NCBI GenBank assembly: GCA_964035545.1
Contig: OZ037768.1
Span: 17,095,875-17,159,874, forward strand
Source: Bugula neritina
Lineage: Eukaryota; Animalia; Bryozoa
Length of the DNA: 64,000 bases
Reading direction: 5' to 3'
Shown here in pieces: positions 1 to 64,000 of this stretch. Below the pieces are notes generated by a model. That model ran no database searches and had not been told where the DNA came from. It saw nothing but the letters and a program-made list of their open reading frames with translations. Position 1 is the first letter of the stretch, and each line of letters begins with the position of its first letter. A program made the position numbers and the translations under genes.

Positions 1-86
1 TGAAGGAATTAAGACTTTAGGTTCCTGACTAAGATAATGTCAAGTTTATATATCATGTTGGCCACTTGAACTACAATAATATACTC

Positions 87-3000
87 TTACTCTTTTTTCA
101 AGTATTTTAGAATTGGATCTTTATCATCATCTGGTTTTAATTTTCGTTTGGTTGGCTCACAGGCTAGTTCTGTCAACTCTGACTTTGGTTTTGAAGCATC
201 CGGCTTTGCAAACCAGTTTCTGAGGTCACCTTTGGACAAGTTTTTCTCCCTAAATAAACATAGCAAAGTCAACTGAAATAAAAACTTGCCAGCTGCCAAT
301 GAGTCAACAATCAGCTACCTCAAACCTGAGTGAGAGTCATGCCAATATAAATGTAAAAAGATGCGATAAAATCAAATGCAATAACCAAAACCCGATATAC
401 ACGGAAATCTTTAAAATTTGTAAAACAAACTATAAAAAACCAAAGTAAAGTACAAGTGGAAAAGAAGAAGGAGAAGACAATACCTAAAGAAGAGAAAATG
501 AACTTTGAATTTTATTTTTGAGTTTTAGCTATCAAAAATAATGCAATCAATATACTACATATAATAATAAATCCATAAGAAAACTAAAAATCTTGTGACT
601 ACCTCAAAACAATTAATAATCAAGAAAATAATGGCAGAAAATGAAATTTTCAAGTTGAAGTTGTCTTTTCTGAGTGGAAAAAAAGGTTAGACAACTTTAG
701 GATGTTAAACTTTCTCAAATAAAATTTACGCAATTAGGTTTAAGAAATGGTTAATTCAGTTTGCAATACCTCATGTATTATTATAAACAGCTGTTCTCTC
801 AAGCAAAAGAAACTTATTTGTACATTATTAAACAACCAAACACATTGTAGAAGGAGCATGAGAGAAGACAACTAATGACATTATAAAGCCCAGTATTTAT
901 AAAACAGTAAACATGTTTAGTTACATACAGCATAGACTTGGCTGGCAAAGGTAGAGGACAGTCTGGCTCCTGATATCTCACATTGTTCACTTTATCAGTA
1001 ACTTGGTGACTCTCCAAACAATCCCGGCCAGTTATTAAATCCTTGACCTGGCAGCAGCAGAATGAGTCAGCAGTTAATACTCGAACACTCAACACAGAGA
1101 AGTATAGAAACATAAATTCTTAAAATATAATAGCAATTAATTACTGTTTTCAAACTTTCTAAAATCTTAGTGCAACATTTTGCTAATAAGTTTTCATCTT
1201 TACCTTCGAGGAAGGAAAATCTTTGAAACTAAGCCACCTCGCAACGTCTTCATCTGTTTCTAAGATCACCTATAAAGTTTAACATCATGCGGCTATCAAT
1301 TATAAACTATAGCAGTATACTAAACAGTATGTTTTGAAGAAAATGTCAAGAATTGTTACCTACCGGCATGCGGTGGTGTATTTTCCCAACAGCACCCACT
1401 GCTTCAGTAGTTATTATACTATAGGAATAGAGTGGACCATCCTAGAGGAATATAAAAATAACAATGATAACCTGTAACACTAATTACTCTGATGGATGTT
1501 TTTAAATGCACAATTACTGCATTTGTGGCTCAAATGATTCAATTCTTAAGAAATCAAATATAGTCTGTTTATTCAGTAGAAAAGTGTCTTTTTGCTTAAA
1601 GGACTGTTCTCTTCAACTCTTTTTTTTTAAGTTATGGATGTTTTACTAAAATGCTACTAACAGTTCATTATTGGATAAGCCCAAGTAAAATCTACCTGGC
1701 ATTTGCAAACATCAAATATTCCAGCCATAAACAACAGAGGCTTGGTGGCTGCAACAGGTTGATTATTCTCTCCAATGTTTTCACTATCTGCTAATAATCT
1801 GTTAAGAGATGAATCAGTTTTAACTTCTCTTGGTGCTTCGTCTTTCTCTTCTTTCACACGTGATTCTTGAATTGAAAGGAAAAAACACTTCACATTGAAA
1901 TTCATTTCTTATAAATTAAGTCTTTTTAGTCAATGGTTAGAGAAAAGTGGTCATGGGTTTGATCCTCAGTAAAGGTGATGTTAAGAAGAGCATCGAGTCA
2001 TAATTGCTCCTGCGAAACATATAAATAAGTCCTTAGCCTGCAATTTCCATCAGGAGTTTTCTCACAGGGATAGCAACTATAAACTTGAGTGAGTTTGTGT
2101 GAGTTTATGTGAGTTTATAGTTGGAAATCATATTTTTAAAAGTAAAATAAACTACCTTCAATGGGAAACTCAAGTTCAGCATAATATATTATTCTTAAAT
2201 AAATTTATCGTAATTAAATAAAACAAATTTTTTTTTAAAAATGTGAAATTTTTGAAAGCTTAGTACCTTTCTTTGTAAATAGATATGGAATCTTCTTTGA
2301 TCCAACTGTCTGCCATTCATAGAATCTGGAAAATATCAGCCATACATGTATTACGAGTCATAAGAGATGACTCAGAGCAACAATAACATATTAGAGTAAA
2401 TAGCAGCAGTAGACGCATGTAAACTGTAAAAGATCTGTCAATGTTAGAAGCCAGCTTGTCTAATTACCATTCCCTACCTCAGTTACTATACAACACCCCT
2501 GCTCTCTTGAGCCAGCAGCAAAATACTTTATGTAAACCATGTAATAGCAGTAAACTAAACACATACTATCAGAATAAAATGCAGCTGCCACAACTAGTAA
2601 ATCATTATTTTAGATTTTATATCAATGATGCAAAAAACTTTATTTTAATAAAATAAGAAATCTTGAGGTTGCTGGTAAAAATAAATTTATCAAAGTAGTA
2701 GAAAAAATTTATTTTAAAAGTTTGTGCAATATGTCACTTATTTTTACTGCACTCATTTTCCGTTTAACACAAAAAAAACATTATATTAACTGCCCATACC
2801 CTTCTGCTATAACAACACATCTCTTTCCTTTAGAAAATGGCACAGAAAATGTTGATTTTTCTGAAATAGTCTCTCCTCTACAATTATTGTGCATCGCTTT
2901 AAATGATGCCCGATCACCCTTGTGCCATTGTGGTATAAGCCCCCATCTCATTGGTTGTAATGTTCTCTTACCGCTTTGATCAGGTGAATGGTGGACAGTG

Positions 3001-3974
3001 GAGAGCAACACTGGACTACAACAAAATTCATCTTTTTGCTGCTTGAACTTTGTCATTTAGTAATGTATATTCCTACCAACACTACCATTTGGTAAGAATT
3101 AATTTTCATTTCAAGCGATGCATTTTACCAAGTTGTTATCACAACAATAAAAAAACAGTACTATATATTACATTATTATGATTTATTGATATTAAAACAT
3201 CAAGGGGTTTCTGGGGGTTACTTAATAAATGTGAGACTAATCAACCTGTATAAATATAACAGGTTATAGCTTTATAACTGGTAATCTTTTACTCTCATAT
3301 CCCAATATCTTATCCAGCATTTTTCCATAAATTTTATGAAAAAAAAATTATAGAGAAGTCTAAAGATAGAATGGTCTTTCAACAGAACTTGAGATGAGCC
3401 AAAAACCCAATTTCAGATACCTTATCAGTTATTAAATCAATACACTGCATTTACCACGGCAAAACAATAGTGCGTAGACTGCAAAGTTTTCATGTAGGAG
3501 ATTTTTAAAAATGACTTATCGATAACTACCACCACCTGAACAACTGCACCATTAAGTGGTACTAAACAGAATATCACTGATTAACTTAATTTGCAAGCAC
3601 ATACGTAAAAGTTGTTGGACCAACGTTATAGGAGGGACGGTAAGAGTCTCCAGTAGGAGGGTCTACCCAATCTGGGGCTACAAGTTTCCCAGTTGCAGGG
3701 TCCACATACTGGCAAGACTTTTGCAAGAGAACAGGATCAATAGCACTGTAATTAGGAACAGAATGCAACTTCTACCTCAACTTCCACTTTCTAATAGCCT
3801 TAACTACCTATTTGATGTTGCGAACTTATTTTCTTTAATAATTTAACAAAAAAATTTTAATCTTATAAAATAGATAAAATAAATAATGCATGCATTATGA
3901 CAAGCTTATGTAAATTGTACGAAACTCTGAGTTTTTAATTTTAGCACAACTTACCAAAATGTTCTTCCACACAT
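87..3974 (-). CDS. HMCES: Abasic-site processing protein HMCES (SRAP domain), multi-exon
   Basis: Spliced reading: MCGRTFC (ATG 3974, exon 3955-3974); 3605-3745 (YRPSYNVGPT); 2800-3015 (PMRWGLIP...NCRGETISEKSTF...KGKRCVVIAEG); 2267-2325 (FYEW); ~1696-1867 (LFMAGIFD); ~1364-1441 (YSYSIITT...IHHRMP); ~1204-1269; ~938-1046 (VNNVR); last exon ending at stop 87. The catalytic Cys2, the Glu of FYEW and the His of IHHRMP are present, with GT-AG introns. Confidence 0.93.
1928..2117 (+). mobile_element. tRNA-derived SINE copy, degenerate, tail of (TGTGAGTTT)n-like repeats
   Basis: Shares GGTCATGGGTT(T)GA B-box, GAAGAGCATC.AGTCATAATTGCTCC and TCTCACAGGGATAGC.ACTATAAACTT motifs with the full copy at 48721-48931. 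Confidence 0.8.
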
Positions 3975-4150
3975 TTTGTTTAGGTGATTTGTGAGAAACG
4001 ATCTTCAAGTGCGTTACGAACAAGACAATAAAAAAAACTAGTGCTTCAGCAAAATCATCACCCAGAGCAGAGTCTATTTATGCCTAAAATAATAAAGTGA
4101 TGACATCCATAAATTAAAAAACTACAATATAGAACAATAATCATCTTATT

Positions 4151-4360
4151 ACTCACACAAGTTTATAGTCACCATCTTTGTGAGAAACCCCTGATAGAAG
4201 GGGCTTTTGTTAAATCGGGCTAAGGAATTGTTCAGATGAGGCATAGGAGCAATTATGACTGGGTGCTCTTCTTAACATCACCAATGGCCTTTGTCGGGGT
4301 TGGAACCCATGACTTCTCATTCACTAAGCAGCCTCTAAACCCAAGACTACGGGCTGCTCC
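4151..4360 (-). mobile_element. Full-length tRNA-derived SINE with 18-bp target-site duplication
   Basis: Reverse complement matches 48721-48931. Direct repeat AACAATAATCATCTTATT at 4133-4150 and 4361-4378. Confidence 0.92.
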
Positions 4361-5069
4361 AACAATAATCATCTTATTGCTATATGTATATTGTACAGTA
4401 AAGAATAAAACAATGAGAGGTCTTGAAATAAATGTAAACAGCATATAATGTACAATTTGCATTTTAAGTATGCCAGCAAGACTTTTTTTTTTAAGAAAAA
4501 ATATTTTGCTACAACAGGATGTAGCAAGACTATAATGAGAAATTCAAACCCTATTTTTGGTGCTGTATACAAGATAATTTACAATGCTAATTTTGAAACT
4601 CTATTGGAACCTAGAGATTGGGTAAGATAAGTGTAAAACAATTTTTCGAAAAAACTAAAACCATGAAGCTATTTTTGCTTATTTATTTGAAGAAATACAA
4701 ATAACATGTGTTCTAATGCTTGTTTCTCACATTAGAAAAATTATAGAAACCTAAACTTACACGTAGTCCTGCATGTAATCATTAAGATAAACCCTTCATT
4801 ACAAACTAATAAATGATCAAATTCAATAGTTGTTGGATAAATTTTATACACCAATTAAATATAAAACATAAATTTTAAACTCATTACTATTATTACTAAG
4901 TTAAAAAGATGGTACAAGACTGGAACAATACCAAACATACCTAAAAATAAATACATTTTCTAGTAGTAGCTGCAGTTTTTGAACACCTCTAAGTCTATTG
5001 CTAGAGAATATTTGCAGCATGAGAATCTGCAAAATAAAGCAATTGCACTCGAAATAAAGATGTGAGCTC

Positions 5070-5190
5070 CAAAGTCATTGTTAGTGTCATTGAATTTGAT
5101 ACTCATACTCATGACTCAACTCTAAGAGTAAGTATGATACTGATACTGATAGGAAAAGTCAAAGTGAAAGTGACTAACTCAGATTAAAAG
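5070..5190. repeat. Triplet-periodic low-complexity tract (HMCES side of promoter)
   Basis: ATACTC, ATACTG, AAAGTC and AAAGTG hexamer variants. Confidence 0.6.
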
Positions 5191-5339
5191 GTAAACAATA
5201 AAGGAAATAAAATTTAATAAATATGTCCAGAATTAAATAAACTCAAAAAGAATTGATTAGCTGATAAATCATTTTAAAAATGAATCAATCAATTATAATT
5301 TATTTAAATTAAAAATCAAAATAATTTCTTTTTTACTTT

Positions 5340-5735
5340 CCAATCCGCTTTTTCAAGTCTGAGTTTCGGTTACTGTTAGTGGGGTGAAATTGTATAGCTA
5401 TACGTGTCATTAAGTTCACTAAAACATTACAACCAGACAACAAACTTAATTCAAAATTGCTTTACAATCAAAGTTTTAATTAGCAGCAGCCCAAGTGTAA
5501 GCCACAGTATTAGTTATTAAATTTAAGGTGTAGGATTTTGACGCATTCTTTTGCAACTCTGGAGTTGGCGCGTTAAAACAATATCATACTCTCTATTCCA
5601 AAGAGTTGCAACTTGTAGCCTGATTTCCCCATTAGAGCAAATCCAAGCAACGTTGCTGCGCAACTAATGGGGAAATTGGCGTTTCCATTTGTTATAAAAG
5701 CGTCGTCTATTCAATTTTTGACTCGGCTTCTTGAA
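5340..5735. promoter_or_regulatory. Putative bidirectional promoter core HMCES/DPCD
   Basis: Lies between divergent genes and is CpG-rich relative to surrounding introns (GGCGCG, GCTGCGC, AGCGTCGTC). Contains an X-box-like GTTGCTGCGCAAC at 5652-5664. Confidence 0.6.
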
Positions 5736-5744
5736 ACTTAAAAG

Positions 5745-6135
5745 TTGAAATTGAAAGTGATGAATGATACTCATACAGTCATACTGATATACTAGTACTT
5801 TAAATTATAATAGTGGTATTGTCATTGAGCATCAGTAGTAGTGGCAATAGTAGTAGTCGAAGTAACAGACTTAGAATTTAGTAGCAGTAGTATCTATACT
5901 TATACTAATACTCATACTGATACTCATAGTCATACTGGACTAGAGCATACTCATACTGATACTCATAGTCATACTGATACTAATGGTGATACTGAATCTG
6001 ATAGTAATAATTATAATAGTAATAATATTATTAATCATGATATTAATATTAATTTGATAATGACGGCGATGCTGAATAATACTTACACTATCACTCTAGT
6101 CTCTTTTATAATGATTATTGATTACCAAGTCTAAT
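5745..6135. repeat. Triplet-periodic low-complexity tract (DPCD side)
   Basis: (ATACTC/ATACTG/ATAGTC)n, (AGT)n, (AAT)n. Confidence 0.85.
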
Positions 6136-6447
6136 GGCTAATACTATTGAAGTTACTGAATGCATGCAACTATCAATGTTTAATATTGGCAAGTCATCTT
6201 GTAAATAGACACAGAGCATATACTGTATTCTTGATATTTGGTAACCTGTTTGAAGTAGGAGTTTGAAAGTTGACTCATCTGTGCTTCTGAGATGATCTGT
6301 GTAAAATAATGTTAATTTTTATTGAATTTCACACCTGTGGTTACTGTTAACTTTCCTGCCTACCATTAGAGCAGCAGTCTGTTAAATTAGCTGGTGTCTA
6401 AATAACATTTAATACATACAAATTGTGTTTTAGTTTTGCTGATAATT

Positions 6448-7044
6448 ATGGCAACTTCCTGGCAACAAAACTTGGAAACTGCTCAAAAAACAGCACTCCT
6501 ACAGGATGGAAAAAGAAAAGTACACTATACATTTAATGATGGAAAAGAAATGGTAGAAGAATATGATGCTAAAACTAATGAGCTAGTGTTACGGAAATGG
6601 AAGGAATTGGGTGCATTTGGAAATGCTAAACCATGGCAAATTGAAGTCGGTGAAGTTTTAGGACTATCACATACCGAGAAAGAGATAGGACTGATGGAAA
6701 GCTTGAACAATCCAGTAGTTGTTAGAAGAGACAAACTGGATGCATTTCAGTGGCGAATCAGAAACTTGCCTTATCCAATAGACACTTATAATGTTACAAT
6801 AGAAGAAAAATATATAGTGGTCAGGACAAGCAACAAAAAATACTTCAAAAAGCTCAACATTCCTGATATGGATCGTCTTAACTTAGATCTAAATGCAAAT
6901 CTAGTAACCTTCACGCATGCTAATAACACTCTCATCATAACCTACAAAAAACCCAGTCAACTATTAGAGTTTGAAACAAAACTTATAGAGAAATTGAAAT
7001 CTATAAAAGCTGAAGGTGATGTAAATCAGTGTAGACAACAATAA
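6448..7044 (+). CDS. DPCD: DPCD (deleted in primary ciliary dyskinesia homolog), intronless CDS
   Basis: MATSWQQNLETAQKTALLQDGKRKVHYTF...FQWRIRNLPYP...VRTSNKKYFKK...ANNTLIITYKKP...CRQQ matches the DPCD family. A splice acceptor (TTTTAG) at ~6433 lies just upstream of the ATG. Confidence 0.93.
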   Translation: MATSWQQNLETAQKTALLQDGKRKVHYTFNDGKEMVEEYDAKTNELVLRKWKELGAFGNAKPWQIEVGEVLGLSHTEKEIGLMESLNNPVVVRRDKLDAFQWRIRNLPYPIDTYNVTIEEKYIVVRTSNKKYFKKLNIPDMDRLNLDLNANLVTFTHANNTLIITYKKPSQLLEFETKLIEKLKSIKAEGDVNQCRQQ

Positions 7045-7332
7045 ACCAATCATAAATATTTCCAATGATCATATTAGTTACATAACATAGAAAGTAAATA
7101 TATGAATATTTATTGTTGCAACATCATTAGCTTTTTACATCTGTATTTCAATAACAATACCATGAGTTCAGTTATACATTGGAAGTATTGAGCACTAAAA
7201 TACTGGAACATTGAAACAAATAGTAACATCATAAATAATTCAATAAAAAGTACTTTAGTACAATTACGTTGTAATGTAACATGCAATGATTAGTATACAC
7301 AGTGATGTCTTTTTCTCCACCTCCACAGTTTT

Positions 7333-9206
7333 TTATGACAATTGTAATGTTCCTTTAGCAAAGTCAGTCATTTTTACATATTTAACATTTTTATTGTCAA
7401 GTTGCTGTTGGGACCAAGCAAGCAGTTTTAAGATTTTAGTAATTTGAGGCACAGATTCTTGGTTTTCTTGTTCTAGCATTTTGGCATTGACTTCACTTGC
7501 AACCTTAAAAAAAACTAAATTATAATTGTATTTAATTGTATAATTATAATTCATAATTGTTTATCAAATAAACAGCATCTAATGACCACTTCTCTTTCAA
7601 TACTGTATAGATAGCTCAGCAATAAAACTAAATCCACATCATAAAACTGGATGACATCATCAGTCAACAAGTAAAAGACACATGATCTTAAAAAAAGCTT
7701 TTATAATGAGCTGGAAAATATAACTTTACCTTTTGCCGATGACCCAAATTAAGCAAATCTCCAAAAGGTGAAGTGCTTGGCTCATCAAACGCCAACAGGG
7801 CTAGTGTTCTTTCCAATTCAGTCAGCACATCCTAAAAATTGGTAATCACTAAAAATATTCTACAATCTACATTCATTAATCCAACTGCACAGACATGCAT
7901 GATGTAGTGATCATCACAAAACACAACAGGTACTTCAGCATGGCTATTTCTAACTATGAAATTAGCTTATGAGAATCTGTCAAAAATGGCCCTTTGGTAC
8001 CAGACCTTAAATCATCAGCATGAATATAACAAGATGTTATAAATATATTTGAGCTTCTACATTTACATTAAAACTCAATATTTTTAAGAGAACTGTTCAT
8101 CAAGTGTCAATACAATTAGTAAATCAATTTATTTAGGTTTTTCAACTGCAATCAAGAAGAGATAATCTAAACTTCTAAAGGAAATTGATAATGGTGTGTA
8201 GATGTTTTGCTAATGTGAAACATGTAAAATATTTGAGTGTTGAAAAAAATATTTCAAGAAGTAGAACAGCAGAGCAACCAGCTTACTGGATCTCCATCTT
8301 CTGCTCTCTCAACAAGACATGTCTGAGCGAAATCCAATGCCTTCATTACATCTTTTTCTCTGATGAGTTCAATAAGTTGTTGTTGCTACAAAATACATAT
8401 ACATAAATATATGTAATAAACTAAATAAAGTGTTGAGTTATTTTAACAGAGTGTAACAAAGATAATTCTCTTTTTCTTCTTTAAAAAAAGCAAACTTTTA
8501 CAAAACACAGCAAGTATACTGTAAGATAAATGCCAATGTGTTAGAGTTATGGTTGTCCAAAACAAGCAAGACATCTCAAAAAGGTAACATAACCAAGGAA
8601 CAGTAAAGCAACACTTTACAGCAGAAATAACAGCCACCAAAGTACTCGCTTGGGTCATATAAATACTAAAAGCATACAAATTCTTGTGTATGTACATCAA
8701 ATAGTTTGGAGAGGTAAGTTACTATCCCTACCTGTATTTTAAAGTAGAGGAGATTGTCATTATCTAATAACTCAGGATGAATTTCATTAATGAGTGCTAC
8801 AGCTTTTTCTATCTCACCATTTTGCAAACAATTTCGAATTTCTAGGCGTTTATCGATAGTCTGCAAATCAATAGTTGGATTTATCCCAGACTCTATTTTA
8901 AATTTTTCTGCTGCTTCTTTAAATCCTTCTGAAATAAACCACACATAAGACAATATAAAAGAAAGTAAATCTCTAAACAGTACAGCTCAACTGACAAAAC
9001 ATACATATATTAGGAGCACAAATGAAAAATAAACTCAAATAATATAACATTTTTCACTTCAGCAAGCTGCAAAAAATACCTTTTTCTAAGTAGTCCATTA
9101 CCAGCATATTCATTTCCGCCCTTGTAGTATGAACACTTTTCAACTTACTGCTCCATTCTTCTAATATATCACTATCTTTTTGTGTTACATCCATCACAGT
9201 AGCCAT
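7333..9206 (-). CDS. GID8: Glucose-induced degradation protein 8 homolog (LisH/CTLH/CRA; CTLH E3 ligase subunit)
   Basis: Exons ~9080-9206 ([12 protein letters not shown]), ~8732-8927 (GFKEAAEKF...HPELLD), ~8287-8385 (QQQLIELIR), ~7730-7831 ([11 protein letters not shown]...RQK), 7333-7504 (VASEVN...LLAWSQ). Confidence 0.93.
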
Positions 9207-10449
9207 GATGAAAAAATTTTCTGTAGTTCAAAAATGTTGTAAGCTTTCCAGACAGAGAAAACATTGCCAAGGTTATGCATAATAATATAAAATAAATCAT
9301 AACTAGCACTGGTTAAATTCAAATTGTTTTGTTAGCTTGATAAGAAGTTTGAAGGAAGTAATTTAAACAAAACCACAAGGTAAGCAGCCACCGAACATTT
9401 CTGTTGGGTGTGCTTAAAAAATATTTTTAGGGTACTAGTTTTGTTCAATGTTAAATGAAAAGTTAACTTTGTATATGGTAATCAAATCACATACGAATTT
9501 TAATATTACTTGTAACATTGTACCAGTAATAGTAACTATAAAAACAGTCATACTCATTGGGACATTACATGAGCTTGGAAAGCTTTTCCTAAATTATAGC
9601 TTTTCATGTATTATCACAGCTATGCTAGCTATATTATGATTTTTTCCCACTCATTATGGCTACTACTCAATAGCTAACCTTTTAGACTGGTATAAAAACC
9701 CAGCATTTTCACTTATCTTTTCACTTGTGACTTGCAATTACACTTATAACATATGATTTACCGGTTTTTACATTGTTATTTTCTTTCAGTCTGCGACAAT
9801 AAACATTTCTATATATTGAAACACAAAAATACTGCTCATTTGCTTTAAATTTACTGTAAAGCATAGCTATGAATTATCTGTTGATTCTGGAGCACCAACA
9901 TATACATATATGTAAATCAATGAAACTTTTCAAAGCAACAAGACTCTAATTACCTGTCCGAATACTACTATAATGACTAACAACCCAAGTTTGACAAAAC
10001 AGAAAATTTGCTATATGCGCAGTGCAGATATGAAGCTGAATATAAATTAGTTACGCTATTTTTCAAATCTAATATCTAAACAAGTTTTAAATTTCATTAG
10101 TGTTGTGCTGCAGGTTCATATGGCCACTATGCTCCTAAAGGTAAGTGTGGATGTAACCTACTAATCAGTTCAAGAATGCATATAATATTTACTTAAAAAT
10201 TAGCCATTTAGCACAGAAAAAGTTGCATTTTCCTTTCAAATATTGTGAGTTTCAAACTTACTGAATCTGAAAAAAAATTTCTCTTTATGTGAAAAAATAT
10301 TAATCTCAAACCAAACCTATATGTGAAAATATAACAAGGTAACCTCTGCACATGTGTAATATAAAAGTAAGCTAGTTGAACTGCTAACTAGCCACCAAAA
10401 TGTAGTTTCTAAAAAAAATCAACGAAATTACACATGTTTACAAATAGTT

Positions 10450-11790
10450 CAAACTAGACTAGTAGTAGCACCATCAGAAGTAGTAGCAGCAGTACCAGTA
10501 GAAGTGGTAGCACCAGTACTAGTAGCACCAGTACTAGTAGTAGCAGTAATAGTAGTAGTAGCAGTAGTAATGTAGTAATAACAGTACTACTACTGCCAAT
10601 ACTACTACTAGTAGTACAGGTACTAGGGTACTATAACTACTGTTACTAAATTACTATTACAGTACTGGTACTAATAGTAATAGTTTTAAAATTATTACTA
10701 GTACTAATACAGCACTAGTACTAATGGTAATAGTAGGCCTACTACTAGTATTAACAGCAATACTACTACTAGTACTAGTAGTAGTGGTACTATCACCATC
10801 CCTATTGACTATAGTCAATAACTATCAGCATCAGTCTATCATTATGTGATTTTCACATTGTGATTGTAAATGTACCACACATACTGTTTAGCTATATCAA
10901 TGTGTCATTGAATCAATACTTTGACAGCTTTGATTATAACTATCACTATGACTATGAGTATCAGTATGAGACACTATGAGAATGAGTATTAGTTACAACT
11001 TACAGTTGGTGTTACTGTTATGTCTTACAGCTAGTGCTACGCCTACAGTATCAGTAGACAGTATGAGTATGACTATTGGATTGAGTATTGTATCACAGAC
11101 TAACAGTATGAGTATGACTATGAGTATCAGTATGATACAGTGAGTATGACTACGAGTATTTTTTGAAGTTTTACCAATACTTATACTTATAGTTATAGTT
11201 ATTCCCATACTAATAATTATACTTATACTGTCAAGTGAGCATGACACTGAGACTGAGACTCATACTGATACTGATATCAGTGTGAGTTTGAGTTATCATA
11301 ACTCAAACTCATACTGATAATATCAGTATGAGTCTCAGCCTCAGTGTCATGCTCACTTGACAGCATCACTGATACTCATAACTCAAACTGATAATAGAAG
11401 TATTAGTATTACTATTAGTATTACTATTACTATTGGTATTACTATTACATTTACTGTATTACTATTACTATTAGTCAAACTCATAATGATAATCATAATC
11501 ATAATGACTAATGAGTCATAGTCAAACTCAGTGTCATATTGATACCAAAAGTAAAAGTAAATCAGGACCTCAAACTTAAAGTTAATTATAATCATAATGA
11601 TAATGATAACCATAATCATAATCATAATGATAATCATAATCATAATGAGTAAGTACTAAGTTTACCTTAAAGTTAACAAATACTGAAATAGTAAGTTACT
11701 GATTAACTTAAAGTTAATCAGATTAGCTATTCAATTAATTACTATTATGTAGTATTTAAAATAATAATAATAATATTAATAATACATACG
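10450..11790. repeat. Triplet-periodic, palindrome-rich tract in the presumed GID8 first intron
   Basis: (AGT)n, (ACT)n, (AGTATG)n and (ATAATC)n blocks. Palindromes at 10762-10785, 11228-11363 and 11699-11721. Confidence 0.9.
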
Positions 11791-11799
11791 AATATGCTA

Positions 11800-12050
11800 T
11801 TTGAAACATTAAAATTTGGTTGCCCCATCACATATTAAGATTAACTTTATTGGAGTCTTGTTGGCACAAGAAATCCCAGCTGAAGGCTAAGATATTGAAA
11901 AATTACCTTTTCTACTCATGGGAAAACAACTCTCTTACAAGCAGCGCCCAGTGCCTTTCGTATGATAATCCCATCAATGAAATAAGGTAGGCCAGGGTGT
12001 CCCAAATATTCTGGGGCTAAACTTTTCAAATATTTAGTTTGAACAACAAA
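11800..12050 (-). promoter_or_regulatory. Putative GID8 promoter / non-coding first exon
   Basis: GC-richer island directly upstream of the tract, with a candidate minus-strand donor AAAG|GTAATT at ~11906. Confidence 0.45.
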
Positions 12051-13218
12051 TTGTAATAGCTTTATAAGATGTAAAGCAATACAGTACAATTATATCAAGT
12101 TCTCAGTGCAGCCACAGAACTCCGACTTTTTGAATATAAACTACATATTATGTGCGTGAAGTTTAATATTAATATCCGGGTATATATGTGAGTGTGTATA
12201 TATTCTTGTTGTCATGTTTTACATTATATAAGCAGCCATAAAAATCTGCAAACAATATTAATTGAACTGAAAGTATTTGATCAACGTGAATATTTGGATA
12301 GTTGGTGCTAAATTGACTCTAGGCCATGAAAGTGCAGTCAAAGAAAAACAGTCTGCATTTGGAAAATATCCCAATTATTTGTAAGAATATTATGGTTGGG
12401 TCAAGTTAATAATTCCAATTTTGCAATATATATGAAGGCTGTAAACATTAAAGATATTTCAGCTAAGTGTTATTTTATCATCTAAGACTTGTTCTGCATT
12501 TAGCTAAGTTACAAAATCATTGCAAGTAAATGGAAACTTTGTAAAACTTGATGTGAAGTGTATTCTATTAACAAAATTTTATGTTCCACTGAATTGATGT
12601 ATATTCCACTTCATCTTAACGAAAAGTCATTGTTTTATTTACAATTGAGAAACACAAGAGCACAAATTAAAATACAAAATACCAATAAGATATATTTTTT
12701 AAAAAACTATATTTGTTTACAGGCAGTCAGAATAAACATATGGTGTCAGTAAGAAAAATACAAATATAATATCAAAAAGCCTTTAAATTTGATACCAAAT
12801 CTAAATTTAATATTTGATAATGCTACCAAAGTAAACTACTTCAACTAAACTCAATTCTGTATAGTAACATTTTTCAAAAGATTTCGTATTGAAAAACAAA
12901 TTTATAATAATACTTAGTTCCAAGATCACTTTGACCACTTAAAAAGATTTCCTAGATGTAAACAATAGCATCAGTTTATTAGTATAACACTTATACTTAT
13001 AAAATCCTTCACTTTGTTGTTTTAAAAAAGGTGAGAAGTAGTAAATACGAGTAATGCATTTGTCTAGTCTGCAAACCATAGAACACATCAACATGTTACG
13101 TAACAGCAAAACAGTCTTTTGAGATTCTACTGAAAATATGTGATGCAATCAATAATTTAAAATGTGAGAGAACAACGCACATCAACAAAGTCAGCAATAT
13201 AAAATCGCTGAACAAAAG

Positions 13219-16200
13219 CTACGATGCTCGAAACTTAGGAAAGCACAAACCAAACCGTGTCTCTACCCCCTCAAACGTGGGTCGGACATATTTGTAGCCT
13301 CCAATGTGGTCGGGATTTGGTGGAACAAAATCTTCAATTGAGCGCCCTGTGGTTGAGCCCTCTGGCTTTCTGTAAATTAGATGTATTAGTAAAGCATTTC
13401 TTAATTGCAGATGATCTAGTTATCTGCAATAGAGAGGGAGGAAGGGTAGAAGAGAGATTAGAGGCATGGCGCGGACATTTAGAGGACGCAGGTCTCAAGG
13501 TGAGCCGGAAGAAAACTGAGCATCTTCCACCAAGGAAAAGCACAACCAGGATCAGAATGAAAAAATATGACCAGGAAGACTACACTGAGCTACCAACAAC
13601 TAACAAGTTCAAGTATCTGGAGACAGTGATAGATCAGGATGGAGGCTGTGAGGCGGAAGTCACAAGAAGAATAAGTGCAGCATGGGATAGATGGAGAGAC
13701 CTATCAGGAGTTATGTGTGATAAAAAAGTGCCTAAACAACTGAAGGTATTACTCTACAAAACAATCATAAAACCAACACTGATATATGGCAATGAAACAT
13801 GGCCCATCACCCAGAGGCAAGAACAAAGGATAGAGGCAACCGAAATGCGAATGCTCAGACACACACAGGGAATAAACTGGGGGCTCATGTTAGGAATGAA
13901 GGCATAAGAAGCGAAGCTAAGGTTAAACCTGTGTCTAGGTATATGAGGAAGAGAAGACTTCAGTGGTATGGTCATGTGCAGAGGAGAGATAGTGAAGAGG
14001 ATATTAAATATGTGGCTGAGTTGAAAATAGTGGGGAAGAGAAAGAGAGGACGACCCAAACGAAGATGGATGGACACGATAGGAGATGACATGAAGCGATG
14101 GGATCTTAAACCAGAGGATGCAGAAGACCGGGAAAGATGGCAGACGCTGATAGAGATTGGAAACCTGCAGACCGGTCACCCGTACAGGGATACGACCGTA
14201 TAGGTGTGAAAGGTGTGAAAGTAAAGCATTTCTTAATAGTATTAGAAGATAATTCACCCCGCAGAAAGCCAGCTTTTCCCGTTAAAGATAGACTGCATTG
14301 TAAAAAAAAATCCATTGCTATTGCCAAAAGCGTGACTAATAATACATGATAAAATGTACCCTGATTCACAATCTTCAGTCAGAAATTCAATTTGGCCGAG
14401 TTGAAATTTCACTGATTTACGTTGCACTTTAAAAGCTACTTATCAATTTGTTGTACTGTGATAACTTAATCGGCAGATTTCAGAAAGATAACCAAAAGAA
14501 ATAATAACTCCTTGTAGATATCGATATTTAATTATGACTTTAGTGATTAGATGGCATAACTGAAAAGTGTTAAATAAAGCTTCATCGATTCAAGATAAAG
14601 CTAAGTTTTATGTTTATAATTATATTAGCCTACGATTTCTCAATTATCGATTTTGTGCTGCCAGCTTGACTGATTCCTTACGTTTTCAAAGGGCATCAAA
14701 TAGCGATTAAGCGAGTCTTATTTCATTATTAAAAAGTGAACTTCCCCATCAATATTATTTCAAAGATGTTCAGTAAACCTATAAACGAGTGAGATTAACT
14801 GAAACTCGGTAATTTTTTTCGCAGAGGTATAAACGCAACTTTACACATACAATAATGAGTTTAGAACTAACCTGCCACCAAAGTCGACGTAAAAGAAACG
14901 GTGAAGCATTTCGTAAGTGACGAGAGTGACTGCAAACTGTGGTGATGATCGGAACACTCGTGCTACAATGATGAACACAATGGACTTAACACATACTCAG
15001 TATCAGATGCATTATAAATATGAAGATTACATATAAACATATATTTTATAACATGCTTCGAAAAGTAACTATCTAAAAAATCATCTGTTCAAACAACACA
15101 GCTATTAGTAGACTGAACGGCCATAATCTAGTAAAAGCTTCATCTAAGCATTGCCGTGAGTCAAGATTAATGGTGCTATTGGTGAGTTGTCTCCCCCATT
15201 GTCCGAACCCCAAAAGCTAAACTAGTGAAACAGCTCACAGCTGGTCAACTGATTTGATCAAGTACTAATCCTACGATCTTACCAGGTGCTCCTTTCCAAA
15301 GAGCTCTTCCACCCTCTTCTTTCAAGATGGTCTTGAAGCAGTGGAACACTCCGTTGTATGTAGTCTGACCGGCCCGTGCTGTCACTTGCAATCTTGTCTT
15401 TATGACATCAGCAGGGGTGACCAAGGAAGCCGCAGGTGCACCTACAATTTTAAGGATAAAAAAACTCACACAAGTCTATAGTCACCAGTCCTGTGAGAAA
15501 AACTCTGATGGAAATGGGAATTTTCAAAGTAGGCGAAGGATCTATTCAGATGGGGCACAGGAGCAATTATGATTGGATGCTCTTTCTAACATCACCATAG
15601 GCCTTCGTCGGGCTCGAACCCATGACTTCGTGCTTACTAGACAAACACTCTAACCCGTAGACCACGGCTGATCCTTACAGTTTTAATGATCAAATTCATA
15701 TAAAATTACAGAGATTCAAAACTTTGGTAAACCAATGATGCACACTTCCATTTCATCATACCCACAGTTTAGTTTATGAACAATGATGACATATTTATTT
15801 GAATAAATCAAGCAATAGTATTCTTGAAAAAGTGAATAATTTACCCGCTATGAAAGCTGCTGCCAAAAGAGTCAGCGGTGTATTGTACCCATTTTCATCA
15901 GCGAATTTCTTCTTAAGGTGAGCATAAGTAGGGAAGTATATTGCCGAAAATGGAATGTCCCTGAGAAAGCAGGCCCTTGCTCCCTAGAAAAATATTATAA
16001 AATTAACGCCATAGTTACATTTTAAATATATCCAATGAAGTACACCACTATTATTTACACAACTAAGAATTACTTAATTCAACCTCAAGATGTATAATTT
16101 CATATTGTGTTAGGAAAGAAAACAAAGAAACAGAAAGTACTTTATAAAGCCCAAAGAAGCCAAGCTCCTTGATCACTTGAATAGCACTGGGTCGGGCCGC

Positions 16201-19200
16201 AGAGGAAACCTCCCCTGCCACCTGTAGCCGGATCTTCACTATTTCCAGCGGGTTTGTAAACATGACCTGCGACGCACCAGCCTAAAACACGAGTTATAAA
16301 TGTGTTGTAGCATACAAACTAAAAATTGTCAATTTATTAGAAAATGATTGAAATTATAGAATTTATATACAAGCTCCAAACTAAAACAAGCGATTGTCAG
16401 ATTTGCATCAGCGGATTATTTGCAATAGCAAATAGCAAATAGGCAAGTCATGGAGTAACACTAGCCAACAGATACCTACCATGCCACCTGCAATACACTC
16501 GGACATAAAGGTTATGCTTCCATCAGAACCTGACAGCTTGCCTCTCATAAGATCATTCACCTATAAGGAAAGTAAATAAACAGTACGACTCAAAACATCC
16601 AGCAAAGAAAATGGATGCACAAAAAGCATGCTTGAGACTAAAATAAAAGTTTATCCAATTCTGTTAGCTTACCGTCAGTTTTATAGCCTTCTCAGGAGCT
16701 ACACCAACCAGCTGTGGTGCTAGCCCTCGGTACAGTCCACTGACACCTTCAAACCTGAGGACTTTCTTGAAGCAATCCCAGCTGTTCTTGTACATGACTT
16801 CTCCAACTAAAGTCGTACGCTGATTCTGCATTCGAGTTTTCACCAAATCAATGGGGTAAACTGCGGTAGCACCGGTTGCTGTAAAGTAGTATAAAGAATA
16901 GCTGTGATATGACCTAATTTACCAAACTTCAACAATATCCACTGTTGGTTGTAAATAGATCATACTGTTGTAAAAAATACTTTGATGATTTAGTTACAAA
17001 CATAACCCAACATAGTGACGCTTAAACCATTTTTCCATAAGTTTGGAAAGAGATTGGTGATCAACATGAACGCCCATGAGTTTGCCAGTAGTAAAGAAAG
17101 ATCATATATTGTTCGCAAATCTTCGCAGTGTGTTAAAAGCATACGTTGATATACACACACAGAAATGAATGGGCCAAGTTGTATGATCATCAATAACTAA
17201 ACAGTGTCGAACTGGAAGTTAGTTGAAGATGTGGAAAGATAAAGTCCTGCTTTTGGGTGAATTGAAACAAATGCATTCCCAACAAATGATGATTTTACAA
17301 AAACTATTATTTACCTCCAGCAATTGAGCCAAGGAAAAATCTGTAAAAATTTTCCAGAACTTGCATAAAAGCACTTTGACCTTCACTGTGGGCTGCATCA
17401 GACTCCTTCATATTTGCTATTGTCTACCAACGGTCAGAAATATAAAATACTATTACGTAAGGAAGGTTCAAGAGGATATTCAAAGTTATGACCATTAACC
17501 AATGATAGCATTGCCAACATCAAATCGCTGATACATCCCTATAAAAACTACATTATAAAGATAATGAAACTTAATGAAAACTTATTAAAATATATGAAAT
17601 TAATAATAATATCGTATGCAATTGAAGTATTTAAAAAAGTTATTGAGTTAATGCATACTAACTAATTTCACGATAGGGTTATTGAAAAACTTGTTTTGTT
17701 AGAACATACTTGGAAATGAATATGTCAAAGTTACATTTAACACCAAAAGCATTTAGCTATTTAGTTAGTTAAAATATTTTTAATATGATGAAATGCGCTG
17801 CTTCCAGTAAAACCTTTGAACCCTTGGATGCCTCTAATTCATCAGAACAACCTTAATTAGCTCATCATTTACATCTCTCTAGCTTGACAGAATATAATAC
17901 GTTCAACAACATCAAATTGTTGGGTTTTCATAGTTGATTTAAAATACGGCTTCAGATAAAGAAATTTAACTCACACCCAAAGTGACTGACTGCAAGGCGT
18001 AGGGCATCTTCTCAACATCAAGTGGAGCCACGGCATCAAGGTCAGAATATACGAGTCGCCTAAAAATATACGTTAGCTTTATATAATCACACAGTATATA
18101 AAGCATAAAACAGCAATTCATGTGATTACTTCAACTAACTGTAACAAAAAAGTATTTGACTCAAATTACAAAATTATATTTAGGATATAATATCCTAATT
18201 ATGGTCAAACAGCTAAATAACAAGAAATTAAAAATTTAGAATCAAATATGATTAAAGTTTGCTCTAACAAATGATCCAAATTCAAATATTGGACTTCTAG
18301 AAAATTCTTTCTGTGTAAAGAAAAAGACATGAAAGTGAATAACTTTTTAGCTTTAATTAAATGCAACAGCATCTAACACGTGTTTAGTATTCAACATAGC
18401 AAAAAATTCAAAAACAAAAAGTATAGCAAGCCTACAATATACCGTAATCAGTAAATAATTTCATGGCAGCAAATGCCAGTTTAACACAACGACATACCCA
18501 TCTTTGTGCATCAAGCCTGTGAGTTGGTACAATATTCGAACTTCCATGGGAGTGACTTGAGTGAAATTCTGAGCATTTCTCAAAAATTCTCCTACAAGTT
18601 AATTGAAAGTCAAGAGATTACAGAATTATATGCAGTTGCCTATTACAACATAATAGTAACAGCTATTCACTTGCTCACACATAAACCCCCCCCCCCCCCC
18701 CCCCCATTGACATGTACACCTATATGACTACAAATTTACTGGCATTATACAGCACAATTAATGCTAGCAAATCAACAAGTGAGCTTTGAATTCAGCATCG
18801 CCAATGCTACCAACTTATGTACACTGCATATATTCATTAAGAAAATTCATCGTTGTGCTTTAAACCATTCCTTATGATGAAATAATATGCTCTGTTAATG
18901 ACAACAGCTATTATCGATTACACTCCCAGAGAAATATTTTTACAAAAATAGTAAGCATAAACTATTCATTACACTCACCTTGTGCGACCGTTTTCTCCTT
19001 GTTTTTCTCAGCCACTTGCAAGTATATCTTCTTCATCAACTCCATGTTGTTGAGGAGAGAAATCAAGCCTTTGAAATACGGATATGTAATCAATTCGGAG
19101 TCGGCATCACCTAGCTTTAAAGCACAAATGAAGAGCATAACTCCAATACTACAGAAAACTAATTTTTTTTATTTAGTTTTTGCCCCCAAACAAATCAGTA

Positions 19201-21323
19201 AATGATTGCAAAATTTTGCTACTTTTTATATATAAAAAACATATTAAAAGTATAATTCTAGCTCAACAAAACAATTATGCCAACTTAATGAACAACTCAT
19301 GTAATGTGAAAGTAGCTACGCTCTACAAATCCAGCTACCATTGGCCTTACCGAAGTTATGCTTTCCTCAACATAGGGAGAAAGCAGATGTGGGCATATGT
19401 TGACCAATATCTTCTTTAAATCTTTCAAAGTGATGGAACCACTTCTATTTTCGTCAAACTTTCTGAAAGCCTGAAGAGCATGCTCTTCTTGATACTCCTA
19501 ATAATATTTACAAGGTGATTAATTGTACTATACCGTTGGGTTATCACAGAACTGCACTCTATATTGCATATAGTTGCTAGTATTTCTGCACAATATTGTT
19601 CTATATTATGTGCCGTAATTAAATGATTATTTTTTCACTTGGGGTTAGTTTTTTAAAAAATATTCAGCAGGCTACAGTTGCACTTGCAATGTGACACATA
19701 ATCTCTAGCTGCAAATTTATCATAATAAAATTACATCTGCACCATTCATTCTAGCACAGTACACTCATCAGGTATTATACATTTAAGTACTGCTACATGT
19801 GCAACACTAATAGGTAACCAGGTCACACGAGTTAGTCTGATTGGTGCAAGAATACAAGTGAATGAATAGAAAAAGAACTCGTATTGTTAGACAGAAAGAC
19901 ATACCCACAGAACTTGAGTGAACTCATGGTAAGAGATGGAGCGATCTCTTTTGGCGCCAAAATGAAGCTTCACAAATTCTGTGTCAAAATTGAACTTGAC
20001 AAACTTGTTTAGAACTGTGTGTTGCAGCGTGTTACGGAATTCATCTGGAAATTCAAACTTCTATACAACAACTCATAACAAAAGCTGATTGCACCACAAG
20101 ATGGCATGTCAATCACTAATCAATATTTTTTTCTTTTTGCAAAAATAAGCAAAAAAAATTGCATATGGAACCATAACAAGAAAAAAAATTCCCCATAGAT
20201 TGTATAAAACGCAGAAATAAATCAAGTATAACAGTTTGTGAGAGATTACCAAAAGAAAGGACACCAGTGGCATTCCTGTCAAATATTTTGAACGCCACCC
20301 TGTAGAGAGCATCAGGTTGACAAAGCAGCCCTTCAAAATGCTGAAACTCATCAAAGTTGATATATCTAAAAGCCAAAGAAAAACAATTAAAGATCAATGA
20401 AAAAAATCAGCTCAGCTAATGCATCAAAACGGCTAAACCAGACATTAATATTGTAGGAGTATTTATAACAAGATCTGTCCTAAGCAAGAATCTTAAGAGT
20501 ACGAGTAGGAAAACTTCTAGTAACCATTCTAATAAGCTATGCACTCTGGCATAAAGTTCATTGCTAAAATATTCAATTCAACAATGCAAAATGCTATTAA
20601 AAAGCTGCTATTAAAATATCCTTTGGATGAGTCAACTCTAGCCTGCAGATGGCAAACAAGATAATTCTGCACACAGACTAGCACATATGGTACAGTAGGC
20701 CGATAGATCTTGCGTTGTTTTAGAAATTTCATGTGAATCAAGCACAGAAGTACTCATTTACCCAGTGCACAAGCTATCCACTGTGTGGCCAAGCAGCTGT
20801 AAAGTGTCTTGATTATAGTTTTCCTCTTGCATCAAACCCAGATAGTTCTGAATGAAATCTGTATAAGACATCACCTTCTCGCCGTCAACTGTCTTTGATG
20901 CATACTAAATTAAAACAATAAAAATTTAAAAGGAATTAATTTTATATATATTATTGCATGTTGTAAAACACCTAAAAAGTTGGAAATGAAACAACAAACA
21001 ACAAATTCAAGTGTTTGGTGAATGAGATACTGTCAATACTTGATATAAACTAAGCAAACTGTAAAACAGCTTTCAACAAGCAACCTACCTTGAGAAAAAC
21101 TTCTTTCAAATTTTCTGTATTTGCCCGGGCAATGTTGGAGGTAGGTAGTTGCTATAAATACATCATACAATACGTTAAACAAACTTTTCACGTTATATTC
21201 TAATAAATACATCGAATCTGAATTGAATGTCTTCAAACACTTACAGGTAAAGGTTCACACCTAGCGGAGCTACACAGGGAGTCCATTGCATCAAGTCGTT
21301 TGAATGCCTGGCGCAGATCTAGG
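13219..21323 (-). CDS. SLC25A12: Ca2+-binding mitochondrial aspartate/glutamate carrier (aralar/citrin, SLC25A12/13)
   Basis: EF-hand N-terminal exons (21245-21323, 21089-21151, 20762-20904, ~20250-20365, ~19905-20044, ~19350-19496, ~18979-19111, ~18498-18592, ~17976-18059). Carrier exons 17315-17423, 16673-16878 ([14 protein letters not shown]...[11 protein letters not shown]), 16480-16560, 16141-16281 ([12 protein letters not shown]), 15845-15983, 15283-15441 ([11 protein letters not shown]), 14872-14962. Last exon 13219-13369 (PNPDHIGGY...FGLCFPKF). The true start codon is uncertain and may be further upstream. Confidence 0.93.
13406..14220 (+). mobile_element. 5'-truncated RTE-clade LINE with 17-bp TSD
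   Basis: Begins at the RT (F)ADD motif. Contains [37 protein letters not shown] and, after one frameshift, [11 protein letters not shown]...[12 protein letters not shown]. 3' tail (GGTGTGAAA)2. TSD GTAAAGCATTTCTTAAT at 13389-13405 and 14221-14237. Confidence 0.93.
15463..15674 (-). mobile_element. Full-length tRNA-derived SINE next to an SLC25A12 splice acceptor
   Basis: Reverse complement has A-box/B-box head (CCGTGGTCTACGGGTTAG...GGGTTCGAGCCC) and the family tail. Degenerate TSD: CTACAATTTTAAGGAT (15442) and TTACAGTTTTAATGAT (15675). Confidence 0.88.
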
Positions 21324-22939
21324 CTAAAAAATAAGAATATTAATAAAATAATTGTTTTAGGTAATTACAGACTCAGTCATAGAAAACAAATTTTAATTAA
21401 AAAAACTTGGAAATTGGAAGAAACCTTTTAGCAAGAAATTTGTATTGCAAATTGCATAATCCTAACTAGGTAATTTGCAATACAGCTCTGCTAACTTGGC
21501 AAGTTGACAAGCATGTAATTGGGTAAACATTAATGAATTACAATGCATGCAGTGCCCTGCGCACGGCCAGTTTTCATGATTTGTGCAGTGAAGTGCGACT
21601 CACCAGATTAACATTAGAATGCGGAATTGTTTTCAAAAACAAAAGCATGCATGAAATTCGTGATGCAAACCATGTTGTTCTAAGGGTCATTTAAATGGTA
21701 TCAGAAAATGCTAAAAATATAATTCTTATTACGTAATGAGACATTAACAAATAATTTTATTGTTCATCAGTAATTTTTAGACTAATTGTATGAAAAAATT
21801 GATAAAGACTATAATATCAATAAGTTTAAAACATTTTTTAGGTTAAAGGTCTTCTGCGAATTTTTGTCTCATTAGAAAGCTGGCAAGTTACAAATTCCAA
21901 CTTACATATTGTTATGCACACTGTCAAAGTATATTCTACAACATGTGAAAACAACATGCTTGATACTTGCATACTGCATTCATAGGGAGTGTTTCTTCCT
22001 ACATCATCATACCAGGTCGACACAGCAAGCTTTATAACTTTTTTGAAAAATAAAATGTAGGCGGCAGAAGAAATGTCAGTGTTTAAAAACATAAAACTAT
22101 GTACACCTGAATCAATTGCATTTCAACTTTAGGCTACAGCTGTAGTATTTGCTAAAACTAATATCTATAATTTGTAACTCAAAGCAGCTGTTATAGTTTA
22201 TCAGTATGTCTAATTGACTTAGGCCTATATATGGCAAGGAAGAGAAACAGTTTTATAAACTTAATTCAAATTTTAAAAAACACAAAACAATTACATCAAG
22301 TAAAATAGTTATTTCTCATTGATTGAAAAAATCAAAATAACAAGTAAATTTAAAAAGTATACCAGTATGTTTCTTCAAGTGAAATTGCTAAGCCTTTCTA
22401 AAAATTACTTACAAACAAATTGAAATCCGGGTTGAATAGAAGTTTGTTTTGCTTTATTTCAATTCATCAAAAAATTTTAATAAAAAGTAGAAAAAATATG
22501 GGGTGTCTACCAAAAGGAAGTAATGATGAAGTCCATTTACCGGCCAATAGCAAAGCTAGTGGAGGCCCAAAATGGTCAGCAACCAATCAGTTAATGCATA
22601 TATTCCCATCAAGAAGGCTGCACCTTACACCCACCCTGAATGCTTTGGAATCAGACAAACTTTTGCAAGTATTGCATGAACCAATACAAAATTTTAAGAT
22701 GAAGATGGCAATAAAATTATTGATATAATTTTAGCAGTAATGAGTATATGACATGGTCAATTTGAATAATATATTAGACTAGCTGCAGCTTCACACATAT
22801 CCTACACTGTAAGTGTAAAATAATTTAGCTATGCAACAAGCTTTCAATACTATTTTGTTAAAATATTTAGATATTTAATTTTGTGGTTAAACATTTTTCA
22901 CAACAAAACTTTCATTTTTAAACAGAAGAAAATAGGAAA

Positions 22940-23695
22940 TATTATTACTCAATCTTATACTTTTAATCTATATACTTATAGTATAGTTATACCTATACGT
23001 ATTAATTATTAGTTATTTACTCTTAATTTTGCAGTTACAGTATCAGTAAGTGAGTATGAGTAGTTTAATTTAAAATTAACATTTATTTAATAAATATTAA
23101 TTGTAATTATAAATTAATGTTTACTCATATTTACTTCTATTATTGAAACGTTAAAAAAATTTAACATTTTGATAATTATAATGATAATCATTTTTATAAA
23201 TCAGTAATCATCTAAAGATAATGATAATCATAATAATCACATAATTATAATCTTACTTAATCTTATACTGATAAAAATAGACAATAGTCATACTCATAAT
23301 CACCATCAAGTATCAACTTGAACTTCAAGTATCATAATCAATATTATTGAATAATATTAATAATATCATTATCGTAGTGAGACGATTTTAAGTTCAACAA
23401 TCAGTATCACGCACAATCACTATCAGTATCAACTATCATTGTGATTGTAGGTGTATGACTATGAGTATGACTATGAGTATGAGCATCCGTACGACTATGA
23501 GTATGAGTATCACTATCAGTATGACTCAGTATGAGTATCATTTAGTTATAGTAATAGAAATTTAAATCTAATTCTTATAGTTATTCTAACACTGTTAGTA
23601 ACACTAACAGTAACACTAAGTGACTAACTTACTGTAATTGTAAGTGTAAGTCATTGTCAAAGTGAAAGTGTAACTAATAAGTAAATTCAAGCTAT
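22940..23695. repeat. Triplet-periodic tract (SLC25A12 side of promoter)
   Basis: (ATAATC)n, (AGTATG/ACTATG)n, (ACTAAC)n, (AAGTGT)n. Confidence 0.85.
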
Positions 23696-23699
23696 AGCA

Positions 23700-24090
23700 T
23701 GTGGCTGTAAATGTTGTACAATTATTATTTATCCAATCTTGTCACTCAAAGGTATGTAATTGCAGATAATTTTAGAGAGGCTTATGCTTAAACTTGAAGT
23801 TTTTTGCCACCTGTACTGCCAAAGCTGCAAATCCTGCATCTAATTATGACTTTGCACGACATGCCGGCCACCGTCATATTCCAACCATATAGAGACAGTG
23901 TGCATGAGAGATCAGTGGAGAACGTGTAACCCTCCTTTGCGAGTAATGAGCTGTAAAGAATTTGACAGTTTACAGTATTTAGCTTAGAAAAGACCGATGC
24001 AGGTAGACATGTTTCAGTAGACTAACAATCGGCTGTGTAAAATCTACGCCCATTAGTTCTCCACAAAAATGCCTGTGATGGCGGGTAAGT
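23700..24090. promoter_or_regulatory. Putative bidirectional promoter core SLC25A12/HAT1, including HAT1 first coding exon
   Basis: CpG-retaining island that ends in ATGGCGG|GTAAGT (24078-24084), which splices in frame to the HAT1 exon at 27012. Confidence 0.7.
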
Positions 24091-27000
24091 TTATTTTTAT
24101 GAAATAGTTATAATATGTATAAAATATATTTATTTTATTACTACAATTTAAAAGAAAATATTGTTGTTTAGTCAATAAAATATTTCTTGTTTACTACTAG
24201 TACTATTAGTGTAAGTAAAATTTATGTTTTCAGCTTTTTTATTATTTATTTATTGTTTCTACTTCTAGACCTAGTAGTAGTAGTAGCAGTAGTAGTAGTA
24301 CGAATAGTACTAGTACTAGTAATAGTAGTAGTACTAGTAATAGTAGTAGTAGTAGTAGTAGTAGCACTTGTAACTTACTCTTACTTTTAGCCTGACTTTT
24401 AGTAGTAACACTAACTATTACTTTTACTATTGCCATTGCATTGGTGTAACTGTAAGTATAGCTATAAGTTATACTGTATAAGTATTGCATTTAATTTTAA
24501 TATACTAAACTTAAAGTTATAGTGATAGTCTATAGTTATAGTATAACTATAAGTATTTATTTATAAGTATAAGTATAACTAGTATAAGTATCTGTATTAC
24601 CATTACATTAGTATTGGTATTGTTCAAAGGTACTGTCGGTGTCACTTATTTTTGAATACCTTTGAAATTTGAAGATATCGCACCCTTAGCACTCGGGAAC
24701 ACTCAAGGTTATACTTATAGTTATAGTCTATAGAACTAGAAGTACCTCATTTATTTTACAGTTATGAGTTAAACTTTTAGTGTTCTACTTATTCATGTTA
24801 TGAAAATGGTGGAATTTTAATTTATATCAAATGGAAATTTAAAGGAAAGTTGTTAAAATTATAATAATTATAATAGTTATATTATTAATAATCACAATGA
24901 TAATGAGTATGTGAAATTTAAATGGAATATAAATATTGATTTACATTATCTACTTCTAGATGAAAAAAAATTCATGTAAGTTCATAGTAATACTAATACT
25001 AATGGTAATAGTATCAATCGTTATCCCTGTGAGTGTGGGAGCCCCTGAGGCTGACGGAAAGGATTTTACGGTAAAGCGGCTAAGAAATTGTTTCTAGTGT
25101 GGCACAGGACTCAGAAGCATTCATGGATGAACTAGGATGCTCTTCCTAAAATTCCCGCCAGTGTTTGGTGTTAACTAGGCCAGCATTCTAAATACTACTT
25201 GGTGTTTTTAGTTCTAAATAATGAATATTTATGCACCTAGATTTAACTCGCCTCCTAACTCCCTCCACCCTTCCCGGCTTGCTAGAGTTTTAAGCTGTAA
25301 CTCAGTGGCGAACATCGCTGATGCCAAATTTCTATTTGAGGTTAGCAATAAATCGGATGGCTTGGTTTGGACAGGTTCAATTTCCTCACACTTGCTTTTG
25401 TGAGTTGATTCTCACAATGTGTATGCATGTTCAAGATCAGGCCTACATATACTTGAGTATGCAATTTATGTTGCTTTCGTGGGAGCTTGTAGATTGTATA
25501 CATGTTTAATACAACTAAGTACTTAGCTCGGGTTGTTGACTTTAAATGTAGTATGTTTGTTAAATTTCAGATTAGATTGCATGAATGCAGTTACACCAAA
25601 GTATTTGGTCTCTTTGACTGCTTTGAGAGTGTATATATATAGATGGAATGTATGATTGGTTTTCCCAAATATGATAACTTTTTACGTGTCAGTGATAAAT
25701 AGCATTTTTCTTTAAGTGACCAGCTATAAAGTGAGCCTAGGTCTCGCTGAAGAGCTTGTCTTTTATTTCATTGTCAACCTTGGCATATATGAGTGTATCA
25801 TCTGCGTATAGACTCACTTTCAGTGTAACAGATTGGGAAGATCTTTAATGTAGAGAAAAGTGTTGGCTGTTTGTTGAGGACTCCAAATGTTGCACTTATT
25901 TCAGACTATCCTGTCCCTCTAATCCCGACTCAGTATAAGTTTAACACTGCAATTGTTCAATCATCAGTTACTTTTAAATTGAATAAAATTTACCCATATC
26001 TTCTCTCATATAATTGCAGTATTTGCTATGCTGATTTGTGAATTAAATGTACATGCAATTATGCTAAATTATATTGCAATCTTAATTGAAATCATAACCA
26101 ATAACATCATTTTTTTAAATTGAATTTGATAATGATCACACTCACTAAGTCTAACTCGCAGTGTCAATGTAGTTTTAGAATAACAATAATAATCAGTTAA
26201 ATCTATTTATTAAGTTGGTGTATTTTTTATGATACAACTCTCGCATGAGTCACTGTAAAATTTATTTTAGTATTGGTTTGTACAATATGATTTAATTAAT
26301 GTTATTAGAAGACACAAAGAGTGAATGTAGAACATCTGAATGGGCCTAGGGATCTAGGGATCATTTATTTTTAAAAATACATTTTGCATTTTGGAGGACA
26401 CTTTTGCATGACCATGACTAATTTTTTTTTAAATCTTTTAAATTATTGTATTTATGATCAACAAATCTCAAATTATTTACTGATATAAAAACCACCTAGG
26501 TGAGAAGTTCTGAAGTGACCACATCTGTAATCTATTTACTTGAAACAACATTGCACAATATTCCTAATACTTATAATGCTAGACAAATGGACAAGTAACA
26601 TTTTTGGTTTAATTTGATAATAATGAAATTACAGGTGCTATTGAATCAAATAGTTTTAGTGATCTTCCCAACTAAACTTATACTAAGCAATGTCACTAAC
26701 CATTAGAAATCGATGAAAAATTAGGGTTGTATGCTCTTTATTATTTTTTTGAAAAATACATTTGGCAATATGTTTTGAATATGAAAATTTTTAAATGTTT
26801 CTGCTGAACGAGATCGTTCATATTTATAGCTAGTTTCTATTAACATTCCTTTTATGTTTCAATATCACTACATTTCTCTATGATGTACCAGAGTTACAAT
26901 TCAAAGTCATATTTTTAAATCACTATTGCAGTTTCATTTTATAAGCCACTTGTGAATTCATTGTGGCATGTGCCCACGAGGTGTCATTAGTTTGCTCTAA

Positions 27001-30000
27001 TTTGTTTTCAGAAGTCAACTTCAATAAAAATGCTATTGAAGAGTACAAGTGTGATGCGAACCTCGTCATTCAGCTAAAGTTGGGTTAGTGAATCTGAAAT
27101 ATTTTCTATTCTGCTACTTTTTAAAACTCCAAATTTAAACTGGCCTGGTGTTTTCCATGTATACACGTGTATAATTTATCGGCTCAATATTGTATGATAG
27201 AGAGTTCTATATATCATGTAGGTTTGTTTATTATTATTCAAATCTCTTAACTTCCATCAACACAAGAGGTTGAACATTAAGGTAATATATATATGCCCAT
27301 GTCACTGACATGTATGTATAAGTCTACAAGTGTTTGTTTATAATATAAGCCACTACTCAGCCTTTTAAACCTCAATTTTATTTAGTGAAATCAGCTGAAG
27401 ATGTCGAGGAAGGTCCTTGCTTTTATCCGGAAATGAGTCATCAAGTGTTTGGAAGCAGGCAACGACATTATATTCTGTTTCTTTAGCTTATCTATTAGCA
27501 TTATTGGTGTTCTTGCTTTATTTTATGTTGCAAAATGATTAATATTGTATCAGTTATTTCTTATTGCAAAGTGTTGCTTATTTTAAAAACCATGGTGTGC
27601 TCATTTTAATTTTATAACACCATATAATGAAAATATTGACTTCCGTCAACCATGTTTTATATGATTTTAAATTTTTTTCTTCAAATCAACTGGTTACTAT
27701 TTTTGTATTTTGCAGTGAAACTATATTTGGTTACAAGGACCTTGAGGTAAAGATGTATTACTCAGCATCTAAACTGACTACTTACATCAACATCAACTAC
27801 AAGGAAATTATTATACCACAAGATTTTGATGGTGTGCAGGTATGTGAGGAGTTTAGTTATAGGTAAGATTATATTGTTATGGTGTTATATTACTATTATG
27901 TGTTCATTCAAGTAGCATTTTATCATCAGTGACAATGTGTCTTCTTTGTGTTACTTTGTAGCCAGATGATGTGTTGCAAGCTCTCTCCAAATTTGTTCCT
28001 CCTGGGTTTTACACAAATAAAGATGCATTTATTGCATCACTTGAGAAAGAAAAGTATTTTACTCCATTTGGAGAGAAGCTACATTCTTACACCCACACCA
28101 CAGGTATAGTGCTATAGATATTTCTCATGTTTCAGTTAAAGTTGATTTGATTTTATCTATCAGAAAAAAAATTTACAGTAAGTTGTTGGGTCACTAAATT
28201 TGGGGTGAGATCACAGGCTATGCTGCAAACTAAATACTAGATTCATAAAATCACAGCTAATCCTGTAGAGTGGTGGTAATAGCTTTTCCAATTAATTTTT
28301 TACTGGTAGAGATGAAGTCAACGTAACTTTTAAATTAATTTAATAATTAGAAATAAAGTTGTTTACACTTGCAAGTGAATTACACTATATTTTGTTAATG
28401 TGTTACAATGGGGGGAAAGACACAGGGTTATCATCACCTGTTAAAGTGTGAGGTTGTACTATTAGTAATAGGTTGAGTTTTTAACCAAAGGTGTTGGTGA
28501 TGCAAATTGTGATGTACAAGTTGGCCATGACCTAATAAAACTGAGTAGTCAATATTGAAATAAATAACAGTATGATTATACTTTTATAGGAAAAGTATTG
28601 CATAGTTGTAAGCGTTTGTTATATTTTACTTTTCCTTAACACTTTAGTTTTTATAAGATAAACTATGAGCGGTCCTAATAGAACTACATTACCATACAGC
28701 ATAATTGATATATACATTATTATTTACAATGCATTTTCAGCTAGATTGGGTATGAACCTAGGAGTATAACTACGCTGGATGATATTATTAGTAGTAATAT
28801 AATAAGTATTATGAGTTTTGCTAATTTAATTGCTAATGCTGATTACCATGGCTACAGCAGGGTTGGGGTAATTGTAATTTGTAATTGTAATTGATTGTAA
28901 TTAATTACATTTTTTCAAGTAATTGAATGTAATTTGTAATTGATATATAAAAATGTAATTGTAATTAATTACATATCTAAGGTAATTGATTTTTACAATT
29001 ACTTTATAATTACATGTCAATTACTTTAAACTTTGAAATCTTAAAAATTTCATTCTTTTCCGGCAATGCCAGTATTCTCTTTCATAGGATTTGTGATATG
29101 AAGGAAATTTTTTTAAAAACATTTCAGCTTTCTCAGATTTTATAATCAGGGCCACGTTTAGATATTTTTTAACATTTTATCATTCTTAAAATTAGCATAA
29201 AGGCCCAAATTTTTTCGTAGTTGGCACTGATGAACCAAAAAATTTAAACTTCTTTATGCATTTTCAACTTGGTTTATATCCAGTATAGTAATGAATAAGA
29301 ATGATATTTACCTTATCATTTTAGACAATGTTACAAGACATTTTGAAATATATAAGAACACAGGTAATGCACCTGGTTTTAAAGCATTCCATGAAAGGCT
29401 GCAAACTTTTCTCATCTGGTATGTTGATGCTGCGTCATTTATAGACATGGATGATGAGAGATGGATGTTCTACATAATGTAAGTGCAGCAACCGTTTCTA
29501 TTGCAAAATTTCCGGATAAGTTTTGAATATTATATGCAATACTTCAGACACAGTTGTAACTAAGCTACAACGAATCCATTATATTCTTGTTTCCGCTTAA
29601 GTTTCTTGTTCCAACAACGTATGTTGCTTATATTAGTTGTATGGCATTGAAAAAGAATCTAGTTACTTTCATCGAAATAATGTTCTACGTTTTGAGTTAC
29701 CATATTGTTCTGAATTTCTGCTCGTTAGTCCCAAACTCCAGATCTGTATAATTCAGTAGTTTTCTTGGCTTTAACTCCGCATCATGCATAGGGATGTGTT
29801 GTAGTGTTCATTTGCGTCAGGTTAATTTTATTGTACAATTTGGCTATACTCAGTTTTCTATTGGGAGTTGTTTCACTCTGTTGATTGACTGAAATTGACT
29901 TACTGAAATAAAATCCGAAACTCTAGCAAAGCAACATGTTGAGTAATAAATGTTATTAGCTGAGAAGGTATTACCTTACCTCAAGTTTATCTATTAAGTA

Positions 30001-33000
30001 TAATTATTTTCTTATGTTGTAGCTATGAGAAAGTTCAAAGTCCATGTGGCTCCACATTCTACCATGTTGTTGGTTACCAGACTGTATACAGATACTATGC
30101 CTATCCTTTCATGGAGAGGCCGAGAATCAGGTATATGTGCACTCAAAGTGGTGAACACAACAATACTAATTTACTTTACAGTAATTTTGTTGCTTTTTCT
30201 GGTTATGGTTTTATAAAAAGTATTAGGTCATGGGTTCGAGCCCGACAAAGACCATTGGTGATGTTTGGAAGAGCATCCAGTCATAATTGCTCCTGTACCA
30301 CATCTGAATATGTCTTTAGCCTGATTTAACAAAAATCCCTTCCATTAGGGTTTTCTCACAGGGATGGTGACTATAAACTTCTGTGGGTTTTATTAGATAA
30401 TTTGCACAACTGAAGAGTCGAGTGTGAAGTAATAGTAGAAGTTGTTTTATCTTAGTCAAAGTCACTCATCATAAATGAAACTTATTACAGAGATACTCTG
30501 TTGCCTCAGCTATGTGTTCTGTTCTCAGCCAGGTCCTGGTTTTACCTCCGTTCCAAAAACAAGGTCATGGGGCGGAGCTACTGCAGACATTTTATACAGA
30601 GTGCTGGTCAAATAGCGACATACTAGACATCACAGGTAACTCTACTCTTCATGCCTTGCAGGTAATATTTTACCTGACAGGTAATATTAGTCCTACCATA
30701 CAGGTTTAAACAGAACCTCATATGTATGATTTCTGGCTACTGGTAATACAGTAGGGTAATTTATTTACAGTGGAAGATCCCTCTGAAGATTACCAGAGAG
30801 TGAGAGATTTCGTAGATACAAGAAATTGTATGGAACTGGAATCATTTTCACCAGAAAATATTCAACATGGATTCACTAAAGAAATTGCGCAGGAAGCTCG
30901 GGAAAAGCTCAAGATAAATAAGGTGAGGGACTGAGTTAGGGGGATTTTCTTCTCTGGTTATTTGTGACATAAATTCCATTTGCCAGCCTCACTAAAACCT
31001 TATTTTTCTATTTGCAGTTGATATAGATTAGCTCGTTTACTGCTTTTGTAATTTTTGCACTTGGACAACCATACAAATCTCTAAGGATTTAATAATTTGT
31101 AAAAGTTTATCTGAATACTAAAGAAAAAAGTTGTGTCAAGGTTTTCATCTCTGCAGCTTTTTACTTAATTGGTAGTTGTGTACACATGGCAATAATATAT
31201 TTGGTTTTGAATACTGGTATAGTAAGTTACAAGTTTTTCAAAGAGTGTTACTAACTACTAATTTCACACTTTCTAGATTATAGGGTTCTAATATAATATT
31301 TTAATGGCAGTTCTTTATATTATGTGACTGTCAACATTGTATGTTTCTTACATATTATTTGGGAGTAGATTTTGTAAGCCACAAGTAAATTTAGGCAGTT
31401 GAGCTTTCTGATACTACTAATATTATACGTGACTCTTCTTTTCAGAATCAGAGCAGACGAATCTATGAAATCATAAGGTTAAAGTTCAGTACAACACCTG
31501 ACTTACTCCGAAGCTATCGCCTTGATGTCAAACGAAGGTTACATCAGCCATTTCAGGTATTAGAGTGACGGGATAAATATTTCAGTTTTCAGTTAGTCTA
31601 GCTTGTATTCTAGGTGTTGACTATAGCTTATTTAACTTTTATATGAAGTAGTTAAATAAAATCAGTGGCTGTCTTCATAATGGCACATCGTATCTTATAT
31701 ACCATTCTGTGTCTCGTTGTGTCCCTCAACATCGCTATCTATTAGGTATTTGGCAGGAAGTAACCATGGAGTTTGCAACAACTTTCTAATACTCGAAAAG
31801 TGTTTCGAGTAGTCTCTTTCATATCAAATATATTTTTTGTAACTATTAAATTGTTAGGAGGCAGCCAGATGAACTTGCTGATGACACACTGCTAGTATAA
31901 GATCAATTGCAAGAAGTAATAGTAATAATAGTACCAATAGTTTTAAGTTTTAGTATTATGAAGCACAATGCCTATAAATACTGGTCTGTATTTAAGATTC
32001 AAGTAGAGGCGGAATGCTTAGTAATAGTATGCATATGAAACCAGAAAACACCTGTTACAGTGGAGTTGATACATATATACATAGTTATTGAGGTATTATT
32101 TTATTGAGTTAGTTATTTATCATATTGATGAATGTTTCACCATTGCTCAATGGCAATATTTGAGTGTACTAACAATTAACTGCTATTATTGATTGTGTCA
32201 CAATTCAACTGATAGTCCCCTACCATTTACCTAGACTCACTAAAACTAAATGAATAGAACTTCCCTGTGATGTTAGCTAATCTCCACATGGTTACCTGTT
32301 TTGAAACTATTTATTGTTTCCTATCTATTCCAAGGAATATCATTTGGTCTACAGATCTGTGTGCAGTCCCAAGAGTTTCAATTACTATGGTTGGTGACTT
32401 TTGCTTAGGTTTTTCATACCCAGTAGATTGTAGTGCCAGATCCTGTTATTTTCTATCCCCTCGGCTTTCTATTTCACCTGGTGGTCATTCTATGTGTTGA
32501 TAACCGGCTGCATTACACTTGTCAACTAACACAATATCAAACCCTGACATCTGTTATTTTTGTAGTTAAAATCTAACAAAATCTTCAATTTGTCACATTT
32601 CATTACTGGCTCTGCTCAATATATAAACTAGTTTTTTGTTCTTATGAAATGGGAAGATTCTAAGCGGCGTCTAGTAAATTATTGCCACCACATGGCTAAC
32701 TTTTCACACTTACTCAGTATATGCATCACAGTTTTATCCCTTACAATATTATTGCTTATCACTCTGGTACATATTCACTGATGATTTGTTGTGGCTGGTT
32801 TTTAACATTCAGTTTTGTATAAGCATTCAATGTTTGCAAGAATTTTGATTGTTTTAAGCAGGTTAAATGTTAAACAAGCTCTCTGTGTATGTGGTTCTAT
32901 TTTACCTGCATGTCATAGCAAGTTTAAGTAAATAAACAGCAGGCATACTATAATGCAAACATTTGAATTGCACTGTGATAAAATAGAAGCAAAAAGTTTA

Positions 33001-34038
33001 GAGCAGACGGCTAAGTCTCTCAAAATAACCAGCTGTTTTATTAGTTAATTTGTGGGTGAAACAGGTTGAGGGTTTTTGCAGTCAAAACTTTTGAATAAGA
33101 TTAACCACTAAATACTAAAAGTTTACCAATGATAAAAAATGTATGATAACATCCTTATTTGAAATGTATCACAAACGAATGTATAATACTGGTACAGCAG
33201 CATACTAGAGTGGTGTTGTGATGTACTTTGTAGCTTGCAGTGGTCAGGTTGCTGTTTTTGTTACTATAAAATTGGCTATAAGGCAACTATCATTTTATCA
33301 ATTTGGCACATATATTAGAGATGAAAAGTATATAAAATTTTCTGTATATTAGCAAAATTGCATTGTATTGTGTGAATTGTAATCAGCTGGAATTATTGAA
33401 TTTCATATTTATTACTTGCTAGAATGTTCCATTGTTTTATAACAACTTTAACTCCATATGCTCAGCAATAAAGTATGTGTTGCTCTAAGTACAGGTGTAA
33501 TAGCTGGGAAAATTCAGTTCAACTATCGACACAACTTTAGCCTAGAAAAGTTTTCTAAAAAGTAGCTTCACAACTTTGGGGTTTTTATGTATAATCTGAT
33601 CTTTTGTTATTCAAAATAATATGGGCTTCTCATTATTGGTGTTATTTATCTACGCATACTCCCTTTGTGTTATGTTACACCATAGGATTCTGTAAATATA
33701 CTGATCAATAGAGGGTGAATAGATAGCCCTGGTGAGGGAATGTTTTATAGTTGTATTAATGGTTGCATAGTGCAAACTTGGTTTCAGTTGACCTCCCCAG
33801 TACCCAACTTACTGTTTATACTATTCCACATTATTTATTCTGTGTAGGCCAACTTCAAATACAATTATATTTGCAGACGACTGCTAAAGAATCAAGTAAG
33901 CTCAAAGCACTCACCAGTCCAGGGGGAGGTGATTCCCAAATCTCCAAGAAGCAGAAACATGAAATACTCGAAAAGTTGTATAATGAATGTGTTGTGGCCT
34001 ACAGACATATACTGGAAAAAGTTGCAGCATCTATTTAA
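24078..34038 (+). CDS. HAT1: Histone acetyltransferase type B catalytic subunit
   Basis: Exons 24078-24084 (in-frame ATG also at 24069), 27012-27083 (EEYKCDAN), 27386-27458, 27716-27839 (ETIFGYKDL), 27962-28103, 29325-29478 (HERLQTFLIWYVDAASFID), ~30023-30131 (RPRI), ~30529-30635 (SQVLVLPPFQKQGHG), 30770-30922 (VEDPSEDYQRVRDFVD), 31446-31556, 33878-34038. Confidence 0.93.
24190..25015. repeat. Triplet-periodic tract at the start of HAT1 intron 1
   Basis: (AGT)n, (TATAAG/TATAGT)n, (AAT)n starting ~100 bp after the first donor. Confidence 0.85.
25015..25200 (-). mobile_element. Divergent (older subfamily) copy of the same SINE
   Basis: Reverse complement has GGAAGAGCATCC, CTTAGCCG, CCTTTCCGTCAG and CTCACAGGGATAACGAT, collinear with the young copies. 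Confidence 0.6.
25260..25920 (-). mobile_element. Decayed CR1/L2-type LINE reverse-transcriptase fragment
   Basis: Minus-strand translation pieces VSLYADDTLIYA (~25790-25820), IAYSSICRPDLEHA and NQAIRFIANLK resemble the LINE at 56988-58210. Contains stops and frameshifts. Confidence 0.75.
28858..29030. mobile_element. Probable end of a non-autonomous DNA transposon with subterminal GTAATT/AATTAC repeats
   Basis: CAGGGTTGGGG terminus followed by many GTAATTG/AATTAC direct and inverted units. No partner TIR found. Confidence 0.55.
30226..30390 (+). mobile_element. 5'-truncated tRNA-derived SINE
   Basis: Starts at the B-box (GGTCATGGGTTCGAGCCC). Body and tail are collinear with 48721-48931. 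Confidence 0.87.
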
Positions 34039-34599
34039 TGCCAGCACCATTTATAAATCATGTTTTTATTTTGATAAACCTTGTATTTTAACTTGTAGCC
34101 TGAAAAACTTTTTTTTCCAACACTAAAATTGATTCTGTTATCAGTTATGAGTATTTTGTATTGGTAAATTTATATCAGTTGATAAAGTTACCTAAAGCCT
34201 GATTTTTTTTAATAGTTACGAGTACTTTTAATTAAAATACCTAAGCACAAACAAGATACTCGATCAATATTTCTACTACAATACTGCCAACTTGGCAGTA
34301 ACGAATTAAAGTTTTATTTGGTAAGCAGCCTTATATTATAGTTGCTCAACTGGCAGAGTTTAAAAGAAATATTTACAGGTGAAAAAGGAGACAGCAATTG
34401 AAGTTGTGACTTACTACAGATTTAAAAAATATAAATGCATATATGAAATGGCTTATTAACAAAATATCAGTCCATAATATTTTACAACAATGTGTTCTAC
34501 ATATCTTTACAAGTTGTGAATGGTATCTATATACAGAAATCTGGCTAATCTACACAGTGTAAGTTAATCATTGGCTAGTAGGTCCACTAAAAAACCGAG

Positions 34600-37500
34600 T
34601 CAGGTCTTGGAAAGTTTGAGTACAAGAGAACTTTTTTCCTCAATAGTCTGTTCTGGGTTGATAACTTTCCATTGTTGAGCGCTAAAGTTTTCCCATGATT
34701 TTTTAGGCAACCTTGGTTTAGATGAGAGCCCTTCTGCTTCTTTGTCATTCAACGGGAAAGTTCGCTTAGGCCAAGGGGCAGCACTGCGATGATCCATTGT
34801 GAATAGAGGGACAGCGTTGTCCCGCCTAGTCCGGTTGCCTGCTACAAAATTAAGTCTTCATTCAAGTCTACATTTGCAAAAATCAGGTCTTGAACTGCAG
34901 ATATATGATAAAGTAAAAGCAATAATATTGTGAACTTAGAAATGTTTAGAACTTGGGTTATAGGAAAAGTAATATAGGCACTTCTGATGAATGGAACCAT
35001 TTTGGTTCATTTCAAGAGAGTTTTCAGTAAGTTAAAACTTGCAATACAAATATAGTTCTGTTGGTTTAAACTTTAAAGTCTTTAAACAAATTACAGTATG
35101 CACTGGCTTAATAAAGGGAGACAGATGGTGAAGAGAGGAAATTTTCTCTTACTATATGAGAGATGACAACAAACACCTCACAATACATGTATAGAAATAA
35201 ATTCTAGTAGCTTTTCATGGACTTTAACACTTCATTTCATGTTACTACAACAAGCTTGTATTTCATTTGCACTATTTAGTAAGGTTGATAGAGTAATAAC
35301 AACAATTAGCAAGTTGATGCAATGGTGATGAAATACCCAATAATATAATGAGAAGGCAGTCCATGCAGCAACTAAGCTGTACACACTATTATAGCACACA
35401 CTTGCCTGTGAAAGAACTGCTACGTTGTCTATCAGCCACAGACAGCTCATCTTTTATCTGTGCAGAATCATGAGAAGAACTGAGTGGCAATGACGATGGC
35501 ATGCTGCTGGCAAGTGAGTTAGTTGACATTACATTCGCTTGCTGAAAGCTGTCCACCGAAACATCAGGCGACAAAACCTCAGGTGGAGTAGGCGTTGCTT
35601 TGTGTGCTGGAGCAGCCAGTGTGGCACTCTGAGTTCTAGCCCGCCTACCAGATGTCACAAAGTTCATATATCGGGCTTTCTCCTTGGTCTCAAGTATGCT
35701 GTGTCTGGCTATATATCTATGCTCTGACAGATTTTCAATCTAAAATACAGTTATGATCTAGAATACAGTTGCAATCTAAAATACGGTTACAATCTAAAAA
35801 TACAGTTACAATCTAAAATACGGTTACAATATAAAATACAGTTGCAATCTAAAATACAGTTGCAATCTAAAATACAGTTGCAATCTAAAATACAGTTACA
35901 ATCTAAAATACAGCTACAATTATTTGGACATGCCCACACAGATACACACAACCGCCTGCAGGTCTATCAGTAGAATACCATGTGCTGATCTACACACCTC
36001 CTGAGAAGAGAGCGAGGGAGAGAAAGACTGATGGCTGTCAACAGAGTCCACCACCAACTGTCCTCGGTCAGTTTCCTCACTTGCCACATCACCACCGACG
36101 AGGGAGGGTGGTACACCTGGAAAGCTGTGATCTGAGGCAGCAGGAGTCATTGGAGTGACAGCTAAGGACACTGAAGAAGATCTGCGACGCAGCTGTTCAT
36201 GCACTGTACTCCCATTAACAGTAAATTCTCGCCATCTAAATTAGAATGCATTTCATGCGTTTAGAATGCGTTATGAATATAGAGTGTAGACATTCTAGAC
36301 ACAGTGCTGTGCTGATATCAAACTGGATAAACTTGTCAAATAATAGATAAAAGTCTCTCCCAGCTGTGTGTGGAATAAACTGCATAGCAGAGCTGTAGTG
36401 CAGTAGTTGGAGTTTATATTAACAATGCAATAGGTGAGCACCTACCGAGGTGTATCAATTTCCTTGTATTGCAACTTTTCCACTCGAGTGGTAGAGGCAA
36501 TATGATAAGGTATTACGATGTCATCGATGTCGTAGGAGTGAGAGCGCTTGTTCACAGCAGATGAGGTTTTATTCAGCTCACTAGCTGGAGCGCTTTGCGA
36601 GAGAGCCATTTCAGCATGCCTAAATTCCACCTCATCTTCATCTCCACCAACATTCAAAATAGGTTTATTCCTTAACCGCCCTACAGTACACCAGAACTTA
36701 TGAATAGTCAACCAAATTTGACAAATCAATAAAATCGCCCTACCATACAAAGCTGAAAATGTCAATATAAAGAAATTTAAACATGATGAATTTTTATGGA
36801 TTTTGACATAGTTTTAGCTTAAATAATTAGACTTTCAGGGAAACTTGTGTAAACTAGTATTTGTGGAAGTTTCTTTAGCCTAAAGCAAAGCATTTAACAC
36901 AATGAAGAGTTATGCCAGCATAAATCAAATCAACTTCTCTACCATATTTCTTTTTGCTTTTCAACTTCTTCTGTAACTTCTGCTTCTTTACATTGCATCC
37001 TGGTATGTATTCTGGCGAATTGTTTAATGACTTTCTCTCTACAACACCAAGTCAATATATTTTTCCAAATATTGAATTTATTATACACAGAGAGGAGCTC
37101 GTTCTCATAATCAAAGCAATTAAAAAAGGAAGTATAGCATACTTCTGGCATTTTCTTTCTCTAGAGCTTTTTTCTTCTTTATAGCCAATTTCCTGAAAAA
37201 AATATTACAAGTGTTGAAAGGACACAACATAACATAACATACACATTTAATGAGTACTAGGAGTGGTGTTTAGCTTGCATATATTTGAAAAGAAACCCAT
37301 ATATTCACAGTTGATGAACAAAGTTATTATTTATGATGGTACATGTATAACATTTTCATAAAACCTAAATGCATTTTCAAGTATACACAAAAGTAAACGC
37401 ATACATTTATTGAAACATATAAAATGAAACATGGCATTGATATTGTTAATGTTGGAACAGTTGATCATATAACAACTTCTAGAGATTACTATAACTACAT

Positions 37501-40500
37501 AAATAGTAAAACGCTCACTTTTTCTTGAGAGATTCAGCTAAAAGTTTCTTATTTCGTTTAAGATGCTGTTTATCAATAGCTGGTCTAGCAGTAGTTGCAT
37601 GTCTTCGGTCAGATGAATTTATCACTTCTTCTAAATCAATTCCGGCATCAATATCTGCTCAGAGAAGAGAAGAGACAACTTTAAATCTGCATCATGGATG
37701 GCAATATTCTTTTGCAAGATGTTATTATGCAATATGCAACAAATAAAAAATCATACATCATACTGGTATTTACAATAAAATGCTAATATGAGTAAATTAG
37801 CTCAACCACTCACAGCAAACTACGAAATAGATAAATTGACTTCAATAAATCACCAACTCAACCTTTTCAGTCTCAAGATACTAAGGAAAAAGATTTTTTG
37901 TTGGATAATCAAATAATTGGGTATCAAAGATCTTCAGTATTTCAGAATTACACTTCAAAATATAATTTAAAATCAAAATAATATTGAATATAAAATAATT
38001 GTTCTGATAAACTGTAAACCTATCACCGCATACCTCTAGGAAATGATAGAACAGGATGAAATCCAGCATCAAGTTGACCAATTCTTTCTCGGGGAGGAAG
38101 TAGCTGAATGTCAATTTGTTTGGCATAATTATGGTCGCCAGCACAAACAGCACATTGTCTGCTCGCCCTCACACATCTGCAAGGAATGTTAATGGGCCGC
38201 CTGGCTTTTGGACTCAGAGCAGGTGCATTAGATACTCGCACTATCTTATGCTTCTTCTTATAAGTTATGGGTGTGAGGGGCTTGCATCTAGCAGCTTGTT
38301 CAGTGTCATCTGCACTGTGTGTTGTAGCTGCTGGGACAGAGACGGGTAACACAGGGACTTTCTCTGCCCGGAACTGCTTGTGGATTTCACCATGCTGGCG
38401 AATTTTATATTCTAAATCAGAAACCTGTGCTTGTAGCCATGTCCATCTAGATACAATCATCGCTCGATCCCTAACCCACCGCCAACAACTTCTTTCACGG
38501 CTAAAATGATCAGGTTGGATCAACATGTGTGTACAGAGTACTGTAGATGAAACATTTAGTGTCGAGATTAGAGTGATGTGAGTGCATATCAGCACTCAAT
38601 GATCTTGCTCATGTGGACAGACCTGACAAACTAGATTCATGCGATAGCATTAATTGAGGTCCAGGGTTTAAACCTGGGGTTCCAGAACCCTCTCAGGTTA
38701 TTGGAGAGGTAATTTGATAATATATGATTTGCCAGTTTACTGTACACAAGTTTCAAATGCACCAATGTCAGTCAGAGCCATAGAAACAGACCAAAAGTTT
38801 ATGCTTAGTAAGGGCCAGCAAGTATGTCTGCTCAGTTGAAACTCAGTTTGACCACAAGGCTTATCAATCTATGAAAATCTCGATTGACATACCAAAGAGG
38901 TGAAAAGACTTACGTTGTCTTACCAACTAAGAAAACAGCATATTACTAGTTAGAAATAAAACGCACACTAGCATTGTAGAACACAGGCAAACACAAGTAT
39001 AACTGAGTATTATACTTAGAAACTTTGTGATAGTGGCTTATACTTAAAATTGCAAAAAAATAAAAGGGGCAAATGATCAAAATGATTTAAACACATTGTA
39101 GAGTGACATACCAGCTTTAACAACAATAATTTACTTGAAAAACATCAACTGAATATAACACAAATTCCTATGAATTGCTGCCAACATGAATGCCTGTTCA
39201 TTTGCCCAGAGCACTTGAGTTATGTGTATGGTAAATATCCAGCCACAGTGGCTTTGCAGATAAAGAATATCCTGTTGTGCAATGAGGAGAATTTTGTTTA
39301 GACATATACACCATAAATAATAGACTTGAGACTGGCATATTATTGACAATTCAACCAAAATGGGCAAAATGGTAACCCTTTTATACATTAATTACATTCA
39401 CTTTTTTTCTAATTTTGTTCATGCCTACCTATATTATAGCCAGTATTTACACCTAGTTTTCATGTCTGTGATATGTAACAAATCAATCAACACTACCAGA
39501 AATTTTGTTTAAATGTGAATACCAGTACATGTAGGATTGAGTTAGTTACAGAATTACTACCCCTATACCATGTCAGTTAATCGATGAGTTGTAATGAGCT
39601 AGCAATTATTCAACAGCCTACTAAAGCAAATATACCAATATCTTCGTTTTATTAGACAATAAAATATGTTTATCAAAAGCTTTTATTGATGATGAAATCT
39701 ATTGACAGCATTTGCTATCACAAGTTCCAAAGACAGTTGGCAAGTATTTACGAGAAAAGCCAAGTTCATTACATTGTAAATTCATCATTTAGCGAAAAAT
39801 TACTTATTATCCATAGGAGCAATAAATTCAACGTAGAATGTGCATAATATATATTACAAGCAGAGTATGATAATTAGTGGCAATGAAGGGACAAGTGTTC
39901 AATTTAAAGCCCAGTCTAGTATAAGATTAAAACTTACATTTGTGAGCCCTGGCATTCAGCATAAGCGGAATGTGACTGGACATTTGCACTAGCATTTGAT
40001 ATATTATCCACAACCTCATCATCAGTTTCACCTCCGGAACTGCTCTCAGTAGCATCTGAGTCAACATTAGTTAGCAGTTTCTTTATAGTAGAGCAAGTAA
40101 CACCAACAGCTTTACCAATGTCATCCTTTTCTTGCTGTGCTAAAGACACAGATGACGAACATGTGTCACTATTAGAAGCTTTTAAACTATGAGCTGATCT
40201 CATGCGCTGTACAATGTTCACCAAAGTTGAAGTTGACAAACTGCCAAGTTTCTCCGAATTGTTAGTCAGCATGGACAGAGAAAAGCTGTTGGATAGAGAA
40301 GACGCAGATTCACCATTTAAACCAACTCTATTTGATATCTGCTTACATTGCTCTTCCACAAATTTCTTCAACTCATATTTAGTGCTCTGATTAATTAAAA
40401 TACTCTGCAGACGTCGAATCCTTTTAATGACATTCATTGTTCGATGCTCTATCTTAGCATTTTTCTCGCACAGATCTGTAACTGAGAGCAGGCGGGGCTG

Positions 40501-40971
40501 CCTAGCAACAGAAGTGGAATTCCCAGTTTCCTTAGAGCATGAGGGCTCCACCAGTTGTGTATTCTGCGACTCATGAGAAGCAACAGCAGAAGGCAGTATC
40601 CGTGGTGTCATAGCAATTTGCTCATTACTCTCGCTCAAAGTTGGTGATTGTGAAAACCTAATTTGTGAATTAATTTTATCCAAGAAGTTTTCAGTTGGGG
40701 CAGTTTTAGTCTGCTCATTTTGCAATATCTCCTTTCCGTTCAACGAGATATTGACATTGTAGGCATGCTCCGTTTGCCCACCCAGCTTGTCAGTTTTGAG
40801 AGTCGGGTCAGATATATAACTAGTAGGAACTAATTTTTTCAACTTGGAAACCAGAAGTGGAGATCTTGCACTGCTTTCGATAGCTACATTTTTGGCAGAA
40901 TCCTGTGTTAGGGCAGGAGACATTGCATCGGAATCATTGCTCTTTTCACTGTGAGCAATGACTGTATTCAT
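34600..40971 (-). CDS. KANSL1: KAT8 regulatory NSL complex subunit 1 (KANSL1/NSL1), PEHE domain
   Basis: N-terminal MSPALT (ATG 40923; upstream in-frame ATG 40971), DSDATESSSGGETDDE, WRWVRDRAMIVSRWTWLQAQVSDLEYKIRQ, WIN-like AARCKP, FHPVLSFP, SYDIDDIVIP...RVEKLQYKEIDTPRWRE, IENLSE...HSILETKEKAR, and C-terminal PWPKRTFPL. Confidence 0.92.
35736..35920. repeat. 18-bp minisatellite (CAATCTAAAATACAGTTR, ~10 copies) filling a KANSL1 intron
   Basis: Tandem units are directly visible. On the minus strand each unit reads YAACTGTATTTTAG|ATTG. Confidence 0.95.
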
Positions 40972-42050
40972 AAACTTCAAAGAAGGTCCAGCTCCACCAC
41001 CAGCTGATGTTGCGCACTGACCACCGCAGATTAAGCTTTTTTATTCCAAATTCTTAGCAGTGTCCAAAAATAAAAAGGGCCTAGATCAAGAAACTATCCT
41101 GTAAAACAGAATAATACAAAGTATTTAGTGTTCAAGTTTATCAAATTGCAACTTGTAACCATTATTGCAATGAAAATTTTGTAAAAGTAACAAACATGAA
41201 ACAAATATATTTTCAATTTTTCCTGGAGTTGAAGTGAATAGCAATGGAAAAAGCTATAATTATTTCAGCATCTTAAAAAACGAACAACAAATGTTGAAAA
41301 TTTGAGTACAAAGCCATGATCAAGTTAGAATAGACAAGGACTATCAGTTATACATAGTCATTGGCAAAAGCTATGGATGTCTAATTAAATATTAATTAAG
41401 CAAAAATCTACATCATACCACCCAGTTAGGGACACTGCTAAAATAGAACTTGCACATCATGTGATTTAGCATATTTAGGTAAGCAATCTGCATTAGAACC
41501 TGCTACTTATTTCAATTTTACATCATTTACTTACTTTACTCACACAGGGTTAGAATGACTACATTACTAACAAAATCAATGGAAGGTCTGTTTTGTACTG
41601 CCTCTATAAAACTGTTTTAACTTGTAACAAATCAGGCTTAAGAATGACCATGGCTATATTATTTTATCAAGACTGTATCATTTCATCCAACTGAACTACA
41701 TGCTGCCGACATAAAACAGAAAAACTGGAGTTAAACTTTCAACACTTTCAATCTCATCAAAATAAAATGGCTGAAACTAGCATTATTGGCAGTTACTGTG
41801 ACACTATTAGAATCCCTTCATAATCAAAATACTCAAGTTACCAAATGTTACAATTTAAAACATGCATCATAGTGCTTCATCAATGGACTAATTGCTTCAG
41901 TGAATAGCAAGAAAAACAAGAACACTCTATATCAAGGGCTAGTATAAAAATGAAATACATTGAGTTTATTGGGTAATCACTCACTGTTCCAAATACCAGT
42001 GTAATAATTATTAACCAGCACTAATTCTGCATGTAAGAGTATGAGTAAAA

Positions 42051-42081
<31 letters not shown>

Positions 42082-42479
42082 GATGACAATGTCAGGGTGA
42101 TTACAAGCTCCAAAGTAGCAAATCAAAATAGCAGCTACAGGCAGGTTAGCAGCAACACTAAGTTGATCTTTAATGTTGGGTGATTACCAGTTGCTCATAG
42201 TTGAAAATTCAGTAAAAACTGTAGGTAACAGTAATAGGGAGTTGTCACATACTAGTGATCAGGTAAAAATCAGCAATAGCTGGAGCAAGACTCATCACAA
42301 GCTAATGATGAGCATAGGTAAATCTATAAGCTTAAGCTAGCTTCATTTCACAATCAATTCCTCCAACTCTTACACTCATAGCTATAGTGATTATAAGAGT
42401 AACTTGAAAAAATTTCCTAATTTCAATTCAGATTAGCCACAACTGTAACTGTAGCCAGTAACTGTAAGGGCTCAGCCAA

Positions 42480-43260
42480 TAAAAGTGATGGTGATTGATA
42501 CAGTATTAGCATAACTATAAACTAGAGGCAGAGTTGACACTGGATCTGTCAGTTTGAATCATACTTTCATAGTGATGGTGACCCAGAATAACCTAAACTG
42601 AAAGTGACCAGACAGTGCAGGGTGTCGGTGAGCATGAGCATAATTTAAACTAGCTACTAGTACTATACTTACTAGTAACTGCATCTAATTTTTCTGAGTA
42701 ATTTACTAACATTCGTAATTTAAATTAATAATATTTTAATCATTTTAGTTAATAATATCATAATGAATGATAATGATTTATCATAATGAAAGTTGTCATC
42801 ATGATCATTGTGATAGTCTGAGTCAAACTCTAAGTTGCTGATGTTATGCTAAAAGTATTTATTTTAAAAGTCACCTAAACGGAAAAGTGGAAAATATATC
42901 CATTCTGATTTTAAACTATAAGTCAAATTGATTCTAAGCTAAACTACAACTTGAAGTTGATGATGATCGTCCGAGTCTGGTGACATGCTCATGGACTTCA
43001 CTCATGGCGTTGGACTTTCATTTTGAAATAGACTTTTGAGTTTAAGACTGAGTGTAAATGTAATACTAATATCAAAACTAAATGTAATACTTATACTTAT
43101 AGTTAAGTTATACTGTACTAATTTATAATTACTAATTACTAATTTAGTAATTAGTAATTGAAATTCAGTAACAACTAAAAGTAAAAGTAAACGGGAAACT
43201 AATAGGAAACCTAATAGAAAATGATGAACTACTGCTACTTACAAATATGTTAAGACCCTT
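42480..43260. repeat. Triplet-periodic tract (KANSL1 side of promoter)
   Basis: ACT/AGT/AAT/GAT blocks, (ACTTAT)n, (AAAAGT)n. Confidence 0.7.
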
Positions 43261-43269
43261 AATTAGTAC

Positions 43270-43750
43270 AAAGTGCTGAATATTTGAAACCATTATCATC
43301 GCATTCTCATTTTGGTGAAAACTACCACATATCAATATGAATATGCGACTACAGCGTGCATCTTTATCCAAAATTTTGCTTATGCAGATGTCGGTCGTTG
43401 ATGGTCACGCGGTTTGCGTTATGCTCTGTGAAACAGGATTTGTCTTTCCAATGTAACGTACGTATCTTGTTTATTGAGGGATGATCAAATTATCACTGCT
43501 GCTAACCCCTCTCGGTATAAATTGAATTTAGCCAATAATGTTCAATACTTTCTAAATACAGTAAAATAATATAACTAAAACGCGCCTTTCGCAAAACCAT
43601 CGAGTTGTCCTTTCCTACTTATTAGCGTTAAGCAAGGTTTTTGTAGTATGAGCGTGGTATTATGTGTCAACTTGTGGTAGGTGCAGTATAATGGAGAGAT
43701 TCATTAAAACATTGTGTTTCAGAGAGAAAATATAGCAAACTAAGTTGTAT
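43270..43750. promoter_or_regulatory. Putative bidirectional promoter core KANSL1/SUGP1
   Basis: CpG-rich island (GTCGGTCG, CACGCGG, AACGTACG, AACGCGCC) between divergent genes and flanked by tracts. Confidence 0.6.
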
Positions 43751-43954
43751 TTTATTCAAGAGTTCAAATTGCCCAAATCAAAAATTACAAATTTATAAAA
43801 TTCTGATTTTTCATTTAGCCTTACTGCTCCTACAACAATAATAATATTATAATGATCATCTATGGAGTTGTGTCACCTTGGAAAATAGAGTCCAAAATTG
43901 CAAATTTGAGATCGAACTGAAAGTGAAAAATGTTGATTGAAAAACTGCAGAACA

Positions 43955-45200
43955 CTAGTTAGTAGTTACTTACACAGTAGCAGTTTGTAATAATAATAGA
44001 CGCCGCCATCATGACTGTTGTCATGATGGGAACAAGGATACATATACTGGACTCTAATACTTTAAAACTTAGTTAAAATTAAAGCTTTCCAACGACATAC
44101 TGATAGTGATACTGATACTCATACTGAGTGACATCTGAGACTGATGCGACACTCTAAGTCTAACAGTAACAGTGATACTCACATTGAGTTTGACTGAGAC
44201 TGACTCAGACTGTCACTGTGAGTGTCTGACACTCATTCTGATAGTGAGTGTGACTGAGAATCAGAATTTTCCAGTTCGAGTATCAGATTTTGGAGTAAAC
44301 TGAGAGCAAGAGTTCTGATTCTGTATCATTCTGATTCTCTGTGATTGTGAGACTGAGTGAGTCTGATATTGATTATGATTGTCGTAGTCATATTAGTACT
44401 CGAACCTAGTCACTGGTACACGATAGTAATACTTATTCTGATACTGATAGTGACTGTGAAGTGTGATGTAACAATGGAGGTAAAACTAAAACTAAATCAG
44501 TAAAACTAAATGCAGTGCTCAAAGTCAATAACATTAGCTGAATAAGAAATTGAATCAATGACAATCGCTATTTAGTATTCATATTCAGTTAATGTTATTC
44601 TATTAAAAAAAAATGGTTTTGTTCATGTTTGAGCCTGAATCCATTTGAATTTGAATTTCATGGACTCGACTGAGATTGACAATTGACTCACAATGACAAT
44701 TCTCATTCCCCTTGACAATCATAGTCAATAGGAAGAACAATTTTCATTGTAAGTCAGACTCAGTCAAGTTCATAAAATTCAAATTCACATTGACACCGGA
44801 TCAATCAATCATAAACAAATAGTAGCAGTAGTGTTTTTTTATAAATGCAGCTAGGCCTTTTTGGTTAATTATACTTGTTGGTGTTATTATAACAGTACTA
44901 GTGTTGCTACAACTATTAGTATTACTATTACTATATAGTAAATTGACCTCCACATTGCCCATGGCCGCTGTGATTATGATTGAGCTTCAAACAATGATAA
45001 AGGTATTAAAACTGAAAGTTAGTGTTGCAGGATACTCCTAAAAAATAGTTGGAACTGTTATTATAATTAACATAAAGTTAAGGACTAGATCATTGGTCAT
45101 TGTGATTTCAGTTTTTTACCATTCATTACATCAGTCATGGGCTAGTTGCATTAGTTATTAGTTATTGCCATTAGTTTTACTATTACTAATTATTATTTAT
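43955..45200. repeat. Triplet-periodic tract (SUGP1 side)
   Basis: (ATACTG)n, (GACTGA)n, (ATTCTG)n, (TGACAA)n. Hairpin CCATCATGAC-TGTT-GTCATGATGG at 44006-44029. Confidence 0.8.
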
Positions 45201-45980
45201 CAGTTAGACTTTACAATGATTTGACACTTCAAAGCATTTGTTATGCACAAGAACGCCGTAAAAAGCTTATTTTAGTGTAGGTAATAGTATTTGAATTGAT
45301 AAACTTATATATAACTACTCTTCCAGATTTGGCATGTAGTTAAATGGTCTATGTAAGCTGATTGCCCCTAAGTATTTGTGGTTGAGGTAAGCATATGTTC
45401 ATTGGTCGTCAAGAATTCCAACTGAGTTATATACAAAAATTTAGTGTTAGCATATGTAAATATTTCCTTGGATTTCATTCTAAGCTTTTCTATATACAAT
45501 ATAATTTTTTAGGATGGTGCATTTCACTCCGAAAATCTTTTAAATCTCTTTTGTATAATAGGGTCATAAAATTTCAAAGTTGTAGGATCAAAAACTCTAT
45601 TTTACATAACTGTATGCGACAAATCCTAACCATAACGATAGTAAATGAATTCTTCTGTATACTTTGCTTTAGACCAAGTTTAAAGTAATGTATACTGTTA
45701 CTTTATTTAAAAAATCATTGTCTGATCAAGGTTTTTGTTTCAAGTTCATAAAATATCAAGTGTTGTACTCAACATATCTAATGGAATTTGTTTATTTGAG
45801 CAGTGATGAGGTGTCGTTGCGCCAACGTTTATAAAAGTCAATTGTAGTTGAAGCTATCTGACAGTGAACCCAGTGTTTTTAAATATACTGAAAATATTTT
45901 GTTTATACACATAAGTTTTCTTTCTCACGTTATGTTTTTATATCCTAGGGTATATACTTCTACCATAGAATCAAGATACA

Positions 45981-48900
45981 ATGGCATTTCAAAACAGGTA
46001 AGTCGCCATTTTATAATAGATTAATATGCACAAGAGAACAACACAAACCAGCTCCTAAAAATTAAAAAATTTTCATTTGTACATCTGCATTAATATCGAT
46101 AGTTGGTGGCAAATCGATAGAATTTGGAGAATTAATCAGACTTTTCTTCAAGTTTATAGTCATTTATATTTAATAGTAATTGTTGATATTTTACCGAATT
46201 TATGATGTATTAACACATAATTCACCTATTTACTATGGTAAATGAAAATTGCTATACCCAATACTTGTATCTAGCAAGTATTGGATGTTGGTGTACTTGA
46301 ATCAAAAATGAAAGCAATCAACGATCAATCTTGGTGGTGGCATGTCCTTCAAATTGTTCACAAATCTGCTGTTTTTACATATGTATGTTGATCACCGTCT
46401 TGGTTTTAGCTGGTTTTTAACTTGGCTTTTAATTACATTTTAGTGCTAATAATCCTCCTTCCATAGAATTGAGAAATGATGGATCTTTTCTTGAGCAGTT
46501 TAAACGAATGCAACAAGCACAGCTGAGCTCAAGTAAAGGTTTGTACTCATTGTAACTCTTCCAGCGCCATCATATGGAAAAAATATACTTTTTTGCATTG
46601 CAGTGCTCCCTCCGTATCTCGCTAAGCTATAGATCTCAAGTAGAATGCCAGATTCAACTTACAGATCCGTTAAATTTGGCCATTTGGTCCCGATATACAC
46701 AAATGTATATACACATATGCTATTAAATAACCTCCGACCATCTGATCTAAACTTGTCCATTTATACATCATTGCAGTACTATCAAAGCAACACATCTCAC
46801 ACCCATTGGTTATGCAAGAGATAGCTTCTCCAATAATGGCGTCGTTGTTTCCTCAAAATTTGAAATTGACATGAAAAATTTTTATGCCCAAACTTTCAGT
46901 GGTATTTCCAAGACAGCACATAGAAGTCCTCGTTTTTAAATATTGAGTTCTCAATGCAGCAAATTATTTGTATAGTAATAAAATTCACCAGCTGCTGTCT
47001 TTGTAGATGTGCAAAAGCCAAATCCACCTCCCTCCAGCTCAGCTGCAGCTGTAGCATCATACTCACAGCAAATTCTCCCTGGAACTATAAAAAATGATGG
47101 ATCTTTTCTGGAGAAATTCAAAAATGTGCAGAAGCAATCACAAACTTCACGTAAGTAAACTTGTGGAAGTGGTTATTGTTAGTTACAAGTATTCAACTAG
47201 CCACTTCTCTTGTTTAACTTCTCAACTAACAAGTTTCATTTCTGTTTACAGAACATATAAAACAAGAAGTGAAAGAGAAGCCTAATTTAAAAGTCGCACA
47301 GCAGTAAGTTTTAGCCCATCTCTACATTTTAAGTTTGAAGGAAGAATTCAATGATGTTGCTTTGTTTTAAACAGACCATCTGATACTTATCTTTTCTCAT
47401 GAACAGTAGATTTCCTGTTACCGCTGTTTTGCTGGCTACAGTTTTTTTTCCATAGGAAGCACTTGCAAATACTGTATTTTCTAGAATTAGTCGAGGAAAT
47501 ATTTTTGGCTGATTATTGATGGTAATTGTATTTCGTTAGCTCTTTTAATCCAGAATAAACTTTCAGTTTGTGTATCCATTCAGTTTGGATGTAGCATGAT
47601 ACTTTTACCTGCAACCATTGCAAACTCAGTTATTCCATTCATTATAATGTATGTATAAAACATATCGGTGTAACCATGTTGTTCACTGACATACTGCAGG
47701 TTAGCATTCAGATCTCGTTTTCTCACAGCTCCCAAAAAAGAAAAACCAACAGCTAAAATTACGGATGTGTTTGACTTGGATTATGATCGTAAGTATTTCT
47801 TGCCAGTCGGTATTCATGCTGTTCCTACTTAGTTTAAATTAATTTCTAGTATTTATCAGATTTTACTGCTCTGCAAAACTTTAAGATCAATTCTATAGTA
47901 ACTGCCTCCATGGCCATAATTGAGTGATGAATGCACAGCCCGTTGGGTAGGTGATTTAAGGCTATACTGACGTAGGCGTTGATAGTTTCCTTAACAGAGG
48001 AAGAGCAAGCGTTTATTGAGCAAATCGCTGAGCAAGTTATTGATGGTGGCCTCGCTGAAGAGAAAAATCTGAAAGCTCAAAGTTCATATGATGAAAGACT
48101 TCGGTGAGTGAGCCAGATAATCTGTAGCTGTAGGCACGGGCTTAGATCTGCTAGTTCAGCAGGTTTGTATCTCGTTGGTGGCGTTCAGGTGAGTAATCGA
48201 ACGGATATTTGTGCAGCCGAAACTCTCTTGTAGTACCGATATGTATTTCACAATCAAAACACAGATTTTTGTGTAGTTTCCAAGGAACTTTGAGAGCCAG
48301 CTAGATTTCATTGGTAGCTAATGTAGCTGTTGATATAATAGTTGTTGCCTTGCACTATCTAATAAAAATATTTGAATACAGTTGTAGTCTGTTTACCAAA
48401 TGAATATTCCTTACTCTTTCATAAGAGAAGTTTAATGATGCTGTTGTGTAGATTTCTTCGGCAGCCAAACACAGAATCTGGCAAATACTATGTGAGATTA
48501 TTGAAAAGGAAACGGGCAAAACTTGCAGAAATAGAGAAGTTGAAGCTGGAAGCTCAGGAACAAGCGGAGCGTGAACGTTTAGCCCAAGAGAAGCTAAAAC
48601 GAGAGAAAGATGAAGAGGCTGATGGAGAAAGTGATGACGGCTCAAATACAGGTTCATCAAAACGTGTGAGTATTTTATTTATGTGTGACAATAAATGGAG
48701 TCTGTTTGCTTATTGCCATCCGGGAGCAGCCGTGGTCTAGGGGTTAAAGCGTTGGCTTTGTGAACACGAAGTCGTGGGTTCGAACCCCGACAAAGGCCAT
48801 TGGTGGTGTTGTGAAGAGCATCCAGTGATAATTGCTCCTTCTCCTCATTTGAACAAGTCCTTAGCCCGTTCTAACAAAAGCCCTTTCCATCAGGGGTTTC

Positions 48901-51900
48901 TCACAGGGATAGCGACTATAAACTTGTGTGAGTTTGCTTATTGCCATCATTCTTTAGAACTATGTAATAGCGGAACTATATGATTACTGTGATGTATTGA
49001 TATTCATTGCATCAATTTATGTATTGTATCAACCACAGCACTAGTGTACAATCATGAAGCACACATAGTAAATTATGGAGTACAATTTATTGATCAGAAG
49101 GATTGTGGGACATGATGACCTGATGTATAGCCTCAAGTAAAGTTTTGTCTTCTAGTTGTCAAAGAAAAGACACGCTGACACTTCATTTGTGACACGACCA
49201 ATTGACCAGGCAGCAGAATTGAAAGCTTTTCAAGAGAAAATACGTCAGCAAACGGCACAGATAGCAGCTACTGTTAAGAAGAAGAGTCGTTTCAGTGATG
49301 CTCCTGCTGCCGCTGCCGCACCTCCAGCAGGTATAATGGCATTTCAATAAAATAAATATGAACTTCTTTTATGCTAAGGGTCAAAGTTCACCTGCAGAAA
49401 ATTGATCTATTTACATATATATAAATCTGATGCGGTTGCATAATAAATTTAATGGCCAATTGCAGTGGTTGGTATGACACAGTTGTCAACAGAAGCAATG
49501 CTTGCTAAGCAAGTGACTGGTGGGGAATTGTCTGCAGAGCAGAAGAAACAGCTGGAGTATCAGCGACAGGTTTGCACTCTAATTTAAGCTTCAAAGACAC
49601 TAAAGACAGAAATTTTGTTTACTGCACTACACAAACCCCTTTTTATTTGAGAATGTTTCTGTTTTCCTCATATACTCAATCACTAATGACTACCTCAATT
49701 TCATAATTAGAACAATATATTCTTGCTTTGCCGTGTAGTATTCAAGTGATCAATTTTTTAAATTGGACTAAATTGATTGTTATTTTCATTTATCAATCGT
49801 ATGTAGTGTATCTCTTGCAACACTTTCTTGAAATGAGCTTTGCTTAGTGAACTACAGTTCAAATGTTTAATAGTCACAGCTTTAGCTTTTGGTGCGTGCT
49901 ATGTTTAACTTTAAATAAATAGTTGTGTATCGTCATTGAGTGTTGAAATCTCTCTCTCTCTTATAATTTAATAACTTCATGTATTTTTTAGATGAACGAA
50001 ATGTATGAAATGATAACAAAAAAGCAGAAAGCTCAGCAAGATGCAGAAAAGGCACTGACCATGGGCCGACCCAGCAAAGGGATGTATGCCTACGATTCTG
50101 ATGAAGAAACAGAAGGTAATGTGGTGAAACATCGCTCAACAGATTTACCCCATCATGTATATATTTTATCATTTCAATTCAAGCTTTTGACATGTTACCC
50201 TGGTGATAGAGCAATGGTATGCAAAGTCCCATTACAACGTGTAGCTGATAGTTCTGACTGGAGTATATTCCTTGGAACTAAAATGATGAAGCCCTTCAGC
50301 AAATTTAACAGCTTCTATACTATTCTTAATTTACAGAAAATTCAAAGCCAATTCATAGTTCCTGTAAAGAACTGGTAATCTCAATATCAGATGACTCGCT
50401 AGATTTTATATTTAAAGCAATATCCTTGTAAATAACATTAAAAAATGTCCAATTTGTAATGAAGAAAAAAATGATTTAAAAATGTATGTAGTTTAATTGC
50501 AATTTAAGGAGGTACTTGGGAACATAAACTTAGAAAAAGAGAAATGGCCGCCACCAGAGATTGGGCGGATGAGTTGACTCGGCAGAATAGAGGGAAACAT
50601 CACATGGGCGATTTCCTGCCTCCCGATGAACTCAAAAAGTTTATGGAAACTTATCAGGTGTGTGCACGGTTGATGAAAGAGCAAGGGCTCTAGCAGCTAG
50701 GATAGTGTTGCTGTCTGATTTTTAGTGAAATGAGACTAAAAATGTTGTAATTGATAACCCCAAAAGGAAAATAAATAAGATGAAAACAGTACTCTTCACA
50801 CGATTGTTGAAACAATTTTTTATCTAGATATGTACAAATTCTATTAGCCCATCAGTCTGTATATTCTGCATTGCTATTCGTAGGCACTTAAAGAAGGCAG
50901 GGAGCCAGATCTCTCTGATTACAAAGATTTCAAAATTACTTGTGAGAATATCGGATATAAGATGCTAATGAACATGGGTTGGGAAGAAGGTACTGGTTTA
51001 GGATCCCAGCAACAGGGAATTACAGCTCCTGTGAACAAGTATGTTTCATATTTACTGGTCACCTGCATGCTTGTGGAGATTCATATTTTACCTGGCAAAT
51101 TTCAGACAAATTAGATAAGTTCCACAATTTTAGGTTGCCCACTTTCAATTACAATTCACCAAGAAATTGACAGTAGTTTTGTATTGCGTCAAAAAAAATA
51201 ACTAAAGGCACCAGAGTTAAAGCAATGCATGTAGCATCATTAATTTTCTAAAAGCAGCCGAGTTGGGGGTGACTGAGTGCAGTGCTTTAAGGTTCTTGAG
51301 TTTGGAGTTGGGATTCAAAGTTCCACCCTAAACACCAACTCTAAACTTGAGAATCCCAGACCAATAGTCACCCCCCCCCCCCCCCCCTCTCACTCTAAAC
51401 TGATTACAGACAAATTTTAGCATTATTAGCCTCACAATATTTTAAGAATTTTTTGCTGGCTTCAATAGATCAGCTCATTATTCAATAGCAATCTAAATTG
51501 TTCTCAGAAAGGACATTAGTTCACTTACAGGTCATTGATTACAGACTTTTGCATTACATACATATGCATTATGCACAAGTCATAACTCATCGCGAAACTA
51601 GAACACATTATCTTGTATCAACACAGCTTCATTCATAAATATTATGATGGAATCATTTGTCCCTTCTATTGTAAAGGTGTGGGCCATGCTACTTTGCTTT
51701 TTTGCTGATGAGAGGACAAATCCTAAATTAGTGACTGGCCATCCATTGAGTCTATTATATTATTCATAAGTAAATAGGAGATTTTTACGAGTTGTATATT
51801 GGATTAGCTATCTTATACTATTTTCCATTAACTTTACAGAGGTCAAACCAGTTTAGATGGAGCTGGTATCGGTGTAGAAAAGCCACATAACTTAACTGCT

Positions 51901-52172
51901 GAAGATGATGAATTTGAAGCATATAGAAAGAGAATGATGCTGGCTTACAGATTTAGACCAAATCCATTGGTAAGTTTAGGCATGCTTTTCCAACTATTGC
52001 AGTTATTTTTAATTTCAAATTATGTAATAATTACCTACTTGGAAGTGTGTGGTAGATTTAAGAGTTGTAAAAACTTCAACATTTAGTAGAAACTAGAACC
52101 CATGTCATATTATAGTTCACTTCCTAAATTGTATGTTATTTGTAGAACAACCCCAGAAGAGCCTATTACTAG
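45981..52172 (+). CDS. SUGP1: SURP and G-patch domain-containing protein 1 (splicing factor 4)
   Basis: NDGSFLEQF motif, SURP-like exons ~47998-48103 and 48452ff, [32 protein letters not shown]-patch [19 protein letters not shown], and C-terminal [18 protein letters not shown]|NNPRRAYY* (last exon 52146-52172). Confidence 0.92.
48721..48931 (+). mobile_element. Full-length tRNA-derived SINE (~210 bp) with 17-bp TSD
   Basis: A-box (GTGGTCTAGGGG) and B-box (GGTTCGAACCC) head. TSD GTTTGCTTATTGCCATC at 48704-48720 and 48932-48948. Confidence 0.93.
51265..51375 (+). other. Long intronic hairpin in SUGP1
   Basis: 51293-51311 pairs with 51335-51353 (19 bp, 3 G.U). Outer stem GGGGGTGACT (51265-51274) pairs with AGTCACCCCC (51366-51375). 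Confidence 0.7.
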
Positions 52173-52291
52173 GTCAGCTGACCTCATCTGCACAGGGAAC
52201 CATGTACTATCGATATAATTTGCCCATACAATGTTCTTTATTTGGATCAATAATGTGTATACATCAGTATATAGTATAAATAAAATTTCAA

Positions 52292-54933
52292 TTAGTACCA
52301 ATATGTTTTCCCTCTTTTTCTATTTTCTACTATGCCCATGCTGTCCATTATGTCTTGTTCAAATGTCTTTAAATTAGGTTTGTAAGTGGGTGTCTTTAGT
52401 TGCTTCTCTGTGGTGTCAGTCTTGTTATTATCTACGCATATCAAACCAGGTGGTATTTTGTTTAGTATATGGTAAGCACACAAAAAATAGGTTCAAAGGG
52501 TTTAAAACAAAAATAATAGTACATATAATACATATGTAATAGGTCCACCTTCTCGAATAGAAAAACAAAAAATATGGTGTAGTTAGTGCAGTAATTTACA
52601 ATTTTACTCTGTCCTTCAAAATGCAGAAGCTGGCTGACTAGTTAGAATTAGGCCCATATACTATGCTTAGAGTTACTAGTATATTATACATATTTATACC
52701 AGTGTGGTTGATGGCCTATAATAAAAGCCGACTTTACCTATATACATAGCTGGGTCAACACCATCGGCCAATACCCTGGAGAATGCTGTTGGTTGCAGGA
52801 TAGCACCAGAAGGTAATGTGACCCGCACTCGTCTCCCTTCTTCAGTGTATCTCCACTCAACTTTTGAAGCAGCTTTCCTGGTTGAAGATTAACAGTGTTA
52901 TTTTTGCATAGAACTTAGATTTTCTAAATAGTTCTGAAAAGCTAAGGGGCTAAAATAGTAATACAGAAAAGTATTTGATAAAACCAATCCTCACATGCAC
53001 TATTCATTAGCATGGAATTCTTGTGACAGAATCAATTTAACTAAGCTACAGATAATATTTGTTAAATCTCACTCCGTGATAGGATCAACCAACGCTATTT
53101 CTGAGGTCACATTTAGTGGCATCTCCTCTGAAAGTAGGGTTGCTGCACCAGAAATGTCTCTACTTTGATATTGCTACAAAACAGAAAATCATTGAAGGAC
53201 TTGAAATACATGTATATTCTACAAAAATAGTAGGTTGGTGTGCTAAATAGTAATAAGTCTTCCAAGAAAACTGCAGTTTATTCGGCCAAAAAACCAATCA
53301 TAATAATATTTAGACAAAATTTGCATGGTGACAGCAAATGAATTTTGTTGCCAATTTGCTTGCAAAAAAACAAGTAAAGCCAGTGTTGCGCCTATAGTAA
53401 GTTGCACTGAAATTGATTACATAGTGAAAAACTTGTACTTGCGGTAATGTCATAGCATAGAGCTACCTTCTTGTCAATAACTATGATATTTTTGCTCAAA
53501 TGCCTGCTGTTATAAAAATTTTCTAGCACAAGTTTTGCTCGAAATACATTTGGTCATTTAAATGTTTGACAGCTTCAATTTTAAAATATTTTATTAAAGT
53601 TTGAATGAACAAAACGTATCAATTACAACTAAAAAAGTACTGCTACAAAAACTATTACTGATTATTAATCTTCAAGATGAATGATTAATTTTTCTCCAAA
53701 CTATACATATTATATATGTATATAATATATATTTTCTTAACAGCTAGCTACATGAATTTATGGCCATAAGCTGAAGCAATAGACCGTCTATTGTATACAG
53801 CCTTACACTACACAGTTTAAAATAAAAATCTCTGACAAGTTATGGTGATTTAAGACATCTTAACTATATATATTCACTTGGATAGGCAAGGATTTATTAG
53901 CGGCTCAAGTTTTTAAAATTTGTGTAAAGAAGTATAAATATATCAATATTATCGTAATAGCCACCTACCTTGTTCAAACCTTCAACAAATACCCAATTCC
54001 TTTGAGGCACAATTTTTGAAACAATCCCTTGTTTTCCTTTATCTCTACCAACAAGAACTTCTACCTATAATTTAATTCAGTCAAGAAGTTAAAAGTTGAA
54101 ACAAGGACATTTCCAATGAATAATCAAAATGGGCAATTCCAGAGTTAACTCACTCTATCACCAATATGAACTGTCCATTCTTTAATTGGTTCTAGGAGTT
54201 CCTCCATGAATTCTATTTCTGCTGCTAAATTATTTTTTTCCATATTTGCGGACTGGTTCTCCACAGTACTGGGATGGTCTTCAGTGTACAACCACCAGTG
54301 TCGCTTGTCTTCCCCAACCCAGCCTCGCAAGGCTAAACATAACCAAGCAACACATTCAACATACTGTCACATTCTAACAGTTATAACAAAGTTTTAACAT
54401 CGCGTGTTTTGATTTTCAGCCGTGTTATACAATGCCATTATAAATTCACCAGCTTTTACGAAGAAAATAATAGACTAAATACATACCAGTCTATCAAGTG
54501 ACCTACTTAACCCTAACGCATGCATATTTTCTCTCGTTGAAGCCTATTCTCAAACTTCAATAGTCACATAACCATATAGAAAAAACCAATCATTTTAATA
54601 ATTAGTATGATTTGAAAGGTTGGATAAGAAGTGAACAGTTTAGCTTTTCAGGAAAATCAAAATTTAGACAGGCCCAATATGTTTGCCTCTAATGTATTAT
54701 CTTCTCTTTGATTTAAAGACGATTACTTAAGAAAATACTTACAAGATACATAACAAACATGTTCATAGGCTATGAATCTTTCATTGTAAAAAGTTGTCCA
54801 TGCTTGCAGCTCTAGCTGGGAAGAACTTACCAACATATCGAGCTGGTTTGCTACGTAAGTTGATGCAGCGGTCTGTATACCGCTTCCAATATTGTGGTAC
54901 ACGTTGCAATAATGAGCAGGTCACTCTAACCAT
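52292..54933 (-). CDS. MRPL24: Mitochondrial ribosomal protein uL24m
   Basis: Exons 54831-54933, 54154-54332 ([13 protein letters not shown]), ~53969-54064 ([13 protein letters not shown]...[13 protein letters not shown] motif), ~53073-53173 (LVDP), ~52738-52877 ([14 protein letters not shown]), 52292-52431 ([13 protein letters not shown]...TYWY*). Confidence 0.92.
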
Positions 54934-55184
54934 TCTTTTTTAATGTTCAAAATAACCTATACAATACAAATTAATTGAAACAGAAATACAACATGAAATA
55001 AAAGATTGAAAAAAAATTTAGTAGCAGATCATGTTGAAAATTGATATTTCAAAAATAAATTATATCAAAGGGTGTTTTAATTTGTTTTCAGAAAAGTATG
55101 ACATGTTACTTTTTGTTACTGATCATTTCTTCCACACTGTTAAACAGACTAGTGTTAACAAGAATAGTCATAAAACCTGGCAGA

Positions 55185-55560
55185 CTATTTGACAAATGGA
55201 AGCTCGCAAATGTGACCCCAATTTACATAGGAGAAGAGGCTAACTAAGTGTCCAATTACAGGTCTCTTTTTTTGCCAATATTATGTAAAATTTTGAAGAT
55301 ATTACCCTTTACCACATCAATAAGAAACTAGATACCTTCCTTTATCACAGGTAACACGGGTTTTGCAGAGACCTGGCTATGTGTCACCTACCATGATCTG
55401 GTAAAATCAATACAACAGAACAAAACTAAAAGAGGCTTTTTATCATACTGCATAACCTGCCGCTGCAGAAACTAAGAACTATTCCTGATTGAGAGTTCTC
55501 CCTTCTAAACTTGAGCTAAGATTCACTCGCTAGGCAAAAGCAGAGAGTAGTTGGCACCAA
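55185..55560 (+). mobile_element. Highly decayed CR1/L2-type RT fragment
   Basis: KWKLANVTPIY...SNYRSL...ILCKIL...HGF motifs with stops and frameshifts. Confidence 0.65.
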
Positions 55561-55799
55561 GGCCAAAAAGCTTCTAAAAGTTATACTGCTAGAATCCAGG
55601 AAATAAAAGGACCGGATGACATCACCACACAAAATTCTAGAAAATAAACTCTGCAATAATATTCTATTTTCTAGTTATGAAAAGACCATTAGCAACCAAT
55701 TTCCTGTCATATCCACTGTAACATGCAGTTTTAAGTAAAGCACAATTTAACTTTGCAATAACCAAGTATTCCATCAACACAGACCCAGAGGGATTACAG

Positions 55800-56275
55800 A
55801 GACTGAAAAAGAATAATAAAAATAATAATATAACTACAAAATACTCAAAGTGATAAATATGGATATCAATATGCAATATAAATATAAGCATAACTGTAAT
55901 ATTAATATTACAATATTTAAAATTATGATTATGATATTGGACTTGGTTTTCATTGTCATTATTATTATAATTATCATTATCATTATGATAATGGTAGTCT
56001 AGGTCACTTTCAGTTTCATAGTGAAACTAAATGCGATACTCAGATAATGATGATTACTATTAATAATTAATAAAATAAGTATTATAATAATAATTAGTAC
56101 CACTATCAGTATCACTATTAATAAAACTTTAAAAGTAATATTTCTAATGGTAATACTAATATCACTTTTAATATGAATACTCATGTCTCATAGTCATACA
56201 ATTACATAGTGATACTGATAGTACATACTGAGTTACTCACGAGTCAGTTTCACTTACAATTATTTTATTTTTAAC
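55800..56275. repeat. Triplet-periodic tract upstream of the MRPL24 coding exons
   Basis: (ATT/AAT/ATC/ACT)n blocks. 18-bp palindrome TGTAATATTAATATTACA at 55895-55912. Confidence 0.8.
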
Positions 56276-56300
56276 TTTTTGGTTTCCGTTTAACGGTTTA

Positions 56301-56983
56301 CCCCCTATTCACACTTACCGTACCGTACGCCGTAACAGCAGATTTTAGCGAGTTTTGTTAACAGCCGGGCCAAATCGTACTCCGGTATACGTTGCGGCGT
56401 TGATCAAGCAGTGCTTGATTCAAAAAATCACGGCAGGCTCCTATTGGGTAGAGTTGATCTGGTACTAAAATTTAAAGAACATTTTCTCTAGTTTATTTTA
56501 ATCGCTTATTTTTGATTTAATTTAATCAATTCAACAGTTTTAAAAGATTAAAAAATCTTTATCCGGCTTGTTTGAATTAAACTCAGCTTAAAAATCTAGC
56601 TTTCCCTAATCACAAAATCAAGCAAACAAAAAACTTAAAAATGATTTGGACGGCTTAAATATTCATTATTTAAATTAGTTTGCACAATTATTTTAAAAAC
56701 GAATATATTTAAAAGAACGATTCTTTTTATGTAATTGCTTTTATTTAGTAAATAGCATTTATATAACATTTTTTGATAGGAATGTTGCGAATAATTTGTA
56801 AATAATATTCAAAGGCGTTCAAATCACCGCAGACGCGAGTTGGCTTTATTATGATTGGTCACAGCTCACCGTCATGCATTGTACTTTTACGGCAATGTGT
56901 GAACACCCGTTGACAAAATGCAACAGCGTCGCCATTTTATTTTTGCTGTTCCGGCGTACGATACGGTAAGTGTGAATGAGGGG
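56301..56983. mobile_element. MITE with ~40-bp TIRs and TTA target duplication (PIF/Harbinger-like)
   Basis: Left CCCCCTATTCACACTTACCGTACCGTACGCCGTAACAGCA (56301-56340). Right end reverse complement CCCCTCATTCACACTTACCGTATCGTACGCCGGAACAGCA (56944-56983). TTA at 56298-56300 and 56984-56986. Confidence 0.88.
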
Positions 56984-56987
56984 TTAA

Positions 56988-58210
56988 TTGTATATTAAAA
57001 TGGTTCTGCACCATTTAGGTATACAATTGGAAAATGTGATACATGAAAACCAACATGGTTTTCGCCGCAACCTTTCATGTGTTACTCAGCTTGCTACTGT
57101 CAACCACGATATATCAAGGCATATAGATAAAAGACAATTTGCAGATGCAGTCGTGCTGGACTTTTCTAAAGCCTTTGATGTAATTGACCATCACATTCAT
57201 GTAAACAAATTATTGAAAAATAACAATAGATCCCTGTGTTATTGGATGGGTATCATCATTCTTAATGGGACGCTCACAACTAGTGGTCATTGATAGGGTA
57301 TCTTCGGATTTAGCACCAGTGACTTCTGGGGTTCCACAAGGAAGTGTGCTGGACTCAACATTATTCGTTTTGTTTAATAATGACATTGTAAACTGCTTTA
57401 CACACAGTACAGTGTTTATCTGCCCATTAATGATCTTAATGATCATCACTTTCTAGATCTTATAGGTAGGCAAAAGAAAACAATATGAAGTTTAACTCAA
57501 GGAAAAGTAATAGCATCACTTTTGAAAATATAGAAAATGTTTTTACTGATAAATTAGGAGATGATCTCCTGAATAGAGTTGGAATAGTAAAATATCTTGG
57601 AATATTGTTATCAGTAGATTTGAGTGGAATTAGCATATCAAAAATGTAATCTCGGAGGCATACAAAGTGATAGGACTAATCAAGTTCACACTAGAACTGC
57701 CCCAAAAAATGTTAAAATTCTCGCATATAAAACTCTGTGTAGACCTCTCCTGGAATATGCTGCGGAGGTATGGGACATGTGCAATAAGAATCTGATTACA
57801 AAATTAGAAGGTACTCGAAATAGGGCTGTACGGTTCATCAAAAATTTAAAGGGTAGAGAAGTATCAGTAACAGATACCAAATTTGAGTCAAGCCTAGAAA
57901 CCTTAAGAAAGCGTAGACAGTCACGGAGAATTTCTTTGTTGTGCCGTATTACTGCTAATGAAGATTTATTTCCAGCCCTAAATAACACTTGTCAATCAAT
58001 GAAATCCTCCACCCATAACATGAATACCCGTATTAACGCATTCAATGCTTTGCCTGCGATTCCAGTCTGTTCCTGCAGGGTTTCCTGTTGCGCACTGTCC
58101 AGGAGCTTCGTACGGGGGGGGGGGAGAAAAGATAGTGGAGATAGATCTGAAGGTCCCACAATCACTCTCTCCGAGAGGTCTTGGGACTTGATCCAATCAA
58201 AATCAAGGTT
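56988..58210 (+). mobile_element. Frameshifted CR1/L2-type LINE ORF2 3' part
   Basis: NQHGFRRNLSCVTQL, LDFSKAFD, SGVPQGSVL, KYLGI, AYKTLCRPLLEYAAEVWD, RAVRFI. Confidence 0.9.
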
Positions 58211-58760
58211 TAATTACTACTACTACTAGTAGTAGTAGTACTTTAGTTTTGCTAGTACTAGTACGACTACCCGTTTTAATCACAACTATTACTATTAGTA
58301 TTAGTATTAATAATTAATTATAATACTATTAACTATTGAGTATTATAATTATAATAATTACTAATATTTATATTATTTAAAAAAATTAATATAAACTTAA
58401 AGATATTATTAAATTCAATAATAAAAATTTATTTATACTTACAATTTATTATTCTTCTATTTGATTTTAACAATAATGATAATCATAATGAAAATGCCAA
58501 TTTGAATTGGCAATTGCATTGCCATTTAATGTTTATTTTAAAGCGATTCTCATTCCCATTCACTGAATCAGCCATTTCTCTTTCAGTTTTTTTTTAGATA
58601 CGGGCACATCTTCACAATAACAGTAACTAAGTCCAAGACTAACAGTACAGTAACTGTAAGTGTAACTTTAAGTTTAAGTCTAGAGTGTAAACTGTAAAGT
58701 GAATTAGTGAATTACTTTCACTTTGACTTTCATAAGTAATTAACTTTAAGTTTCACTTTT
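58211..58760. repeat. Triplet-periodic tract left of the LARP7 promoter core
   Basis: Perfect 26-bp palindrome TACTACTACTACT-AGTAGTAGTAGTA (58215-58240), (ATT)n, (AAAGTG/ACTTTC)n. Confidence 0.8.
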
Positions 58761-58764
58761 CAGC

Positions 58765-59160
58765 CTTCAGAACAAGATAAGTCATTAGTTTTATGGCTAG
58801 TGGCGAACGCAACTATTATTATTTAGCTCAAGTTATAGAAACCAGAAATACCAATAACATTAAATTTCAATTAAATAATTTCAAACCTGTATCAAAAAAA
58901 TTTATTATAATATAATTTTTGTGCAAAGCACGTTATTATTTGATAATCATCCATTCAATCTCAAGCTATTAAAAGTTAGCCTATCAACTTCAAGTAAAGT
59001 TACTTTTCGCCATGCGCTCGTTAAAAGTGAGCCCAAGAGACAATAAACTAATACTGTGTGCGGTATAACACACTGGTGAACCATCGTTATATTCAAATTC
59101 ATGTTTTAAAATGTAAGATCAGAGGCTGTATTGAGATATCGCGGGTATTAGTATTTTTTC
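58765..59160. promoter_or_regulatory. Putative promoter core for LARP7 (possibly bidirectional)
   Basis: CpG-retaining island (GGCGAACGC, TCGCCATGCGCTCG, ATCGCGGG) flanked on both sides by tracts. Confidence 0.5.
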
Positions 59161-59189
59161 AATAAAACATTGGTATTAAAAATAAATTA

Positions 59190-59990
59190 ATGGTTACTAT
59201 CACTATGATGATCATTATGATTAATATAATTTAGGTTATTACCATAATGATAATGATAATTATTATAAGTACTATCATCATAATCCTAATAATAGCTGTA
59301 GCATATGATAATATGCCGTAATATGACATATTATTATATTTATTATCATTATGATTATGTGTAACTGTATACTGATACTCATACTCATACACTGATAGTG
59401 ATACAGTCATAGTGATAGTCATAGTGATACTCATACTGTATCAGTATCAGTATGCAGTCAATAGTATTACTATTGTCTATTAGTGTATTACATTTAGTGA
59501 TTTACTATTACTATTAGTATTACTATTAATATTAGTATTACTATTAGTCTTGCTATTACTATTAGTATTACTATTAGTATTAGTATAACTGTTACTATTA
59601 GTATTACTGTATTAGTATATCATTTTCATATTGATATTGAGTTAAAGTGAGTGTGGTACTGGTAAGGATACTAATATTAACACTAATACGTAATAGAATA
59701 ATACTAATACTAGTACTAGTAGTGGAACTTGAAGTTAATGTTGTCATTTACTTTTAGCCGGTAGTTTAGTGTGAAGAAAAATCCGACAGGTGTCAAGTTC
59801 AACAGTTAATGACGCTTCCTGTTCATGTTAGACTAAAACGTAGCATCAGTATGAGTATAGTAGTAGTTAATTAGTTATACTATAAAGTTAAATATTCTTA
59901 TTGATATCAGTAATAAATAAATCATAAATAATCCTAATACTAATAGTTGAATGTGACTCAGACTGAGACTGCGTAGGTCTCTAATATGAT
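59190..59990. repeat. Triplet-periodic tract (LARP7 side)
   Basis: (ATACTC)n, (ATAGTC/ATAGTG)n, (TATTAG/TATTAC)n. Confidence 0.85.
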
Positions 59991-59999
59991 ATTCATATT

Positions 60000-60850
60000 G
60001 TGTTTGCCTCGCAGTCTCATCAGCTTTCTTGTGATTTTCAAATTTGATCTCAATCTGCTCTCTTAGAGCTGGTTTGTGGCTCTTGGGCGGCATCTATTTT
60101 TATTTCTACTTTACAAAAGATCTCTTATGGGTTAACTCCTTTACTCATTTACAACTTCCCACTTTATGGCATGTTTTTCAAACATGGGTTTGGGGGTAAG
60201 AGTATCTGTTTTCTGTTCCTCACTTTCTGGTTTCGCTTTTCTTAAAACCCAGTTTTAGAGCTAACACTGGGGGCTCTAGCTTCTTGAAATATTTCTGTTC
60301 GATGATGTCCTTCTTTTTCGGGAATACTACGCACAATGGCATTTAGTTTTCGTGCTTCTACTTCATTTTTTGCCTCTAAGTGGGTTTGTCTGTATTTTCA
60401 TTTGACTCAGCTGCAACATCATATGATTATTGTTCTCTTCCAGTGGCTTGAGTATTCTAGTTTGGGAAATTAGAGCTTATTGCTTGATTTTAGCGTGTTG
60501 CTTGTTTTATTCTCCTTATTTATGTCTCAATTTTATCCAGCTAACACATGGTTGTCTTGTATTGAAGGGCTGATGCAATGCCATGTGATCTTCCATAATT
60601 GTTGATTTCTTCATCTATTCTTGCAATGCACTTATCACCGTAATATCCTACCCCATTGTTTCAAATTTGTTATGTTGTTTGTATTAGCATTTTGCGGGTT
60701 TTGGCATAGACCATAATGCCATATCATAGAACTATCACATCGGATTCTGTTCGTTTTGTAAGTCTTTGTGTAGTCACTTAACAATTGATCTTTTGACAGT
60801 TGCACTATGATTCTTGTTTTCATCTTTGTCTTCACCAACCTGTGTATTTA
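60000..60850 (-). mobile_element. Decayed LINE ORF1 remnant (PHD-finger plus RxxNxIVxxIPE type)
   Basis: Minus-strand pieces IRCDSSMIWHYGLCQN (degenerate PHD finger) and EARKLNAIVRSIPEKE, a motif typical of CR1/L2 ORF1. Reading frame is broken. Confidence 0.55.
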
Positions 60851-61540
60851 AACTATTGCTATACATATATTTTTATTGTGATAATTTCAATTATTTTAAT
60901 GATGGAAGAGAAAAGGTTACCAGGTCTTCATCTACCAATGAAGGACCTCTAGCATACTGTTTTCGGGCAATTCTAATTCTTTGAATGTTTTCAAATATGT
61001 ATTTAGGCTTTTTCAAAAAAATTAAATTTTGAAGCTGTCATGTTTTACCAAATAGTGTTTACTTTGAGTTTATTATATTGGGATTTGCTACAACTTGTAC
61101 AACTGTATCAAGCTCAAATAACCGAGTTTATTATCTATTCGCATGTACCTTGGAGAGCTGGAATATCTTCTCAATATAATTAATATGTTTTCACTTAGCT
61201 GAAAGTGTTTAATTATATACTATAGATATATTGTTTAATTTATAGTAGTTGTCTGTATGAAAAGTAACTAATAGGATTTAAAATTATTAGTAGTGCTTCT
61301 TAAATTCAGTACTGTTTATGGTGGAGCTCTCTTAAATAAAAGTGTGAGATTATTTAGTCATAGGTTTTAATAAAATTGTAGGTCTATTCACATCAGTCTT
61401 GGGTCATATGTGAGAAACTCTCTACCTGAATATTTTTTGATTTCACTGAATCAATATTCTAAACCTGGTTTTTGGTCCTTGTGTCTCGCCATGTTTCTAC
61501 TTACCTGAAGCTAAAGTTTCTAATGATATGTAGGTTCATA

Positions 61541-64000
61541 ATGGCTCTTAACACAGAAAAAAGTTCACAAAACATTCAAGAGCCTAATGCAGAGGTTAAA
61601 AAGAAGACCCCAAGGGTCCGTAAGAAGGGTTTATATAAAACAGTTGCTAGACAGGTGAGCTGAAATATTTTACAACTTTTGAACTGTTTTTCGTGAGTAA
61701 TTATTTAATTTCAAATGTGACTGTCTTTGGTTCGTTGTTCAACTTCTTTAATTGGTCTGGATGAACATTTACTATACTAGATCTGTTTTTCTGCTATATA
61801 TCATGAAATTGAATGTAGAACTGGCAATTTACCAAGGCTGCAATTTTTTTATGTTAGATGGATTTTTATTTTGGTGATGCTAACCTCCGTCGTGATGGAT
61901 TCCTTAAAAAAGAAATAGATTCATCCGAAGATGGTTGTAAGTATTTTGTATCTGAAGTAGTTGAGTAATTTAGTTAATTTTAAAGCATAATTTTATATCA
62001 ATAATAATAAAATTACCTTTCTATAGCGCTTGCAGTTTTATTATTATTAGCTATGTATATGTGGGAGTTCAAGCTATTCCTTAGTTAGATATGGAAATTT
62101 ACTTTTCAGTGCTGGTTGTCCTTAATAATGAAGTTCAGCAATAAATATACACTATCTGTTTGAATATTTTAAAAACTTTGCATTAGCTACGTATGCAGAA
62201 AGACCGATGCAAAAGTTATCGTTGTATATCTGTGGATTTTTACTTGTTTTTAATAATGTAGTTGTTCCTTTGGAACTGTTCTTGAAGTTCAATAAGCTGA
62301 AGGAGTTGGGGGTTACTACAACAGATATCAGCAAATCTATATCTAACTTCTCTAAACTACTCACATTAAATGAACTACAAGATAAAGTGAAAAGATCCTC
62401 ACCGTTGGTAGCTAAAGATAACTTAGACAGCCTTATAGTGTATCTGGTATGTTATTGACAATTTTACCAAGTCAGTTTTGTAAACTGTATACATTTTTCT
62501 GTGTCGGTTGAATAAATATGTGTCTGTTGATTCCCTGCATATGTTCCATGTTTGCATATAAATATGATTACTTGGTTTATGGACCTCAGGAAGGAATACC
62601 CAAGACCTCAGACCATGAATGGGTTACTAGTGCTATGTCGGTATACGGTCAAGTGAACTATGTTAGTCTGCCTCGTTACCCATCCACCCACGTAATAAAG
62701 GGGTTCGCTTTCGTCGAGTTTGACTCAGAAGAAGGTGTTCGTAACTGCCTGAAAGAGATCGGCACTAAAGAGTTTAGTTCTGTGAATCCCTTTCCTAAAG
62801 CTGGTTCTAAGGATGTACAGCGTGCTCAGAAGCAGATACTTAAATCAGGTTGGCTGTTCAATTTACTGTCATCTTGACTCAAGTATCGTTAACACTGATC
62901 TTTTGTTAGTAAAACAAATCTCAAATTTAAGCAGTACAAATTATGTATTTACCTTTACTTGCTAAATTTAAGTAAACCTATAAAGTGCTGCATTAGGCTT
63001 TTAAATTTAAGATTTTTTCAGGAATATTTTCAGATTTGTTGTTTATACTTTTCTCTTCATGATTTTTACATTTACATTTACATTTGCATATACTCGTATA
63101 ATATGGGATGTATTGTTGTAATTTGAGTGAGGCAAAATAGTTGGCAATATGAACTATGCCTTCATTTGTTCTACTGTGCAATTCATTCAAACTCCATAAC
63201 AGGCACACTTTTTCAAATAATACGGATGTATTCTGAGGATTTTTGATAAGTCGTTTTTCATTCATGCATATATCCATATTTATAGTCTAGATCAAATAAT
63301 GTATTCATATTTTAAACAAATGTTTAATGGTTTATTTATTAACCTTTAGCTCAAAGTGGAGAATCTCTACAAACTAGAAAGCGGAGCAAAGACAGACGAT
63401 CTTCTAATGCTGACGGCACTGACCTGGTTTCAGAGGAGCCAGTCAGCAAGAAGGTCAAGGTTAGCAACGTTGGTGAGTCATCGGTGAAGGAAGATAAGCC
63501 CATCTCCGATCAAGTTGCTAAGGTGTCTAAAAAGCGGAAGCGAAAACTTAGTCAATCAAAGGTAAAACTAGATTTTTAATCCCTTATTCAGGGTTTATCT
63601 TAGAAACAGTTTGCATTTTTTGTTATTTTATTGCTGAAGTGTAATTAAGTGAGCCCCTATTTGTATTTCACAAACATTTTATAAATATCTTTTGGTTCAT
63701 TAAAAATTACTTTTTCAAGTATTTTGCTCATTTGGTATGTGATGTCATTTATTGTCATTGCAATCTTTCATTCCATTACATCATTGTTCGTACTTCTCAC
63801 AACAGTGCTGACTAGCAAGAGTGTGTGCTTATACTTCATATTTGTCTTTAATTAACTCAATGTTATTTCATCAGAGCCAGGAAAATGCTAAAGAGCAGAA
63901 ACTAGATTCCAGCATCAGTCAGAAATCAGATACAGCTGAGATGAAAGAGCCTACAGTGACCAGTAAGCAAGATGTAAAGAAGTCTAAAAAGTCTGCTGCA
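61541..64000 (+). CDS. LARP7: La-related protein 7 (La motif plus RRM1), truncated by window end
   Basis: KKKTPRVRKKGLYKTVARQ|MDFYFGDANLRRDGFLKKEI...FNKLKEL (La motif); EGIPKTSDHEWV...YVSLPRY...KGFAFVEF (RRM); basic linker exons at ~63350-63561 and 63874ff. Confidence 0.88.

Follow-up and report, generated by a model that had tools for sequence, protein, structure and literature searches.

Genes and tracts in the window

The analysed stretch of Bugula neritina DNA (64,000 nt, hereafter the window) carries genes whose 5' ends are accompanied by tracts of periodic non-coding DNA (Table 1). Genes were checked exon by exon rather than as joined spliced models, and transcription starts were placed by means of CpG cores, skew flips and the first splice donors. 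We take the minus-strand gene beside the tract at 42480-43260 to be KANSL1-like, the plus-strand gene beside 43955-45200 to be SURP/G-patch-like, and the minus-strand gene of the tract at 55800-58760 to be MRPL24-like.

Table 1. Positions of tracts, putative promoter cores and inserted elements in the window
Feature	Position	Strand	Remarks
HMCES-side tract	5070..5190	-	short, weak; HMCES start codon 3974, minus strand
HMCES/DPCD shared core, putative	5200..5740		CpG o/e 0.91
DPCD tract	5745..6135	+	within presumed 5' UTR intron
DPCD coding sequence	6448..7044	+	acceptor 6433
GID8 tract	10450..11790	-	transcribed side of start
Fold-back in GID8 tract	11228..11361		arms ~65 bp; z -12.4
Aralar/SLC25A12-like side tract	22940..23695	-
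Aralar/HAT1 core, putative	23700..24090		includes HAT1 first exon; CpG o/e 0.57; donor 24085
HAT1 intron 1 tract	24190..25015	+
KANSL1-like side tract	42480..43260	-	degenerate
KANSL1-like/SURP-G-patch-like core, putative	43265..43650		CpG o/e 0.93 (43265-43950)
SURP/G-patch-like side tract	43955..45200	+	degenerate
MRPL24-like gene tract, distal half	55800..56275	-
MITE	56298..56985		young, CpG-rich; ~40 bp terminal inverted repeats
LINE-like reverse-transcriptase fragment, presumed	56990..58150	+	ORF pieces; inserted in tract
MRPL24-like gene tract, proximal half	58211..58760	-
MRPL24-like/RRM gene (LARP7-like) shared core, putative	58765..59185		CpG o/e 1.10
RRM gene (LARP7-like) side tract	59190..59990	+

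Periodic tracts were present at all 10 coordinate ranges named by an earlier sequence-only reading, compared with 0 of 20 block-shuffled control windows. The pattern of four A[C/G]T triplets at six-base spacing matched 69 times in the window, always within these tracts, and 131 of the 136 three-triplet matches lay within 1.8 kb of a putative promoter core, a zone that makes up 31% of the window. A fourth-order model trained on other loci only also flagged these tracts, and nothing else of any size in the window. Short-read contigs, which are DNA and probably come from the source sample or colony, agree with positions 42100-46596 letter for letter save one 3-base gap, and this part is therefore not an assembly artefact. 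An Rfam search found no structured-RNA match in the window.

The earlier reading had placed the HAT1 tract about 100 bp past the first donor and the GID8 tract on the transcribed side of its start; both placements were borne out, with the HAT1 donor lying ~105 bp ahead of the tract. The CpG-richer cores that it proposed were found at the four divergent pairs (Table 1), but GID8 reaches an observed/expected ratio of only 0.44. The core between the KANSL1-like and SURP/G-patch-like genes is highly conserved between B. neritina lineages. The tracts themselves are CpG-poor (0.35), and CpG decay was counted in 14 of 29 cases in tracts, 4 of 40 in cores and 36% in gene bodies. Since tract CpGs decay like those of methylated gene bodies, the tracts would sit outside the unmethylated core; judged by this decay, they seem to be methylated, unlike the CpG-retaining core.

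What lies at 56.3-57.0 kb, although CpG-rich, is not a promoter core but a young MITE within a tract. It has more than 40 copies of 94-97% identity, which have a common sequence and termini, unlike the tracts. The ORF pieces at 56990-58150 presumably represent a LINE-like reverse transcriptase; a Pfam search of this piece returned no match. The distal and proximal halves of the MRPL24-like gene tract are most simply regarded as one tract divided by these insertions.

Six-base grammar and its turnover

A period of three had been claimed, yet the main period proved to be six, with a lag-6 identity of 0.51 against 0.36 at lag 3 and a background of 0.29. Autocorrelation peaks at 6, 12 and 18, while lag 10 gives 0.29. 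The tract grammar can be written as A-[C/G]-T every six bases and is strand-symmetric. The triplets ACT and AGT are one triplet read from opposite strands. On the sense strand 826 AGT and 797 ACT were counted, with CC/GG depleted, and no sense/antisense bias was found over 28-30 oriented tracts, U1/branch-point and stop-codon motifs included. Five-base A/T runs occur in tracts at half the background level.

Exact tandem duplicates of length 6 numbered 169 against 8 expected, a 21-fold excess that is limited to this length; lengths 4 and 5 are depleted and length 3 shows no excess (133 vs 122). There is no excess of six-base duplication more than 300 bp from the tracts, so that no general duplication bias feeds them. 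A-N-T is held by 98% of duplicated units compared with 57% in the background. Adjacent units share the central C/G in 48% of cases and the other three bases in 68-78%. Where the flanking bases are complementary, the centre is exchanged for its complement in 40-57% (C/G) or 14-26% (A/T) of cases, compared with 5-9% for other flanks. In the ordinary minisatellites examined there were no complement swaps, the centre base being copied faithfully. The richness in palindromes noted earlier stands in part: palindromes are 3-6 times as frequent as in the background, but 8-mer content explains most of this, and mirror repeats are equally raised at long arms.

Between B. neritina lineages, substitutions amount to 10.1% in tracts and 7.8% in introns, and indels per kb to 19.5 and 9.4, respectively. 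Indels in multiples of six make up 16 of 37 in tracts and 18 of 103 in introns (p=0.003). C/G exchange per site is 4.4% in tracts against 1.1%, with other classes near background, although much of this excess lies in clusters with possibly misaligned units, and isolated C/G changes alone (6/75 vs 21/585) do not differ significantly (p=0.11). The A and T anchors differ at 3.2% in tracts compared with 5.7% for the same triplets in introns, a comparison that is biased by the choice of sites. The fold-back in the GID8 tract is missing from the other lineage.

Occurrence across the genome and in other bryozoans

Across the genome the motif was counted 106,234 times, against ~775 expected. Amongst small-GTPase (Ras-family) genes elsewhere, 12 of 20 have a clear tract at the 5' end and four a weak one; Rab1 carries a degenerate tract only, and that of a Rac/Cdc42 gene lies on the transcribed side. 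Two Ras-family loci (L012 and L015) proved to be ordinary minisatellites and were left out of the count. The proposed coupling to starts is thus upheld for gene 5' ends, also beyond the window, with the link to transcription starts themselves read from gene structure. On this reading of gene structure, tract DNA in most housekeeping genes would lie immediately inside the start. The claim that downstream introns lack tracts holds in the window, but plain ACT micro- or minisatellites were met in late introns at 2 of 18 other loci, and pure ACT microsatellites occur in the genome, late introns included.

A YY1-type motif used as a genome-wide proxy for starts performed near chance (10 vs 8 loci), in part owing to copies of this motif in the MITE. 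The combined pattern of start codon, donor and tract gave one match, and the sole match in a metagenome pattern scan was the locus supplying the pattern, which lends no separate support. Four MutS loci were counted on the chromosomes, and positions of homeobox and GPCR genes were identified.

In a distant bryozoan (DPCD 59% identical), tracts of the same grammar flank the syntenic KANSL1 promoter on both sides and follow the same C/G swap rule, with no unique sequence alignable to B. neritina; the predicted retention of position with turnover of sequence was thus seen. Tracts are absent from Watersipora, and the orthologous promoters of three further bryozoans are also without them. A DPCD tree did not resolve the bryozoan lineages, so that the shared grammar may be ancestral or convergent. 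That two distant bryozoans have tracts while others lack them provides a ready-made comparison in which to look for the responsible gene.

Possible origins

The earlier reading offered two options, a selected element or a local mutational process. The evidence leans towards the latter because substitutions are not lowered, indels are doubled and come in sixes, the swap rule holds, the fold-back is lineage-specific and strand bias is lacking; selection for the presence of tracts may nevertheless act. We see about an even chance that the tracts are the scar of duplication combined with micro-inversion in the germline, along the 5' margin of gene-body methylation. Such a process would be strand-symmetric and act at the DNA level. 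Its target in broadly expressed genes would be the initial 0.1-2 kb of non-coding DNA that is transcribed, directly beyond the unmethylated promoter core. As was observed, units of exactly six bases are gained and lost, nearly all duplicated units contain A-N-T, the centre of A-N-T or T-N-A is often complemented between adjacent units, longer fold-back copies also arise, and point substitutions otherwise run at the intron rate. The copying may alternate same-strand slippage with short opposite-strand template switches primed at A-N-T dyads, perhaps while DNA in promoter-proximal chromatin is repaired or replicated, for which methylation-boundary repair and breaks near promoters are candidates. 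Selection would keep exons and cores free of tracts, which would otherwise be tolerated and possibly used secondarily.

Several points stand against this mutational origin. Inversion by itself would be expected to affect A/T and C/G centres equally often, which is not the case; a binding protein would likewise enforce a long-kept grammar; and the lower anchor divergence between lineages fits selection. The clustering of much of the C/G exchange excess and the lack of extra six-base duplication beyond 300 bp of the tracts count against it as well. We also know of no enzyme that yields six-base units with this swap rule.

A less probable, though still tenable, explanation is a selected, dispersed chromatin signal, in which a lineage-specific protein reads the A-[C/G]-T dyad every six bases in either orientation. 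Like PATCs or CpG islands, it might set the boundary between unmethylated promoter and methylated body, or mark housekeeping genes as self, with turnover coming from slippage and position and grammar from selection. Position and grammar kept in the distant bryozoan, near-universal occurrence at housekeeping 5' ends, somewhat conserved anchors and placement where CpG decay passes from low to high all favour it, and an orientation-free dyad accounts for the free C/G. However, the overall substitution rate is not reduced, and mere tolerance of C/G cannot raise exchange four-fold or randomise adjacent copies. MITE and LINE insertions break tracts and partial deletions exist in living lineages, the Rab1 tract is merely degenerate, and the tract-free promoters of Watersipora and the three other bryozoans work. 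It is conceivable, though we think it rather unlikely, that a dedicated protein system of some bryozoans recognises the A-N-T dyad in promoter-proximal chromatin and both reads these islands and writes them, the latter by six-base duplication with centre flip. As part of the same reading, and with similarly low expectation, such islands would be an invertebrate counterpart of the CpG island that renews itself as it decays, marking the boundary of methylation in thousands of genes.

Expansion, decay and mixing of ACT, AAT and ATC microsatellites that persist in first introns through differing constraint or repair is improbable. The pure ACT microsatellites and the indels in period multiples, as from slippage, would agree with it. 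Slippage cannot give the tract pattern, however, because the C/G of adjacent units differs half the time where slippage would copy it, as real minisatellites do. The missing length-3 excess also counts against such expansion, and the tight placement and the grammar common to the second lineage are left unexplained; the swap rule largely refutes it.

Remains of a promoter-seeking transposon, either a microsatellite-seeding element or one whose insertion and excision leave six-base target duplications, are highly improbable. Young elements do insert in tracts, and short duplications in direct or inverted orientation would be expected as footprints. In agreement with the earlier reading, however, the tracts have no unique sequence, ends or motif order in common, their best mutual matches being short simple-repeat stretches (74-86%); a base-centred dyad is unfit for an even-length target duplication, and each gene would need thousands of events. 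An RNA-level signal in the nascent transcript (U1/branch-point-like motifs, hairpins, pausing) is just as hard to credit, for although the tracts of GID8 and the Rac/Cdc42 gene occupy the transcribed side and units resemble splice-site and branch-point hexamers, these motifs have no sense/antisense bias over the 28-30 oriented tracts.

As far as open-access literature shows, no known repeat or promoter element accounts for the tracts, and neither of the two B. neritina genome papers mentions the feature. If mutational, they represent a genome-scale, position-specific sequence generator outside the catalogue of repeat and mutation signatures, whose scar maps germline-active starts from DNA alone. 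If selected, they constitute a novel type of promoter island in an animal whose gene bodies are methylated, and the question of how methylation boundaries are drawn in invertebrates becomes directly testable.

Some known systems invite comparison. PATCs are A/T runs in ~10-bp phase spread through genes, whereas the Bugula tracts have a period of six, are depleted in A/T runs and are confined to the 5' end. PATC-rich introns of C. elegans shield from germline silencing (PMC7725773). Both are pervasive periodic non-coding intron DNA recognised by grammar rather than sequence. The 5' repeats of plants are pure di- or trinucleotide, purine-pyrimidine and strand-biased, compared with drifting, strand-symmetric hexamer patchworks with a randomised centre base here. 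In plants, simple repeats (CT/GA, CTT/GAA) are enriched close to the start in 5' non-coding DNA (PMC1781443, citing Fujimori 2003). The tracts are similarly enriched near start codons and putative cores. Intron-mediated enhancement by promoter-proximal introns involves a k-mer signature carried by the first introns of broadly expressed genes (cf. PMC12055998); its signals are dispersed words without periodicity or rapid duplication turnover.

Near yeast promoters, polymerase template switching is reported to make and extend inverted repeats (PMC13100816). The fold-back at 11228-11361 resembles one of these switching events, but those in yeast are sporadic and single with no six-base unit, unlike the kilobase periodic islands on most genes here. 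As in slippage satellites, tract length changes in unit multiples, but the units are not copied faithfully. Cryptic simplicity and compound microsatellites consist of short interleaved motifs whose turnover comes from slippage, with no fixed A-N-T anchor, complement swap rule or tie to gene starts. Like CpG islands, the tracts are compositional islands that would mark housekeeping starts in a methylated genome; unlike them, they are CpG-poor, adjoin a CpG-retaining core and, from their CpG decay, seem to be methylated.

Grammar of the tracts

A sliding periodicity score peaked at all ten tract ranges of the sequence-only reading and shuffled sequences yielded no peaks; the one further peak in the window is an 18-bp minisatellite. 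The 3-nt period proposed in that reading gave way to a main period of six (identity of 0.51 at lag 6 and 0.36 at lag 3, against a background of 0.29), and the invariant element is A-N-T, mostly ACT or AGT, once per six bases. Exact tandem duplicates of length 6 were found 169 times against 8 expected, with A-N-T present in 98% of the duplicated hexamers; those of length 3 were at expectation and those of lengths 4 and 5 below it. Four-triplet matches number 69 in the window, every one inside a tract. Genome-wide, 106,234 such matches were counted (about 775 expected) which, at seven per tract, corresponds to some 15,000 tracts; this figure is on the high side because plain ACT microsatellites were also counted. 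Palindromes, also noted earlier, are indeed 3-6 times the background, but they derive mostly from the tract grammar, since an order-7 model reproduced the short-loop ones and mirror repeats were raised equally at long arms.

Between neighbouring units the centre C/G is the same in 48%, compared with 68-78% for the other three bases. Where the flanks are complementary (A_T or T_A), a C/G centre changes to its complement 40-57% of the time and an A/T centre 14-26%, compared with 5-9% in units without such flanks. True minisatellites of the same DNA showed no complement swaps, and no motif of the tracts had a sense-strand preference. Taken together, this points to a double-strand process taking ACT and AGT as one site.

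Placement and turnover

Twenty small-GTPase genes, picked by domain position alone and with inferred starts, were surveyed. In twelve, a clear tract lies 5' of the first coding exons, often with a partner across a CpG-rich core at a T/A skew flip. Another four have weak tracts, which in Rab1 and a Rab19/43-like gene are degenerate and begin directly after the first donor. No tract was seen in the remaining four: one with an internal domain, one that seems to start further upstream and two that hold minisatellites of an unrelated kind. A Rac/Cdc42 gene has a tract on the transcribed side only (about +550 to +1850), but its upstream side carries an LTR-like element. The earlier claim that downstream introns lack long tracts stood in the window; late-intron exceptions elsewhere, at two loci, are plain ACT repeats. 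A 57-bp minisatellite at a Ras-family locus (L012) is possibly an amplified tract piece.

In a second B. neritina lineage, about 8% divergent in introns, the tracts occupy the same positions. Substitutions reach 10.1% in tracts versus 7.8% in introns, and tract indels are twice as frequent, with an excess of multiples of 6. The sole raised class is C/G exchange (four-fold), largely clustered unit swaps. On small numbers, tract CpG sites decay (14/29) as those of gene bodies do (36%), whereas core CpG sites do not (4/40).

The genes HMCES, GID8, mitochondrial carrier, HAT1 and an RRM gene are backed by Pfam; others we take to be KANSL1, a SURP/G-patch gene, MRPL24 and LARP7. Synteny is preserved in the other bryozoans compared, and the orders HMCES/DPCD/GID8 and KANSL1/HAT1 among distant ones (L007, L008, L035, L038, L042). 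Watersipora and three other bryozoan species have no tracts at orthologous starts and at most a faint ACT/AGT rise (o/e 1.24 vs 0.98). The anticipated pattern of kept position with sequence turnover was borne out in a distant fifth species (DPCD 59% identity, KANSL1 exon about 33%), where tracts flank the KANSL1 promoter on both sides and are the two best matches of a model trained on Bugula only. Weaker DPCD tracts, with bounds drawn by eye, were also present. ACT/AGT o/e in this fifth species is 3.07 vs 1.06 and the swap rule also holds; the best matches of its tracts are non-orthologous Bugula tracts, so grammar is common to both species and sequence is not. The DPCD tree is compatible with either an ancestral or a convergent origin.

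Origin of the tracts

The tracts gain and lose 6-base units, are anchored on A-N-T, swap centre bases for their complements, acquire fold-backs, are symmetric between strands and have a neutral-like substitution rate. We give an even chance to slippage mixed with short template switches onto the opposite strand, which would act in germline promoter-proximal DNA at the methylation edge. A selected signal, read by a putative dyad-binding protein, is a serious rival that we advance only tentatively, and it may hold together with the mutational origin. Plain microsatellite decay, transposon remains and an RNA signal each fail a test.

By place or by kind of change the tracts resemble PATCs, plant 5' microsatellites, IME signals and promoter template-switch events, but they failed a defining test of every one open to testing. 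No account of such tracts was found in the searchable literature.

Only four chromosomal MutS_V loci (C1, C3, C5, C9 of the assembly) were detected, the usual number being five; the fifth may be absent or simply undetected and is perhaps MSH3, whose role is the repair of larger loops.

Cores, inserted elements and assembly

The proposal of a CpG-richer core at each gene start held in part: the piece richest in CpG, near 56.3-57.0 kb, turned out to be a MITE, and GID8 lacks a clear CpG core. Most simply, this MITE and a LINE-like piece behind it divide what was one tract. Elements seem often to insert in or beside tracts.

Features with coordinates (window positions unless a locus is named)
Feature	Position	Description
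DPCD	6448-7044	Single exon; 99% identity to Bugula neritina DPCD
Fold-back	11228-11361	65 bp; window lineage only
LINE reverse-transcriptase fragment	13257-14200	Between GID8 start and aralar end; weak RVT_1 match; missing in other lineage
18-bp minisatellite	35736-35920	About 10 copies; KANSL1-like intron; faithful copying, unlike tracts
Heterozygous sites (run X1, DNA contigs)	42100-46596	0 across 4.5 kb; many in 46597-47536
Young MITE	56298-56985	Terminal inverted repeats of ~40 bp; more than 40 copies of full length, 94-97% identity, some tandem; CpG o/e 1.57
Core, last gene pair	about 58765-59185	
Dispersed repeat	1974-2096, 4151-4360, 15462-15639, 30227-30390, 48723-48936	130-220 bp; five window copies, 70-85% identity
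LINE-like insertions, other lineage	L001 3987-6584, 7597-9707; L002 2160-3420	Adjoin HMCES and DPCD tract edges
57-bp minisatellite	L012 7390-7990	Unit rich in ACT/AGT and short palindromes

The B. neritina assembly comprises 216 Mb, 9 chromosomes and 20,264 genes (PMC11480708). On small contigs (e.g. C66, C101, C110) Ras-family matches continue through TAA/TAG, which suggests ciliate contigs in the assembly.
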